Shown: in pieces, positions 1 to 64,000 of the stretch
How positions within the stretch are numbered: position 1 is the first letter of the stretch
How the letters are laid out: every line of letters begins with the position of its first letter
Assembly: GCF_003918875.1 (NCBI RefSeq)
Contig: NW_025765586.1
Coordinates: forward strand, 1-64,000
Source of the DNA: Haliotis rubra
Lineage: Eukaryota
Direction: 5' to 3'
DNA length: 64,000 nucleotides
Notes under the pieces: model-generated
Told to the model about the DNA's origin: nothing
The model's database searches: none
Seen by the model: only the letters and a program-made list of their open reading frames with translations
Made by a program: the position numbers and the translations under genes

Positions 1-1143
1 GTTTCCTATGCAGAGTTTGGTCGTAAATGGAGACTCGCACCATTTCAATATAGGGCTCGGAAGCTAAGCTCTTCGGACTTGTACATTGCAATTCTAGGAA
101 AACTACTCTCTGAAGAAGAAAAATAAATTCTTAGATATCGTTGTCGGTGAATTTGGTCTTGGAAGTGATATCAGGAACCCAATGTACAGAAACCATCCAT
201 CTTCTTCTTCTTGACTGGGCATATATTTATCAGCACAATGCCCAGATATTCACCTTTTACAACGTCAGGATGTCATGAGAAAAGTGGTGGCTTTCTTTGC
301 TCACATATACTTGCTGAACTTAAAGGGCAAGCAAGCATCAGCTACAGCATCCTAGACCAAGACCCACAAGGAGAGGGATATTGTAAAACACCAGGTTCTG
401 GAAGAGACTTCTATGACACAATGACATACTCTGCGGAAGGTAGACAGTCAGTTCCATAACTCCGAGAGAAAGATTGTACCTCACGTTTTAGTTACAGTCA
501 GCGGAGCGGCAGCTCTCGCCATTCTTCTACATAACGAACGACCAAAAGCCAAGTCATGTAAAGGCTCTCTTTCAGGGTTGGTTCCATCCGACAGAAGTGG
601 AAGATCCACCTATAGCAATAATATCTGAATGCACAGAAGAAAGCAACTCTGGCTACCGACCAGCCAGTTCCACGTCTCCAACTCCATGGTAACCGTTCCT
701 GCTGGAAGCGAGTTTATTGCGCTACCAGTTCCACACAACCCACAACTTTGCCCATGTCTCTACTGCTGACGTTAGGAACACCTACTTCACTCCAACCGGC
801 ATAGTTTGTCCCAATTCATAACACCGTCGTCGATGTTAAAGTAAACGTCCCGGAACATTGGCAACCTTTGACTTGTGTCGTCTGAGATAAGTATCAGTTT
901 CCAGTATGAAGTTCCCCATCAGAAACTAAAGACGGTGATTGTGAACGGTCACTCATGATACTCCTTCGGTCTTCTGACCCACAATGGCCCGGATGGGGCT
1001 ACTTCGTCTGGGAGGTCTTTGAGTCACAACGTTCTACCAACAACTCTGCTACAATTCCAATCACAACAATGACGTCAGAGCTGAGCTTCGCTGAGTCTGA
1101 GGTTATGTATCCAACTGTAGCGGTGATCGTTGGAAGTCACTGG
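1..1143 (+). pseudogene. GH86-like porphyranase/agarase copy A: 3' part of exon 3 only, truncated by the window edge and heavily indel-disrupted
   Basis: Colinear with exon 3 of copy E from ~29744 (GESHHFH ... GGYVSTVAVIVGSH). Many scattered indels; the stop position reads TGG instead of TGA; AATAAA at 1175. The indel density suggests poor consensus rather than a proven pseudogene. Confidence 0.8.
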
Positions 1144-3215
1144 CGGTTATTCATGTAAGGAATCTAACTGATTGAATAAATCTTAATATTATAAAAAACT
1201 TAATATTTGTACTAAATTTATCGCCAATTCATGAAATGCGTATTATATGTAACTAAGTACATCTAGATGCATGTACGACATTGGTTATGGAGTGTTGAAG
1301 GTGTTGAATGGATTTTTACCTATAGATGGCACTGTGCACCTGAAAGCTGATATTGATATTAATGCCAGTGCCAAGACTTGTTCTAATTCATTAAAAAACC
1401 AATTCACTTAAAGTGAGTGCAAAATACCCAGATGCATAGGAATTGGTCATGCAGTCTTGATCTTCTTTGATGGTCAGCGTACAACGCAAAACACAATTTT
1501 GCAGATTCTGATGATACCGTTCGGTATGGACTTACAGTAACAATTTATTAAACATACAAAAACGCATGATGAAACACTTCGCCAAGCGCGAAATCGGATG
1601 TTCAAAAGATTCACTAAATTCACCCTAATAGGGTGAAAAGAAATTGAATTTCAACGGCTGTTCTGTGCTGCGCTTATGAATTGCATGCGCAGTGGATAGA
1701 GTTCCTTCCAGCTTAAAGCGGGATGCCTTGAATTATAAAGTCAGTGAGCAGCAGTAGTCTAATCTTAGTTATTGTACACAAACAACAAATAGTAAACAAT
1801 CTAACTTGATACGTAAAGGAACGCATGTTAAGGATCTAGGACGTTTTCTGCTGTATGTCGAACAGTGGGTGGTTCGATATCTAAGCTATCGGAAAACCTT
1901 CACTTCTGTTGAGTAGTGGCTATTTTCTTGAAATCGTAATTGTTATTTATTCACAGGCGCGAGCTTTTATATGTTATGACAATAGGATTACCGATTTAAC
2001 TGTGTATATATAGTCTCATTTGACTATTTCACCACACGTTCTTCTTACCGAGTCACTTTCGATACTTAAAGCACATGTCATTATTTAGCGTTGTCAAATT
2101 TCTAACTGTGATATAGATATGCCTCTGTCACGAACCATAAACTCAATGTCTGTTTTATTGACACCTGGGTGTCTACTTACTGCCTATCTGCTAATGATAA
2201 TATACAATATACAACTTCCATCACTAACCACAGGCAATTTGAATTCGACACCTATCAGGCTTTCGCCATAAAAACGCATTGATTTATGGCTCGTGCACCT
2301 GAGTTCTGTCTCTGTCGCATTATGTAATTACACAGACAGGCAAGTGTGATAATTGTACACATGACATCTTTATGATGTTTGTTGATTGCAAAATGTTATA
2401 CACAAAAATAAGCATGTATTTACAAACCCAACATTTTTATACACACTAAAGAGCCCTGAGTGTATCGGCAAAGGAACCTAGATAATGAAAGACTTCATTA
2501 CACTTAAGTGCACGCCACCCAGCTCTGACTGGATTCGGGTATCCTGGGTGCTTCGTTTCGAGTGAAGTAAACCCTAGTACCAAATATTGCACTTTTGATT
2601 TGCGTGATTGCACGCTTATAATTTTGTTTTTATTTTTTTTTTTTCATAATCAGCAATGTATTTTATATGTCATGAATAAATGATAATTGTGTTTTAACTA
2701 TGTTTTATGCTTTTGGTTGCATCTAAGCTTTAAGGATTGAATGAGTCTTATTCATTTTACCTCTTTGATGAAGTCCATACAGGCTTGAACATGCATATTA
2801 CAGCCAAGGAGAACAAAGATATCATTATGTAGATCCCGCATTGGAACTTTTCTTAAATATTTCTTGTCCTGACATAGTTTTTTATATGTTTGGCACCGAA
2901 TAAGGGATTCCACATCTGAAGTTCCCCCAGCAAAAATATGGTGGTCGTAAGAGGCCAAATCTGTTGGGTACTCAGGCTCTGTGGCACTGTTTATGGTGTG
3001 TCAATATACAATGCCTCATAATATGATTCAGTGGATTGCCTTGTCCACCCCTTCTTAACAGACCGTCATTAAAAGGTGCAGGAATACACCATGCACACAA
3101 GCATGACATGTTCACCGTTGGAATGACAATAAGTCATGCACATGGGCATGGAATGTTCTAAATATCCTTCGTTTACTGTTTAATACCTTATGTACCTATG
3201 TTCTGTGTATCGTAA

Positions 3216-3388
3216 GGGGGAGGGGTAGCCTAGTGGTTAAAGCGTTTGCTTAGACCCGAAGCAACCCGGGTTCGATTCCCTTACATGGGTACAATGTGTG
3301 ACGCCCATTTCTGGTGTCCCCTAACGCCGTGATATTGTTGGAATATTGCTGAAAGCGGTGTAAAACCATACTCACTCACTCACTCACT
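3216..3388 (+). mobile_element. tRNA-derived SINE (family A)
   Basis: A box TAGCCTAGTGG, B box GGTTCGATTCC, (CACT)n tail, target-site duplication (TSD) TGTATCGTAA. Confidence 0.9.
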
Positions 3389-3474
3389 GTATCGTAACGT
3401 TCTTGAATGCAGCAGTCAGAAGAACAACAACCATATTACACTAGCTCTTAATTGAGATGCATAAGTTTTATTTC

Positions 3475-3620
3475 AATTTGTTTGACCTTTATTACTTTAG
3501 AAATTGGAAACGGTGTGCAGACCTTTGGACATAGTTCTAACCATTTAGATATTTAGACTTACATCCTGCAACAAGTATGGATGCAAGTGGAGGCTCACAC
3601 CATTTCCATGGCAGTTCTTA
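3475..3620 (+). pseudogene. Degenerate ~145-bp fragment of GH86-like exon 3
   Basis: TTGTTTGACC...AATTGGAAACGG...ACAAGTATGGATGCAAGTGGAGGCTCACACCATTTCCATGG matches the LFDR..FRNWK..YTSMDVSGGSHHFHG segment. Confidence 0.75.
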
Positions 3621-3939
3621 TGTATTATAGCGTTCTTGAATGCTGCAGTCAGAAAAACTACAACAATTTTACACCAGCTCTTATTTGTGGTACACAGTTT
3701 ATATTTCTGGTCACACCTTAGTCTGATGATAGGTTTGGTGTTTGTACACTAAACTGAATTAATGGCAGTTAGCCAAAGTCATGATGTTTGAACCTGGTAA
3801 AGTAAATGCATACGTAATAATACATCTACAAAATCATACAAGAGGAATCTATGTTTTCAAATTCAAGTGCAGTCATTATAGGCATAAGGGCTTGGTTGTG
3901 TCTTTTACCAACTAATATGATAAGAATTGTTACACATTT

Positions 3940-5460
3940 GAAATTTTCCACACTGCGCATGTCAGCTTGGCACAAGAATCTCTCCAAGAAGTTACCGATG
4001 CCCTTATGAGTGATGTACTGTGATGCCTGCCTGTTTTGTCCCTGATGAGACGTTGGAAGGTGGCTGGATCCTGTTTGAGAAAGAAAGACAGAACTGGAGT
4101 CAGAAAGGTTGAAATGAACTTTGCAGGCTAGGTCAGTGGAATCTCGCCAACACCTAAGCAATGGGTCATACATGCTGACGTAATTGGCATTCTTTCCATG
4201 CAGGAGTAGATAATCAGAAATTTCATACGTATATCCAAGATTTTAACTACTGGTTTATCTTTGGCGTCAGGAAGATGCTGAGAATGATGCAGCTGATGAT
4301 CCATCCTCAGTTAAACTGGAGATTGCAAGTCCTTATGGGCAAGGAAAACGTAACACCAAGTTGAATTGACGTTCCAGAGGTGATGACAGCGATTTACAAA
4401 CTCATGGACAAGGAAGCTGTCATCGAACTAAACCCAGCAGATCCAGGACTCTGGTTCTTCTCTCTGGTACAACAGAGATCCACTTGAAGATCCTCAACCA
4501 GGACTACCTGAGACGACCACCAAAGTTTCTGGATGAAGTCTATGTGGGACCTGAGACAGTCGATCTCCATACAGGACCACATGGTCTCCATAGATCTGCA
4601 GGATGCTTAGCTATGCATATAACACAGACTCTCAGAAATATCTACGCATTGCTGTTAAGGAAGACTGTTCCATTTCTTGGTCTTACCAGTTAGAATAGCC
4701 ATAATTCCGTGGCTCTTTACGATGATAACAGACCCATTAACCTGTGCTGTGCCGTCTCCATCCTTTTCGCACACCTGGATGTCCCTTTCTTTGCACTCTC
4801 CTCGTAACAGATAGAGAACTGTGTCAATATTTTAATGATAGTTTTTAAAAAAAGATTTTTTAGGACATAAATTCTGCAAACAAATCACAGAGTTGGTCTG
4901 ATGTTTTGGTTATGATCAGCGTTTCATTGAGTATTATATGTTATTAGTTTTCGAGTTAGATTGCAATTCATCGGTCCGCTTTTGAGCCAAACGGACTATA
5001 CACGTGTGAGAACTATCCAATGATATCTAAATGTCAGACGGATTTTCAAAAGGGGTTTCCTTAACCGTTTCTCAATCACTTAAACCTTTGACATCTGGTC
5101 TCTATGACTACAAGTGTCGTCGATTCCAGCAGTTGGGAATCAGAATCTAACACCTCAAATGGTAGACTACGACTAAAATGCGAAGAGAGTCATATCCAAT
5201 CAGAAATAACACTTGTTCCTCTTTGGAATGGACGAGATACGGACCGGGAGTGATGTCATCGTGACGTCATCCGAACTCACTGTGTCATCATCTGAGTGAT
5301 CATTAACCAAGAATTGCATCATAGTCCACCAAGTCATTAAGTACAGCTGCATGAGACTTGAGAGTTGTCAAAACAAGCAAACGCCAGTCTATTTGTCTTA
5401 TCAAATTTGATTTGTAAGATATATGCTTGTCTTCCTAGTCTAGTCCGGGAAACTCGGCTG
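3940..5460 (+). mobile_element. Degenerate DIRS1-like tyrosine-recombinase retrotransposon relic (YR region largely deleted)
   Basis: RT-like pieces IYKLMDKEAVIELNPADPG, SIDLQDA, SQKYLRIAVK; YR N-terminal-like SQSLKPLTSGLYDYKCRRFQQ. Boundaries approximate. Confidence 0.6.
4743..5000. mobile_element. One arm of the palindromic MITE family seen at 51183-51732 (also at 34354-34610)
   Basis: Shares GTGCTGTGCCGTCTCCATCCTTT...CTCGTAACA..TTGCAATTCATCGGTCCG..AAACGGACT with that element. Confidence 0.7.
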
Positions 5461-5817
5461 TGGATTCGACTATCAAGGATGGGCAGGCCTTTTAAATCAA
5501 GTGTCAGAGGGAAGTATTATCAACAGTGATAATAGGTTTTAGAATACTACTTCTAACACTTGATTTAAAGGCCTGCCCCTTCCTTCACCGGATTCCCAGA
5601 GTACATTTCACTAAATGTCCATTAGAAAATTAATGAAGTGTCCCGTGCTTACCGGGGAGTCAACTCCTTCGGATAGCGCATGGGAAGACAATGTGGACGT
5701 AAGAAAACACAACTCAATGGATTTTGATTAATTTTATTCAGTTAAACCTGAGGATCAGAAACAAGTTTCTTGAAAAGGTATTCTAATCATTGTTGATAAT
5801 ACTTCAAAATTAATTTC

Positions 5818-6142
5818 CCCGGCCGCATCATACCAAAAGACGTTAAAATATGGTACTTGTTGGTCCCTGCCTGGCACTCGGCATTAATGGGTACAACAAG
5901 GACTGGTCGGCTCGGAGTCAGTATAATGTGTCTGAGTGGGGGTATTCATGCTTCACTGCGGCATGGTATCTCCAGTGGGCTAGCACTATAAAACCAGCTT
6001 AAGTCTGGGCTAGTACAAGCAGCCGCACATATGTACATATACACACGCATGCACGTCGTCATATGAGCGAAATATTCTCAAGCACCGACGTTAAACCTAA
6101 TTTCACCTCACCTCACCTCACCTCACCTCACCTACCTCACCT
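5818..6142 (+). mobile_element. 5'-truncated V-domain-type SINE with (CTCAC)n tail (second copy at ~35920-36224)
   Basis: CATACCAAAAGACGTTAAAATATGGTACTTG..CCCTGCCTGGCACTCGGCATTAA resembles the V-SINE central domain (from memory); flanked by TCAAAATTA. Confidence 0.65.
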
Positions 6143-6312
6143 CAAAATTACTAGTATTCCTTTGGGGTCCTAGTTGTACAATAAAAAGCTGATATAATCT
6201 CATTAAACTAGTATTTCTCATAAAATATATCTTTTTAGATTCAAATAGAACCAGCTTTTAATCTCACTCGGGTATATTTTAAGGTTTCAAAGTCTATATT
6301 TACAGTGGAATT

Positions 6313-6364
6313 GGGATTGTGCAACCGATAAGATAGCAACATTCTTTCCTATATATGTATATAA
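6313..6364 (+). promoter_or_regulatory. Conserved proximal promoter of copy B (tandem GATA + TATA)
   Basis: GGGATTGTGCAACCGATAAGATAGCAACATTCTTTCC...TATATAA, ~70-120 bp upstream of the ATG; conserved before all full copies. Confidence 0.65.
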
Positions 6365-6435
6365 GATACAGCCTTGTTAGCTGATTGTCACTGATTCTCT
6401 TGTTTGTTGATATATCTATCGTGATAGCAGCAGAG

Positions 6436-9400
6436 ATGAAATATCTTACACTTTTCGTGTGTATTCTATCAACTGCAAGGTGTGATTACACCGTGTCCAT
6501 TTATCCTGAAATTCTCAAGATTGGGGCCGCATACTCATTTCAACCACGGGCGATGGAATGGTAAGAATGGACTGGACAGCTCAACAACTATTCCTCTTGT
6601 CAAGGGAGTTGGCGCAACCGCAGCCAGATGGTTGAACAGAGATTTGGGAAATGGGTTATTTGAGAAGGTAAGACACATTATATTGTTTCTGAAACTTTAA
6701 TGAGAATTGTTAATTGTCTTCCCTTAAAAGAGTGAGTGAGTGCGTTGTATTTAAAGCCGCATGGAAGAAGAAGAAGAAGAAGAAGAAGAAGAAGGGTTTA
6801 TTTTGTATAAATGCCATACGACCCATCGTACAAGGTGGTACAATGGTGATTTTGGTTACCATTTTCATACAACAACGCTAACAGGAGCAGAATAAACATG
6901 TTCTAAGAACTTGACAAAATTATTTATGATGTTATTGTCGGATGATGTGCATATGCTGCGGAGTGAATAATAATATCCATGGACCGTTTTCGGAATGTAA
7001 CGCCGACGCATATCCTCATAGCGTTTACAAATATAGACAATATGGATTTCATCCTCAATACTTTTACAGTGTTTACATATCATCATTGCAGGAGGCAGTA
7101 CCTATTCTAATATATTTGATACCTAGTGCATTACACCCTGATCTAAATAATGTGAACAGACGCTTGCACTTATTACTTATGTTCAATGATAAATATTTTT
7201 CACAGGTCAACAGAGATTTATGGGACTTATAGAAAGACAGCGAAGGAACATCTAGGGACAAATGCCACAAATGCACATGGAAGAATGTACCACTTACATC
7301 ACAGCGTGACTGCTTGATATGGGAGGAATGTTTTAGACTTTAGACTTTGATGATACCTACGATCAGGTTATGTTGTTCACATGTCCAGAAACCCGAAAGA
7401 GACGAATAGGGATTGTTACCATAGGTTTCTGGCATGCTCAAGGGACGTAGGGCGGTGGGGTAGCATAGTGGTTAAAGCATTGGCTCGTCACGCCGAAGAC
7501 CCGGGTTCGATTCCCCACATGGGCACAATGTGTTAAGCCCATTTCTGGTGTCCCCCGCCGTGATATTGCTGGAATATTGCTAAAAGCGGCGTTAAACTAA
7601 ACTCAGTCAGTCAGTCAGTCAAGGGACGTATTTCTGCATTTTGAATTGCTGTGTCAGGGTCAGCGTCACTCCTGCACCCTTTCATTTAATGGCTTATCCC
7701 AAAGTTCATTAGATTACCAAACTTAATGACTATTTAACCTTCTATCACGTTTCATGGCAGGCACCTGAGGACCCCCACAAGAAGGGCTATCCTGACCCGA
7801 AGTACTTCGAGGCGAATCAAAATAAGATCAGCAGCAATTACTTAAACGTTATGAATGGATACGGAAACCCTGAAATGGTCATGGAAATAAAAGGTATTTC
7901 AACATTTACACCCAAATGAATAAATGGGTGGAGGAATGTCTCTTGAGATTACATACCCCTGCCATACTATAGTTTGGCATGAAATGCATGTGGACCCGTT
8001 TTTTTGTAAATATCTCTTCATCCAATGACCCAATCGATCTCAAACTGTGCAAGTGGATGTTTTGTCAGACAACCTAATCACATTGTAAATCGCCGATTTT
8101 ATGCATTTGTATTAAAGAATCTGTCTATGTAACTGTCAACAAAATAAACAGCAGACCGCAGACTGCTTGCAGAGGTAGGGAGCCAAATGACCTGTAACAG
8201 CGGCAGTGTTGGGTCATAAAGGTAAAAGGCATTTCATGCCAAACTATAATCTTCTGTAGTCGGAAATATGTATATGTTAATTTGTATGCTCTGTACGTGA
8301 GAAATGCCAACACTGTTGATTTGCATTGTCCTGGCACCACTCATGCTGACATAGTGCCGGATTTTGCTGTCTGTGTAGGCCTCTTTAAATATACCGATGT
8401 GAGTTGGTGTTTCCGGATAGGTCTTCGGACGACAGAATGGCAGTAACCAGAACCAAGCTGACATCTATGTCAACGAATGTGTTCACTTGTGTATGGATGA
8501 AACAGATGGCATGTTCTAGCACTACCGGTATTACCGGTTTACCGGTATACCGTAATACGCTTTTCAGAAGATATGTATTACAATATTTTTTTTCAGAACC
8601 ATAACATATATTTTTATAGGGACTTATCATGTACAGTCTAAGTAAACTTAGATTCAGTATTATTTGTTACACTGCTATATTGAGTCTAACAAAACCTTGT
8701 GGAAGGTCGCGTCAGGTAACCTTTGTTGGACCTATGACCATCCAATCAAAGGCGAGACGGCCGAACGGATTTAACCAATCAGCCAACGGCTACTATTTAG
8801 GGTTCGGCGAGACTTACAAAATGGATTTTCCCGTCCCCGGTCGCCAACACTGATCTCCCAACAAACGAAAATCCGCATAAAACACATATATTTGACCTGC
8901 AGTATATGCGCTTTGGGGTTCCTGTTGACATGGTTATCATAAGCTAATATTTCCTCAAGTTGACATGCTTGAATACTGACAAATGCTATTTTCAGCGAAT
9001 GTTTACCTACTGCTGTGGCGTGCATCACTACGAACCGATCGTACGGAAAATAGCATTCGGAATCGTTCGGGTACAAACTTTTCGAGGTAAAAGGTTCAAA
9101 GTTCGCGATTTGGTAAGCTGTGTTCTGATTGGTCAATTGAAAGGTTACCTAACGCGACCTTCTACTAGGTTCTGTGAGACTCAGAATAGCATTGTAACGA
9201 ATAATACTGAGTCTAAGTTTACTTCGGTAAGTTTACTTAGACTGTTATAATGTAGAAAATAGGATAGGCATGTACAATTAGTGTCACTTACTGTCTAACA
9301 CTTAATTTCGAATAAGTCGCAATACGTATCGCAATACGGGTACCTGAATCTATTTGCCAATACACAGCCCTATCATATCAAAGGTTTTATACACTTGAAC

Positions 9401-11272
9401 GACCAGGCAGAGATGCCGCTTTTCACGATGTGACTGGACAGTATGCTTCACAAGGTGTGCTGCGTTTTGGCAAACCCTTTCAAACTGAAACCTTGTTTTC
9501 ATTGCCTGAAGTGTGCTACTAAACAGTGGCATCATCGACATATTATCATCGTCGATAGGTACATCACTATGATGAAATACATTAGGGGTTGCTTAATTAA
9601 GTTCCATGTGTATATAACGAGCGGTTGTGTACTTTTTAATCTACGTATTCTCAGCAATTCTATAACCCTTTTCTCATCTGTTATTACGGTGATACTCGCT
9701 GGATGTTGAGTATTGAATGTATTGCCTGTTGAAATATGACAATTTAATCAACTGTTGAAAGTGGAGTTAGACCCTGCTCACTCTAATTCATAGGTTTGAT
9801 AATACATATTCAGGTGTGTATTGGCCTCACTGGATGGACACCTCTGCCCACCACGGATTCTTCCTGAACAACATCGATGCTGCAGCTGAGTTCGTCTTCC
9901 TGCTGGTCGATGCAGTCAACAAAGGAACCAAAGGACAAGCACCTATGTTCTTCGAAGTCATCAATGAACCAGAAAGTCAATGGAAGAACACGGACTGGAA
10001 TACCTTTATCAAATTTCATCAGGCTGTTGCTCTCGAAAATTAAGGCAAAATATCCCCATATGAGGGTTGGAGGTCCAACGTTAACTGGGGCTTCCATTTT
10101 GTTTGATCGTAATGACTTTAGGAATTGGAAACAGTATGCAGACTTTTTTGATATGGGTCTCAACAATTTAGATTTTTTCTCATTTCATTCCTACACAAGT
10201 ATGGATGTAAGTGGAGGCTCACACCATTTCCATGGGAGTTCCGAAGCTAAGCTTTTGGACTTCTGGATCTAGTTGAGAGCTACTCATAAGAAGAAAAATA
10301 AGTTGTTGGATATTATAGTCAGTGAATTTGGTCTCGGTCCAGTATCAGGACTTGATGTACAGAAGCCATCCACCTTTCTTGACTGGGCATACATTTACCA
10401 ACACAATGCCCAGATATTCACCTTTCTACAACGTCGGATGTCATGAGAAAAAGCCGTAGCTTCTGCTCACATATACTGACCTTAAAAGGGCAAGTATTAA
10501 CTCATAGCATTCTGGACAAGACCCACAAAGAGAGGGACATTGCCCAAGCTTTCAGGTTCTGGAAGAACTTCTATGATACAATGACATACTTACGAGTAGA
10601 CAGTCAGTTCCACAACCTGAGAGAAAGATTGTACCTCACGTTTTAGTTGATCAAACGAAACGGCGGCCTAACCATTCTTCTACATAACTATGACCAAAAG
10701 CCAAGTCATGTAAAGCTCTTCGACAAGGGTTGGTTCCATCCGACAAGTGGAAAGTCCACCTGTGAATATCTGAATGCACAGAAGAAAGCAACTCTAGCTA
10801 CAAACCAGCCAGTTCACGTCTCCAACTCTATGGTAACCGTTCCTGCTGAAGCGAGTTGTTACTTCCAGTTCCACACACTGTAAGCCACAACTTGCCCATG
10901 CTCCTACTGTGACCCAGAAAACGTACTACTCCACCGACATGGTTGTCCCATTCACAACACCGTCGTCGATGTTAAAGTTAACGTCCCGAACATTGGCAAC
11001 CTTGACTTTGTTCGTCTGAGAGTTGGTGTCAGTTTCAGCATAAAATCTCCCCATCAGAAACTCAAGACGGTGGTTGTGAACGGTCACTCCTTGACGTCCT
11101 TCTATTCTTCTGCAGACTCACAGTGGCTCTGTGAAGACACTGTATGGGAGGTCTTTGAGTACAACGTCCCCAACAACGTTGTACACCAACACAACAACGA
11201 CGTCAAACTTAGCTTCTCTCTGAGACTGGGGGTTATGTATCAACTGTGGCAGTGATCGTTGGAAGTCACTGA
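6436..11272 (+). CDS. GH86-like beta-porphyranase/agarase copy B (exons 6436-6667, 7761-7893, 9814-11272; several small frameshifts in this assembly)
   Basis: Signal peptide MKYLTLFVCILSTARC; GAGAAG|GTAAG donor; GCAG|GCACCT exon 2 (APEDPHKKGYPDPKYF..., 133 bp); CAG|GTGTG acceptor; EVINEP and VSEFG motifs; TGA at 11270-11272; AATAAA at ~11304. Near-identical to copy F. Confidence 0.8.
6765..7276 (-). mobile_element. 5'-truncated LINE 3' end in intron 1 of copy B
   Basis: ORF2 C-terminal-like FRSGCNALGI and CKHCKSIEDEIHIVYICKRYEDMR; AATAAA followed by a (TTC)n tail; TSD CATGGAAGAA. Confidence 0.8.
7450..7618 (+). mobile_element. tRNA-derived SINE (family A)
   Basis: A/B boxes, (CAGT)n tail, TSD TCAAGGGACGTA; orthologous insertion at 37120-37289. 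Confidence 0.9.
8631..9247. mobile_element. MITE with ~90-bp terminal inverted repeats (TIRs), nested in a hAT-like MITE (8518-9371)
   Basis: TACAGTCTAAGTAAACTTAGA...GGAAGGTCGCGTCAGGTAACCTT is mirrored by AAGGTTACC..CGCGACCTTC...GTTTACTTAGACTGT. Duplicate at 38321-38940. Confidence 0.8.
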
Positions 11273-12141
11273 TGGTGATTAATGTACAGAATCCCAATAA
11301 CTGAATAAATTCGGTTACAACATAGAAGTTGCACTTTACTTTATTTCAATGTGATGGAATGTGATATAAATCTCACCAAACCATTAAAACTTGTACTTGA
11401 AATTTGTTACTTCATTAGGTCCATGTAAAATAAAACAAAAACATCTGTATGTTTACAGATATGTTGAAATTGTAAAATTTGCCATTATTGAAATCTATGT
11501 AACTGATAAGAAAGGGCTATTAATAACAGTTCAGTTCAGTTCATGTCCATCTGCCTCTCAACAACAATCAAATGTATGAATTAAAAATTGATCTAACAAT
11601 AATCATAAACCTCATTTTTATCAAAAGAGTTTCCCAGGGTCACAATTCTCGAAAAGGTGAGGTACAATGACCTTGTCACAATGGTTAAGGTATCTAGAAA
11701 GATTGCTTCACACATACACACGCACGCACGCACGCACGCACGATCGCGAAAAAAAGTCAGATTTAGGATCCTGTTGGGTACAGACGTTTCAGGACTATGT
11801 GCCTTATTTATGTTTTGTGCACTTATCCCAATTTCGAGTTATTTAATCATTTGTCGTTCTCATTTGAACCCAAACGGACTATATATCCGAAAAAAACACT
11901 GTTTCAGCAGTATGACTTTGATTAATGAGGAATTTATGTAGAATCTGTTTGCACAGAAGCCAAATTGAAAATTTTATATATATGTACTTCAAGTGATTCT
12001 TTTGGGTATAAAATGTACATTTCTCTATAAACGTATTTATACAATACACTTACAATTATTTGTTGTTTTAATCTAAATCACATCACATATATACGTCTTC
12101 CATTAGTGTCTTATTAGTGTAATAGTGTCTATATTTGTAAT

Positions 12142-12194
12142 GGGGATTGTGCAGCTGATAAGATAGCAACATTCTTTCAAAAGAAAGTATATAA
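12142..12194 (+). promoter_or_regulatory. Conserved proximal promoter of copy C
   Basis: TGATAAGATAG at 12156-12166, TATATAA at 12188-12194. Confidence 0.65.
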
Positions 12195-12249
12195 GAGGTC
12201 CTATTAGCTGATTAGCACGGAGTTAATACCTAACGTAAAAGCAGTGGAG

Positions 12250-15200
12250 ATGGAATGGTTGGCACTGTTCGTGTGTCTACTATCAAGTGTAACATGTGAT
12301 TACACAGTGTCCATTTATCCTGAAATTCTCAAGATTGGGGCCGTTACTCATTTCAACCACGGGCGATGGAATGGTAAGAATGGACTGGATTCGCCGGCAA
12401 GTATTGCTCATGTTAAGGAGGTTGGAGCGACGGCAGCTCGATGGTTGAACAGAGATATGGCAGGGGGACTATTTGAGAAGGTAGGACATTGATGTACTGG
12501 ATAAGCACATGGTAGCGGTATGGATGTATCTGATAGCAGATGGTAGTGATATAATTATCATTTGTGTACATTTAACTGATCAACATTGAGGTTTTAGATA
12601 TGTGGGTTCTAAGTGAACGCTCTACTGCAGGGAGTATAATTTGAAACAAATGTCAACTTTATTCGCATATTTCTCAAAACGTGTTATGTCTTCTTCATAT
12701 ATACTTTTAAACAAGTAGGGATATTCAATGAAAGGTGTCACAACTATTGATATTTTATATCATTAATGAGATAAATAGTTTAACAGTGTAACGGGAACAT
12801 CTGACTTAGATTTGCATCAGTCGTTGATTGTAAAACAAGTCCAAAGTAAACTTTTGAAAACGAAAGAAGTTCACAACACGTTGGGAATGCAATAAATATA
12901 TTCTAAATCCATATACAACCATACACCATGGATCTCAAGTAATATTACCTCAAAACTGAATATCATTTATTTCATATTTTAGTTGTTGAAGTTTGAAATG
13001 TTCACATTTCGCGTGCACGCACGCACGCACATTCACATAACAGTTGCATCTAGTAGTTAGTCAGTAGAGTTTTATACTGCCTGTTACAATATTACAGGAT
13101 TATGACGAAATTGATTCTGTGAGGAATGTTTGTCCTCGCACAGGATATGGCGTGGTCGACTGAATGCACATTTTATGACGACGTCCTAACATGATGACCA
13201 GTGAAGTAATAATTGCACATCTATCGAACTGAACCCACGCCAACTTCTTCCTTTATACTCTCGAGTTATGAGGCTATCTATTTTCTTGACTCCACCTAAC
13301 ACTGAACATTCAGCAAAGACATATTATTACAAGTCGTTTTTAGATGTGAATATATAATAATAATAATAAATGTGAACTTATAATGCGCCTTTTCCATGCA
13401 CAAGGCCCATGCTCAAAGCGCTAACAAAGTGTGTGGATAATATACATATATACAATGAGGGACTAGTAGCTAGTCATAATGCAGTGAAAAGAGATGAGTC
13501 TTGAGCAGTCGTTTGAAGGAATGAAAGTCAACTGCTAATTTAATGGTGATAGGGAGAGAGTTCCAGAGTAGAGGGGCAGAGCAGGCAAAGGATTTCCTTC
13601 CAAAAGTTTGCAGTTTGAACAGAAGCACAGAGAGTAGGTTCAGATTCTGGTTCAGATGTGAAGAGGTAACTATGACTAACACTGTATTCCATTTCATGGC
13701 AGGCATCTGAAAACCCCAACAAGAAGGGCTACCCTGACCCCAAGTACTTTCAGGCCCATCAACAGGAAATCTGCACCAAATACTTGGATAATATGAATGG
13801 ATATCACAATCCTGAAGTTGTCATGGAAATAAAGGGTAATTCAGTTTTAACCTTGGTGTGAATGAAAGGTTTCATGTCTGAAATGTGTTCATGAGAGAGG
13901 GAGAGGGAGAGGGAGAGGGAGAGGGAGAGGGAGAGGGAAATTGAGAGGCAGAGGGGACTACTATACAATTATTGACTTCTAGTGAGGTTGATGAGAGGCG
14001 AAGCCGAGGTGAATATCACACGTCCAAGGTCGATAAATCATTGGATCAACCGAACTGAAGTCAATAATTGTTTTATTATAAGACGAAAGTACTGAATACC
14101 TGTTTTTCTGTGACACAGTCATGAATCTTCGTGGTGTTACGTTGTCTGCCATTTTGATACAGACGGGATGTAACTCTAAACCAACACAGTCACAGGGACG
14201 AAGCGATGCCTCTCGCTTCCTTATCTACATAATGCACGCAGTGCGGAGTTCACAGCTGGAATATCCCAACTCTATTTTAGGCACGGGAGGTGCTTCGATT
14301 GTTAAATCAACCTTCTCGTAACGTGACGAGGTTGACATCGCTTAGCGTCAAAGCTGTGATGTAACCAAGTGGGCCAATCAGAAGGGCGGAAATCTACCTG
14401 TCATATAATAAATACAGTTGTACTACGTCAATATTTGCCATTGTTACCCACCTGGTTTGTATCCAGGTATCACTTGGCCTCACTGGATGGACACCTCTGA
14501 CCACCACGGATTCTTCCCAAACAACATCGATGCTGCTGCTGAGTTCGTCTTCCTGCTGGTCGATGCAGTCAACAAAGGAACCAAAGGACAATCACCTATG
14601 TTCTTTGAAGTCATAAATGAACCAGGGAGCCAATGGCGGAACACGAACTGGACAACCTTTATCATATTTCATCAGGCTGTTGCTCAGAAAATTAAGGCAA
14701 AATACCCCCATATGAAAATCGGAGGTCCAACATTAACTGGAGCTTCTGCATATTTTGATCGTGAAGACTTCAAGATTTGGAACAAATCAGCAGATTTTTT
14801 GGACATGGCTCTGACCCATTTAGATTTTTTCTCATTTCATTCCTACACAACTATGGATGTAAGTGGAGGGACGCATCATTTCCATAGAAACTCTGAGGCC
14901 AAGATATTTGGTCTTCTGGATCTAGTTGAGAGCTACTCTCATAAGAAGAAAGGTTCTCAGTTCAATGTCATTGTGAGTGAATTTGGTCTTGGGCCATTAA
15001 CAGGAATTGATGAACAGAAACCATCCACCCTTGTTGACTGGGCATACATTTATCAACACAATGCCCAGATATTCACCTTTTCTACAGCGACGGGATGTCA
15101 TGAGAAAAGTGGTAGCTTTCTTGCTCACATATACTGATCGTAAAGGGCAAGCAAGTATTAACTATAGCATTCTGGACAAGACCCACAAAGAGAGGGACAT

Positions 15201-15930
15201 TGCCCAAGCTTTCAGGTTCTGGAAGAACTTCTATGACACAATGACGTACTTGCGAGTAGACACTCAGTTCCATAACTCCGAGAGAAAGATTGTACCTCAC
15301 GTTTTAGTTGATCAACGGAACGGCAGCCTCACCATTCTTCTACATAACTATGACCAAAAGCCAAATCATGTAAAGCTCTCTTTCGACAAGGGTTGGTTCC
15401 ATCCGACAAGTGGAAAGTCCACCTGTGAATATCTGAATGCACAGAAGAAAGGAACGCTGGCAACAAACCAGCCAGTTCACGTCTCCAACTCCATGGTAAC
15501 CGTTCCTGCTGAAGCCAGTTGTTACTTCCAGTTCCACACAAGCCACAACTTTGCCCATGCTCCTACTGTGACCCAGAATACCTACTACTCCACCGACATG
15601 GTTGTCCCCATTCACAACACCGTCGTTGATGTTAAAGTTAACGTCCCGAACATTGGCAACCTTGACTTTGTTCGTCTGAGGGTTAGTGTTAGTTTCAGCA
15701 TGAAGTCTCCCAATCAGAAACTCAAGACAGTGGTTGTAAACTCTCACACCTTAACGTCCTTCTACGGCCTGCAGACCCACAATGGCCCGGATGAGGCTAC
15801 AGTCTGGGATGTCTTTGAGTACAACGTCCCCAACAACCTGCTACACCAACACAATAACGACGTCAAACTTAGCTTCTCTGAGACCGGGGGTTATGTATCA
15901 ACTGTGGCAGTGATCGTCGGAAGTCACTGA
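12250..15930 (+). CDS. GH86-like beta-porphyranase/agarase copy C (exons 12250-12480, 13703-13835, 14467-15930; single +1 T at ~15080)
   Basis: Exons of 231, 133 and 1464 bp with GT-AG boundaries and compatible phases (0, then 1). ORFs 14418-15137 and 15007-15930 join if one T is removed from a T run. NEP and SEFG motifs; AATAAA at 15962. Confidence 0.85.
13351..13653 (-). mobile_element. L2/CR1-type LINE 3' fragment in intron 1 of copy C
   Basis: TFGRKSFACSAPLLWNSLP...SFKRLLKTHLF; (TTA)n tail; TSD AGATGTGAA; absent from the equivalent site in copies D and G. Confidence 0.85.
13958..14412. repeat. Unclassified interspersed repeat in intron 2 of copy C (also 21057-21478 in copy D)
   Basis: Local inverted repeat ACAATTATTGACTTC...GAAGTCAATAATTGT with a CCAATCAG end motif; looks like a non-autonomous DNA element. 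Confidence 0.4.
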
Positions 15931-16014
15931 TGGTGATTAGTGTACTGAATCCCAATAACTGAATAAATTCGGTTACAACATAGAAGTTGCACTTTACTTT
16001 ATCTCAGTGTGATG

Positions 16015-16238
16015 GACCCGTGAAGATCCAGGTTAGAATATTGATCTTCAGTAACCCTTGCTTGTCGTAAGAGGCGACTAACGGATCGGGTGGTCAGGCT
16101 TGCTGACTTGTTTGCCACATGTCATCGGTTCCCAATTGCGCAGATCGATGCTCATGCTGTTGATGACTGGATTGTCTGGTCCAGACTCGATTATTTACAG
16201 ACCGCCGCCATATAGCTGGAATATTGCTGAGTGCGGCA
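16015..16238 (+). mobile_element. SINE-like element (family B)
   Basis: GACCCGTGAAGATCC...TTGTCGTAAGAGGCGACTAA...GCTGGAATATTGCTGAGTGCGGC; more than 10 copies in the window. Confidence 0.85.
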
Positions 16239-16693
16239 ACACATGAAATGCATGCACTTTTAAAGAAAATCTATCTTACAATAATCATAACCGTTTCTTT
16301 TATCGAAAGAGTTTCTGTTTTCCTTGTGTCGCCAGGGTCAAAATTGTCAGAAAGATGGGGTGAAATGGCCCTCTTACAATGGCTAGCGTATCTAGAAAGA
16401 TGTTCCGACAAAACACATTTTGATTATGATTAATGCCAAAGTACAGCTGACCATCAATTCACATTCAGGTGAATATTACAATGTTTATTATATAATATCA
16501 TAACTTAAACCTCCCAAAATTGCATTTGAATCCACCAATTCGTTCAAGAAGTCGAAAATGTAAACCAGTTGTGGGCGACGACAACGAATGCTATGCAGAA
16601 GCCGACGACCTCCGACGACATAAGCTGCGACAGAAATATCATGGGAATTGTTCTTACCCTATCCGTCTTAACATAGGGTTTTATGTAGACTTT

Positions 16694-16850
16694 GGGCAAT
16701 GGGGTAGCCTAGTGGTTAAACAGTTTGTTTGTCACGCCGAAGACCCGGGCTCAATTCCCCACATGGGTACAATATGTGAAGCCTATTTCTGGTGTCCCCC
16801 GTCGTGATATTGGCCGAATATTGCTAAAAGCGGCATAAAGGTATACTCTC
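16694..16850 (+). mobile_element. tRNA-derived SINE (family A), diverged
   Basis: Matches the family A consensus. Confidence 0.8.
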
Positions 16851-19498
16851 ATTTGGATAGCTTTCAGAAATTTATCTGCAGGATTAGCCCGGCTGATTTA
16901 GAAGATTCCAGTCCTCTCTTGTCGCCCAAAGCAAAACTCACTCACTCATTTAGACACATATTACGCCCACTATCTATAAAGCAAACACATCTATTCCCAC
17001 TAAGCTGCCAACGTGGAATATCATGACACTATATAACTTGTGAGAACACATCTTCCAAATACAATCACCTTGTTAAAACCTACAATGAATCGACTGTGGA
17101 ATCAACAACATTCAGTCTTATTTTATCATGTATAATTGTGCATGGTCACGCCTTAAAGGACAAGTTAACCAATTTTGGCAAATACTGATTTTGCCATAAT
17201 GGATAATTATGTAGCATCAATATCACTTTTATTCCACATAATCCTTGATTACAGTGCTCCTGTTAAAAAGCTAACCTTTTTTACATCGCCTCTGAAAGTA
17301 TGTTTCAAAGGGTTAGTGCTACTTGTGCAATGTGATTCGGATTATTCATTGACAAAGTAGCATTTCTAATCAATTTAATCGATATGCACCCGAGATAAAT
17401 TTTCATGATAAAGATCACTTGGCTTTTAGCAGAAATTTCTCTAGATACCTTTAGAACTTAACTGACAATACACACTACAAAAGGTGTGAGTGTTATTATC
17501 TGCCTATAACGTTGAATATAGTATATAGATATATAATATAGTGAAGACGTAAAGCCCAGAGTTATAATAATAATAATGGCCATTTATAAAGCCCCTGTTT
17601 CCACACACTTGGATAACTCAAGCTGCTTGTGAGGCTCTAAAAGAATATGGTCACATGTATGACACCGGGTACCTATTTTCTGCTGAGTGAACAAAGGTAG
17701 TTTTGAACAAACTCACTTGCCTTAGGTCCTAGAAACGCTCAGGAGTCAAGCTCCGTCACGGTCGCCAACACGGTCACCCACCAATGGACTCCCTGAGAAG
17801 TGAGGGAGTGAGTTTATTTTTACGCCGCACTCAGCAATATTCCAGCTTTATGGCGGACTCTCCGAGAAGACAGTACCTACCCAGGTAACTCCTACAATGG
17901 TATGTACAATGACATCAGCAGTTTTACAAGAAAGAATGTCAGTATTATCTTATCATGTATAATTTTGCATGGTCACTCCTTAAGGGTCGAGTTGACCAAA
18001 CATAGCAGCTTTAATACGTCAGGACATATTCAATCACAAATAGAATGTGAATGGGTGTGAAAACCGACATCCGCCATTGAAGGATTATCCTTAAACGATT
18101 TAAACGGTTCTTTGTGTTTGACATGCTGCGAAGTTCCAAGGCACCCAGTTTGAATATTGTTTATTAGGAGTCTTCCTACTTTTCAGATACAAATTCACCC
18201 GAGCATGGTGATTAGTGGAGTGAGTTAATATTTAACGCCAAATCGGCAATGTTTCAGCCATATCGTGACGAGAACAAATCTGACGTTGATAAAGAATGTG
18301 TGGATTGGTGGGGGAATCAAGGGAACATGTCACGAACTATTTGGTGAAGACGTTCACCACAGATTCTATACGCAAAGGAATTCAGTGTGAAACCAAGAAC
18401 GTGTGTACAAAACCAATTACATAAACGTGGTAGTATCCCGTTTTTGAAAGCGTTGTGGTCACTGATCCGTTAAGGTGTAACATTTCCTGAACACTAATAT
18501 GATGAACACTTGGGGATGATAATAGTTATAACACTTTGTACCAACTTGGTTTGGAATACATGACATGTGACATGGCGTTATAGCGTCATATCTTTTGACT
18601 GTGGCAGTGTTGCTCAGTGATTGGTCACTTTGAAGTGATTGACTTTCAAGAATAAACAGTTTTAGTTTTAGTCTTTTTTGTTTTAGTCTTAGTTTTTAGT
18701 CGTATCCGAAGCTTCTGTTACAGTAGCTCCTACAATCACTGGCTAATCAGGGATTAATTAACATGTGCGAGCCGAGGACTGTCAAAATTGGGCCGACCGG
18801 TAAGCTCACTGTCCAAATTAGGACAACTGGCTAGATCAATTACAGAAGTGTGAAATTTCACTGCCAAATTTGGACTGTCAAAATCGGGACTAAACCCTTA
18901 AACGCTACAAATGAACACAAGTAACATGCATATGTTGATCACAAGAGAATAGTTGCACTGGATTCAATGGCATTACAATATCAATGACAGTATAAATATG
19001 ATAGCTGGGTTATAAGCAATACCGTCACATAGTTGACCAAGCACCAAGGCGACGGTCCCGTACAACGATGTGCTATGATTCGCTCAACATCCTTCCTAGC
19101 TTAAACGAACAAGATGGGGATTATACCTTAAAATCTGCTGGACAAGTTAGAACTCACCGTTTATAGTACCAATGAGGACGTTAGTAATGAAATTGACGAA
19201 AAACAAATGTATAAAGTCTGCGATTTTCGTTTTAGCCTTTTGGTACAAAGATTCATTCCAGTGGCATCACAGTTTTCATCGATGTCCTCACAAATTACAC
19301 TCATGAGGATTGCAGGCTGAATATTTCTTTGCACCAAGGCCAAATCGAAAAAAGTTAAATATTTCAAGTGTTTCTTTTGTGTTCAAAATGAAGATCTCTC
19401 TATCAACTTATTTATACTATACGCTTACAGTTATCTGTAGGAATAATTTAAATTACTTGACATACTTGACATACAGTGACTTTTCAAATTTCTATACG

Positions 19499-19640
19499 AG
19501 TGAGTGATTGAGATTAGTTTTATATTCCGGCTATATGGCGGCGGTCTGTATGTACTCGCGTCTGGATCAGACAATCCAGTGATCAACAGCATGAGCATCG
19601 ATCTGCGCAATTGGGAACCCATTACATGTGTCAACCAAGA
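19499..19640 (-). mobile_element. SINE family B, partial, directly upstream of the copy D promoter
   Basis: Reverse complement of the family B 3' half. Confidence 0.8.
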
Positions 19641-19687
19641 CAGCGACCATGACGTCTTATTAATGTGATACTGTCTATATTTGTAAT

Positions 19688-19740
19688 GGGGATTGTGCAG
19701 CTGATAAGATAGCAACATTCTTTCCAACGAATGTATATAA
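19688..19740 (+). promoter_or_regulatory. Conserved proximal promoter of copy D
   Basis: TGATAAGATAG at 19702-19712, TATATAA at 19734-19740. Confidence 0.65.
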
Positions 19741-19805
19741 GAGGTCCTGTCAGCTGATTGGCACAGGATTCCACCGCTATACCAGTTAACGTGAAAGCAG
19801 TAGAA

Positions 19806-22800
19806 ATGAAATGGTTGACACTTTTCGTGTGTATTCTATCAAGCGCAACATGTGATTACACTGTGTCCATTTATCCTGAAATTCTCAAGATTGGGGCCGT
19901 TACTCATTTCAACCATGGGCGATGGAATGGTAAGAATGGACTGGACACACCGGCAAGTATTGCTCATGTTACGGAGGTTGGAGCGACGGCAGCCCGATGG
20001 TTGAACAGAGATATGGCAGGGGGACTATTTGAGAAGGTAGGACGTATGGATGAATCTGATAGCAGATGGTAGTGATATAATTATCATTTCCTGTACAATT
20101 AACTGATCAACATTGTGGTTTTTTAGATATGTGGGTTCTAAGTGAACGCTCTAATGCCGGGAGTATAATTTGAAAGAAATGTCAACTTTATTCGCATATT
20201 TCTCAAAATGTGTTTTGCCTTTATGCCCTCTTCATATGTACTTTTAAACAAGTAGGGATATTCAATGAAAGGTGTCACAACTATTGATATTTTATATCAT
20301 TAATGAGATAAATAGTTTAACATTGTAACGGGAACACCTGCATCACTCGTTGATTGTCAAACAAGTCCAAAGTAAACTTTTAATAACGAAAGAAGTTCAC
20401 AACACATTGGGAATGCATGGATCTCTAGTAATATTACCTCAAAACTGAATATCATTTATTTTATATTTTTGTTGTTGAAGTTTGAAATGTTCACACGCAC
20501 GCACGCACGCGCACGCACATTCACATAACAGTTGCATCTAGTAGTTAGTCAGTAGAGTTTTATACTGTCTGTTACAATATTACAGAAGTATGACGAAAAT
20601 TGATTCTGTGAGGAATGTTTGTGAGATATGGCGTGGTCGACTGAATGCACATTTTATGACGATGTCCTAACACGATGACCAGTGAAGTAATAACTGCACA
20701 TCTATCAAACTGAACCCACGCCAACTTCTTCCTTGATACTCTCGACTTATGAGGCTATCTATTCCCTGACTCCACCTAACACTGACCATTCAGTTTTTAG
20801 ATGTGAAGAGGTAACTATGACTAACACTGTATTCCATTTCATGGCAGGCATCTGAAAACCCCAACAAGAAGGGCTACCCTGACCCCAAGTACTTTCAGGC
20901 CCATCAACAGGAAATCTGCACCAAATACTTGGATAATATGAATGGATATCACAATCCTGAAGTTGTCATGGAAATAAAGGGTAATTCAGTTTTAACCTTG
21001 GTGTGAATGAAAGGTTTCATGTCTGAAATGTGTTCATGAGTGAGGGAGAGGGAGCTACTATACAATTATTGAAGCCGAGGTGAATATCACGTGTCCAAGG
21101 TCGATAAATCATTGGATCAACCGAACTGAAGTCAATAATTGTTTTATTATAAGACAAAAGTCGTGAATACCTGTTTTTCTGTGACACAGTCATGAATCTT
21201 CGTGGTGTTATGTTGTCTGCCATTTTGATACAGATGGGATGTAACTCTAAACCAACACAGTCACAGGGACGAAGCGATCGCTTCCTTATCTAGCGTGACG
21301 CACTCAGTGCGGAGTTCCCAGCTGGATTATCCCAAGTCTACTTTAGCAACGGGATGTGCTTGGATTGTTAAATCAACCTCTCGGGACGAGGCGAGGTTGA
21401 CATCGCTTAGCGTCAAAGCTGTGATGTAACCAAGTGGGCCAATCAGAAGGGCGGAAATCTACCCGTCATAAAATAAATACAGTTGTACTACGTCAATATT
21501 TGCCATTGTTACCCACCTGGTTTGTATCCAGGTATCACATGGCCTCACTGGATGGACACCTCTGCCCACCACGGATTCTTCCCAAACAACATCGATGCTG
21601 CTGCTGAGTTCGTCTTTCTGCTGGTCTATGCAGTCAACAAAGGAACCAAAGGACAATCACCTATGTTCTTCGAAGTCATCAATGAACCAGGGAGCCAATG
21701 GCGGAACACGAACTGGACTTCCTTCATCATATTTCGTCAGGCTGTTGCTCAGAAAATTAAGGCAAAATACCCCAATATGAAGATCGGAGGTCCAACATTA
21801 ACTGGAGCTTCTGCATATTTTGATCGTGAAGACTTCAAGATTTTGGAACAAATCAACAGATTTTTTGGACATGGCTCTGACCCATTTAGATTTTCTCTTT
21901 TTCTCATTTCATTCCTACACAAGTATGGATGTAAGTGGAGGGACGCATCATTTCCATAGAAACTCTGAGGCCAAGATCTTTGGTCTTCTGGATTTAGTTG
22001 AGAGCTACTCTCATAAGAAGAAAGGTTCTCAGTTCAATGTCATTGTGAGTGAATTTGGTCTTGGGCCATTAACAGGAATTGATGAACAGAAGCCATCCAC
22101 CTTTCTTGACTGGGCGTACATTTATCAACACAATGCCCAGATATTCACCTTTCTACAACGTCGGGATGTCATGAGAAAAGTGGTAGCTTTCTTGCTCACA
22201 TATACTGAACTTAAAGGGCAAGCAAGCATCAACTACAGCATCCTAGAAGAGAGTCTAAGGGAGTGGATATTGCTCCAAGCTTTGTGGTTCTGGAAGAACT
22301 TCTATGACAATGACGTACTTGCGAGTAGACACTCAGTTCCATAACTCCGAGAGAAAGATTGTACCTCACGTTTTAGTTGATCAACGGAACGGCAGCCTCA
22401 CCATTCTTCTACATAACTACGACCAAAAGCCAAATCATGTAAAGCTCTCTTTCGACAAGGGTTGGTTCCATCCGACAAGTGGAAAGTCCACCTGTGAATA
22501 TCTGAATGCACAGAAGAAAGCAGCTCTAGCTACAAACCAGCCAGTTCACGTCTCCAACTCCATGGTAACCGTTCCTGCTGAAGCGAGTTGTTACTTCCAG
22601 TTCCACACAACCCACAGCTTTGCCCATGCTCCTACTGTGACCCAGAACACCTACTACTCCACCGACATTGTTGTCCCAATTCACAACACCGTCGTCGATG
22701 TTAACATTAACGTCCCGAACATTGGCAACCTTGACTTTGTTCGTCTGAGGGTAAGTGTCAGTTTCAGCATGAAGTCTCCCAATCAGAAACTCAAGACAGT

Positions 22801-23001
22801 GGTTGTAAACTCTCACACCTTAACGTCCTTCTACGGCCTGCAGACCCACAATGGCCCGGAATGAGGCTACAATCTGGGATGTCTTTGAGGTACAACGTCC
22901 CCAACAACCTGCTACACCAACACAATAACGACGTCAAACTTAGCTTCTCTGAGACTGGAGGTTATGTGTCAACTGTGGCAGTGATCGTTGGGAATCACTG
23001 A
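19806..23001 (+). CDS. GH86-like beta-porphyranase/agarase copy D (exons 19806-20036, 20848-20980, 21532-23001; several indels in exon 3)
   Basis: Close paralogue of copy C, including introns. Exon 3 is 1470 bp versus 1463 expected, with a garbled stretch at ~22245-22310. Ends VIVGNH-TGA. Confidence 0.75.
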
Positions 23002-25099
23002 CGATGTAAAGAAGCCCAATAACTAAATAAATCGAGCCAAAACAGCAGCATACTTACTTCAATTTGTCGGCACTCTGAACAACATGTTATATACAGTAAT
23101 TCTTAATTTCAAGTTTGTGCGCGCGTTTATGTGAATGTTAAAGAAAACGGCTGAAAAATTTCAGACTATGAAATGATGACAGGTGCCACTGATGGGACAG
23201 AATATGCTTAACAATTGACTTTTGCAAAACACCTGGTATCATCGTTAATAGGTGGGTATTGCAGTCAAAAATGTTCAGTATATTGTTTCCATTTTCTTTT
23301 CAACACAAATAATATTGCGATGCGGAAGCATATATTGCGATATGTATTGCATTATATTGCAAGACTTATTTTTAAACATAAAACAAGTTATAATCGAGTT
23401 AATGCTTGATTTATAATGCAAAAACACAACAAATTAACTATGCTTTATTAAGCTTTAACATCAACCTTTAATCACAACAAAATAAAAATGTAAATAATAA
23501 TGGGCACAAATGAAACAAGGAAATATCCGAAGATTTCCGAGTGTTACGAATTTTTCCGAATGCAAGTCGAAATACCGGTTTTTGATCAGCGTATCGCAAT
23601 ACGTATCGTTTTCATGTCTGAACCGGTAAATACCGGTAAACCGATTATCTTGCGCAGCCCTAATCGTTAATCAAAGAAACGTGCTCTGTCATCGAATCTC
23701 ATAATGCCAATCAATCCACTGTCTGGTCCATATTCACCTCCTGCAACAATGGTGAAGGCTGAGTATCCAGGGTGAGAATGATCTCCACACCATTGCTGGT
23801 CTTCTTGTAACTTGAGATGTAATGTGAGAGGCAGAATTAGTTCAACTTATATGCCAAAGAAAAAGAATATTCTCCAACACAAAGGGTCAGCAATTGCCCA
23901 TAGCGTTCAAGTGCTCGAGACGTCTTAATCATATGCAAAGGCTGGTCAGTTTTTCATCTGAACAAATCGGAAATCTATGGTACAAATCAAAACCAGGAAT
24001 TGCATCGGACATAATTTTTGTCATTGATGCATCAAATTTGGAAATGTCCTCAACATGTCTACCCTGAAACATTTTGAAAGCTATAGGCCTTAATGGCCTT
24101 GACAATGAGCAAGTGTGGCGCTCATTGATTTTGCACCGAAAACGATCTTCAAACTTGTGGATGTAGTCAGCTAAAGTCCAGAGTGACGTTATAGACAATT
24201 ACCAACACGCGATATACTAATACATATCCTCACATGTGCGTAAAATGAACCCACTGTCCTCTACTGAATCTTAAGCAAACAATCTTAAGCAATTACAACA
24301 ACACTCTCCACTTTAGAAGGAAGATGGTTTGAACACAGTGAGACTTTGACCTTGCCAATTAAACTCTCTTAGTAATAACAAACATTATACAATGTATATG
24401 AGAGATACATTTACAAAACAAAACAAAGCACGTTTGCAATTAAAATTAAACATATTCGAACATCTAGATAATGCATCAGTCGTTATGTTATCTTTGCTTA
24501 AGATATGCTTGATGTTCAAATCAAATTCGTGCTCCTTTACTGTCCATTGTATGCAGAAAAGTTAGAGGATTAAAATCAGTACACACTTGAACAACAAACA
24601 ACAGAACGGCAAATTGCTGCAAACTTAAATAATAAAACAGTGTGGCTACTTGACAGGACAGCTATCTCCCCAATGTCACCAGCATCTCTGAGAAAGGTTT
24701 GACAAAATTTAAGTCTTTGAGAAAAGAACTATACATGACAATGGCGTGAAACTGCTCTATCCCTTTTGCTCAATGAATTAATTTTTGTCAACAATTGAGT
24801 AAGGGTTTAAAGAAAGAGACCAGACATGTGCAGACTAGTTCTGGGAACTGAGGATTTTCAAATAACTTCCTCCTTTAACCAAAGAGCCTGTAACTGACGT
24901 TGGCCTATGACATGTCCTCTAACATGTGCCTTGATGTTCCACTAAATTTACTGTCAGCATGGTTTCAGTAAGACTCTTTAAGTCAAGTTACTGACTATTT
25001 ATTAGATTTCAATACATTAAACTTGGCACTAACCCATTTATACTTAAAAACAGCTGATTCAGCAGATTCCACAAAAACAGATTTTAATTGAATCGAGGG

Positions 25100-25700
25100 G
25101 ATATCCCAAATCACTCACAGTGTCGTGTTTCCAAATGCTTGGAACAGAAGTGTTATTTGCCCTCTCTCCAAATCTGGCCAAATGATGCCAACCACTACTT
25201 CATCTACTGATACCAGTGAAAGAGTGAGTTTCATTTTACGCCACACTGAGCAATATTCAGCTATATGGCGGCGGTCTGTAAATAAACGCGTCTGGACCAG
25301 ACAATCCAGAGATCAACAGCATGAGCATCGATCTATGCGATTGGGAACCGATGACATGTGTTAACCAAGTCAGCGAGCCTGACCAACCGATCCTGTTAGT
25401 CGCTCTTACGACAAGCATGGGTTACTGAAGATCAGTTCCAACCCGGATCTTCGCGGGTTCGACTGATACCATGTGTAGAATATGTACTTCCATTCGTAAC
25501 TCAGGACTGCCGATTTGTTTGTGATAAATATAGGATAATTAATGAACGACAAACAGACTTTAGACCGAACTGCTCAACTATTGGTAATATATTTAGCTAA
25601 CAATAATACAGAGACTAGTATATGCAGGCCAACAAGGGGAGACTTTACTGCCTCTTTGTCAATTTCTCAAAAGCACGTGACAGGATCAGTCATGATATCA
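25100..25700 (+). mobile_element. Decayed LINE reverse-transcriptase fragment interrupted by a family B SINE (25223-25460, minus strand)
   Basis: FPNAWNRSVICPLSKSG; NERQTDFRPNCSTIGNIF; LYCLFVNFSKARDRI. SINE TSD ACTGATACCA. Confidence 0.65.
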
Positions 25701-26983
25701 GGGTTTAAATGCCTTTATTAAAAAAAGCCAAAGTTTAAATCTCTCTTAACGTTGAACGTTATATAAATGCTTTTTATCCACTCAGTTAAACATGATTTTG
25801 TCACGCTTGTCACAGTGCCAACTAAACATCGAATTGCAAACAAATTCCATATAATAATATGGTCCATCACGTTGACATGGGCGGATGCGTCATGTCAGAT
25901 CTGGACATTGTGGTATTCGCCCATATGAACTACCTTGTACTCCCATTTTCAAAATAATTCAATTCTCCATATGTAGAGATTCTTTAGTTTTTGTTCAGTA
26001 TATTACTATGTGACTATTATAGAAATTTAATTTACGTGATGCACTAATAGATAAGTACGTTACTTCCATTTCTTAACATTATTTAATCGTAATTAATGAT
26101 ATGTACAACACTGTTGTTTTCCCCTATAAAACCTCAGCAACTAAAGCAAAACGTAGTGTCAACTACATATACTATATAATTCAACGTTTTGCGTTTGTAA
26201 CTCTTCTAAAAACATTTTCTGTATATAGTAATATATACAATCATCAGTTTGCATATATATTTCTACTTGAGTAAATCATATGTACACCTGCCATATGTAG
26301 GTATGGCCTTTTTCTGAATACAATGTCTGTCTGTCTACCCACCAAATTAGCAAAAAGGCACCCTGGTAAAGTCTCCTCAGAAAACGGCAACATACCACCC
26401 AAGATGGGGAACAAAAAAACAACCAAAGCAAAAATAGTAATGGGCTTAACACTGCAACTGTGGCATTTTGCTGACAGCAAACCTTTGCTAGCAATGGGTA
26501 CGAAAGATAGTTCTCTTTCAGCACAACAAACTGTCATGTCTGTTTTACAAAAGCAAGAAAGTCAGTAATAATGATATTCATTTAGCAGCAACATTAGTCA
26601 ATCTTCCAAAATAGGCTAGATGTCCAGTCTTGGCTAGATATCCAGGGTGATAATATGATCTCACACAACCGCTGGGTTTGATGTAATGTTACGAGCTTGA
26701 GGCAGGTGCTTCCCCCTTCATGAAGTATTGGACAGCTTCCAGAAATGTATCTGCAGGAACAGTCCTGCTGATGTAGAAGATTCCAGGCAACTCTTGACAC
26801 CCAAACCAGCTAAATATAGTGACATGCACACCAGTATCCTGTCCTGAACGGAAATATTGTGCTACCATTAACTGTATACTAGCTTGCCTCACAGAATGTG
26901 AATTTTCAGATCTAAATACGAATTAGCTTTAAGCTAACGCTGGAGTTCTTTCACGGATAAAAAGACTATAGTTACGGTGAGGA

Positions 26984-27023
26984 GTGTGCAGCTGATAAGA
27001 TAGCAACATTCTTTCCTATATAT
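26984..27023 (+). promoter_or_regulatory. Conserved proximal promoter of copy E
   Basis: TGTGCAGCTGATAAGATAGCAACATTCTTTCCTATATAT. Confidence 0.6.
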
Positions 27024-27083
27024 GTCAGAAAAGTGGCACTGATTGTCTGGTTTGGCAAAATATCTATTTTAAAGGCAGTAGAG

Positions 27084-30000
27084 ATGAAATGGCTGACACT
27101 TTTCGTGTGTATACTATCAAGCGTAAGATGTGATTACACCGTGTCCATTTATCCTGAAATTCTCAAGATTGGGTCAGTTACTCATTTCAGACACTCGCGA
27201 TGGAATGGTAAGAATGGACTGGACAGCCCCACAACTATTCCTTATGTGAAGAAAGTTGGCGCAACAGCAGCCAGATGGTTGAACAGAGATTTGAGAAATG
27301 GACTATTTGAACAGGTAAGACGTTATATTACTATAGTATTGATAATGTAGAATAAAATCAAACTTCCTCACCCACCCAAGACGTACAGGCTGACAAACTA
27401 ACCCTCCTAAATTATTCATGTCAGGCAGCTGAGAACGCCCTTAAAATGGCTCAATTACTCATTCACCCAATCCCACTTACTGACTCGTTCTAGACATACA
27501 AGAAGGATATCTAACCTTCTATCACGTTTCATGGCAGGCACCTGAGGACCTCCACAAGAAGGGCTATCCTGACCCGAAGTACTTCGAGGCGAATCAAAAT
27601 AAAATCAGCTACAATTACCTAAACGTTATGAATGGATACGGCGACCCTGAAATGGTCATGGAAGTAAAAGGTATTTCAATGGAGTGTGTCTCGGGATATC
27701 GATATAGAAGATAGAGATCGATAATCGTTAACTAACTTGATTATCGATAAATATCGGATAAGTTACTTTCAGCAAAGATGAAAAAAATATCAGAAAGAGT
27801 GAGTGAGTTTAGTTTTATGCCGCACTCAGCAATATTCCAGTTATATGGCGGTAGAAAGAAATGAATATATGTCAAACCTCTGGTGAATATGTGTCACACC
27901 TCTGGTTAATATGTCACACCTCTGGTGAATGTATGTCACACCTCTGGTGAATATGTCACACCTCTGGTGAATATGTCACACCTCTGGTGAATATATGTCA
28001 CACCTCTGGTGAATGGCGACATGTTTATGCTGGGTTACTAACGAGCAGCGTCCTGAACACAATTTAGAAACAGACCATGATTAAAAACCTAACTTTGTGT
28101 ATTGTGTGAGTAAACTAAAACTTTAAGGTTTATGTCCGATATCATCGATTACACTATCTTCATATCGATAGTCTTTGATAATTTTTCCCTGACGATATTT
28201 CCGATTATCGATATTTTAGCCAGCCCTATAGTGCCATGTGATTCTAATTTTCTGTAATCGGAAAAAACTAATCTAATGTGTATGGGTAGGTACTGTGAGT
28301 GGTGATGGATATATTTCCTACACTAGTACACCTATGAAGCTTTTCTTTGCCCCTGTGATGAGCCAGCATATTGCTAAACAGTCAATAAGCTGACGACTGG
28401 GAACATACCTAATTTTGAGATTTTGAAGAATGTAATTAGTTTGAAGAACTGAAAATTGATTTCACAAATAATTTTTCTTGCAAGGTCAGTGATTGGTCAA
28501 TGCGACAGTGACCACAAGCCATATACTGTAGTTCCCATGAAGAGTGTTCTTGTCCGCTGGCTTTGTGTTGTCGAGAAACCTACTTAGTTTATGATAAATC
28601 ATAATATGCCTTATATGTTTGACGTTGTTCATAGAAGGGGACACATGTTCGCTGTCTCAGATGTAACTGGGATAGCAAAGAACAACAGAATGTTACAGAA
28701 TCATGCCAAATATCAAACTTCCAGTTTCCACGCCCGTGAAGATGCAGCTTCCAATTTATTCTGTGGTAAACACACGAGGCCCTATTTTCCACCACTAGTG
28801 TGAAACGCCTTGAATATAGCTAGATGTGCCATATAAAGTGGTCAATACACATTCGTATGTATGTTTCTCTTCGGTTAGCCTTTTAAGCCCATCTTAAGAC
28901 TCCCAACGAAAATTACCGATCAAAATTCCTTTACATTGCATAAAATTATACGGGATCTAAGAGCGGTTCAAACAGGTGTTGATGGACGATAAACGGTCCT
29001 AATTTTCAAATAACGACCAAGGTTATTTATTCAATTATATTGAATGACTGTTTCGAAATGTCAATTCCCATTCTTGTCAAGAAAGCTTAAAACTACATTT
29101 AAGAGTGACCTAGCTTTTACGAAAGTCTGAATGCACAGTCATATGTCCATAAGACTCTGTTAATTGAAAAAACATTAAGAACGGTAGAGCGTTGAGTTTT
29201 GATTCTCAATAGTTTCAGCAATTACAATCCATGTTTCTAATCTGTGTATACAGTATTAAATATATTGCTTGTTGACGAATAAGCTGCAATATTTTCATAG
29301 TTTAATCAGTTGTTAAAAAGGGAGTTAAACCCAACTCTCTCGAATTCACAGGCCTGTTGTTTTATATTCAGGGTTGAACTGGCCTCACTGGATGGACACC
29401 TCTGCCCACCACGGATTCTTCCCCAACAACATCGATGCTGCTGCTGAGTTCGTCTTTCTGCTGGTCGACACAGTCAACAAAGGAACCAAAGGACGAGCAC
29501 CTACATTCTTCGAAATCATCAATGAACCCGACGCTCAATGGCAGAACACAAACTGGACTTCCTTCATCAAATTTCATCAGGCTGTTGCTCAGAAAATTAA
29601 GGCCAAATATCCCCATATGAGTGTTGGTGGTCCAACGTTAACTGGAGCTTCCCTTCTGTTTGACCGTTATGACTTTAGGAATTGGAAACGATATGCAGAC
29701 TTTTTAGATATGGGTCTCCACCATTTAGATTTTTTCTCATTTCATTCCTATGCAAGTTTGGTCGTAAATGGAGAGTCGCACCATTTCCATGGGAGCTCCG
29801 AAGCTAAGCTCTTTGGACTTATTGACCTGGTCGAGAGCTACTCTCACAAGAAGAAAAATAAATTCTTAGATATCATTGTCAGTGAATTTGGTCTTGGTCC
29901 AGTATCAGGACTTAATGTACAGAAACCATCCACCTTTCTTGACTGGGCATATATTTATCAACACAATGCCCAGATATTCACCTTTCTACAACGTCGGGAT

Positions 30001-30835
30001 GTCATGAGAAAAGCTGGTAGCTTTCTTGCTCACATATACTGAACTTAAAGGGCAAGCAAGCATCAACTACAGCATCCTAGACAAGACCCACAAGGAGAGG
30101 GATATTGCTCAAGCTTTCAGGTTCTGGAAGAACTTCTATGACACAATGACATACTTGCGAGTAGACAGTCAGTTCCATAACTCCGAGAGAAAGATTGTAC
30201 CTCACGTTTTAGTTGATCAACGGAACGGCAGCCTCACCATTCTTCTACATAACAACGACCAAAAGCCAAGTCATGTAAAGCTCTCTTTCGACAAGGGTTG
30301 GTTCCATCCGACAAGTGGAAAGTCCACCTGTGAATATCTGAATGCACAGAAGAAAGCAACTCTAGCTACAAACCAGCCAGTTCACGTCTCCAACTCTATG
30401 GTAACCGTTCCTGCTGAAGCGAGTTGTTACTTCCAGTTCCACACAACCCACAACTTTGCCCATGCTCCTACTGTGACCCAGAACACCTACTACTCCACCG
30501 ACATTGTTGTCCCAATTCACAACACCGTCGTCGATGTTAAAGTAAACGTCCCGAACATTGGCAACCTTGACTTTGTTCGTCTGAGGGTAAGTGTCAGTTT
30601 CAGCATGAAGTCTCCCCATCAGAAACTAAAGACGGTGATTGTGAACGGTCACTCCTTGGCGTCCTTCTACGGTCTACAGACCCACAATGGCCCGGATGAG
30701 GCTACTGTGTGGGAGGTCTTTGAGTACAACGTTCCCAACAACCTGCTACACCAACACAACAATGACGTCAAACTGAGCTTCGCTGAGTCTGGAGGTTATG
30801 TATCAACTGTGGCAGTGATCGTTGGAAGTCACTGA
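27084..30835 (+). CDS. GH86-like beta-porphyranase/agarase copy E (exons 27084-27314, 27538-27670, 29372-30835; single +1 at ~30015)
   Basis: Exons of 231, 133 and 1464 bp with canonical splice sites; EIINEP and VSEFG motifs; ORFs 29374-30042 and 30026-30835 join after removing one base; AATAAA at 30866. Confidence 0.85.
27862..28014. repeat. Minisatellite, ~20-22-bp unit GAATATGTCACACCTCTGGT, ~7 copies, in intron 2 of copy E
   Basis: Direct tandem repeats visible in the sequence. Confidence 0.9.
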
Positions 30836-32848
30836 CGGTTATTCATGTAAGGAATCCCACTGATTGAATAAATCTTAATATTATAAAAACTGAATATTTG
30901 TACTAACTTTTTCACACCATGAAATACATATTATATGTAGCAAGTACATCTAGATACATGTACGACATTGGTTATGAGTGTTGAAGGTGTTGAATGTATA
31001 CACTATGAATGGCACGTACCTGAAAAACTGATATTGATATTAATGCCAGTGCCAAGACTTGTTCTAAATCATTAAAAAAAACCAATTCACCCAAAGTGAG
31101 TGCAAAAATACTCAGATACATAGGGAGTGGTCATGCAGTCTTGATCTCTTTGATGGTCACATGCAACGCAAAACACAATTTTGCAGATTCTGATACCTTT
31201 CGGTATGGACTTGGACTTTCGATATGATGAAACCCCCCCCCGCGAAATCGGATGTTCAAACGATTCACTAAATTCACCCCACCTGGGGTGAAAAGTGGTT
31301 TCAACGGCTGTTCTGCGCTGCGCTTATAGTGCATGCGCAGTGAATAGGTTCGCGCAGCTTAAAGCGGGATGCCCGAATTGTAAAGTCGTGAGCAGCAGTA
31401 GTCTAATCTTAGTTGTGTACACAAACAACAAATAGTAAACAATCTACTTGTTACATAAAAGAACCTTGTTAAGGATCTAGATCTACTCAGTTATGTGTCA
31501 ACCAGTGAGTTGTTCGACATTTCAAGACGGAAGACCTTCACTGTCGGTGAGTACTCAGAGAAGGCTTTGATGTGAGCTATTTTTCGAATGTATTGTTGTT
31601 ATTTCACAGGCGCGAGCTTTTTATATGTTATGACAATAGATTACCGATTTAACTGTGTATATAATTTCATTTGACTATTTCACCACACGTTCTTCTTACC
31701 GAGTCACTTTCGATACTTAAAAGCACGTCAATATTTAGCATTGTCAGAATTTCTAACTGTGATATAGATATGCCTCTGTCACAGACAAAACTCAATGTCT
31801 GTTTTATTGACACCTGTGTGTCTGCCTGCCTGTCTGCTAATGATAATATACAATATACAACTTCCATCACTAACCACAGGCAATTTGAACTAAACACCTA
31901 TCAGGCTTTTCACCATAAAAAAAACGCATTGATTTATGGCTCGTGCACCCGAGTTCTGTCTCTGTCGCATTATGTAATTACACAGACAGGCAAGTGTGAT
32001 AATTGTACACATGACATCTTATGATGTTTGTTGATTGCAAAATGTTATACACAAAAATAAGCATGTATTTACAAAACCCAACATTTTTATACACACACAA
32101 AGAGCCCTGAGTGTATCGGCAAAGGAACCAGCCAATGAAAGACTTCATTACACTTAAGTGCACGCCCACCCGCTCTGACTGGATTCGGTATCCTGGGTGC
32201 TTCGTTTCGAGTGAAGTAAACCCTAGTACCAAATATTGCACTTTTGATTTGCGATTGTACGCTTATAATTTTGTTTATTTTTTTTTTTTCATAATCAGCA
32301 ATGTATTTTATATGTCATGAATAAATGATAATTGTGTTTTAACTATGTTTATGTTTTTGGTTGCATCTAAGCTTTAAGTGAATGAGTCTTATTCATTTAC
32401 CTCTTTGATGAAGTCCACAGGCTTGAACATGCATATTACAGCCAAGGAGAACAAGATATCAATATGTAGATCCCGCATTGGAACTTTTCTTAAATATTTC
32501 GTCCTGACATAGTTTTTTATATGTTTGGCACCGAATAAGGGATTCCACATCTGAAGTTCCCCCTAGCAAAATATGGTGGTCGTAAGAGGCCAAATCTGTT
32601 GGGTACTCAGGCTCTGTGGCACTGTTTATGGTGTGTCAACATACAATGCTCATAATATGATTCAGTGGATTGCCTTGTCCACCCTTTCTTAACAGACCGT
32701 CATTAAAAAGGTGGAATACACCATGCACACAAGCATGACATGTTCACCGTTGGAATGACAATAAGTCATGCACATGGGCATGGAATGTTCTAAATATCCT
32801 TCGTTTACTGTTTAATACCTTATGTACCTATGTTCTTGTGTATCGTAA

Positions 32849-33016
32849 GGGGCGGAGGGTAGCCTAGTGGTTAAAGCGTTTGCTTAGACCCGAAGACCCG
32901 GGTTCGATTCCCTACATGGGTACAATGTGTGTGACGCCATTTCTGGTGTCCCCGCCGTGATATTGTTGGAATATTGCTGAAAGCGGTGTAAAACCATACT
33001 CACTCACTCACTCACT
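32849..33016 (+). mobile_element. tRNA-derived SINE (family A), duplicate of 3216-3388
   Basis: A/B boxes, (CACT)n tail. Confidence 0.9.
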
Positions 33017-33104
33017 TTATCGTAACGTTCTTGAATGCAGCAGTCAGAAGAACAACAACCATATTACACTAGCTCTTATTTGAGATGCATAAGTTTTATT
33101 TCCA

Positions 33105-33248
33105 ATTTGTTTGACCGTTATTACTTTAGAAATTGGAAACGGTGTGCAGAACCTTTTGGACATAGTTCTAACCATTTAGATATTTAGACTTACATCCTAC
33201 ACAAGTATGGATGCAAGTGGAGGCTCACACCATTTCCATGGCAGTTCT
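33105..33248 (+). pseudogene. Degenerate fragment of GH86-like exon 3 (duplicate of 3475-3620)
   Basis: Same sequence within the duplicated block. Confidence 0.75.
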
Positions 33249-33559
33249 TATGTATTATAGCGTTCTTAAATGCTGCAGTCAGAAAACTACAACAATTTTA
33301 CACCAGCTCTTATTTGTGGTACACAGTTTATATTTCTTAGTCTGATAGGTTTGGTGTTTGTACACTAAACTGAATTAATGGCAGTTAGCCAAAGTCATGA
33401 TGTTTGAACCTGGTAAAGTAAATGCAGAATAATACATCTACAAAATCATACAAGAGGAATCTATGTTTTCAAATTCAAGTGCAGTCATTATAGGCATAAG
33501 GGCTTGGTTGTGTCTTTTACCAACTAATATGATAAGAATTGTTACACATTTGAAATTTT

Positions 33560-35580
33560 CCACACTGCGCATGTCAGCTTGGCACAAGAATCTCTCCAAG
33601 AAGTTACCGATGCCCTTATGAGTGATGTACTGTGATGCCTGCCTGTTTTGTCCCTGATGAGACGTTGGAAGGTGGCTGGATCCTGTTTGAGAAAGAAAGA
33701 CAGAACTGGAGTCAGAAAGGTTGAAATGAACTTTGCAGGCTAGGTCAGTGGAATCTGCCACCACCTAAGCAATGGGTCATACATGCTGACGTAACTGGCA
33801 TTCTTTCCATGCAGGAGTAGATAATCAGAAATTTCATACGTATATCCAAGATTTTAACTACTGGTTTATCTTTGGCGTCAGGAAGATGCTGAGAATGATG
33901 CAGCTGATGATCCATCCTCAGTTAAACTGGAGATTGCAAGTCCTTATGGGCAAGGAAAACGTAACACCAAGTTGAATTGACGTTCCAGAGGTGATGACAG
34001 CGATTTACAAACTCATGGACAAGGAAGCTGTCATCGAACTAAACCCAGCAGATCCAGGACTCTGGTTCTTCTCTCTGGTACAACAGAGATCCACTTGAAG
34101 ATCCTCAACCAGGACTACCTGAGACGACCACCAAAGTTTCGGATGAAGTCTATGTGGGACCTGAGACAGTCGATCTCCATACAGGACCACATGGTCTCCA
34201 TAGATCTGCAGGATGCTTAGGTATGCATATAACACAGACTCTCAGAAATATCTACGCATTGCTGTTAAGGGAAGACTGTTCCATTTCTTGGTCTTACCAG
34301 TTAGAATAGCCATAATTCCGTGGCTCTTTACGATGATAACAGACCCATTAACCTGTGCTGTGCCGTCTCCATCCTTTCTCGCACACCTGGATGTCCCTTT
34401 CTTTGCACTCCTCCCTCGTAACAGATAGAGAACTGTGTCAATATTTTAATGATAGTTTTTAAAAAATTTTTTAGGACATAAATTCTGCAAACAAATCACA
34501 GAGTTGGTCTGATGTTTTGGTTATGATCAGCGTTTCATTGAGTATTATATGTTATTAGTTTTCGAGTTAGATTGCAATTCATCGGTCCGCTTTTGAGCCA
34601 AACGGACTATACACGTGTGAGAACTATCCAATGATATCTAAATGTCAGACGGATTTTCAAAAGGGGTTTCCTTAGCCGTTTCTCAATCACTTAGACCTTT
34701 GACATCTGGTCTCTATGACTACAAGTGTCGTCGATTCCAGCAGTTGGGAATCAGATGAGATCATGATTGCAGAATTTCTAATACATCTTAGAAACGACTT
34801 ACATCTTCTGCATGGACCTTTTGAAGGTTATCGCTTGGCTCTTGCATCAGTCCCACTATTTGGAAAGACCCTATACTTACCAGCATGTTAAGCTCTTTTG
34901 AACTGGATGATATCCCCAAAACAGCGAATACATATGAAATGTAATGTAGTACTTTAGTATCATCCGTGCGAACCACTGAACAAAGGAACACTGTCTCATT
35001 TTGCTTGGAAGACTGTAGTCCTTATGGTCCTGGCAATAGCTTCAAAGGTGTCAGAGCTGTATGCACGGGATGCCAGGGCCATCACATTCCCTATGAATGC
35101 CCCTAGACGTCACGATCAGAGGATTACCTGAGTTCCTGACTAAGAATCAGAAGTATGCCCGTGAGAACGAGTGTCCATTATCCATTCTCTAGCTCCTATG
35201 CCAGACAGGGGTTAACGGCACAAGGGGTATAACCTCTTTTGCCGACAGTTGAGTCTAACACCTCAAATGGTAGACTACGACTAAAATGCGAAGAGAGTCA
35301 TATCCAATCAGAAATAACACTTGTTCCTCCTTGGAATGGACGAGATACGGACCGGGAGTGATGTCATCGTGACGTCATCCGAACTCACTGTGTCATCATC
35401 TGATTGATCATTAACCAAGAATTGCATCATAGTCCACCAAGTCATTAAGTACAGCTGCATGAGACTTGAGAGTTGTCAAAACAAGCAAACGCCAGTCTAT
35501 TTGTCTTATCAAATTTGATTTGTAAGATATATGCTTGTCTTCCTAGTCTAGTCCGGGAAACTCGGCTGTGGGATTCGACT
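33560..35580 (+). mobile_element. Degenerate DIRS1-like retrotransposon relic (RT + tyrosine recombinase fragments)
   Basis: RT: FRMKSMWDLRQ..MVSIDLQDA, KYLRIAVKGRLFHFLVLPVRIAIIPWLFT. YR at 34755-35250: HPCEPL, TVVLMVLAIASKVSELYA, PEFLTKNQ. Confidence 0.68.
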
Positions 35581-36394
35581 AATCAAGGATGGGCAGGCCT
35601 TTAAATCAAGTGTCAGAGGGAAGTATTATCAACAGTGATAATAGGTTTTAGAATACTACCTCTAACACTTGATTTAAAACCTACCCTTCACCGGATTCCC
35701 AGAGTACATTTCACTAAATGTCCATTAGGAAAATTAATGAAGTGTCCCGTGCTTACCGGGGGAGTCAACTCCTTCGGATAGCGCATGGGAAGACAATGTG
35801 GACGTAAGAAAACACAACTCAATGGATTTTGATTAATTTTATTCAGTTAAACCTGAGGATCAGAAACAAGTTTCTTGAAAAGGTATTCTAATCATTGTTG
35901 ATAATACTTCAAAATTAATTTCCCCGGCCGCATCATACCAAAAGACGTTAAAATATGGTACTTGTTGGTCCCTGCCTGGCACTCGGCATTAATGGGTACA
36001 ACAAGGACTGAAGATCAGCTCGAGTCAGTATAATGTGTCTGAGTGGGGTATTCATGCTTCACTGCGGCATGGTATCTCAGTGGGCTAGCACTATAAAACC
36101 AGCTTAAGTCTGGGCTAGTACAAGCAGCCGCACATACATATACACACGCATGCACGTCGTCATATGAGCGAAATATTCTCAAGCACCGACGTTAAACCTA
36201 ATTTCACCTCACCTCACCTCACCTCAAAATTACTAGTATTCCTCTGGGGTCCTAGTTGTACAATAAAAAGCTGATATAATCTCATTAAACTAGTATTTCT
36301 CATAAAATATATCTTTTTAGATTCAAATAGAACCAGCTTTTAATCTCACTCGGGTATATTTTAAGGTTTCAAAGTCTATATTTACAGTGGAATT

Positions 36395-36446
36395 GGGATT
36401 GTGCAACCGATAAGATAGCAACATTCTTTCCTATATATGTATATAA
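36395..36446 (+). promoter_or_regulatory. Conserved proximal promoter of copy F
   Basis: GATAAGATAG at 36409-36418, TATATAA at 36440-36446. Confidence 0.65.
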
Positions 36447-36517
36447 GATACAGCCTTGTTAGCTGATTGTCACTGATTCTCTTGTTTGTTGATATATCTA
36501 TCGTGATAGCAGCAGAG

Positions 36518-39500
36518 ATGAAATATCTTACACTTTTCGTGTGTATTCTATCAACCGCAAGGTGTGATTACACCGTGTCCATTTATCCTGAAATTCTCAA
36601 GATTGGGGCCGTTACTCATTTCAACCACGGGCGATGGAATGGTAAGAATGGACTGGACAGCTCAACAACTATTCCTCTTGTCAAGGGAGTTGGCGCAACC
36701 GCAGCCAGATGGTTGAACAGAGATTTGGGAAATGGGTTATTTGAAGGTAAGACACATTATATTGTTTCTGAAACTTTAATGAGAATTGTTAATTGTCTTC
36801 CCTTAAAATGAGTGTCTTCCCTTGGAAGTTTAGTGCCATACGACCCATGAGGTGCGATTTTTGTTACCATTTTCATTTAAACAGCTGAATTGAAGATGAT
36901 GTTACCACGGAGTGAATAATAATATCCATGGACATCATACAGCGTGACTGGCTTGATATGGGAGGAATGTTTTATTTGGTGCTTTACAGATCTTTGATGA
37001 TACCCATGATCAGGTTATGTTGTTCACATGTCCAGAAACCCGAAAGAATGTTTTAGACGAACAGGTTATGTTGTTCACATGGATTGTTACCATAGGTTTC
37101 TGGCGTGCTCAACGGACGTAGGGCGGTGGGGTAGCCCCGTGGTTAAAGCGTTGGCTCGTCACGCCGAAGACCCGGGTTCGATTCCCCACATGGGCACAAT
37201 GTGTTAAGCCCATTTCTGGTGTCCCCCGCCGTGATATTGCTGGAATATTGCTAAAAGCGGCGTTAAACTAAACTCAGTCAGTCAGTCAGTCAAGGGACGT
37301 ATTTCTGCATTTTGAATTGCTGTGTCAGGGTCAGCGTCACTCCTGCACCCTTTCATTTAATGGCTTATCCCAAAGTTCATTAGATTACCAAACTTATTGT
37401 CTCATTTCAGACACACATAATGACTATCTAACCTTCTATCACGTTTCATGACAGGCACCTGAGGACCCCCACAAGAAGGGCTATCCTGACCCGAAGTACT
37501 TCGAGGCGAATCAAAATAAAATCAGCAGCAATTACTTAAACGTTATGAATGGATACGGAAACCCAGAAATGGTCATGGAAATAAAAGGTATTTCAACATT
37601 AACACCCAAATGAATAAATGGGTGGAGGAATGTCTCTTGAGATAATATACCCCTGCCATACTATAGTTTGGCATGAAATGCATGTGGACCCGTTTTTTTG
37701 TAAATATCTCTTCATCCAATGACCCAATCGATCTCAAACTGTGCAAGTGGATGTTTTGTCAGACAACCTAATCACATTGTAAATCGCCGATTTTATGCAT
37801 TTGTATTAAAGAATCTGTCTATGTAACTGTCAACAAAATAAACAGCAGACCGCAGACTGCTTGCAGAGGTAGGGAGCCAATGACCTGTAACAGCGGCAGT
37901 GTTGGGTCATAAAGGTAAAGGCATTTCATGCCAAACTATAATCTTCTGTAGTCGGAAATATGTATATGTTGATTTGTATGCTCTGTACGTGAGAAATGCC
38001 AACACTGTTGATTTGCATTGTCCTGGCACCACTCATGCTGACATAGTGCCGGATTTTGCTGTCTGTGTAGGCCTCTTTAAATATACCGATGTGAGTTGGT
38101 GTTTCCGGATAGGTCTTCGGACGACAGAATGGCAGTAACCAGAACCAAGCTGACATCTATGTCAACGAATGTGTTCACTTGTGTATGGATGAAACAGATG
38201 GCATGTTCTAGCACTACCGGTATTACCGGTTTACCGGTATACCGTAATACGCTTTTCAGAAGATATGTATTGCAATATTTTTTTCAGAACCATAACATAT
38301 ATTTTTTTAGGGACTTATCATGTACAGTCTAAGTAAACTTAGATTCAGTATTATTTGTTACACTGCTATACTGAGTCTAACAAAACCTTGTGGAAGGTCG
38401 CGTCAGGTAACCTTTGATGGACCTATGACCGTCCAATCAAAAGCGAGACGGCCGAACGGATTTAACCAGTCAGCCAACGGCTACTATTTAGGGTTCGGCG
38501 AGACTTACAAAATGGATTTTCCCGTCCCCGGTCGCCAACACTGATCTCCCAACAAACGAAAATCCGCATAAAACACATATATTTGACCTGCAGTATATGC
38601 GCTTTGGGGTTCCTGTTGACATGGTTATCATAAGCTAATATTTCCTCAAGTTGACATGCTTGAATACTGACAAATGCTATTTTCAGCGAATGTTTACCTA
38701 CTGCTGTGGCGTGCATCACTACGAACCGATCGTACGGAAAATAGCATTCGGAATCGTTCGGGTACAAACTTTTCGAGGTAAAAGGTTCAAAGTTCGCGAT
38801 TTGGTAAGCTGTGTTCTGATTGGTCAATTGGAAAGGTTACCTGACGCGACCTTCTACTAGGTTCTGTGAGACTCAGTATAGCAGTGTAACGAATAATACT
38901 GAGTCTAAGTTTACTTCGGGTAAGTTTACTTAGACTGTTATAATGTAGAAAATAGGATAGGCATGTACAATTAGTGTCACTTACTGTCTAACACTTAATT
39001 TCGAATAAGTCGCAATACGTATCGCAATACGGGTACCTGAATCTATTTGCCAATACACAGACCTATCATATCAAAGGTTTTATACACTTGAACGACCAGG
39101 CAGAGATGCCGCTTTTCACGATGTGACTGGACAGTATGCTTCACAAGCGTGTGCTGCGTTTTGGCAAACCCTTTCAAACTGAAACCTTGTTTTCATTGCC
39201 TGAAGTGTGCTACTAAACAGTGGCATCATCGACATATTATCATCGTCGATAGGTACATCACTATGATGAAATACATTAGGGGTTGCTTAATTAAGTTCCA
39301 TGTGTATATAACGAGCGGTTGTGTACTTTTTAATCTACGTATTCTCAGCAATTCTATAACCCTTTTCTCATCTGTTATTACGGTGATACTGCTGGATGTT
39401 GAGTATTGAATGTATTGCCTGTTGAAATATGACAATTTAATCAACTGTTGAAAGTGGAGTTAGACCCTGCTCACTCTAATTCATAGGTTTGATAATACAT

Positions 39501-40968
39501 ATTCAGGTGTGTATTGGCCTCACTGGATGGACACCTCTGCCCACCACGGATTCTTCCCGAACAACATCGATGCTGCAGCTGAGTTCGTCTTCCTGCTGGT
39601 CGATGCAGTCAACAAAGGAACCAAAGGACAAGCACCTATGTTCTTCGAAGTCATCAATGAACCAGAAAGTCAATGGAAGAACACGGACTGGAATACCTTT
39701 ATCAAATTTCATCAGGCTGTTGCTCGGAAAATTAAGGCAAAATATCCCCATATGAGGGTTGGAGGTCCAACGTTAACTGGGGCTTCCATTTTGTTTGATC
39801 GTAATGACTTTAGGAATTGGAAACAGTATGCAGACTTTTGGATATGGGTCTCAACAATTTAGATTTTTTCTCATTTCATTCCTACACAAGTATGGATGTA
39901 AGTGGAGGCTCACACCATTTCCATGGGAGTTCCGAAGCTAAGCTTTTTGGACTTCTGGATCTAGTTGAGAGCTACTCTCATAAGAAGAAAAATAAATTGT
40001 TGGATATTATAGTCAGTGAATTTGGTCTCGGTCCAGTATCAGGACTTGATGTACAGAAGCCATCCACCTTTCTTGACTGGGCATACATTTACCAACACAA
40101 TGCCCAGATATTCACCTTTCTACAGCGTCGGGATGTCATGAGAAAAGCCGTAGCTTTCCTGCTCACATATACTGAACTTAAAGGGCAAGCAAGTATTAAC
40201 TATAGCATTCTGGACAAGACCCACAAAGAGAGGGACATTGCCCAAGCTTTCAGGTTCTGGAAGAACTTCTATGATACAATGACATACTTACGAGTAGACA
40301 GTCAGTTCCATAACTCCGAGAGAAAGATTGTACCTCACGTTTTAGTTGATCAACGAAACGGCGGCCTAACCATTCTTCTACATAACTACGACCAAAAGCC
40401 AAGTCATGTAAAGCTCTCTTTCGACAAGGGTTGGTTCCATCCGACAAGTGGAAAGTCCACCTGTGAATATCTGAATGCACAGAAGAAAGCAACTCTAGCT
40501 ACAAACCAGCCAGTTCACGTCTCCAACTCCATGGTAACCGTTCCTGCTGAAGCGAGTTGTTACTTCCAGTTCCACACAACCCACAACTTTGCCCATGCTC
40601 CTACTGTGACCCAGAAAACGTACTACTCCACCGACATGGTTGTCCCCATTCACAACACCGTCGTCGATGTTAAAGTTAACGTCCCGAACATTGGCAACCT
40701 TGACTTTGTTCGTCTGAGAGTTGGTGTCAGTTTCAGCATAAAATCTCCCCATCAGAAACTCAAGACGGTGGTTGTGAACGGTCACTCCTTGACGTCCTTC
40801 TATTCTCTGCAGACTCACAGTGGCTCTGGTGAAGACACTGTATGGGAGGTCTTTGAGTACAACGTCCCCAACAACGTTGTACACCAACACAACAACGACG
40901 TCAAACTTAGCTTCTCTGAGACTGGGGGTTATGTATCAACTGTGGCAGTGATCGTTGGAAGTCACTGA
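36518..40968 (+). CDS. GH86-like beta-porphyranase/agarase copy F (exons 36518-36746, 37455-37587, 39507-40968; -2 at the end of exon 1 and -1 at ~39838)
   Basis: Same exon layout as the other copies. Lesions are TTTGAAG for TTTGAGAAG and a T4 run for T5. Near-identical to copy B. Confidence 0.82.
37120..37289 (+). mobile_element. tRNA-derived SINE (family A), duplicate of 7450-7618
   Basis: A/B boxes, (CAGT)n tail. Confidence 0.9.
38321..38940. mobile_element. MITE nested in a hAT-like MITE (duplicate of 8631-9247)
   Basis: Same TIRs and same host element. Confidence 0.8.
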
Positions 40969-42160
40969 TGGTGATTAGTGTACTGAATCCCAATAACTGA
41001 ATAAATTCGGTTACAACATAGAAGTTGCACTTTACTTTATTTCAATGTGATGGAATGTGATATAAATCTCACCAAACCATTAAAACTTGTACTGAAATTT
41101 GTTACTTCATTAGGTCCATGTAAAATAAAACAAAACATCTGTATGTTTACAGAAATGTTGAAATTTTAAAATTTGCCATTATTGAAATCTATGTAACTGA
41201 TAAGAAAGGGCTATTAATAACAGTTCAGTTCAGTTCATGTCCATCTGCCTCTCAACAAATGTATGAATTAAAAATTGATCTAACAATAATCATAAACCTC
41301 ATTTTTATCAAAAGAGTTTCCCAGGGTCACAATTCTCGAAAAGGTGAGGTACAATGACCTTGTCACAATGGTTAAGGTATTAAGGTATCTAGAAAGATTG
41401 CTTCACACACGCACACGCACGCACGCACACACACACATTGGTTATCTTTAATCGACCATCAACTCACATTCTGGTGAAAGAAACGTCAGATTTAGGATCC
41501 TGTTGGGTACAGACGTCGCGAAAAAAGGACTATTGGGTACAGACGTTTGCCTTATTTATGTTTTGTGCACTTATCCCAATTTCGAGTTATTTAATCATTT
41601 GTCGTTCTCATTTGAACCCAAACGGACTATATATCCGAAAAAAGTCAGCAGTATGACTTTGATTAAATACAACAAGACTGCAGACCACCACCAGCCAAAT
41701 TACTTGGGATCGTAGAGAATTGCTTCTGCTTTCTGCATGATTCCAATCAGGATTAACGCCATCACTTTGGCGATCAGTGGAAAATGGTAACAATGTTAAT
41801 GGAAGGAACTACTATCCAAACATAAAGACACAATACCAGTACCATGTCGCACTAACACAATCAAAGATAACAAATATTGGAACGTGTGCAATTTTTGTTT
41901 TAGCCTTTTGGTACAAAGATTAATTTCCTTACTAATTACAGTCGTGAGGAATTTATGTAGAATCTGTTTGCACAGAAGCCAAATTGAAAATTTTATATAT
42001 ATGTACTTCAAGTGATTCTTTTGGGTATAAAATGTACATTTCTCTATAAACGTATTTATACAATACACTTACAATTATTTGTTGTTTTAATCTAAATCAC
42101 ATCACATATATACGTCTTCCATTAGTGTCTTATTAGTGTAATAGTGTCTATATTTGTAAT

Positions 42161-42213
42161 GGGGATTGTGCAGCTGATAAGATAGCAACATTCTTTCCAA
42201 CGAAAGTATATAA
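42161..42213 (+). promoter_or_regulatory. Conserved proximal promoter of copy G
   Basis: TGATAAGATAG at 42175-42185, TATATAA at 42207-42213. Confidence 0.65.
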
Positions 42214-42268
42214 GAGGTCCTATTAGCTGATTAGCACGGAGTTAATACCTAACGTAAAAGCAGTGGAG

Positions 42269-45200
42269 ATGGAATGGTTGGCACTGTTCGTGTGTCTACT
42301 ATCAAGTGTAACATGTGATTACACAGTGTCCATTTATCCTGAAATTCTCAAGATTGGGGCCGTTACTCATTTCAACCACGGGCGATGGAATGGTAAGAAT
42401 GGACTGGATTCACCGGCAAGTATTGCTCATGTTAAGGAGGTTGGAACGACGGCAGCTCGATGGTTGAACAGAGATATGGCAGGGGGACTATTTGAGAAGG
42501 TAGGACATTGATGTACTGGATAAGCACATGGTAGCGGTATAGTTATTTTCTTATTTATGTACATTTAACTGATCAACATTGTGGTTTTAGATATGTGGAT
42601 TCTAAGCGAATGCTTCTATGCCGGGAGTACAATTTGAAACCAGACGTCAGCATGTAGATTCTCTTATTTCTCAAAGTTTGTTTTTTGCCTTTATGCCCTC
42701 TTGATATGAATGATTAAGCAAGCAGGGGTATTCAATAAAAATGTCCCACAACTATTGATATTTTATATCATTAATGAGATAAATAGTTTAACAGTATCAC
42801 AGAAACATCTGACTGAGATTTGCATTCATCGTTGAACGTCACATGACCATAGATTGTGTTCTTAGAGTGGCCAAAACGCCATACTGTCCATCAGGTCCTT
42901 TCCTATGAAAAGCAAAACCCATTAATATCGGGTGAATCCACCTCTGTTCTCCTCAAGAAAATCCCCCCATTCAACGATGCATATTCCTAATGAAACTTCT
43001 AATATCAACTTAGTTCAATTCATCCAATTCAATTTTAATCAATCCGAATACATAACGTTGGTCCAACGACGATTGACTTAATCCTGCCGTTCTTGACACA
43101 CCGACGTCTTGCAGTAATATGAGATTCCGCATTATTAACCCTGTGTCCTCTCATAACATCGGTGTTTTCCCTGAAGCTCATCTCCGATTTGAGAGGCACT
43201 TTGACCACAAACCAAACAGCCCGTCTTGTGCGGCAGTTGCTGCCCTCGGTTGTGTCATCAACATTGTTCACGCTATCGTAACAGGATGGCCAATGACGTA
43301 ATAATTACACATATTGCAGTGAGTGAGTTTAGTCTTACGCCGTACTCAGCAATATTCCAGCTATGTGGTCTGTAAAAAATCGTGTGTGGACCAGACCATC
43401 CAGTGATCAACAGCATGAGCATCGATCTGCGCAATTGGGAACCGATGACATGTGTCTGACCACCCGATCCCGTTAGTGACCTCTTACGACAAGCATGGGT
43501 CACTGAAGGCCAGTATTCTAACCCGGACCTTCACGGGTCACACATAGTGCATTGAACTTTGAACTGATATTATACCACTTTCATCATTGACACTGTTGAC
43601 TATATCCTGTCTCAACTAACACTGAAACATTCAGCAAAACCATTGTTACCAGCCACAATGTTTTTAAATGTGATGAGGTAACTATGAATAACTAAGACTG
43701 TATTCCATTTCATGGCAGGCATCTCAAAACCCCAACAAGAAGGGCTACCCTGACCCCAAGTACTTTCAGACCCATCAAAAGGAAATCTGCACCAAATACT
43801 TGGACAATATGAATGGATATCACAATCCGGAAGTTGTCATGGAAATAAAGGGTAATTCAGTTTTTTATCTTGTTTAAATTAAAGACAATTTCTTAAATAT
43901 GTTAAAATATTTGCAGAAGGTTGAGAATACAAGCATGTCTTTCATTATCCAATGGAAAGATTGTATAGCTGAGAGGAATGGTTACGGTGGAATTAAACAA
44001 ATTCCACAATTGACAAGCGGAAAATTTTGTTTAAGATTCTCACGATTAAAATGGGGATATTACATGTAAAACAAACTGTGTTTGAGATCGGGATCGGGAA
44101 GTAGCTCCACACACACCACCACACCACACATCANNNNNNNNNNNNNNNNNNNNNNNNNNNNNNNNNNNNNNNNNNNNNNNNNNNNNNNNNNNNNNNNNNN
44201 NNNNNNNNNNNNNNNNNNNNNNNNNNNNNNNNNNNNNNNNNNNNNNNNNNNNNNNNNNNNNNNNNNNNNNNNNNNNNNNNNNNNNNNNNNNNNNNNNNNN
44301 NNNNNNNNNNNNNNNNNNNNNNNNNNNNNNNNNNNNNNNNNNNNNNNNNNNNNNNNNNNNNNNNNNNNNCTCTATTCATATAAACAACTATCAGAGAAAG
44401 AAGAGGGAGGGCTACAAACAGTTGCCTTATGTCTATTGGTGTTATCGTTACCCACCTGGTTTGTATCCAGGTGTCACTTGGCCTCACTGGATGGACACCT
44501 CTGCCCACCACGGATTCTTCCCGAACAACATCGATGCTGCAGCTGAGTTCGTCTTCCTGCTGGTCGATGCAGTCAACAAAGGAACCAAAGGACAAGCACC
44601 TATGTTCTTCGAAGTCATCAATGAACCAGAAAGTCAATGGAAGAACACGGACTGGAATACCTTTATCACATTTCATCAGGCTGTTGCTCGGAAAATTAAG
44701 GCAAAATATCCCCATATAAGGGTTGGTGGTCCAACGTTAACTGGAGCTTCCATTTTGTTTGATCGTAATGACTTTAGGAATTGGAATCGGTATGCAGACT
44801 TTTTGGATATGGGTCTCAACAATTTAGATTTTTTCTCATTTCATTCCTACACAAGTATGGATGTAAGTGGAGGCTCACACCATTTCCATGGGAGTTCCGA
44901 AGCTAAGCTTTTCGGACTTCTGGATCTAGTTGAGAGCTACTCTCACAAGAAGAAAAATAAATTGTTGGATATTATAGTCAGTGAATTTGGTCTCGGTCCA
45001 GTATCAGGACTTGATGTACAGAAGCCATCCACCTTTCTTGACTGGGCGTACATTTACCAACACAATGCCCAGATATTCACCTTTCTACAGCGTCGGGATG
45101 TCATGAGAAAAGTGGTAGCTTTCCTGCTCACATATACTGAACTTCAAGGGCAAGCAAGTATCAACTATAGCATTCTGGACAAGACCCACAAAGAGAGGGA

Positions 45201-45933
45201 CATTGCTCAAGCTTTCAGGTTCTGGAAGAACTTCTATGATACAATGACGTACTTGCGAGTAGACAGTCAGTTCCATAACTCCGTGAGAAAGATTGTACCT
45301 CACGTTTTAGTTGATCAACGGAACGGCAGCCTTACCATTCTTCTACATAACTACGACCAAAAGCCAAGTCATGTAAAGCTCTCTTTCGACAAGGGTTGGT
45401 TCCATCCGACAAGTGGAAAGTCCACCTGTGAATATCTGAATTCACAGAAGAGAGCAACGCTGGCAACAAACCAGCCAGTTCACGTCACTAACTCCATGGT
45501 AACCGTTCCTGCTGAAGCGAGTTGTTTCTTCCAGTTCCACACAACCCACAACTTTGCCCATGCTCCTACTGTGACCCAGAACACCTACTACTCCACCGAC
45601 ATTGTTGTCCCCATTCACAACACCGTCGTCGATGTTAAAGTTAACGTCCCGAGGATTGGCAACCTTGACTTTGTTCGTCTGAGAGTTGGTGTCAGTTTCA
45701 GCATGAAGTCTCCCCATCAGAAACTCAAGACGGTGGTTGTGAACGGCCACACCCTGACGTCCTTCTACGGTCTACAGACCCACAGCGGCCCTGGTGAAGA
45801 CACTGTATGGGAGGTCTTTGAGTACAACGTCCCCAACAACGTTGTACACCAACACAACAACGACGTCAAACTTAGCTTCTCTGAGACTGGGGGTTATGTA
45901 TCAACTGTGGCAGTGATCGTTGGGAATCACTGA
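42269..45933 (+). CDS. GH86-like beta-porphyranase/agarase copy G, intact 608-aa ORF (exons 42269-42499, 43719-43851, 44471-45933)
   Basis: 231+133+1463 = 1827 nt open frame; signal peptide MEWLALFVCLLSSVTC. Putative acid/base Glu in VINEP (codon 44623-44625, about E173) and nucleophile Glu in VSEFG (44983-44985, about E293). AATAAA at 45965. Intron 2 contains an N gap. Confidence 0.9.
43319..43539 (-). mobile_element. SINE family B in intron 1 of copy G
   Basis: Consensus match; TSD CACACATA(T/G)TGCA. Confidence 0.85.
44134..44369. other. Assembly gap (N run) in intron 2 of copy G
   Basis: Run of N. Confidence 1.
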
Positions 45934-46029
45934 GTGTTCAACATGCAAGTTATCCTAATAACTGAATAAATATTTTCAAAACCTCAATAGTTATACTCAA
46001 ATATATCACCAAGTGAAGTGCAATTGGGG

Positions 46030-46842
46030 AGTGAATGAGTTTAGTTTTACGCCGCTTTTAGCAATATTCCAGTAATATCACGGCGGGGCTTGACATGCTG
46101 TGGCCATGTGGGGAATCTGAAGTACAAACAATCAATACTACATCTGTTAGTCTTTCAATCATAATGGACGACCATAGCTTGTAAATAACATTTCTAAAAC
46201 CCTTCTTCATTGTTTTTTTTGTTTTCTGTTTGTTGTTTAACCCCCCACTCAGCAATATTCCAGCTGTATGGCGGCATTCTGTAAATAATCGAGTCTGAAC
46301 CAGACAATCCAGTGACTGACGTTGTGGGCAACAATCTACGCAATTGAGTGAGTGAGTTGGTGAGTTTAGTTTTACGCCACACTCAGCAATATTCCAGCTG
46401 TATGGAGGTGGTCTGTAAAGAATCGAGTCTGGACCAGACAAGCCAGTGATCAACAGTATGAGCATCGATCTGCGCAATTGGGCACCGATGACATGTGTCA
46501 ACCAATTCATCAAGCCTAACCAACCAATCCCGTTTGTCACCTTTAACGACAAGTATGGGTTGGAGACCAATTGTACCCCGGATCGTCGTGATACATTTCT
46601 TGATGAAGGAAACAGTATTGAGGCAAATATTTTCACTTCGGCTTTAAATAAAAGATGGATATAGTGGTACACTGCCTTAGATTTTCCCGTTCAGTATCAA
46701 TAACAAAGCAGTGAGTTGGCAATATTCCGGCAATATCAGAGCGGGGGAAAAGGGCTTCACACATTGTACCCATGTGGGGAATCGAACCCGGGTCTTCGGC
46801 GTGACGAGCGAACGCTTTAACCACTTGGCTACCCCGCCGCCC
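46030..46842 (-). mobile_element. Cluster of SINEs: family A fragments (46030-46115, 46715-46842) and family B (46245-46340 partial, 46345-46583)
   Basis: Reverse-complement matches to both consensuses. Confidence 0.8.
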
Positions 46843-47069
46843 GTTTAATACACTGAAACTGTATTGGAGTTGATAAACAGCGTGACAGCATGGTACGTAG
46901 GATGTGAGTGACTGAGTGAGTGGATCGGAGTGGGTGAATGAATGAGCGTCCTCAGCTCCCTGACATGGAACGTTTAAGAGAGTCAGTTTTTCAGCCTGTA
47001 CGTCTCGAGTGTGTAAGGAAGTTTGATTTTACCCAACATGAACAATACAATAGTAATATCACGTCTTAC

Positions 47070-47300
47070 CTGTTCAAATAATCCATTTCTCAAATCTCTA
47101 TTCAACCATCTGGCAGCTGTTGCCCCAAATTCCTTCACATAAGGAATAGTTGTGGGGCTGTCCAGTCCATTCTTACCATTCCATCGCGAGTGTCTGAGAT
47201 GAGTAACTGTCCCAATCTTCAATATTTTAGGATAAATCGACACAGTGTAATCACATCTGGCGCTTTATAGTATACAAATGAGAAGAGTCAGCCATTTCAT
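47070..47300 (-). pseudogene. Inverted orphan exon 1 of the GH86-like gene (copy H, E-type)
   Basis: 231-bp exon MKWLTLLICIL*SARCDY...LRNGLFEQ|GTAAG with an in-frame TAA at codon 12. Followed by ~150 bp resembling copy E intron 1. No exon 2 or 3, and the promoter block is absent. Confidence 0.88.
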
Positions 47301-47399
47301 CTCTACTGGTTTTACGATAGATATATCGCCGGTCAGTGCCACATTATTCTCCCTGCGGTGTTTTTTTTAACAAAATATTATCATTATAATACCTTCATT

Positions 47400-47640
47400 G
47401 ACCCGTGAATTTCCATGATAGAATTGATCTTCAGATCTTCAGTAACCCATGCTTGTCGTAAGAGGCGACTAACGGGATCGGGTGGTCAGGCTCGCTGACT
47501 TGGTTGATATGTCCTCGGTTCCCAATTGCGTAGATTGATGCTCATGCTGTTGATCACTGGATTGTCTAGCCCAGGCTCGATTATTTACAGACCGTCGCCA
47601 TATAGCTGGAATATTGCTGAGTGCGGCGTTAAACAACAAA
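47400..47640 (+). mobile_element. SINE family B upstream of pseudo-exon H
   Basis: Consensus match. Confidence 0.85.
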
Positions 47641-48124
47641 CCAAATACGACTTTTTCTTAAGGATCATTTTCCTAAATTTAAAAGTATTTTCGCCTAATT
47701 AAACAATGATGATTTCCTGATAAGAAATGTCGAACAAGTCTATTTCATAAACAAGTAGGTAACATTTAATAATATACAGATACAAATGTGCCAGGTGGAT
47801 AATTCACGGCCATTATCCGTAATTTTGCTTCCAGTCACACTCACTCACTCCAGCTATATTTAAGGAGAAGAACCCATTATGTCCTAAAAATAGCATAGCC
47901 CAATTTACGTTGTCTTCAGGCTGAGAGCGTATGTTCCGATCTCTAGAAATGTACACTGTACAAAATGTTATACATATATACATAAAATATTTATGGTTTA
48001 TGTTATATTAATATTTTATTCATTGTTCTTTACGATTTATGGCGTATCCGTCTTATAAACCGCGATACGAATGTATGACTCTTGATGTTCAAAGAAAGAA
48101 ACGCTAATTTCTATCTTAACACAT

Positions 48125-48365
48125 AAATAATAATAATGCACTTGTATAGCACCTAAAAAATGAAAATAAAATAAACAGAGTTATTGGTTGAAGAGATAGG
48201 TTTTCAAGTCACGGCGGAATAACTGGACAGAGTCCGCAGATTTGAGAAATGTTGGGAGGCTGTTCCACAGAGTTGGAGCCACAACAGAAAAACCTGGCTA
48301 GCTGACTTTGTCTTCGTGAAGGGTACACAGAGCTGGAGTTGATCAGATGAGCAGAGTCTACGAGC
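48125..48365 (-). mobile_element. L2/CR1-type LINE 3' fragment
   Basis: Minus strand encodes FSVVAPTLWNSLPTFLKSADSVQLFRRDLKTYLF; (TTA)n tail. Confidence 0.75.
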
Positions 48366-48569
48366 AATTATCAGTGTTAAACGAGAAGCTTCAGCTGGAA
48401 ATAATATAAACGTTATCTAAACGGCTGACATGTTCCCACAGGCCTTCAGGCCATGTATGACATTTTTTCCCGTTTTAATTTTGGGGAAAATGACAAAGAA
48501 AGTCTTTATCTGAGTGTCTGTGAGAAACAGAATATATTACAAGTGTTGTCATTCACGTGTGGAAGTTAG

Positions 48570-49084
48570 AATAATTTTATATGGTAATATATTGTATTCT
48601 GAATAATTCTATATGGCAATATACTGTATTCTGAATAATTCTATATGGCAATATACTGTATTCTGAATAATTCTATATGGCAATATACTGTATTCTGTAT
48701 AATTCTATATGGCAATATATTCTGTATAATTCTATATGGCCATATACTGTATTCTGTATAATTCTATATGGCAATATATTCTGTATAATTCTATATGGCC
48801 ATATACTGTATTCTGTATAATTCTATATGGCAATGTACTGTATTCTGTATAATTCTATATGGCAATATACTGTATTCTGAATAATTCTATATGGCCATAT
48901 ACTGTATTCTGTATAATTCTATATGGCAATATATTCTGTATAATTCTATATGGCAATATACTGTATTCTGTATAATTCTATATGGCAATATATTCTGTAT
49001 AATTCTATATGGCAATACATTCTGTATAATTCTATATGGCAATATGTTCTGTATAATTCTATATGGCAATATACTGTATTCTGA
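48570..49084. repeat. Minisatellite with mixed ~27- and ~32-bp units TCTGTATAATTCTATATGGCAATATA(CTGTA)T
   Basis: About 17 tandem copies visible. Confidence 0.92.
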
Positions 49085-50134
49085 AACAGAGTTGTAATTG
49101 AATAACTTGTGTTTGTTCAGAATCAGTTGAGGTTCATTGTTTTTTAACAATAGTTGTCAGGAATGTATTAGTGCTATATTGGTATATTGCGATGCTTCTT
49201 GACTCCTGTCTATACTAGGGGTCTTGTATATCAGCGCAGAATAAATCAGCATGGCATGGAATATTCCAGAAAGTTTAAACTCAGTGTCAGGTCAAATACA
49301 CATATCATAATCTCACATTACATCATTTTCACTCTAAATGTCTAGCTAAGGCCTAGTTTGGAAATTTACTGTTCTTGCAGTGAATATTATATTATTGCTG
49401 ACTTTCTTGCCAATGGCATATAGCTATAGCTATTATATTTAAACTGCCATTTTAACAATTTTGTACTGCAACTCTGTTGAATATAGCCACTAATTTGTAC
49501 TAACATATAAACCTGGTTAAGTTGAGAATATACTTTTGTATTAATGTTTGTTGTTTGTTTCGCTCTGAATTCTTCTGTAAACAGTTCTATTTAATGGTTT
49601 AATTTGGAATCGACAAATAGCACAAAGTTTCCATATTATATTTTAGGGTATTACATGTATCTATTTAGTGAATGACTTGAATTAACTGGAAACGGACCGG
49701 GACAAGATATACTACATACTCGTGTTAATAAACATGCTAAAAGGGACTATCATTCTAAAATCTGTATTCTACTTGTACTGTAAGTCCCCATGAACCCTAG
49801 TATGGTGATCAACCTTAAGTTTCTGGCGATCCATACCCTGTTTTTATATTGTATTGTTCTCTTTAATATATAATATCGTTTTATGGTAACATGCTAGTTT
49901 CACAATAATATTTGTGGTACACTAGTCTCTTTACTGTTCATTTTTTATTTCTAATTTTATTGATCTTCAATAAATAATTAATTGTTCTCGTCACGATATG
50001 GCTGAAATATTGCCGATGTGACGATAAATATTAACTCACTCATTCACTATAATCCACTTCAGGTTGTAAACATATTTCATCCTCAAGAGAAACGTAAGTT
50101 GCCTCAATAGATGTTTATCGGGCAAATGTTTCTC

Positions 50135-50410
50135 AAAACTGAGAACTAAGGTAGGGCTTTAAAATAGGGAGTAAAATGTTGTGACTTTATAAAACTGAGG
50201 ACGAAGGTAGAACTTTAAATAAGGGATAAAATACTGTGATTTTATTAAACTGAGGACGAAGGTAGAACTTTAAAAAAGGGATAAAATATTGTGATTTTAT
50301 AAAACTGAGGACGAAGGTAGGACTTAAAAAAGGCAAAAATTATTGTGATTTTATAAAACTGAGGACGAAGTTAGTACTTTAAAAAAGGGAGTAAAATATA
50401 GTAATTTTAC
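50135..50410. repeat. Minisatellite, ~56-bp unit AAAACTGAGGACGAAGGTAGAACTTTAAAAAAGGGATAAAATATTGTGATTTTAT, ~5 copies
   Basis: Direct tandem repeats. Confidence 0.9.
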
Positions 50411-51182
50411 AACAATGGGGCGCCACGAACACCTCCAAGACAAATGTAAAAACCATTAACCCGACAGTGCAATAAAAGTCAGTTCCCTGAGTAACAGCGT
50501 GTGAACTTTGAAACACATATTCTATTGGCAATAAAAATGACTGTCTGCATGTTTAAAAGTGGCTCCCAGATATCCTCTTATTATTTTTTACTCAAATCGC
50601 GAACCATTTGGATCATGTATTCGTCATCTGAAGTATAACGTGGGATTTTCGGCATTACTTAGTGACAGTATGATGAATCGAAAGTGTTGCTTATTGCAAT
50701 TATATATTTATATAGTATAAGTTAAAGCATTGTAAATAAAGCGGTTTGTAACATGGCGTGCATTGTAGATATATGTATTTTTAATGATTGGAGGTTTAAA
50801 TTAGTAACTGAGATTGCTAGTGGTTGAAATCCCAAAGGGGTTAAATTGTTGTTAAATTACTGCCCTCCTGAGAGGGTACATATGCCCAAAACATTCAAAG
50901 TAAATTCAAACTAACCAGATTTTTTAAACGTAGTATTTTTGTGATTTTTAATTATGGTTAAATTTGACTACAATCGCCAACAGCTGAAGGGATGGTGTAA
51001 ACCCAGTTGGAGTCCATGCAGGGAGCAAAAGTACTGAAGTCCCCATGGTCTTTAGTATGGTGATCTACCTTCAGTTGTTGGCGATCTACCATTTGTATAT
51101 TGTGTTGTTATTTAACAGTTTACTATTTGATATGCTCCCAAACTAGCTTTAAATAAAATGTGATAATCTAGTTGTCCTACTA

Positions 51183-51732
51183 CAGTCCGTTTAAGTCAGA
51201 AACGGACCGATGAATTGCAAATTTTATCATTGTACAAAATTGCCACATAAATATAAATAGTACACATGTTTATCATTTACTAATACCCAACAGCTTTCTT
51301 ATATTTGAAAATTTTCCGGACTCCACCAAAAAGTTCTTTAAGAAACTATCATTAAAATTTTGACACAGTTCACTATTTGTTACGAGGGAGGAGTGCTGAG
51401 AAAGGGACAGCCAGGTGTGCAAGAAAGGATGGAGACGGCACAGCACAGGCTAATGAATAAATATCTTGGTGGGCACTTGTGCACGTGCTTCTCTAACACC
51501 TGGCTGTCCCTTTCTCTGCACTCCTCCCTCGTAACAAATAGTGAACTGTGTCAAAATTTTAATGATAGTTTCTTAAAGAACCTTTTTGGTGGAGTCCGGA
51601 AAATTTTCAAATATAAGAAAGCTGTTGGGTATTAGTAAATGATAAACATGTGTACTATTTATATTTATGTGGCAATTTTGTACAATGATAAAATTTGCAA
51701 TTCATCGGTCCGTTTCTGACTCAAACGGACTG
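51183..51732. mobile_element. Near-perfect palindromic MITE (~240-bp arms), flanked by TA
   Basis: TA|CAGTCCGTTT..AGAAACGGACCGATGAATTGCAAATTTTATC... is mirrored by ...GATAAAATTTGCAATTCATCGGTCCGTTTCTGACTCAAACGGACTG|TA. Confidence 0.88.
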
Positions 51733-52121
51733 TACCCTTTGATGACAAGATTTTATACTGTTTAAATATATTCCATGTATTTGTTATTGACGTACAATGT
51801 TCTCTTGTCACGATGAGGCTGAAGTATAGCCGATGTGACGAGACATTTTAATTCGCTCACCCACATGTAACATGGATGTTAGCAAGCTGTATACGTTTCT
51901 CATTAACTAATTTCAGAGAGAAACAGTTTTACCTTTTAAATACAGTCTCCAAATCCGTAGAAATTATGAGCGATCCCTAGGATCGTCTAATTTGGTCCAG
52001 CCTGGGTACTCAGTACCTTTCAATAGTTTCAACTGCAGGCAATGCTATACGAGATGAACATGGTTTTGACGACGTTACATAACTTTTAAATGAAATTAAT
52101 TGATCTTAGTTCCAGTGTTGA

Positions 52122-52288
52122 AGGGGCGGTGGGGTAGCCTGATGGTTAAAGCGTTCGCTCGTCACGCCAAAGACCCGGGTTCGATTCCCCACATGGGTAC
52201 AATGTGTGAAGCTCATTTCTGGTGTGCCCCTCCGTGATATTGCTGGAATATTGCTAAAAGCGGCGTAAAACCAAACTCACTCACTCAC
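52122..52288 (+). mobile_element. tRNA-derived SINE (family A), full length
   Basis: A/B boxes, (CACT)n tail, TSD TCCAGTGTTGA. Confidence 0.92.
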
Positions 52289-52478
52289 TCCAGTGTTGAT
52301 CATATTGACTCCAGCTCGAAAACACTGCAGGAGAGTGTGGATGTAATGAGTGGCAAATGTGACGAGGTTGTCAAGTTGCAAACACCAGCCGTGGAGAAGA
52401 AACCTGACTCGAGTTAACCTACATCAAGGGTGACATTAGAGAGGACAAATCCTGTATAGATGCACTAACGCAGAAAAG

Positions 52479-52728
52479 NNNNNNNNNNNNNNNNNNNNNN
52501 NNNNNNNNNNNNNNNNNNNNNNNNNNNNNNNNNNNNNNNNNNNNNNNNNNNNNNNNNNNNNNNNNNNNNNNNNNNNNNNNNNNNNNNNNNNNNNNNNNNN
52601 NNNNNNNNNNNNNNNNNNNNNNNNNNNNNNNNNNNNNNNNNNNNNNNNNNNNNNNNNNNNNNNNNNNNNNNNNNNNNNNNNNNNNNNNNNNNNNNNNNNN
52701 NNNNNNNNNNNNNNNNNNNNNNNNNNNN
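52479..52728. other. Assembly gap (N run), followed by a (CT)n microsatellite at 52729-52838
   Basis: Run of N. Confidence 1.
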
Positions 52729-52789
52729 CTCGCTCTCTCTGTCTGTCTCTTTGTGTCTCTCTCTCTCCGTGTATCTCTCTCTCTCTCTT

Positions 52790-52822
<33 letters not shown>

Positions 52823-54016
52823 GTCTCTGTCTCTCTCTAGTTTCTAGATAAATGGCTAACATTACCTACAAGGGATGGTATAAATCCAGCTGGAGAACTG
52901 TGCAGGAAGCAAAAGTATTGTAAGTCCCAATAGTCCCTAGTATAGTGACATAACGTCCGTTGCTGGCAATCTCTTGCCACTTTTTATCTCGTATCGTTAA
53001 TTGTAAGCTTATGATTTTAATTTTCTTTGATCTGTGATAGTCTAGTAATTTTACTGTCCTTCGTTGGCAGGGTTTTATATATTATATGTATTGATCATGA
53101 ATTTAGAACTACTTTTAGTCACGATAATGACTGAAATATTGCCGATGTGACTTCAAATCTGAACTCACTCACTCACTCATCTTACTTTCTTAGACCTTAT
53201 GCAATATGCAGATGTCTTGCCATATCATATTGCTACATTTGTGTGAGTTTAAATTTGCTTGTCTGTTTGTTGTCTAAAGCTGTAACTGGCAATACACCAT
53301 CTACTTGTACATGTAAATAATAGTCTGATACAGACAATCCAGTGATTGGCAACATGAGATTCGCGTTTCGCAAATGAGTTACGATGACAGGCATCAGCCT
53401 GGCCACACGATGATGTTACTCGCCTCTTACGACAGTCAGGGGTTGCTGGAGACCAATTCCATCCCGGATATGCAAGCGTCCAACATGTTTTTAACCTTTG
53501 AGATGGATATAGGTTATTGAATATATACTGAGGGAAAAAGTAAGGGGTCACATGAAAGCACAAGTGTTCCTTTATTTTATTCAAGGTTTCTTCACAAGCG
53601 TAGTATCGTTGTATCGCATAGCTTGTGAAGAAACCTGGAAACGAATAAAGGAACACTTGTGTTTTCATGTGATCCCTTATTTTTTTCCCTCAGTATATGT
53701 CAAAGTCAGTGTAATGGTATCGATGTCAGTGTTACGATTGGACGTACGTCTCAATGCATAAATTTCACGATAGGCAATTAGCACAATGTTTGTCAATTTA
53801 CAGCTGGTCTCTGCATAAACTTTATCTTACAGTGGGGACTGTAATTAATGCAATTGCCTATCACCACTGACTGACTGACTGAGTTTGGTTTTACGCCGCT
53901 TTTAGCAATATTCCAGCAATATCACGGCGAGGGACACCAGAAATGGGCTTCACTCATTGTACCCATGTGGGCCTATCACCAAGCTACATGTGATCACAAT
54001 AAGCTATTCAATACAC

Positions 54017-54477
54017 TAGGACTGCACGGTATTACCGGTTTACCGGTATACCGTAATACGCTTTTCAGACGATAATGTATTGCCATATTTTTTCTGAGAA
54101 CCGGTATATTGGGTAAAGAACATCTATGAAGTTTTTGTGATTTTGTTTATGGTTTAAATTTAAAATCTACAGACTTTCATTCACAACAAATGTTTTCTTC
54201 GTTATTCAATGACAAGACGGCAAACTGTAATATTATAAATTGTATAAAAAGAAAATAGAATCCCTGACTATGCAACCTAATTATGAGATCACTGTTATCA
54301 GAACCATAACATATATTTTTATAGGGACTTATCATGTAGAAAATAGGATCGACATGTTCAGTACGTGTCACTTACTGTCAAACACTTAATTTCCAATATA
54401 TCGCTATACGTACAGCAATACGGGTAGCTGAATCGCAATATATTGCAATACAATGTATTTGCCAATACACAGCCCTA
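54017..54477. mobile_element. hAT-like MITE (uninterrupted relative of the host element at 8518-9371)
   Basis: Termini TAGGACTG / CAGCCCTA; 8-bp TSD CAATACAC/CAATAGAC; subterminal ACCGGT and CGCAATA repeats. Confidence 0.78.
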
Positions 54478-54956
54478 CAATAGACGCATTAGATGCATTA
54501 AAACTTTGCACGTATTCATGAAACAGTACCCGATGACTCGACCTGACTTGTCTGTTTTAGTGACCCAGGAATATAATACCGCAAAAAATACCTCTAATAC
54601 AAGGCTACATAGTTTAACAAGTATAGTTACCTTCAGTTACAAACGCCCTTCTTCTATCACACTTAGAAGAGGTTCCTTGTATTATGGCCACTTCATGGGT
54701 GAAGCTAGTATGCCTTGAAAACAGGCACATCTCGCTGACTTAAATGACGCAACCATTCTGTTAGGCTAGCGTAACGTGAGACTATGTAAGTTCGCTCACA
54801 TTTTGCCATTACCTGACAATTTCAAGAGAATTTAGAGAAAGGTCGTGAAGGATTTGCATATGTTCTGTTTCGAAGGTGGAACTAATAAGTATGAGATGAG
54901 GATAACTAGGATCGACGGTTTTCGATCTGTTGCATCTGTATTCTATTTTAATCGTG

Positions 54957-55231
54957 GACCCGTGAAGATCCTGGGTAGAATAGGTCTTCAGCAACCCATG
55001 CTTGCCATAATAGGCGACTTTGCTTGTCTTAAGAGGCGACTAACGGGATCGGTTGGTCAGGCTCGCTGACTTGGTTGACACATGTCATCGGTTCCCAATT
55101 GCGCAGATCGATGCTCATGCTGTTGATCACTGGATTGTCTGGTCCAGACTCGATTATTTACAGACCGCCGACATATAGCTGGACAATTGCTGAGTGTGGC
55201 GTAAAACTAATCTCACTCACTCACTCACTCA
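54957..55231 (+). mobile_element. SINE family B (long variant)
   Basis: TSD CTATTTTAATCGTG; (CACT)n tail. Confidence 0.9.
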
Positions 55232-58055
55232 CTATTTTAATCGTGATGAACATGCTACTCTACAATCAGTTGAATTGATACATTAATCTTCAACACTTCG
55301 GACTCATACCCTAACTCTTAGAGTCAGGCACGTAACAGCTCACACAATCTCAGAGACCTGACCCACTCAGCTACCGCGGCTCCCCATGAATGAGTGCCAC
55401 AGTATGCCACAGTAAGTGAAAGACAGTGTCCAGTTTGATGGCACACAGTCTACCAGGTCGCACCTTGTGGACTTAAGTCTTTACTTCATATGTTCTTCCC
55501 CCACCAATTACCATCCGGCTCAAGAAGAATTTTCGAAATGTCAAACCCATTACTAAGACCCACAATAACACACACAGAGTGGTACTTTGATGCCAAAGTA
55601 TGTCCAAAGCATGTCTGCACGTCTAGATTTCTTCAGTATGAAAATGACTTTTATTTTAACATATAATTTACAAAAATACTCCTGCGAGGGTACGTAAGTC
55701 CCATTTCGTTGACAGTACTTTTCACTTCCGCCATTTCAATCGTAGAATATATAATCTTTAATTATCCATATGGTGAAACATAACCAGTGTCATATATATC
55801 ATATGTGCACATATCACTTTTGCCTAGCAACCATTGTTTCTGTATTTCATCGTCTGTGACGTCATTAAACAATTGTACGTGACGTCAATGAACAGGGCAG
55901 TCAAACTTGCTTACCGTGTTTTACTGCACAAATGCAGCTGCTCTCGCTCGGGCGATACAAAGTTTCACACTCGTTTCGTATAAGTCGTATGACACACTTG
56001 CTCGTGTAATAATTTCTATTTAATACATGGCTAATTTGCACAATAATCACCAACGCCAAATTATGTCCATAACGCTAGGGTCCATACAGGTCCCCATGGT
56101 CCCTAGTATGGTGGTCTGTTTTCAGTTCCTGTTGATCTACAACCCGTGTTTATTTTGTATTGTTCTCTATAATGATACTTTTGTATTGTAACATGCCAGT
56201 TTTAAGTGAAAATACCAACTAGTTTTAGTGCCCATTGATGACATGTATTTATGTTCTAAGTGTATTTACTTTAAATATATAAATATACTACTTACACTTT
56301 GCTAAGGATCACATAATTCACAATTTTACTTAAACGTAGATTCATAATTTGAAATTGTATCCATTTAAAACTGGATAAATAATAATATGGTAACCCATCT
56401 TTAGGCAAACAGTCACTTTAATCTAACCTTATGCACTTGATACATGAATAATCATAAAAATGGTTTTCATGGCACCAACCAACCATTTTGCAAATCATGG
56501 AACGAGTCATTGACAAGTACACAACACCTGTCAGTAGCAGGTATGGGATTTACAAGATGAAAGGGCATACTGAAAACTAGGGTCCATGCTTGCAATAAGC
56601 TTAGATATTTAAACCAAATTTGACCATCACAGTTTTCTCTTGAATCCATGATTTGATCCTAGCAAAGTGTGAATGGTATAATATCATATAATATATATAT
56701 ACCCCTCTACTAGGGTTTGTTAGACTCAGTATAGCAGTGTAACGAATAATACTGGGCCTAAGTTTATTTAAACTGCAGCTTTGGCCTACTCTCAGTCTTT
56801 TGTTATGTATCATGCTTATCGATGCGAGTTTATGTATTTCGTAAACATCAGACAAAAGAAAAAAACAGATTATGTAGTGTTTGTGTCGCTTTTCTTACTG
56901 CTCATGAGGCTGAACCGTAATAAATATGATCGCCACAATAGTTCCGCTTAGAAGTGTAGTCCTATTTACCTCTAATGTTCATTTCCACATCGTAAAGGGT
57001 ATCTGCCAGACTGCTCGCTTTCAATATCTCAGGAATGAATCACAAACGGTGATGTCACGGGGAAAGTTGAGGTCACCCGCAACAAACTTAGTCCTAGGCC
57101 AAAAGCAAGAAAAGTGCCTATGTTGTAGAATCTCTCGGCAGCAGAGAAAGTGTCAGCTATAATTAGTATGACACCTCCCACTCTCAAGAAATTCCTGTCA
57201 CTTTGGAACTAGCCACAAAATGTTCAGGTTACTGACAACAAACAAGGTTTATCCCACTGCTTGTCTCACACAGTCCACGTCTAAGATATGAGGACGCAGG
57301 TTACCCGTAGCCAGATTGTGATAAACAGAATTGATTGTATGGAAAATGGTGCACATTATAAACTTAATCGCCTTTATCAGATATGTTTTTTAGTCGAGAA
57401 GAGGTTTACTGTACATAAACAAAGGGGCAGGGTTCAAAGCACGAACTTGAACAGGTGCATTGGGGAGTTATAAACCTTTGATATACATAGTGTGTTACGG
57501 TTTAGGAATTACTGAGATAAAAGGTTTATAGTCCCTTTTAAACCAGCAAAATATACACAAACAAGTCTATAATATTCCATTATATAATCACAAACAATTA
57601 AAGTTACAAGGAATGACAGTACAGATTTCTAATACAATTCTATTTGATCACAAATCTAAAATATTGGGTTACAAATCTAAACTATTAATTCACCAAAGTA
57701 TTGATATTTCCAGTAAAAACAGATGTACTGATCGAAAGATTGTTGACAGCTGTTGAAAGTTTAGTGTAGACAAGGCCAGTTGAGACGTCGGTCTTGAAAC
57801 GTTAATGTTAGCAGTCAGATGAGCGTAAATCCAAAGTAGTAGTCCCGTCATACAATCCCTTATACACCTATTATATAGTTCTGGAGAATTCCAGGCCACA
57901 CTACAACCAGAAATTACAGCTTCCACAGTCCGAACGGAAGCAAAACAAAGGGGATGTAACTCCCGAGCTTACTCTTAACACGTGAAACACAGCCTAAGTT
58001 CAAGGTGTGAGTTCAAATCCACACACAGCACTTTAAACTTTTGTGACCCATAATC

Positions 58056-58324
58056 GTGAGTGAGTGAGTTTAGTTTTACGCCGCACTCAGCAATATCCCA
58101 GCTATATGGCGGCGGTCTGTAAATAATCGAGTCTGGACCAGACAATCCAGTGATCAACAGCATGAGCATCGATCTGCGCAATTGGGAACCGATTACATGT
58201 GTCAACCAAGTCAGCGAAACTGACCACCCGATCCCGTTAGTCGCCTCTTACGACAAGCATAGTCGCCTTTTATGGCAAGTACATGGGTTGCTGAAGATCT
58301 ATTCTACCCGGATCTTCACGGGTC
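58056..58324 (-). mobile_element. SINE family B (long variant)
   Basis: TSD GTGACCCATAAT. Confidence 0.9.
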
Positions 58325-58662
58325 GTGACCCATAATAACTAAAAGGTAATCAATTTTGAGGACACCTTGTTTATTCTTCGTGATAAACTATTTTCCAAAG
58401 ATAAGAACTGACATTTCTTTTTAGCATACATGATATGGAACCTGCTTAGTTATCTAAGGTTATGAATTGTTCACTAGTATTGTCTGCCCTAGACACTGAG
58501 TCAAAATAGGTGTACAGTATATTCCTTCGGGTAACTGAGACTTGAGTAAACAATAATGTCTGGATTCCGAAGAAAAAAGAGGTAATACCAAGTGTGGGCA
58601 TGTTTACTCTTTTATTACAGTTTTGACACAGGGAATCAATAATACATTGTAATTATTTAAAA

Positions 58663-58934
58663 TACCCGTGAAGATCCGGGGTAGAATAGGTCTTCAGCAA
58701 CCCATGTGCTAGCCATAAAAAGGTGACTATCTTGTCGTAAGAGGCGACTAACGGGATCGGGTGGTCAGTTTCGCTGACTTGGTTGACACATGTCATCGGT
58801 TCCCAATTGCGCAGATCGATGCTCATGCTGTTGATCACTGGATTGTCTGGTCCAGACTCGATTATTTACAGACCGCCGCCATATAGCTGGAATATTGCTG
58901 AGTGCGGCGTAAAACTAAACTCACTCACTCACTC
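58663..58934 (+). mobile_element. SINE family B (long variant)
   Basis: TSD AATTATTTAAAA. Confidence 0.9.
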
Positions 58935-60139
58935 AATTATTTAAAAAGAGGAAAATTAATGAATTTGTTCACTTAGATAGCTCATACAGTTGTGTCATAA
59001 AGTTAAGGACCTAACGGTTCACTTGTTAGTGAATACAACTGTCTGTATCTGTGTTTTTATTGTAATAAGTCGTGTCTGCTTTGCATGACCTATAAATAGT
59101 GTACAGAAGGTCAGTTATATAAACACACACCCCCCCCACACACACATATCCACACCCACCCACCCACCTACACAGTAACGCGCGCACGCCACACACACAG
59201 ACAGTCACGCGCGCGCACGCATATACGCACACGCATACGCACGCACTCACGCTCCCTAACATACATATCACTATGGGTCGATCTTTGTTGCAAGCAGGTT
59301 TCATGAGGTTAAAACTGGCATCATAAAGTTTAATGTCAAATTCAAATATAAAGGAGTCAACATGATAGATCTTCACCTGATGTGAAAATGCCGAGGTTTA
59401 GTCAGAATAAAACTTAAGACGGTATCTGGTGTGTAAAAACAAAACAAATTACCACCCACAAGTTAATAATTTGCCGTCACAAAAGGTTTAAGAGTCCCCT
59501 TTGAACCAGCAAAATAGAACGCAGACAAGTCTAAAATCTTCAATAATATATTGACGAACAATGAGCAATCTACAATGAATGACAATACAGATATCTAGTA
59601 CAATGCAATTGAGTCACAAATCTATAATGTTGGGTCACAAATATAAAATATTAACTCACCAGAGTCTTGACGTTTACAGTGAGAGCAGATATATACTGAA
59701 TGAATGTTGTTTACAATGAGAGCAGTTAGGCACGCGAGGTCAGTCTTGAAATGTAGGTCAGACGATGATGATGGCAGACAGATGTACACAAATCCAGTTA
59801 TGTAATAAAGTCCCATGTGATTCCGAGTCGCACTACACAACAACCAGCCCCCATATAGCTCTCACACAGTTCTCGAGCATTCCAGCAAAGTCAGGCTGCA
59901 CCATTATTCTCTCAGAACTCTATGTCGAATTCGTCGAACATGCGACATAACAAAACAAAATAAACAAGCCAAGGGAGGTAGCTCTGGAGCTATCAAAAAG
60001 GCGTGACGCCAAAAACACCATTGCCATTGAACATACAACCCACACCCAAAACATTGTGATCCACAACAATTATCACTCAATCAATGTTATTGCAAATTAC
60101 AAAAAACACACCCTCATAACACTGTGTTTCTAATGATCT

Positions 60140-60570
60140 CAGTACATTATGGTGTGGTTGGACACGCTAACGAACCCAATGTGACAGTTATGTTCCCGAA
60201 CCATTGAAAAACATGTTAAATCAATGTCAGTATTGTAACACTCTATTTACCCATTACCAACTATCATTTATTAAATATATTACAAACCTTACCCTGGTCA
60301 TACGAAATTTCAGGGTATTGAAGTCCATGTTGTGACAGATTTACTGAGACAACAGAGCATTCCGGTACTCCCCTTGTGAGCTGTTTCTCCGGAACTGTCC
60401 CCTATTGGGCATAGTTGGGATGAAATGGAACGACGTTTACGTTAAGCCCAGAATCAGCCATCAACGTTAGCTATTTTGGTACAAGTGTTGGTTCAGACAT
60501 GAAAAACACCGCTTAGTGTCGTAATTGTCAAGTCTGCACCAAAGCCAATGGTGGACACACACAATACTGA
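60140..60570 (+). mobile_element. Tc1-like transposase relic
   Basis: VTDLLRQQSIPVLP, AVSPELSPIGHSWDEMERRLR (compare Tc1 SPDLNPIExxW), C-terminal CTKANGGHTQY-stop. Confidence 0.72.
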
Positions 60571-60795
60571 ATTTGTGAACTGGTGTTTTACACCACACCT
60601 TTTCAAGGGCGTGTCACGATGCCTTGTGTCAAATCATACAGATTTTGATATTATCCTGTCAACAGTTAAACAGTGATTACGGAAAAGCCTACGGATCATG
60701 TTATTATCTTTTTTGAATCAACATGGCATAACATCAAATAATGCACAGTTACTTTATGATCGCTTAAAATACACACGGCTTCCACAGTACGTGCG

Positions 60796-60942
60796 ACCCG
60801 TGAAGATCCGGGTTAGAGTATTGATCTTCAGTAACCCATGCTTGTCGTAAGAGGCGACTAACGGGATCGGGTGATCAGGCTCGCCATATAGCTGGAATAT
60901 TGCTGGGTGCGGCGTAAAACTAAACCCACTCACTTACTCACT
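60796..60942 (+). mobile_element. SINE family B, internally deleted
   Basis: Both ends retained; TSD CAGTACGTGC. Confidence 0.85.
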
Positions 60943-61289
60943 CAGTACGTGCACTACAGTACGTGTACTTCTTGGCTGCTTCCTTTATTCCTTAATGCCC
61001 CATAGTCTGCAACATGGTGATCTACTTTCAGTTGTTGGCAATCTATAGCCCATGTTTATATTGTATTGTTGCATGTATAATTATTGTTTTATGATAAATT
61101 GCTAGTTTTACGTCTTAATTTGTGTAATTTTACTGTCCTTTGTCGATAGATACATTTTGATATACACAACTCTCACAGTGAAAATAGGGCTGAAATAATG
61201 CAGATGTGACTTTAATTACATTTTAACTCAAACTAACTCACCATTCCGTAATGATGTTGAGGAATTTCTAACTGAAAAGAATGTGGTGG

Positions 61290-62210
61290 AATTGATATTG
61301 ATGATACGTCTCTGAATGTGTACATTATTTGCATTTCTATATGCTTCAAATAAGGATGACTCTCAAAGACTTCTTTGTACATTTGACCCGTTTTGGGATA
61401 AATGGAAGCTAAAGATAATGTATGAACAAATGCAAACTTCTCATATTTGGTAATTTAAAGATAGATTATTCCACTACGTTTACTCTAAATAATATTGTGT
61501 TAAAAAACTGTGAATACCTTGGAGGAAAGTTGAAAAAGTTATGTACCTTCGATTGCAACAAGCAATTATTGTGTGAAAAAAAAATCAAAGTCAATGCATT
61601 AATTTTCATACTGACCAAAGTTAGGTTACGTAAAATTTCGATATCCTGCCATTACAATTATTTGATGCAGTAATAATCCCCATCCCAATTTATGATTCAG
61701 AGTGAGTGAGTATGGTTGAAATAAGCAAGATTCCAGCAATATCACGGCTGGGGACACCAGAAATGGGCTTCACATATTGCACCCATATGGGGAATCGAAC
61801 CCAGGTCTTCGACATGACGAGCGGACGCTAGGTTACCCCACAGCCCCTATGGTTCGGAATTCGAAATCAAGGGTTTTGAAAATGGGACTATGGCGGAAAC
61901 GATTCACCTTGATTGTATATAAAAGTGTTACCTATCTGAAATGACACTCTACTTTATGCACGTGCATTTTACAATTGTAATGGACAAAACTAATCAATGA
62001 AAAATCGCCATCAATGTTCTCTATTATGCATAAATTATTGCTTGATAAATGCATAATAATTATTTTAACAAATGGATCTCAGCAATTCAAAATATTTTTA
62101 CAAGGTTACAATGATGTTTGGATATATCATTCTTCATGCATACCAAACTATTTTAAATGTATGGTCTTTGAAATCAGTTCACCCAACATTGGCACTTTGA
62201 CATGAGGCAT
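61290..62210 (+). mobile_element. Decayed LINE ORF2 fragment interrupted by a family A SINE (61700-61848, minus strand)
   Basis: IDDTSL, WKLKI, KCKLLIFG..FTLNNIVLKNCEYLG resemble late RT/thumb motifs. Confidence 0.5.
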
Positions 62211-62355
62211 CCTCAAAATCTTGATTCAATAAACTTAACCAAAAAAATAAGTTAAAACAGAATTCTACCTAGGTACCGGCCTTGTTACAAGCTTCCATTC
62301 TGTACATGCAATGGCAGAACAAATATATCTATTGTTATTATACAAGAAGTTATTC

Positions 62356-62594
62356 ACCCGTGTTTATCCGGGTTAGAATTGATCTTCAGTAACCCATGCT
62401 TGTCGTAAGACGCTACTAACGGGATCGGGTTGTCAGGCTCGCTGACTTGTTTGACACATGCCATCGTATCCCAGTTGTGTAGATCGATGCTCATGCTGTC
62501 ACTGGATAGTCTAGTCCAGGCTCGATTTTTTACAGACCGCCGCCATATAGCTAAAATATTGCTGAGTGCGGCGTAAAACTAAACTCACTCACTC
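62356..62594 (+). mobile_element. SINE family B
   Basis: TSD CAAGAAGT(T/C)ATTCA. Confidence 0.88.
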
Positions 62595-63599
62595 AAGAAG
62601 TCATTCAATGTTTAAACTATGGAAATGTAAATATAAACTGATAACGAATGATCAATTTCTGTAAATGTACATGTATTATAACAGCTTAAAAGCGACTAGA
62701 GTACATACTGTCCTCTGTTAACCCTTCACATGCTATCTCTTGTAGCCTTGAGTGAAAGTTCAGTTCAGTTCAGTTGAGTACACATATCACAGCACACTTT
62801 TTATCTGGTTATACTTGTATTTACATTCCACAGTGCTGTTGATGGATCGTTTTGTTATACACGCCCTTGCATGGCAAGCGGTTTCTATGATTACAAGTCT
62901 AATCTTGCTATGTTGGTTTGTCTGTAAATGAACGCGCTGGTATATTGTGGCATCGATTTTGCGGGAACGTAAGCCGTCAGTATTTTTTATGTTTCTCGTC
63001 ATTTCCTTAGCCAATAATAGAGCTGACGGGCGAAGAATTGGGTGTAAAAGATATATAAAAAAAGGTATTTCACTAATGGTATTATTTGTGTTAAACTTAT
63101 TTATGAAAAGTTTTAAAAAAGGTCACTTGGTTATAATCTATAATAATAATAATAAATTTATGATGTAGATCGAGCCGCTTTTCTTATGAAACACGTATCC
63201 CTATTGTGTAGATCGATTCTCATGCTGTTGATCACCTGATTGTCTGGTCCAGACGCGATTATTTACAGACAGCCGCCATATAGCGGTAATATTTTTGAGT
63301 GCGGGGATCAAAAAGTAATATTAATATACAATTTTATTTTAGCTCCCTCTTTGATTTTGGAACTAAAACACAGCAGAATTTTAACATAAACATTCCAACT
63401 GGAAGTAAATGAGGGCTGATTTAACCCCAAGTGTATATGTACGAGGGGCAATATTGTAGCTATGACCGACATGACGTTATGAACCGACATTATTGTTGGC
63501 GCCTAAAATCAAGCTATGTATAGCTTCAAGGAACGTAGTGGTTGAGATCCTAACTTTGGCTTTTGGATTGATCTGTATTCTGAAATCCTCTTATTAGAT

Positions 63600-64000
63600 T
63601 GGTGGGCTGTGGGGTGTGGTGGGTTGGGGGAGGGGGAGTGTATGTTGTGTGTGTGTTTTGGGGGTTGGGATGGGTGTGTGTGTTTTGGGGGTTGGGATAG
63701 GTGTGTTTTGGGGGGGGTTGGGGGATGGGTGTGTGTGTTTGGGGGTTGGGATGGGTGTGTGGGTGGTTTGGGGGTTGGGATGGGTGTGTGTGTTTGGGGG
63801 TTTGGGATGGTGTGTGTGTTTGGGATGGGGGTTGGGATGGGTGTGTGTGGTTTGGGGGGTTGGGATGGGTGTGTGTGGTTTGGGGGTTGGGATGGGGTGT
63901 GTGTGGTTTGGGGGTTGGGATGGGTGTGTGTGTGGTTTGGGGGTTGGGATGGGTGTGTGTGGTTTGGGGGTTCGGGGTGTATGTGTGTGGTTTGGGGGTT
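63600..64000. repeat. G/T-rich minisatellite, ~25-28-bp unit GGGGGTTGGGATGGGTGTGTGTGGTTT
   Basis: Tandem copies running to the window end. Confidence 0.9.

What the first reader, a model, noticed from the sequence alone, without database searches (positions are those of the whole stretch)
1..47300. Tandem array of intron-containing, secreted GH86-like (porphyranase/agarase) genes in an animal genome
Seen: at least seven same-strand copies of a 3-exon, 608-aa signal-peptide protein with the clan GH-A catalytic pair (INEP; VSEFG, 120 residues apart), embedded among SINEs and LINEs. Known: GH86 beta-agarases and porphyranases are characterised from marine and gut bacteria (e.g. BpGH86A of Bacteroides plebeius), and animals are generally assumed to rely on microbes to digest agar and porphyran. 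The segments DFFSFHSY, GSSEA..LDLVESYS..K, ISEFG-like and the terminal SF.ETGGYVS resemble the BpGH86A catalytic barrel and C-terminal beta-sandwich (recalled, not searched). Inference: an endogenous, amplified system for digesting red-seaweed galactans in a seaweed-eating mollusc.
Basis: partly seen in the sequence, partly recalled or inferred. Interest (0 to 1): 0.95.

Follow-up and report, generated by a model that had tools for sequence, protein, structure and literature searches.

The report
Abalone GH86 agarase-like gene array
An abalone chromosome carries a tandem cluster of intron-containing genes for a secreted enzyme of family GH86, so far characterised only in bacteria that digest red-seaweed agar and porphyran; only one copy reads intact as assembled, and no biochemical activity has been tested.

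Summary
The window is Haliotis (abalone) DNA. It holds seven same-strand copies (A-G) of a 3-exon gene, two short exon-3 relics and one inverted orphan exon 1.

Only copy G (42269-45933) reads intact, at 608 aa. C and E each carry one 1-nt frameshift, and F carries two lesions. D has seven frameshifts and a stop. A and B are a ~97% identical re-copy of E-F with about ten times the usual indel load, probably unpolished assembly.

The N gap lies inside intron 2 of G and removes no codon.

The GH86 assignment holds. The only strong hits among solved structures are GH86 agarases and the porphyranase BpGH86A, by sequence (E 1e-42 to 4e-28; GH39 next at 4e-4) and by fold (TM 0.73-0.81; next <=0.5). 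Both catalytic glutamates (E173, E293) are present.

The family forms one clade in abalone, mussel and chiton. Both introns sit at the same position and phase in abalone and chiton. So this is an old resident mollusc family, not contamination and not abalone-specific.

Substrate and expression are untested. RefSeq already names the orthologues "beta-porphyranase A-like", but I found no paper on an animal GH86. The scan has no such finding on other DNA.

The parts
42269..45933 (+). Copy G, the only intact gene as assembled. Exons 42269-42499, 43719-43851 and 44471-45933; 608 aa. N-terminal hydrophobic leader aa 1-16, acid/base E173 (INEP), nucleophile E293 (VSEFG).
   Evidence: Spliced ORF with AG/GT junctions. 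Colinear with P0001. PDB and Pfam hits. It is a mosaic: exons 1-2 resemble C (dS 0.04), exon 3 resembles F/B (dS 0.09-0.11) rather than C (dS 0.28).
44134..44369 (.). Assembly gap (N) inside intron 2 of copy G.
   Evidence: The flanks are colinear with the gap-free intron 2 of the H. asinina orthologue. No coding sequence is affected.
36518..40968 (+). Copy F. Exons 36518-36746, 37455-37587 and 39507-40968. Two lesions: 2 nt missing at the end of exon 1, and 1 T missing from a T5 run at ~39836.
   Evidence: No in-frame stop once the indels are set aside.
27084..30835 (+). Copy E. Exons 27084-27314, 27538-27670 and 29372-30835. One extra C at ~30014.
   Evidence: No other stop; dN/dS about 0.2-0.25 against the other copies.
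19806..23001 (+). Copy D. Exons 19806-20036, 20848-20980 and 21532-23001. Seven frame-shifting indels and a stop at codon 362; probably a pseudogene.
12250..15930 (+). Copy C. Exons 12250-12480, 13703-13835 and 14467-15930. One extra T in a T-run at ~15078. It carries the second type of catalytic core (RNSEAKI...QFNVIVSEFGLGPLTGID).
   Evidence: Orthologue of H. asinina P0003.
6436..11272 (+). Copy B. Exons 6436-6667, 7761-7893 and 9814-11272. Near-copy of F (dS 0.025) with 17 indels in exon 3 and 1 in exon 1.
3..1142 (+). Copy A: the 3' two-thirds of an exon 3, cut by the window start. Near-copy of E with about 47 small indels.
3471..3617 (+). Relic exon-3 fragment (aa ~217-264). Its counterpart is at 33100-33247.
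33100..33247 (+). Relic exon-3 fragment between E and F.
47074..47300 (-). Copy H: an inverted orphan exon 1 (ATG to GT donor, 67% aa identity to G), with no exons 2-3 downstream of it.
43318..43540 (.). SINE-like dispersed repeat in intron 1 of G. Nine further copies in both orientations lie at 16015, 25222, 46360, 47399, 53289, 55021, 58059, 58731 and 62356.
   Evidence: No tRNA or Rfam match.

Best explanation
SHOWN
- The window is abalone (Haliotis) nuclear DNA carrying a tandem array of genes of glycoside hydrolase family GH86.
- Each gene has three exons (about 77 aa, about 44 aa, about 487 aa).
- The fold has the three-part GH86 layout: a (beta/alpha)8 barrel followed by two beta-sandwich domains.
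- The clan GH-A catalytic pair is present: acid/base E173 in NEP, and nucleophile E293 in SEFG. E293 aligns to the residue mutated in the BuGH86 E322Q crystal structure.
- The array belongs to a mollusc-wide family (abalone, mussel, chiton) that forms one clade. Both introns share position and phase in abalone and chiton, so the family has been resident in mollusc genomes for a very long time.
- The copies evolved as coding genes (dN/dS 0.2-0.3) and exchange segments. The N-terminal exons, the catalytic core (aa ~205-300) and the C-terminal half have three different histories.
- Two catalytic-core types are shared across three Haliotis species, while the C-terminal half is homogenised within each species.

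INFERRED
- The protein is secreted, probably from the digestive gland into the gut.
- It works as a retaining endo-beta-1,4-galactanase on agar-type red-algal galactans (agarose, porphyran, funoran).
- The residue that forms the base of the sulfate pocket in the porphyranase (Ser) is Met or Ile in the two solved agarases. It is Leu (L341) in all copies here, which leans towards agarose-like recognition at subsite -2.
- The family most likely entered an early mollusc from bacteria.
- As assembled only G is intact. C and E are one base away from intact, and may be assembly errors or very young pseudogenes.
For: - Species and orthologues.
- Gene model.
- GH86 by sequence: (window exon 3 against 5TA1, E 7e-18, over 442 residues). 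(family profile: 8H97 1e-42, 5TA1 4.5e-42, 4AW7 3.6e-28; next GH39 at 4e-4). (Pfam BPA_C and Porphyrn_cat_1).
- GH86 by fold: orthologue model, pLDDT 88, pTM 0.91; top 7 PDB hits all GH86, TM 0.73-0.81; next best <=0.5.
- Nearest non-mollusc relatives come from agar-degrading marine bacteria.
- One mollusc clade, SH-aLRT 100.
- Identical intron positions and phases in chiton and abalone, and the same layout in mussel and in a distant abalone paralogue.
- Purifying selection and mosaicism.
- Subsite -2 residue: alignments read against PMC5849685.
Against: - No enzyme assay and no expression data.
- The signal peptide was judged by eye only.
- The structure model is of the 89%-identical H. asinina orthologue, not of G itself, because the spliced protein has no reference to hand in.
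- The subsite inference rests on a profile alignment at about 18% identity. It also assumes that the paper's 'M396' is a transposition of M369.
- The family occurs in filter-feeding mussels too, so seaweed grazing is not its only context.
- Six of the seven copies are broken as assembled.
- G's 5' and 3' halves have different nearest paralogues and are joined across an assembly gap. The same combination does exist, gap-free, in H. asinina.
- The direction and donor of any horizontal transfer are not established. The sister branch is long and holds sequences of uncertain origin from protist datasets.
Confidence: 0.7

Rival explanations
1. The array is largely dead. The frameshifts are real, G is the single surviving gene, and A-F are young pseudogenes left behind by duplication and unequal crossing-over.
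For: - Six of seven copies are broken as assembled.
- D has a substitution-made stop as well as indels.
- Relic fragments and an orphan inverted exon 1 show real decay in the array.
- The E lesion and the F exon-1 lesion are not in homopolymers.
- In H. asinina a near-identical upstream duplicate also changes frame.
Against: - B, C, E and F have no in-frame stop once the indels are set aside. dN/dS between copies is 0.2-0.3.
- C and E need only one base each.
- The C lesion and one F lesion are single-T changes in T-runs, which is typical of long-read error.
- The A-B block has an indel/mismatch ratio of 0.66, against 0.04-0.18 elsewhere. That looks like sequencing noise, not decay.
- Both core types have intact orthologues in two other species.
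Confidence: 0.35
2. It is a true GH86-fold enzyme but not an agarase or porphyranase. The mollusc clade may have shifted to another substrate (other sulfated galactans, microalgal or bacterial exopolysaccharides, or an endogenous glycan) or to a non-digestive role.
For: - The mollusc clade sits on a long branch (0.62) away from the characterised enzymes, at only 16-19% identity to the solved GH86 structures.
- The family is present in mussels, which do not graze seaweed.
- Some abalone paralogues lack the nucleophile (P0013, 'FSAHGL'), which hints at non-catalytic uses within the family.
Against: - All characterised GH86 enzymes known to me act on agar-type galactans.
- The nearest bacterial relatives come from agarolytic genera.
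- The catalytic pair and the C-terminal porphyranase-type domains are conserved.
- Abalone eat red algae, and gut agarase activity is expected in the literature.
Confidence: 0.2
3. It is bacterial contamination or a mis-assembled bacterial gene, or it belongs to another clan GH-A family (GH39, GH5, GH30).
For: Weak Pfam hits to Cellulase (GH5) and GH39. All characterised GH86 enzymes are bacterial.
Against: - Two spliceosomal introns with GT-AG, and a SINE-like repeat inside intron 1.
- GC content is about 40% throughout.
- Orthologues lie on chromosome-scale scaffolds in four other Haliotis species, in Mytilus and in a chiton, and where checked they have the same three-exon layout.
- GH86 structures beat every other family by more than 24 orders of magnitude in E-value and by 0.25-0.3 in TM-score.
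Confidence: 0.01

Closest known systems
BuGH86, the beta-agarase of Bacteroides uniformis NP1 (PDB 5TA0, 5TA1, 5TA5; PMC5849685)
   Same: - Best solved-structure match by sequence (E 7e-18 for exon 3 alone; 4.5e-42 for the family profile) and by fold (TM 0.77-0.80).
- Barrel plus two Ig-like domains.
- The NEP acid/base is conserved, and the nucleophile aligns exactly to E322.
- A bulky hydrophobic residue (Met there, Leu here) sits at the position that is Ser in the porphyranase.
   Different: - About 18% identity.
- The abalone gene has two introns and a eukaryotic-type leader peptide.
- It sits in a tandem paralogue array rather than a polysaccharide utilisation locus.
- Its activity is untested.
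Aga86A_Wa, a GH86 beta-agarase (PDB 8H97)
   Same: Best profile hit (1.1e-42) and highest TM-score (0.81/0.80). Ile at the sulfate-pocket position.
   Different: 17% identity. It is a bacterial protein of 742 residues with extra sequence.
   Same: Same family and fold (E 3.6e-28, TM 0.73-0.78). The C-terminal domain matches Pfam BPA_C, which was built on it.
   Different: It is the most distant of the three solved GH86 enzymes. Its sulfate-pocket Ser326 corresponds to Leu here, so porphyran-type recognition at subsite -2 is not indicated.
RefSeq 'beta-porphyranase A-like', 'beta-agarase-like' and 'funoran endo-beta-hydrolase-like' proteins of Haliotis asinina, H. rufescens, H. rubra, H. cracherodii, Mytilus and Liolophura
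   Same: Direct orthologues and paralogues (36-90% identity; the nearest are 82-90%). Where checked, they have the same three-exon layout and also form tandem arrays.
   Different: These are automatic names only. I found no publication or assay. The window's own species is not among them.
Other endogenous algal-polysaccharide enzymes of abalone (alginate lyase, GH45 cellulase)
   Same: They are host-encoded digestive carbohydrate-active enzymes. The host origin of alginate lyase is shown in PMC6181387, and a GH45 cellulase is described in PMC11025796 (listed).
   Different: They belong to different families and act on different substrates. Red-algal galactan breakdown in abalone is currently credited to gut bacteria.

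Membership tests
CAZy family GH86 | Significant sequence similarity to characterised GH86 catalytic modules, stronger than to any other GH family | tested here: met
   - Window exon 3 against 5TA1: E 7e-18 over residues 43-484.
- Family profile: 8H97 1.1e-42, 5TA1 4.5e-42, 4AW7 3.6e-28; best non-GH86 hit (GH39) 4.4e-4.
CAZy family GH86 | (beta/alpha)8 barrel followed by two beta-sandwich (Ig-like) domains | tested here: met
   - AF2 model of the 89%-identical, same-length orthologue P0001: pLDDT 88.4, pTM 0.91.
- The seven best PDB matches are all GH86 over the full length, TM 0.73-0.81; the next families reach <=0.5.
- Pfam BPA_C and Porphyrn_cat_1 hits on the window's own exon 3 are both below the gathering score (26.1 vs 26.2 bits; 19.1 vs 27 bits).
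- The model is of the orthologue, not of G itself.
CAZy family GH86 (clan GH-A retaining mechanism) | Acid/base Glu in the N-E-P motif and nucleophile Glu about 120-130 residues later | tested here: met
   - E173 (INEP) aligns to the NEP of 5TA1, 8H97 and 4AW7.
- E293 (VSEFG) aligns to the Glu that is Gln in the 5TA0 E322Q mutant (PMC5849685).
- Both are present in all copies B-G. E173 is invariant, and E293 is conserved in at least 90% of 30 mollusc sequences.
CAZy family GH86 | Endo-hydrolysis of beta-1,4 galactosidic bonds in agarose or porphyran | not testable with these tools
   This needs recombinant enzyme and substrate assays.
beta-porphyranase (BpGH86A-type specificity) | A pocket for the 6-sulfate of L-galactose-6-sulfate at subsite -2, based on a small residue (S326), with F77 filling the kink | tested here: inconclusive
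   - By profile alignment, S326 of BpGH86A ('PFVS') aligns to Met in BuGH86 ('PFAM'), Ile in Aga86A_Wa and Leu341 here ('AFLL'; all copies).
- That leans agarase-like. The alignment is at about 18% identity.
- The paper's residue number for the Met (M396) fits the chain only if read as M369.
- The F77/T82 position could not be mapped.
Horizontally acquired bacterial gene in an animal | Animal sequences nested within bacterial diversity, a patchy animal distribution, and integration in host DNA | tested here: inconclusive
   - Integration and long residence are shown by the conserved introns.
- In the searches run, animal hits came only from molluscs.
- Of 650 relatives, the named ones outside molluscs are marine bacteria.
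- The tree is unrooted. The mollusc clade is one long branch whose neighbours (P0045, P0055, P0079) come from protist datasets of uncertain purity.
- No donor or direction of transfer is shown.

The most novel reading that the evidence does not exclude
Molluscs have carried their own GH86 family since before chitons, bivalves and gastropods diverged, probably after an ancient transfer from bacteria. It would be the first animal-encoded agarase/porphyranase family.

In abalone the family has expanded into tandem arrays. Gene conversion homogenises most of each gene within a species. Selection, however, keeps at least two distinct catalytic-core types across species.

This would mean that part of the gut agarase activity now credited to bacteria is the animal's own.
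Probability: 0.5. Interest if true: 0.75.

Novelty: new member of a known kind. Interest (0 to 1): 0.62.

Why it matters
Breakdown of red-seaweed galactans (agar, porphyran) in marine grazers is generally attributed to gut bacteria (PMC5870069 and PMC6181387). All characterised GH86 enzymes I know of are bacterial.

A host-encoded, secreted GH86 family would change how host and microbiome share algal digestion in a major aquaculture animal. It would give defined targets for feed and breeding work, and add a source of eukaryote-expressed agarases.

It would also add an old case to the list of carbohydrate-active enzymes that animals seem to have taken from microbes.

The claim is directly testable with one recombinant protein and existing RNA-seq data.

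One limit on novelty: the orthologues are already in RefSeq under automatic 'porphyranase-like' names. What is new is the recognition and analysis, not the sequences.

Tried and rejected
- NCBIfam: no hit.
- Rfam and tRNA scans for the SINE-like repeat: nothing.
- Pfam on 15 non-GH86 ORFs for LINE or transposon domains: nothing credible.
- Nine literature searches for animal GH86, agarase or porphyranase found no relevant paper.
- The metazoan HGT compendium's tables are not held as text.
- DNA for two unnamed relatives (P0029, P0046) could not be fetched. The gene neighbours showed that P0046 is bacterial and that P0029 sits on a gene-poor, eukaryote-like contig.
- Mapping the published subsite residues by number failed for M396 and T82. 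Only the Ser/Met pocket position could be placed, by alignment.
- I did not model G itself, because the spliced protein has no reference and long sequences must not be typed. The same-length orthologue was modelled instead.
- Rejected: that the high divergence at aa ~205-300 reflects positive selection. dS is raised together with dN there (dS 0.75-0.89, omega 0.17-0.25), and the two types are shared across species. It is therefore old retained divergence, not fast evolution.


Full report
WHAT IS THERE

The window is abalone DNA. The exon-3 protein of copy G finds 38 relatives. The best hits are Haliotis asinina (90%) and H. rufescens (85%). More distant paralogues occur in H. rubra and H. cracherodii, in Mytilus and in the chiton Liolophura. 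RefSeq labels many of them 'beta-porphyranase A-like' or 'beta-agarase-like'.

Exons 42269-42499, 43719-43851 and 44471-45933 join through AG/GT sites into a 1827-nt open frame of 608 aa. The product aligns without a single gap to the 608-aa H. asinina protein P0001, at 89% identity.

THE ASSEMBLY GAP

The N run 44134-44369 lies in intron 2 of G, 283 nt after exon 2 and 101 nt before exon 3. It removes no codon.

I compared only the read flanks with the gap-free orthologous gene of H. asinina (locus L001). Both flanks match its single intron 2 in the same order and orientation. The joint is therefore plausible, though it remains a scaffold join.

This matters because G is a mosaic. Its exons 1-2 are closest to copy C (dS 0.04). 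Its exon 3 is closest to F and B (dS 0.09-0.11) and far from C (dS 0.28). The same combination is found in P0001 on uninterrupted sequence, which argues against a join artefact.

THE COPIES

tblastn, blastn and exon-by-exon alignment give seven + strand copies:
- A: 3-1142, partial.
- B: 6436-11272.
- C: 12250-15930.
- D: 19806-23001.
- E: 27084-30835.
- F: 36518-40968.
- G: 42269-45933.

There are also two 150-nt exon-3 relics (3471-3617, 33100-33247) and an inverted orphan exon 1 (H, 47300-47074).

Only G is open. The lesions in the others are:
- C has one extra T in a T-run (~15078).
- E has one extra C (~30014).
- F lacks GA at the end of exon 1 (~36745) and one T of a T5 run (~39836).
- D has seven frame-shifting indels and a stop at codon 362.
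- B has 17 indels in exon 3 and A has about 47.

With the indels set aside, B, C, E and F contain no stop codon. Pairwise dN/dS is 0.2-0.3. These sequences therefore evolved as coding genes until very recently, or still are coding genes.

AN ASSEMBLY-QUALITY PROBLEM

Block 1-11925 (A, relic, B) is a re-copy of 29743-41666 (E, relic, F). It shows 260 mismatches but 171 indel events in about 10 kb. That is an indel/mismatch ratio of 0.66, against 0.04-0.18 for C-G, C-D, E-F and D-G. The indels are biased towards extra bases in the first block.

Using G as a third sequence, the indels sit in A and B, not in E and F. This is the signature of unpolished long-read sequence rather than of decay.

Two unchecked first-stage notes on other pieces of this genome describe similar error patterns.

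I therefore do not count A and B as independent evidence of gene number. I treat the single-base lesions in C, E and F as undecided between error and young pseudogene.

WHAT THE PROTEIN IS

By sequence:
- The window's own exon 3 matches BuGH86 (5TA1) at E 7e-18 over residues 43-484. GH39 xylosidases follow at about 1e-5 and cover only the NEP region.
- Pfam gives weak clan-level hits (GH5, GH39), plus BPA_C and Porphyrn_cat_1, the two C-terminal domains defined on the B. plebeius porphyranase.
- A profile of 30 mollusc sequences scores 8H97 (Aga86A_Wa) at 1.1e-42, 5TA1 at 4.5e-42 and 4AW7 (BpGH86A) at 3.6e-28. The next family, GH39, scores 4.4e-4.

By fold:
- An AlphaFold model of P0001 has pLDDT 88.4 and pTM 0.91.
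- Its seven best Foldseek matches in the PDB are all GH86 over the full length (TM 0.73-0.81). Next come GH30, GH79, GH39 and GH51, at TM <=0.5.

Catalytic residues:
- E173 (INEP) aligns to the NEP acid/base.
- E293 (VSEFG) aligns to the residue that is Gln in the nucleophile mutant 5TA0 (PMC5849685).
- Both are kept in all copies.

SUBSTRATE

Pluvinage et al. (PMC5849685) place the agarose-versus-porphyran choice at subsite -2. In the porphyranase, a Ser (S326) forms the base of the sulfate pocket. In BuGH86, a Met fills that pocket.

In the profile alignments, that Ser ('PFVS') aligns to Met in BuGH86 ('PFAM'), to Ile in Aga86A_Wa and to Leu341 in the abalone proteins ('AFLL'). Leu341 is present in all copies. 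This leans towards agarose-type recognition rather than porphyran-type.

It is a weak inference, for two reasons:
- The alignment is at about 18% identity.
- The paper's number M396 fits the deposited chain only if read as M369. That reading is my assumption.

The nearest named non-mollusc relatives are from agar-degrading marine bacteria: Algibacillus agarilyticus, Gayadomonas, Flammeovirga ('beta-agarase') and Rubellicoccus.

AGE AND ORIGIN

An exhaustive profile search of 1.84 billion representatives finds only 650 relatives. There is a sharp drop from the mollusc tier (>=240 bits) to everything else (<=216 bits).

In a maximum-likelihood tree, all 40 mollusc sequences form one group (SH-aLRT 100) on a long branch. 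Their neighbours are three long-branch sequences from protist datasets (Bolivina, a Picozoa single-cell assembly and one unnamed). Whether these are eukaryotic is uncertain.

Exact gene models show that intron 1 (phase 0) and intron 2 (phase 1) lie at the same aligned positions in the chiton gene P0012 and in abalone P0001 and G. The same three-exon layout holds for mussel P0008 and for the distant abalone paralogue P0028.

Tandem copies also occur at the chiton and H. asinina loci.

The family is thus an old resident of mollusc genomes. This rules out contamination and recent transfer. An ancient bacterial origin is the most economical reading of the distribution, but the tree is unrooted and no donor is shown.

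EVOLUTION INSIDE THE ARRAY

The three parts of the gene tell different stories.

- Residues 1-121. Here {G, C, D, P0001, P0003} stand against {B, E, F, P0002}.
- Residues 205-300. This is the barrel segment between the two catalytic glutamates. It has two types. {G, B, E, F, P0001, P0002} carry GSSEAKL...LLDIIVSEFGLGPVSGLD. {C, D, P0003, P0004} carry RNSEAKI...QFNVIVSEFGLGPLTGID. C is 88-91% identical to its counterparts in two other species, but only 74% identical to G, which lies 30 kb away.
- Residues 301-608. Copies within this genome are 89-99% alike, which is as close as or closer than the orthologues.

In the core, dS is raised together with dN (dS 0.75-0.89, omega about 0.2). This is old divergence kept apart from gene conversion, not fast adaptive change. 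It suggests that two functionally distinct enzyme types are maintained.

LITERATURE

Nine full-text searches found no report of an animal GH86, agarase or porphyranase gene. Abalone gut studies credit agar and porphyran breakdown to bacteria, while showing that alginate lyase is host-made.

The sequences themselves are public under automatic names.

VERDICT

This is a genuine mollusc-encoded GH86 gene array: a new member of a known enzyme family in an unexpected host. It has one intact copy as assembled and an unresolved number of functional ones.

The 'seven intact genes' and 'LINE' details do not hold.

Noticed in passing
window 1-11925 vs 29743-41666: A ~12 kb block re-copies E-relic-F at ~97% identity but with roughly as many small indels as mismatches (ratio 0.66). 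This looks like unpolished long-read sequence or a redundant haplotype copy placed in tandem.
   Followed up: partly
window 52479-52728: A second assembly gap (250 N) downstream of the array, in a region with no recognisable gene.
   Followed up: no
window 63647-64000: A G/T-rich tandem repeat, period 28 (also 55), with about 12.7 copies, running off the end of the window. It accounts for the strong GC skew of the last 2 kb.
   Followed up: no
window 46058-46672 (-): A 204-aa ORF between copy G and the inverted exon 1, with no Pfam match. It overlaps a SINE-like repeat copy (46360-46582), so it is probably not a gene.
   Followed up: partly
P0013 (H. rufescens paralogue, not in the window): A distant abalone GH86 paralogue has 'FSAHGL' where the others have 'SEFGL'. 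It therefore lacks the nucleophile Glu and may be a catalytically dead, possibly glycan-binding, family member.
   Followed up: no
L004 11057-11362 (H. asinina, intron 2 of the P0028 gene): The last 21 codons of exon 2 are repeated four times in tandem (81-nt spacing) in the intron just downstream of exon 2.
   Followed up: no
L001 3370-6140 (H. asinina): A 97-98% identical tandem duplicate of the P0001 gene, 6.6 kb upstream, changes frame near aa 458-462. The sister species thus has a broken near-copy next to its intact gene too.
   Followed up: no
L002 (Liolophura sinensis): The chiton locus holds three GH86 copies in 23.7 kb, one of them inverted. Tandem amplification is therefore a family habit and not specific to abalone.
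   Followed up: partly
PMC5849685 text vs PDB chain 5TA1: The paper's residue 'M396' of BuGH86 does not fall on a Met under the chain offset that fits E322. M369 does, and it aligns with S326 of BpGH86A. This is probably a digit transposition in the paper.
   Followed up: partly
P0042, P0044 (Mytilus edulis, M. coruscus): GH86 fragments occur inside gene models named 'DDE-1 domain-containing' and 'CHST1'. These are probably chimeric annotations or transposon-disrupted copies.
   Followed up: no

What the first reader, a model, noticed from the sequence alone, without database searches (positions are those of the whole stretch)
14610..15010. Paralogue divergence is concentrated in loops beside the catalytic residues
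Seen, three exon-3 types. After NEP: ESQWKNTDW (B/F/G), GSQWRNTNW (C/D), DAQWQNTNW (E). After GAS: ILFDRNDFRNW, AYFDREDFKIW, LLFDRYDFRNW. After HSY: TSMDVSGGSHHFHGS, T(T/S)MDVSGGTHHFHRN, ASLVVNGESHHFHGS. After SEFGLGP: VSGLDVQ, LTGIDEQ, VSGLNVQ. Neighbouring segments and most of the C-terminal ~250 aa are almost identical. Known: loops following the barrel strands shape the substrate cleft of GH-A enzymes. Inference: isoforms specialised for differently sulfated or methylated galactans.
Basis: partly seen in the sequence, partly recalled or inferred. Interest (0 to 1): 0.75.

Follow-up and report, generated by a model that had tools for sequence, protein, structure and literature searches.

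The report
Gene-conversion mosaic in abalone GH86 genes
Seven tandem abalone genes for seaweed-galactan-cutting enzymes differ in one old block of the catalytic barrel mainly because gene conversion has erased differences on either side of it, not because the active-site loops show positive selection.

Summary
The window is the start of a Haliotis rubra contig. It carries seven tandem three-exon GH86-like genes (A-G), annotated in other abalones as "beta-porphyranase A-like". The scan had already flagged GH86 arrays elsewhere in this genome.

**Cause of the pattern:** silent-site divergence (dS) tracks amino-acid divergence along exon 3.
- Codons 40-200 (strand 4 to helix 7, both catalytic Glu): dS 0.33-0.82 between types. 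These codons cluster by type across three Haliotis species.
- Codons 201-405: dS 0.10-0.22 between types, below the 0.35-0.49 of same-type genes in different species. These codons cluster by species.
- AU tests reject each segment's tree on the other segment (p 4e-8 and 4e-64).
- Copy G is a visible mosaic: C-like 5' end, F-like exon 3.

**Loops inside the old block:** the quoted loops have dN/dS 0.35-0.59 against 0.12-0.19 elsewhere, always below 1. With loops defined by structure alone the excess is not significant. Half of the C/D-diagnostic residues lie outside the loops.

**Gene integrity:** only G is intact in this assembly. The breaks in the other copies may be assembly errors. Substrate specialisation remains untested.

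The parts
12250..12480 (+). Copy C, exon 1 (signal peptide and first barrel elements)
   Evidence: tblastn with P0001/P0003, and a GT donor after the exon
13703..13835 (+). Copy C, exon 2
   Evidence: tblastn and AG/GT splice sites; phase-1 junction with exon 3
14467..15930 (+). Copy C, exon 3 (487 codons: barrel strands 4-8 and two beta-sandwich domains). The frame is broken by one extra T in the run at 15078-15081.
14586..15020 (+). Old divergence island (exon-3 codons ~41-185; strand 4 to the strand-7 loop), which has escaped homogenisation
   Evidence: 10-30% nucleotide divergence between types here against 0-7% in the flanks, with the same limits in three species. dS 0.33-0.82. The tree clusters by type.
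14619..14621 (+). Codon of the acid/base Glu (NEP motif; E173 in P0001 numbering)
   Evidence: Aligned to the NEP of BuGH86; invariant in 34 homologues
14979..14981 (+). Codon of the nucleophile Glu (SEF motif; E293)
   Evidence: Aligned to BuGH86 E322, the residue mutated in 5TA0 (PMC5849685)
14625..14651 (+).
14748..14780 (+).
14847..14891 (+).
14997..15017 (+).
15066..15683 (+). Homogenised tract in copy C (exon-3 codons ~201-405)
   Evidence: dS 0.10-0.22 between types against 0.35-0.49 for same-type genes across species. The tree clusters by species.
1..1140 (+). Copy A, 3' part of exon 3; E-like, cut by the contig start, 38 indels relative to G
9813..11272 (+). Copy B, exon 3; 99% identical to F but with 17 indels
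   Evidence: At several of these indels the short-read contigs carry the unbroken form.
21531..23001 (+). Copy D, exon 3 (C/D type); about five indels
29371..30835 (+). Copy E, exon 3 (E type); one extra C at 30014. The truncated product equals H. rubra LOC124271701 (P0018) exactly.
39506..40968 (+). Copy F, exon 3 (B/F/G type); 1-bp deletion at 39835. Exon 1 also lacks 2 bp at its end (~36743).
42269..45933 (+). Copy G, the only intact gene (608 aa; exons 42269-42499, 43719-43851, 44471-45933). It is a mosaic: the 5' end is 99.5% identical to C, and the exon-3 island is 97-99% identical to F.

Best explanation
The window holds a tandem array of abalone (Haliotis rubra) genes for secreted GH86-type retaining beta-galactanases. 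These have an (alpha/beta)8 barrel plus two beta-sandwich domains, with the acid/base Glu in NEP and the nucleophile Glu in SEF. The paralogues evolve as a mosaic. Non-allelic gene conversion or unequal exchange repeatedly homogenises the 5' end, the start of exon 3 and most of the C-terminal half within each species. One block of about 145 codons, from barrel strand 4 to the loop after strand 7, has escaped this and keeps lineages that predate the split of H. rubra, H. asinina and H. rufescens. These lineages are a C/D type and a B/F/G-plus-E group. 'Variable loops beside the catalytic residues, identical elsewhere' is therefore mostly a contrast in age between an unconverted island and converted flanks.

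Inside the island the whole sequence is under purifying selection. The surface loops on the catalytic face are simply the least constrained part, as they are across the whole mollusc family.

Shown here: the mosaic, the age contrast, the fold, the catalytic residues and dN/dS below 1.

Inferred: the island persists because conversion across it is suppressed, either by its own divergence or by selection for distinct cleft shapes.
For: **Family and fold.**
- phmmer to the BuGH86 agarase, E 7e-18 over the whole exon-3 product.
- The model of the 89-90% identical H. asinina P0001 matches BuGH86, Aga86A_Wa and BpGH86A at TM 0.74-0.81.
- The catalytic motifs are invariant or nearly so.

**Age contrast.**
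- Sliding NG86 windows: dS 0.4-1.9 in codons ~45-195, 0.05-0.2 in ~200-405, and higher again in 406-465.
- By segment, codons 201-405 have between-type, same-species dS of 0.10-0.22. Same-type genes in different species have 0.35-0.49.
- Codons 40-200 have between-type, same-species dS of 0.33-0.82, against 0.38-0.57 across species.

**Trees.**
- Codons 40-200 group C, D, Has_P0003 and Hru_P0004 (95%), E with Has_P0001 (94%) and B, F, G (97%).
- Codons 201-405 group the sequences by species: the H. asinina pair at 100%, and the window copies plus that pair at 99%.
- AU tests reject each tree on the other segment (p 4e-8 and 4e-64).

**Other support.**
- Direct mosaic: G is 99.5% identical to C at 42000-42400, and 97-99% identical to F but 81% to C at 44600-45000.
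- The island has the same limits in all three species.
- Conversion reaches more distant paralogues too: H. rufescens P0004 against P0005 has dS 0.05-0.28 in codons 301-390 and is saturated elsewhere.
- dN/dS is 0.2-0.29 in the N-part and 0.35-0.59 in the quoted loops.
Against: - This excess is absent from most within-type comparisons across species. That is the pattern expected if the loops changed when the types arose and were then kept.
- Eight of the 17 C/D-diagnostic residues are in those loops.
- The island ends at the same places in three species whose flanks were homogenised independently. This hints that conversion into it is selected against.
- Pairwise dN/dS averages over sites and cannot exclude a few positively selected codons.
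- No model coordinates were available, so distances to the substrate were not measured.
Confidence: 0.8

Rival explanations
1. Adaptive loop diversification. After duplication, positive selection reshaped the cleft loops next to the catalytic Glu residues. This gave isoenzymes for differently sulfated or methylated galactans, and that selection is the main reason divergence sits where it does.
For: - The loops lie on the catalytic face after strands 4-7.
- N/S in the quoted loops is about three times that of the rest of the island between types, but not within types.
- The C/D-type loop residues are conserved across three species.
- The island has the same limits in three species.
Against: - dN/dS in the loops is 0.35-0.59, never above 1.
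- With loops defined by structure rather than picked by eye, the N/S excess is not significant (p 0.22-0.52).
- Variable positions are enriched only 40% against 26% (p 0.075).
- Nine of the 17 diagnostic residues lie in helices, in strand 5 and in the turn at the bottom of the barrel.
- The identity of the flanks is explained by conversion.
- The same loops are the most variable elements family-wide.
- The published GH86 agarose/porphyran determinants lie elsewhere (PMC5849685).
Confidence: 0.13
2. Differential constraint only. There is no recombination, and the C-terminal half is identical merely because it is under much stronger purifying selection than the catalytic loops.
For: dN/dS is somewhat lower in the C-part (0.10-0.20) than in the N-part (0.21-0.29).
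Against: - Silent divergence itself drops three- to six-fold in codons 201-405. It falls below the level of orthologues in other species.
- The two segments have significantly incompatible trees.
- Copy G is a visible chimera.
Confidence: 0.03
3. Assembly artefact. The mosaic and the near-identical tracts come from collapse or mis-polishing of a high-identity tandem array in a long-read hybrid assembly.
For: - Six of the seven copies carry frame-breaking indels, while most of the 88 or more other GH86-like exon-3 matches in the genome are intact.
- B is 99% identical to F yet has 17 indels.
- Short-read contigs disagree with the assembly at several bases and indels.
Against: - The same island-and-flank pattern, with the same limits, is seen in the chromosome-level assemblies of H. 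asinina and H. rufescens.
- Point errors would not create type-specific clades shared across species.
Confidence: 0.03

Closest known systems
Bacterial GH86 endo-galactanases: BuGH86 beta-agarase (5TA0/5TA1/5TA5), Aga86A_Wa (8H97), BpGH86A beta-porphyranase (4AW7)
   Same: - Same three-domain fold (TM 0.74-0.81).
- Significant sequence similarity over the whole exon-3 product (E 7e-18).
- Same NEP acid/base and S-E-[FY] nucleophile positions.
   Different: - Only 16-19% identity.
- Animal nuclear genes with two introns and a signal peptide, in tandem arrays, with at least 88 exon-3 matches in this genome.
- The loop after the acid/base is about six residues shorter than in BuGH86.
- No activity has been measured. 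No paper on a mollusc GH86 was found in the library.
Partial concerted evolution of tandem paralogues with a divergence island (for example primate red/green opsin genes or RHD/RHCE; cited from my own knowledge, not checked here)
   Same: - Paralogues are more alike within a species than orthologues are across species in some segments.
- A functionally important segment keeps old lineage-specific differences.
- Chimeric copies arise within the array.
   Different: - The genes here encode digestive glycoside hydrolases of a family otherwise known from bacteria.
- The island covers half of a TIM barrel, including both catalytic residues.
- Whether selection or mere sequence divergence keeps conversion out is not known.
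NCBI 'beta-porphyranase A-like' gene models of Haliotis asinina, H. rufescens and H. rubra (P0001-P0007, P0018)
   Same: - Orthologous array and the same exon structure.
- P0018 is exactly the truncated product of copy E.
- P0003 and P0004 are orthologues of the C/D type. P0001 groups with E in the island.
   Different: - The other species hold three to four members of this subclade, where this window has seven.
- These are automatic names only, with no functional data.

Membership tests
Glycoside hydrolase family 86 (clan GH-A) | Significant sequence similarity to characterised GH86 enzymes | tested here: met
   phmmer E 6.8e-18 to BuGH86, aligned over residues 57-500 of the 503-aa ORF. The Pfam porphyranase domains BPA_C (26.0 bits, cut-off 26.2) and Porphyrn_cat_1 (19 bits, cut-off 27) fall just under or under threshold.
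Glycoside hydrolase family 86 (clan GH-A) | (alpha/beta)8 catalytic barrel followed by two Ig-like beta-sandwich domains | tested here: met
   The AlphaFold model of orthologue P0001 (pLDDT 88, pTM 0.91) has all three solved GH86 enzymes as top Foldseek hits, E 1e-31 to 1e-39 and TM 0.74-0.81 over the full length.
Glycoside hydrolase family 86 (clan GH-A) | Catalytic pair: acid/base Glu at the end of strand 4 (N-E-P) and nucleophile Glu at the end of strand 7 | tested here: met
   Both align to the BuGH86 residues; E322 is the published nucleophile (PMC5849685). N172 and E173 are invariant and E293 is at least 90% conserved in 34 homologues. Both are present in copies B-G.
Glycoside hydrolase family 86 (clan GH-A) | Endo-beta-galactanase activity on agarose or porphyran | not testable with these tools
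   No biochemical data. No paper on mollusc GH86 was found.
Concerted evolution by non-allelic gene conversion | In the converted segment, paralogues within a species are closer than orthologues between species, at silent sites too | tested here: met
   In codons 201-405, dS is 0.10-0.22 within a species between types, and 0.35-0.49 for the same type across species.
Concerted evolution by non-allelic gene conversion | Significantly different tree topologies in adjacent segments | tested here: met
   Clustering by type against clustering by species; reciprocal AU rejection at p 4e-8 and 4e-64.
Concerted evolution by non-allelic gene conversion | Recognisable recent tracts or chimeric copies within the array | tested here: met
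   The upstream region and exon 1 of G are 99.5% identical to C. Its exon-3 island is 97-99% identical to F and 81% to C.
Positive (diversifying) selection on active-site loops | dN/dS above 1 in the loops, or in a defined set of their codons | tested here: not met
   Pairwise NG86 in the four quoted stretches gives 0.35-0.59 between types and 0.04-0.29 within types. Site models could not be run.
Positive (diversifying) selection on active-site loops | Replacement changes significantly enriched in cleft loops relative to the rest of the same recombination block | tested here: inconclusive
   Hand-picked stretches: odds ratio about 3, p 0.01-0.09. Loops defined by structure: odds ratio 1.35-1.74, p 0.22-0.52. 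Variable positions: 40% against 26%, p 0.075.

The most novel reading that the evidence does not exclude
The strand-4-to-strand-7 island is kept free of gene conversion by selection. On this reading it encodes at least two ancient specificity classes of animal GH86 galactanases, the C/D type and the B/F/G/E group, whose cleft loops recognise different decorations of red-algal galactans. The rest of the gene is allowed to homogenise. That would make the array a natural domain-swap experiment in an animal-encoded seaweed-digesting enzyme family.
Probability: 0.3. Interest if true: 0.55.

Novelty: new member of a known kind. Interest (0 to 1): 0.35.

Why it matters
- **Method.** 'Divergence concentrated near the active site' can be produced by gene conversion of the flanks. 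Silent-site and tree checks per segment are needed before invoking adaptation.
- **Abalone biology.** The array keeps at least two old versions of half the catalytic barrel on a shared, homogenised scaffold. This names the residues to swap (17 diagnostic positions, residues 206-302) when testing whether the animal's own GH86 enzymes differ in substrate range on agar, porphyran and related galactans.
- **Annotation.** Six of the seven copies are broken in this assembly, perhaps artefactually. One is already annotated as a truncated protein (LOC124271701).

Tried and rejected
- **Branch-wise N/S counts.** I wanted replacement and silent counts on type-founding against within-type branches. The tree program refuses ancestral sequences on this machine, so I used independent pairwise contrasts instead and tried no other route.
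- **Frameshifts from reads.** The runs found are kept only as short contigs.
  - At four of B's indels (10252, 10718, 11108, 11130) the contigs carry the unbroken form.
  - Those contigs could come from the 99% identical copy F.
  - Nothing was listed at C's T-run (15078-15081), five indel rows were not shown, and coverage of the site is uncertain. The question stays unresolved.
- **Expression.** No run on record as RNA holds the stretch. One possible RNA run of another species gave only 30-59-nt pieces and no spliced joints. Nothing can be said.
- **Distances to the cleft.** I classified residues by secondary-structure element instead.
- **Mapping published subsite residues.** The BuGH86 -2/-3 subsite residues (T82, Q138, M396; PMC5849685) could be placed only approximately. 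The chain index expected for M396 is not a Met in the alignment. All three fall outside the strand 4-7 loops.
- **Literature.** Searches for GH86, agarase or porphyranase in abalone or molluscs found only papers on gut bacteria.
- **Constraint-only and assembly-artefact explanations.** Both rejected.

Full report
**What is in the window.**
- The window is bases 1-64000 of contig C696 of a 1.38-Gb assembly.
- It is Haliotis rubra. The spliced product of copy E, read to its premature stop, equals the 344-aa protein LOC124271701 of H. rubra (P0018) residue for residue.
- On the + strand lie seven copies of one gene, each with three exons of about 231, 133 and 1464 nt. They are labelled A to G.
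- A is cut by the contig start. A stray inverted exon-1 fragment lies at 47052-47300.
- The exon-3 product matches the Bacteroides uniformis GH86 beta-agarase over its whole length (E 7e-18).
- An AlphaFold model of the 89-90% identical H. asinina protein P0001 (pLDDT 88) has the three solved GH86 enzymes as its best structural matches (TM 0.74-0.81).
- The acid/base Glu (NEP) and the nucleophile Glu (SEF; equivalent to BuGH86 E322, PMC5849685) are conserved.
- The family is very large in this genome, with at least 88 exon-3 matches, most of them with open frames. Haliotis, Mytilus and a chiton carry automatically named homologues.

**The observation.**
- The stretch 14610-15010 is the part of copy C's exon 3 between the two catalytic codons (14619-14621 and 14979-14981).
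- Elsewhere the proteins are nearly identical: dN 0.017-0.032 in codons 201-405.
  - The assembly shows frame-breaking indels in six of the seven copies.
  - A second divergent patch lies at codons ~421-460.
  - Copy G is a chimera.

**Why the divergence sits where it does.** I aligned the copies codon by codon on the intact copy G, treating indels as gaps.
- Silent divergence follows replacement divergence along the exon. dS is 0.4-1.9 in codons ~45-195, 0.05-0.2 in ~200-405, and high again in ~406-465.
- I added exon 3 of the orthologous arrays of H. asinina and H. rufescens, fetched with their DNA.
- Codons 40-200 then give a tree in which genes cluster by type across species: C, D, Has_P0003 and Hru_P0004 at 95%; E with Has_P0001 at 94%; B, F and G at 97%.
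- Codons 201-405 give a tree in which genes cluster by species.
- Each alignment rejects the other's tree (AU p 4e-8 and 4e-64).
- In codons 201-405, dS between types within a species (0.10-0.22) is lower than dS between same-type genes of different species (0.35-0.49).
- In codons 40-200 it is as high or higher: 0.33-0.82 against 0.38-0.57.
- The island has the same limits, about codons 41-185, in all three species.
- Within the window, G is 99.5% identical to C across its upstream region and exon 1. It is 97-99% identical to F, and only 81% to C, in the exon-3 island.
- In H. rufescens, conversion reaches even a 68%-identical paralogue in codons 301-390.

Together these results show repeated non-allelic gene conversion or exchange that homogenises the flanks and leaves an old island.

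**Are the loops special inside the island?**
- By DSSP on the model, the four quoted stretches follow strands 4, 5, 6 and 7 on the catalytic face.
- Variable positions make up 40% of beta-to-alpha-loop residues against 26% of the others (p 0.075).
- Between types, dN/dS is 0.35-0.59 in the four stretches and 0.12-0.19 in the rest of the island. Within a type across species it is 0.04-0.29 against 0.09-0.22.
Those stretches were chosen because they look variable.
- For loops 4-7 defined by structure alone the excess is not significant (odds ratio 1.35-1.74, p 0.22-0.52).
- Seventeen residues separate the C/D type from all other sequences in the three species. All lie between residues 206 and 302.
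- Eight of them are in the quoted loops. Nine are in strand 5, helices 5 and 6, and a run at 285-289 at the bottom of the barrel.
- Across 34 mollusc homologues, loops 4-7 are the most variable structural class: entropy 1.74-1.97, against 1.03 for strands and 1.37 for helices.
- The loops therefore evolve faster but under net purifying selection. A burst of change when the types arose is possible but not shown.

**Link to substrate choice.**
- In bacterial GH86 the agarose-versus-porphyran difference is attributed to the -2 subsite (T82/F77 and M396/S326), and the -3 subsite to a Trp and Q138/H114 (PMC5849685).
- By the alignment these lie before strand 4 and after strand 8. In the abalone genes that means exons 1-2 and the homogenised part, not the four loops.
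- This placement is approximate.
- In clan GH-A enzymes the loops after strands 4-6 usually line the aglycone side (my own knowledge). A difference in plus-subsite preference or product length is therefore conceivable.
- None of this was tested.

**Integrity and expression.**
- Only G has an intact 608-aa reading frame.
- C has one extra T in a T-run (15078-15081). E has one extra C (30014).
- F lacks one T (39835) and 2 bp at the end of exon 1.
- D, B and A have about 5, 17 and 38 indels.
- B is 99% identical to F in substitutions. That is an odd ratio for a real pseudogene.
- Short-read contigs show the unbroken form at several of B's indels, and they differ from the assembly at other bases. 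They could derive from F, however, and they do not resolve C's site.
- No RNA evidence was found.
- Whether H. rubra has working C/D- and E-type genes is open. The orthologues in H. asinina and H. rufescens are intact.

**Comparison with what is known, and novelty.**
- The genes pass every sequence and fold test for GH86. Activity is untested.
- Animal GH86 genes are already in public annotation, and this scan has flagged them on other contigs of this genome. I found no paper on them.
- Partial concerted evolution with a preserved divergent island is a well-known kind of process. This is a clear new example in an animal digestive-enzyme family.

Noticed in passing
window 42000-45000 (copy G) against 11800-16200 (C) and 36050-41250 (F): G is a recent chimera. 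Its upstream region and exon 1 are 99.5% identical to C. The island of its exon 3 is 97-99% identical to F.
   Followed up: yes
window 47052-47300 (- strand): An isolated, inverted exon-1 fragment of the same gene family with an in-frame stop. It has no exons 2-3 nearby, so it is probably a remnant of a rearranged copy.
   Followed up: partly
window 9813-11272 (B) against 39506-40968 (F): B and F are 99% identical in substitutions, but B carries 17 indels and F two different ones. This ratio suggests consensus errors of a long-read assembly in a near-identical repeat rather than decay.
   Followed up: partly
G000 genome-wide; contigs C2249, C164, C2468, C1213, C415 and others: At least 88 GH86-like exon-3 matches, mostly with open frames and in large tandem clusters. 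This is a very large expansion of the family in this abalone.
   Followed up: no
L003 and L004 (H. rufescens), exon-3 codons 301-390: Conversion between paralogues that are only about 68% identical overall (P0004 against P0005). dS is 0.05-0.28 in this tract and saturated elsewhere. The first beta-sandwich domain seems to be a conversion hot spot across subfamilies.
   Followed up: partly
L001:4679-6140 (H. asinina): An unannotated third copy lies between P0003 and P0001, about 90% identical to G, with a frame change near codon 336-341. The arrays of other species also hold broken members.
   Followed up: no
window 48571-49085, 50135-50409, 63647-64000: Minisatellites with units of 32, 55 and 28 nt. 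The last is G/T-rich and explains the strong GC skew at the window's end. N runs lie at 44134-44369 (intron 2 of G) and 52479-52728; they were left untouched.
   Followed up: no

What the first reader, a model, noticed from the sequence alone, without database searches (positions are those of the whole stretch)
42269..45933. Gene architecture consistent with bacterial horizontal transfer followed by 5' intron gain
Seen: 80% of the CDS, including both catalytic glutamates and the C-terminal domain, lies in one uninterrupted 1463-bp exon. The only two introns are near the 5' end, at identical positions in every copy. There is a short signal peptide, a TATA box and AATAAA ~30 nt after the stop. 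Inference: a bacterial gene was acquired once, gained eukaryotic signals, then duplicated. Introns filled with host transposable elements exclude bacterial contamination.
Basis: partly seen in the sequence, partly recalled or inferred. Interest (0 to 1): 0.8.

Follow-up and report, generated by a model that had tools for sequence, protein, structure and literature searches.

The report
Abalone GH86 seaweed-enzyme gene, anciently acquired
This is a real three-exon abalone gene for a secreted enzyme of family GH86, otherwise known from bacteria that cut red-seaweed agar and porphyran; molluscs have carried it, with the same two introns, since before chitons, mussels and snails diverged, so a foreign origin is likely but a direct bacterial donor is not shown.

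Summary
Exons 42269-42499, 43719-43851 and 44471-45933 give an open 1827-nt CDS (608 aa). Exon 3 is 80% of it and holds both catalytic glutamates. The N gap (44134-44369) lies inside intron 2. Spliced contigs of related abalones join exon 2 to exon 3 with nothing between, so no exon is hidden there.

The protein is a GH86 member by sequence, catalytic motifs and predicted fold. All six full tandem copies in the window share both intron positions, but only this copy is open as assembled.

Contamination is excluded. Molluscs form one clade, and no other animal carries the family in the libraries searched. The transfer is not an abalone event: Mytilus, Pinctada, an unnamed bivalve and the chiton Liolophura have both introns at the same columns and phases.

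The nearest relatives are two protist transcripts, one a foraminifer; bacterial sequences come next. The tree cannot be rooted. Donor and "intron gain" therefore stay open, because the introns could have come from a eukaryotic donor. "Introns filled with transposons" is overstated: there is one ~220-bp interspersed repeat, in intron 1.

The scan already reached the same reading on other DNA of this genome (s1-320407, s1-320397, s1-335030).

The parts
42207..42214 (+). TATA-like box (TATATAAG), 55-62 nt upstream of the ATG
   Evidence: Read directly. GTATATAAGA is conserved upstream of copies A, c1, c2, c3 and c5. The related-species spliced contig starts aligning at 42243. Its function is inferred.
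42269..42499 (+). Exon 1 (231 nt, aa 1-77). It encodes a 16-aa signal peptide (42269-42316) and the first strands of the GH86 barrel.
   Evidence: ORF and GT donor. Hydrophobic N-terminus. It is homologous to the N-terminus of protist GH86 and, more weakly, of bacterial GH86. A spliced contig covers 42243-42497.
42500..43718 (+). Intron 1 (1219 nt, phase 0, GT..AG)
   Evidence: A contig in run X1 skips exactly 1219 nt with GT..AG ends. The same column and phase are found in six other mollusc genes.
43318..43540 (.). Interspersed ~220-bp SINE-like host repeat inside intron 1
   Evidence: More than 15 copies at 77-90% identity on both strands across the window. Contig depth here is very high in all four runs. 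No Rfam match.
43719..43851 (+). Exon 2 (133 nt, aa 78-122). It starts at the conserved (E/Q)(D/N)PxxxGY motif shared with bacterial GH86.
43852..44470 (+). Intron 2 (nominally 619 nt, phase 1, GT..AG). It contains the assembly gap 44134-44369, so its true length is unknown.
   Evidence: Contigs of X1, X4 and X7 skip it with no letters between. The same column and phase are found across molluscs.
44471..45933 (+). Exon 3 (1463 nt, aa 122-608). It encodes most of the (beta/alpha)8 barrel and both C-terminal beta-sandwich domains. Stop TGA is at 45931-45933.
   Evidence: Uninterrupted ORF. PDB 5ta1 matches at E=7e-18 over 442 residues. Pfam matches Cellulase, GH39, BPA_C and Porphyrn_cat_1.
44623..44625 (+). 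Codon of the predicted catalytic acid/base Glu173 (I-N-E-P motif)
   Evidence: It aligns to the NEP motif of BuGH86. It is an invariant column, E173, in 20 mollusc proteins.
44983..44985 (+). Codon of the predicted catalytic nucleophile Glu293 (S-E-F motif)
   Evidence: It aligns to BuGH86 E322, the residue changed in the E322Q crystal form 5ta0.
45965..45970 (+). AATAAA polyadenylation signal, 31 nt after the stop
   Evidence: Read directly. The motif is conserved after the stop of all six copies.

Best explanation
The stretch is an intact three-exon gene of an abalone (Haliotis). It encodes a 608-aa secreted glycoside hydrolase of family GH86 and is one unit of a tandem array.

The protein has a 16-aa signal peptide, a (beta/alpha)8 barrel with the retaining pair Glu173 (acid/base, NEP) and Glu293 (nucleophile, SEF), and two C-terminal beta-sandwich domains. 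It most likely acts as a secreted endo-beta-galactanase on red-algal agar, porphyran or funoran-type galactans in the gut. The substrate is inferred from the family and was not measured.

The family entered the mollusc lineage once, before chitons, bivalves and gastropods diverged, from a non-animal source. By then it already had, or soon acquired, two introns near the 5' end. It was later lost in many molluscs and strongly multiplied in abalone by tandem duplication with gene conversion.

The ultimate source is probably bacterial, because almost all of the ~640 detectable relatives are bacterial or metagenomic. Whether the transfer was direct or went through, or ran parallel with, a protist lineage is unresolved.
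For: Shown:
- An open 1827-nt CDS with canonical splice sites.
- Spliced contigs in three runs of related abalones skip exactly 1219 and 619 nt.
- GH86 membership by sequence: 5ta1 at E=7e-18.
- GH86 membership by fold: the AF2 model of the 90%-identical P0001 has pLDDT 87.8. It gives TM 0.76-0.82 over the full length to all three solved GH86 enzymes, and the next best is 0.5 or lower.
- Catalytic Glu residues are conserved.
- Homologues occur in Haliotis (at least 5 species, dozens of paralogues), Mytilus, Pinctada, a bivalve-like metagenome contig and Liolophura.
- The two introns are at the same column and phase in all seven genes solved exactly.
- Molluscs are monophyletic (100/100) on a long stem of 0.95. 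Their sisters are two EukProt transcripts (100/98). Each protist alone still joins molluscs (98 and 95 SH-aLRT).
- Full-length mollusc hits score 590 bits or more (fragments and fused gene models down to 251), and the best non-mollusc hit scores 218.
- Named members of the other side of the tree are Verrucomicrobiota (Rubellicoccus) and Bacteroidota (Flammeovirga).

Inferred: the substrate, the digestive role, and the direction and date of the transfer.
Against: - No enzyme activity has been measured for any animal GH86.
- RNA-like runs labelled with the same species as the DNA holders showed no cover of the exons. Expression of this very copy is therefore not shown, and the spliced contigs are 85-90% alike and come from relatives.
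- The tree is unrooted, so nesting inside bacteria is not demonstrated.
- The two protist sequences are long branches from transcriptomes of field or culture material. Their provenance cannot be checked here.
- Exons 1-2 and exon 3 lie on opposite sides of a scaffold gap in an array of near-identical paralogues. The copy is also a mosaic: it is c2-like up to the acceptor and c5/c1-like from about 44486.
- Absence from other animals rests on protein libraries, not on genome-wide tblastn.
Confidence: 0.72

Rival explanations
1. One reading: a bacterium donated the gene directly to an animal ancestor, both introns were then gained de novo near the 5' end, and duplication followed.
For: - The great majority of relatives are bacterial or metagenomic.
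- There are only two introns, both in the first 20% of the CDS, and a 1.46-kb terminal exon.
- Exons 1 and 2 encode parts homologous to the bacterial N-terminus. The introns therefore split an ancestral continuous ORF and do not add new exons.
Against: - No bacterial sequence in 1.84 billion representatives is closer to molluscs than the two protist transcripts are.
- The protists share mollusc-type motifs: GRWLxxDxN, and no insertion after NEP.
- The donor clade is unidentified, the stem is long, and the tree is unrooted.
Confidence: 0.35
2. Transfer between eukaryotes, or an old eukaryotic GH86 lineage. Under this reading molluscs received an already eukaryotic, possibly intron-bearing, gene from a protist such as a rhizarian food or symbiont organism, or the transfer went the other way.
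For: - The clade of molluscs plus protists has 100/98 support and is stable when either protist is left out.
- N-terminal motifs are shared, and the alignment extends into the part encoded by exon 1 only for these sequences and a few others.
Against: - There are only two protist sequences, each a singleton from a transcriptome.
- Identity to molluscs is only 22-28%.
- Long-branch attraction to the long mollusc stem cannot be excluded.
- No genomic evidence shows that they are nuclear genes.
Confidence: 0.25
3. Vertical inheritance: GH86 was present in an early animal or eukaryote ancestor and was lost almost everywhere except in some molluscs and protists.
For: - Within molluscs the gene behaves as vertically inherited. 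It is present in three classes with the same introns, and bivalves and chitons each form clades.
- The nearest relatives are eukaryotic.
Against: - No homologue from any other animal groups with molluscs, and no hit scores between the mollusc group and the 218-bit protist hit.
- Very many independent losses would be needed.
- Intron density is far below what is usual for old animal genes (general knowledge).
Confidence: 0.1
4. The intact copy is an assembly product. Under this reading the scaffold gap in intron 2 joins exons 1-2 of one paralogue to exon 3 of another, and the real locus may be broken like its neighbours.
For: - The gap lies between the two parts.
- The upstream region and exons 1-2 are 96-99% like c2, whereas exon 3 is 97-100% like c5 and c1.
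- All five neighbouring copies have frameshifts.
Against: - The 101 nt to the right of the gap, including the acceptor, are of the c2/c3 type like the left side. The switch of type lies about 115 nt to the right of the gap, inside a sequenced contig.
- Order, orientation and nominal intron size (619, against 631 in c2 and 551 in c3) fit one gene.
- Gene-conversion mosaics are reported elsewhere in this array (scan note s1-335099).
Confidence: 0.1

Closest known systems
BuGH86 (Bacteroides uniformis beta-agarase, PDB 5ta0/5ta1/5ta5) and Aga86A_Wa (PDB 8h97)
   Same: Full-length three-domain architecture, with TM 0.80-0.82. The sequence match is E=7e-18 over 442 residues. It has the NEP acid/base and a Glu nucleophile at the position of E322.
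   Different: Identity is only about 17-18%. The animal protein lacks the insertion after NEP and has shorter loops. It is encoded by a spliced nuclear gene with a eukaryotic signal peptide. Its substrate is untested.
BpGH86A (Bacteroides plebeius beta-porphyranase, PDB 4aw7), the source of Pfam BPA_C and Porphyrn_cat_1
   Same: Same fold, with TM 0.76/0.81. Both accessory beta-sandwich domains are detected. NCBI's automatic name for the mollusc proteins is 'beta-porphyranase A-like'.
   Different: The Pfam scores for the accessory domains fall just under (BPA_C 26.1 against 26.2) or well under (Porphyrn_cat_1 19.1 against 27) the curated cut-offs. Identity is 16%. No evidence of porphyran specificity was examined.
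Foreign-origin carbohydrate-active enzymes of animals, for example the horizontally acquired alpha-amylases in bilaterians (PMC7003070)
   Same: A polysaccharide-degrading enzyme family with a mostly microbial distribution. It is patchy among animals, integrated with introns, and later duplicated.
   Different: Here the family is GH86, for which the papers searched describe no animal member. The event predates crown Mollusca. The nearest relatives are protist sequences, not bacterial ones.

Membership tests
Glycoside hydrolase family 86 (clan GH-A) | Significant sequence similarity to characterised GH86 catalytic modules | tested here: met
   phmmer of exon 3 against PDB gives BuGH86 5ta1 at E=6.9e-18 over residues 42-483. 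The next families (GH39) score E>=3.6e-5. The mollusc profile retrieves about 640 relatives, among them proteins that their sources name beta-agarase or porphyranase-like.
Glycoside hydrolase family 86 (clan GH-A) | (beta/alpha)8 barrel followed by two beta-sandwich domains | tested here: met
   The AF2 model of P0001 (90% identical to this copy) has pLDDT 87.8 and pTM 0.90. The top seven Foldseek hits are chains of the three solved GH86 enzymes, TM 0.76-0.82 over about 640 columns. TM then drops to 0.5 or lower. The model is of the H. asinina protein, not of the window's own spliced product.
Glycoside hydrolase family 86 (clan GH-A) | Two catalytic glutamates: the acid/base in N-E-P, and the nucleophile about 120 residues later | tested here: met
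   E173 (INEP) and E293 (SEF) are present. E293 aligns with the residue mutated in BuGH86 E322Q. E173 is invariant and position 293 is at least 90% conserved in 20 mollusc proteins.
Glycoside hydrolase family 86 (clan GH-A) | Pfam accessory domains BPA_C and Porphyrn_cat_1 above the gathering score | tested here: inconclusive
   BPA_C scores 26.1 bits against a cut-off of 26.2. Porphyrn_cat_1 scores 19.1 against 27. The structural match covers both domains.
Glycoside hydrolase family 86 (clan GH-A) | Endo-hydrolysis of beta-1,4 linkages in agarose, porphyran or related galactans | not testable with these tools
   This needs recombinant protein and substrate assays.
Horizontally acquired gene in an animal genome | Physically integrated in host DNA and not contamination | tested here: met
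   Spliceosomal introns with GT..AG ends, a host interspersed repeat in intron 1, a 47-kb tandem array, and eukaryotic TATA and AATAAA signals.
Horizontally acquired gene in an animal genome | Absent from related animal lineages, with relatives concentrated in the donor domain | tested here: met
   Among named hits, only Haliotis, Mytilus, Pinctada and Liolophura appear. The exhaustive search shows no non-mollusc animal grouping with them. This is limited to protein libraries, and not all 150 listed hits could be named.
Horizontally acquired gene in an animal genome | Recipient clade nested inside a donor clade in a rooted phylogeny | tested here: inconclusive
   Molluscs plus two protists form one side of a 100/98 branch, and 49 bacterial or metagenomic rows form the other. 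No usable outgroup was found: L001-L008 match only profile positions 153-261.
Horizontally acquired gene in an animal genome | Transcribed and correctly spliced in the host | tested here: inconclusive
   Spliced contigs at both junctions occur in runs of three related organisms, at 85-90% likeness. The same-species RNA-like run X20 gave no exon cover. All runs are RNA only by guess.

The most novel reading that the evidence does not exclude
GH86 has a distinct eukaryotic lineage shared by rhizarian-type protists and molluscs. Under this reading the mollusc ancestor obtained the gene from a eukaryote, possibly with its introns already in place, and not from a bacterium. Abalone then built dozens of host-encoded copies into its own red-seaweed galactan digestion system, largely independent of gut bacteria.
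Probability: 0.25. Interest if true: 0.65.

Novelty: new member of a known kind. Interest (0 to 1): 0.5.

Why it matters
Digestion of agar and porphyran by abalone and other seaweed grazers is usually credited to gut bacteria. One example is the Haliotis tuberculata microbiota study, PMC5870069, read. A large, host-encoded GH86 family that is ancient in molluscs makes the host's own contribution directly testable. It also adds a well-dated case, older than crown Mollusca, of a microbial-type carbohydrate-active enzyme fixed in animals. The shared introns give a minimum age for it. The protist sister sequences raise the question of whether such genes always come straight from bacteria. No paper in the library searched describes an animal GH86. 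NCBI's automatic names ('beta-porphyranase A-like') already flag the similarity, and the scan has reported the same family on other stretches of this genome.

Tried and rejected
- The genome-contig scan with the mollusc profile returned only eight weak clan-level relatives from Paenibacillus, Kiritimatiellia and Verrucomicrobia. They match profile positions 153-261 only, so they are useless as GH86 homologues or as an outgroup. The tree therefore stays unrooted.
- Word-index protein searches with exon 3, with the 20-sequence profile and with protist P0067 found no new taxa.
- The last cluster look-up named none of the deep bacterial-side rows.
- Six literature searches on GH86, porphyranase or agarase combined with abalone, mollusc, eukaryote or HGT, plus two looser searches that did not bear on the question, found no report of an animal GH86.
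- The Rfam scan of the window found nothing, so the intron repeat remains unclassified.
- Bacterial contamination is rejected, because of the introns, the host repeat and the array.
- A recent bacterium-to-abalone transfer is rejected, because the same introns occur in a chiton and in bivalves.
- A hidden exon in the gap is rejected, because spliced contigs and colinear orthologues leave no room for one.
- The window's own spliced protein has no reference id. Structure prediction therefore used the 90%-identical P0001, and database searches used exon 3 alone.
- I could not test whether the single-base frameshifts in c2 (15078) and c5 (39836), both in T runs, and in c4 (30014) are real or assembly errors. 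Reads were laid on the finding's own copy.
Full report
**1. What is there**

Reading 42000-46200 and splicing the three proposed exons gives an open 1827-nt CDS of 608 aa:
- Exon 1 is 42269-42499.
- Exon 2 is 43719-43851.
- Exon 3 is 44471-45933.

Both introns have GT..AG ends, and their phases are 0 and 1. Exon 3 is 1463 nt, which is 80.1% of the CDS. The window holds two N runs, 44134-44369 and 52479-52728.

**2. The gap, tested first**

The first N run lies wholly inside intron 2 (43852-44470), 282 nt after the donor and 101 nt before the acceptor. Three results show that no coding sequence is hidden in it.
- Exon 2 ends in phase 1 and exon 3 completes the codon, so the frame stays open to the stop.
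- Contigs from three runs of related organisms join 43849/43854 directly to 44469/44474. In X1 record 1, letters 439 and 440 are adjacent.
- Mollusc orthologues align across the junction without an insertion.

The gap does leave one thing open: whether exons 1-2 and exon 3 are truly contiguous, since that rests on the scaffold join.

This copy is also a mosaic. The upstream 324 nt and exon 1 are 99% identical to copy c2, and exon 2 is 96% identical. From about 44486 onward, exon 3 is 97-100% like c5 and c1. The 101 nt to the right of the gap, including a 15-nt acceptor identical to c2 and c3, are of the same type as the left side. The switch of type therefore lies inside sequenced DNA and not at the gap. 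I read that as gene conversion, as scan notes s1-335167 and s1-335099 suggest, and give a mis-join about 10%.

**3. The other details of the observation**

- Signal peptide: the N-terminus MEWLALFVCLLSSVTC|DY has a hydrophobic core. It is a low-confidence helix that precedes the first strand in the model.
- TATA box: TATATAAG at 42207-42214 is conserved upstream of five of the six copies.
- Polyadenylation signal: AATAAA at 45965-45970 is conserved after the stop of all copies.
- Repeats: intron 1 holds one ~220-bp interspersed repeat (43318-43540). It has more than 15 copies on both strands across the window and enormous contig depth in all runs. The readable parts of intron 2 hit no repeat. 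'Filled with transposable elements' is therefore too strong, but the argument against contamination stands.

**4. The array**

tblastn and blastn show six full copies on the + strand:

| Copy | Coordinates | State as assembled |
|---|---|---|
| c1 | 6436-11272 | several frame changes |
| c2 | 12250-15930 | +1 at 15078, in a T run |
| c3 | 19806-23001 | several frame changes |
| c4 | 27084-30835 | +1 at 30014 |
| c5 | 36518-40968 | -1 at 39836, in a T run, and 2 nt missing at the end of exon 1 |
| this copy | 42269-45933 | open |

The window also holds:
- a badly decayed partial copy at 3-1142;
- two 150-bp fragments of exon 3 at 3471-3617 and 33100-33247;
- an inverted lone exon 1 at 47300-47074.

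All six full copies have both introns at the same positions. Whether the single-base shifts are real or assembly errors could not be tested.

**5. What the protein is**

- Pfam matches exon 3 to the clan GH-A families Cellulase and GH39. It matches the two accessory domains defined on the Bacteroides plebeius porphyranase just under threshold for BPA_C (26.1 bits against 26.2) and further below for Porphyrn_cat_1 (19.1 against 27).
- Against PDB sequences, the best match is BuGH86 (5ta1) at E=7e-18 over 442 residues. INEP and SEF align to its catalytic motifs. The SEF glutamate aligns with E322, the residue mutated in 5ta0.
- An AlphaFold2 model of the 90%-identical H. asinina protein P0001, built on a 20-sequence alignment, has pLDDT 87.8 and pTM 0.90.
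- The model matches all three solved GH86 enzymes over the full length: BuGH86 at TM 0.82, Aga86A_Wa at 0.81 and BpGH86A at 0.76. Every other fold scores 0.5 or lower.

Membership of GH86 is therefore met on sequence, fold and catalytic residues. Activity and substrate are inferred.

**6. Where the family occurs**

Word-index searches return dozens of paralogues from Haliotis asinina, H. rufescens, H. rubra and H. cracherodii. They also return proteins from Mytilus californianus and M. galloprovincialis, Pinctada imbricata and the chiton Liolophura sinensis. The exhaustive search adds gene models from M. edulis and M. coruscus. Unnamed hits are most similar to bivalves (58-60% to Pinctada, from metagenome ERZ26168041) or to chitons (72% to Liolophura).

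The best hit to this copy is 90% identical, so the window's species is an abalone whose own protein is not named in the library. Other scan notes call it the blacklip abalone, which I did not verify.

The exhaustive HMMER search of 1.84 billion representatives with the mollusc profile finds 640 relatives. Full-length mollusc sequences score 590 bits or more; fragments and fused gene models score down to 251 bits. After that comes a gap:
- P0067 scores 218 bits. It is a Trinity transcript in EukProt whose organism is not given.
- Metagenomic and bacterial proteins score under 200 bits.
- P0078 is the EukProt Bolivina argentea sequence.
- Named bacteria are Rubellicoccus (Verrucomicrobiota) and Flammeovirga (Bacteroidota).

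**7. Intron positions across molluscs**

I solved the exact exon chains for six annotated genes on their genomic loci and mapped the introns on an alignment. Intron 1 (phase 0) and intron 2 (phase 1) fall in the same columns in every case:
- this copy;
- three other Haliotis paralogue lineages;
- Mytilus;
- Pinctada;
- Liolophura.

One H. cracherodii paralogue has an extra third intron. The bivalve-like metagenome contig L016 shows the same three-part layout. Gene and introns therefore predate the split of Polyplacophora and Conchifera. The duplication seen in the window is much younger.

Exons 1 and 2 encode segments homologous to the N-terminal part of protist and bacterial GH86. The conserved (E/Q)DPxRxGY motif starts exon 2. 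The introns thus split an ancestral ORF and do not append new exons.

**8. Phylogeny**

- A 105-row quick tree and a 68-row careful tree under LG+C20+F+G4 with ultrafast bootstrap and SH-aLRT agree.
- Molluscs are one clade (100/100) on a long stem (0.95).
- The two protist transcripts are their sister (100/98).
- All 49 other rows lie on the other side of that branch.
- With either protist removed, the other still joins molluscs, at 98 and 95.
- The protists also share mollusc-type motifs: GRWLxxDxN, and no insertion after NEP.
- Long-branch attraction cannot be excluded.
- The tree cannot be rooted. The only bacterial loci fetched from genome contigs are clan-level relatives covering about 100 profile positions.
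- Within molluscs, bivalves and chitons each form clades. Haliotis falls into at least two deep groups with weak backbone support.

**9. Reading**

- A foreign origin of the family in a stem mollusc is the most economical account of a distribution that is almost wholly bacterial plus molluscs plus two protists. I give it about 0.7-0.75.
- A eukaryotic intermediary or donor is about 0.25.
- Vertical descent with massive loss is about 0.1.

**10. Function**

The most likely mechanism is a secreted retaining endo-beta-galactanase acting on red-algal galactans in the digestive tract. This rests on family membership, intact catalytic residues, the signal peptide and the herbivorous habit of abalone and chitons. 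No step of it has been measured.

Spliced contigs come from relatives. The same-species RNA-like run gave no exon cover.

**11. Novelty**

The papers searched contain no report of an animal GH86. A study of abalone gut microbiota assigns agar and porphyran breakdown potential to bacteria.

NCBI's pipeline already names these proteins 'beta-porphyranase A-like'. The scan has already reported the family and the same evolutionary reading on other stretches of this genome: s1-320397, s1-320407 and s1-335030. I had reached that reading before I read those notes.

This particular gene is a new member of a known kind. Interest is moderate.

Noticed in passing
window 6436-11272, 12250-15930, 19806-23001, 27084-30835, 36518-40968: As assembled, the five other full GH86 copies all carry frame-shifting indels relative to the intact copy. 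c2 has +1 at 15078 in a T run. c4 has +1 at 30014. c5 has -1 at 39836 in a T run and loses 2 nt at the end of exon 1. c1 and c3 have several each. These are either pseudogenes or assembly errors.
   Followed up: partly
window 3-1142; 3471-3617; 33100-33247; 47300-47074 (minus strand): There is a heavily decayed partial exon 3 (81% identity, about 55 indels). There are two 150-bp fragments of the same part of exon 3. There is also an inverted lone exon 1 whose 81-codon frame is still open. These are debris of the array's duplication history.
   Followed up: partly
window 41945-42499 and 44486-45933: The intact copy is a mosaic. The upstream region and exon 1 are 99% like c2, the acceptor is of the c2/c3 type, and exon 3 from about 44486 is 97-100% like c5 and c1. 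This fits the gene conversion noted by other scan entries.
   Followed up: partly
window 43318-43540 and more than 15 other places (e.g. 16015-16237, 25222-25458, 46360-46582, 55021-55221, 58059-58260, 62356-62593): A ~220-bp interspersed repeat occurs on both strands, with very high contig depth in RNA-like runs of four organisms. It has no Rfam match and is unclassified, possibly a SINE.
   Followed up: partly
L015:121-1115: In a bivalve-like contig from metagenome assembly ERZ26168041, about seven tandem exon-2-like segments lie upstream of a GH86 exon 3.
   Followed up: no
L014:4006-5445 (H. cracherodii gene for P0061): This paralogue has a third intron (phase 2, after aa 352) that is absent from all other genes examined. 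It is either a lineage-specific intron gain or an annotation that skips an insertion.
   Followed up: no
P0064 (Mytilus edulis), P0066 (Mytilus coruscus): These are gene models in which a GH86 part is fused to a DDE-1 transposase domain, or is named CHST1. They are probably annotation artefacts or transposon insertions in mussel copies.
   Followed up: no
window 52479-52728: A second assembly gap lies outside the array, in a repeat-rich region with no ORF of 150 aa or more between 46.7 and 64 kb.
   Followed up: no
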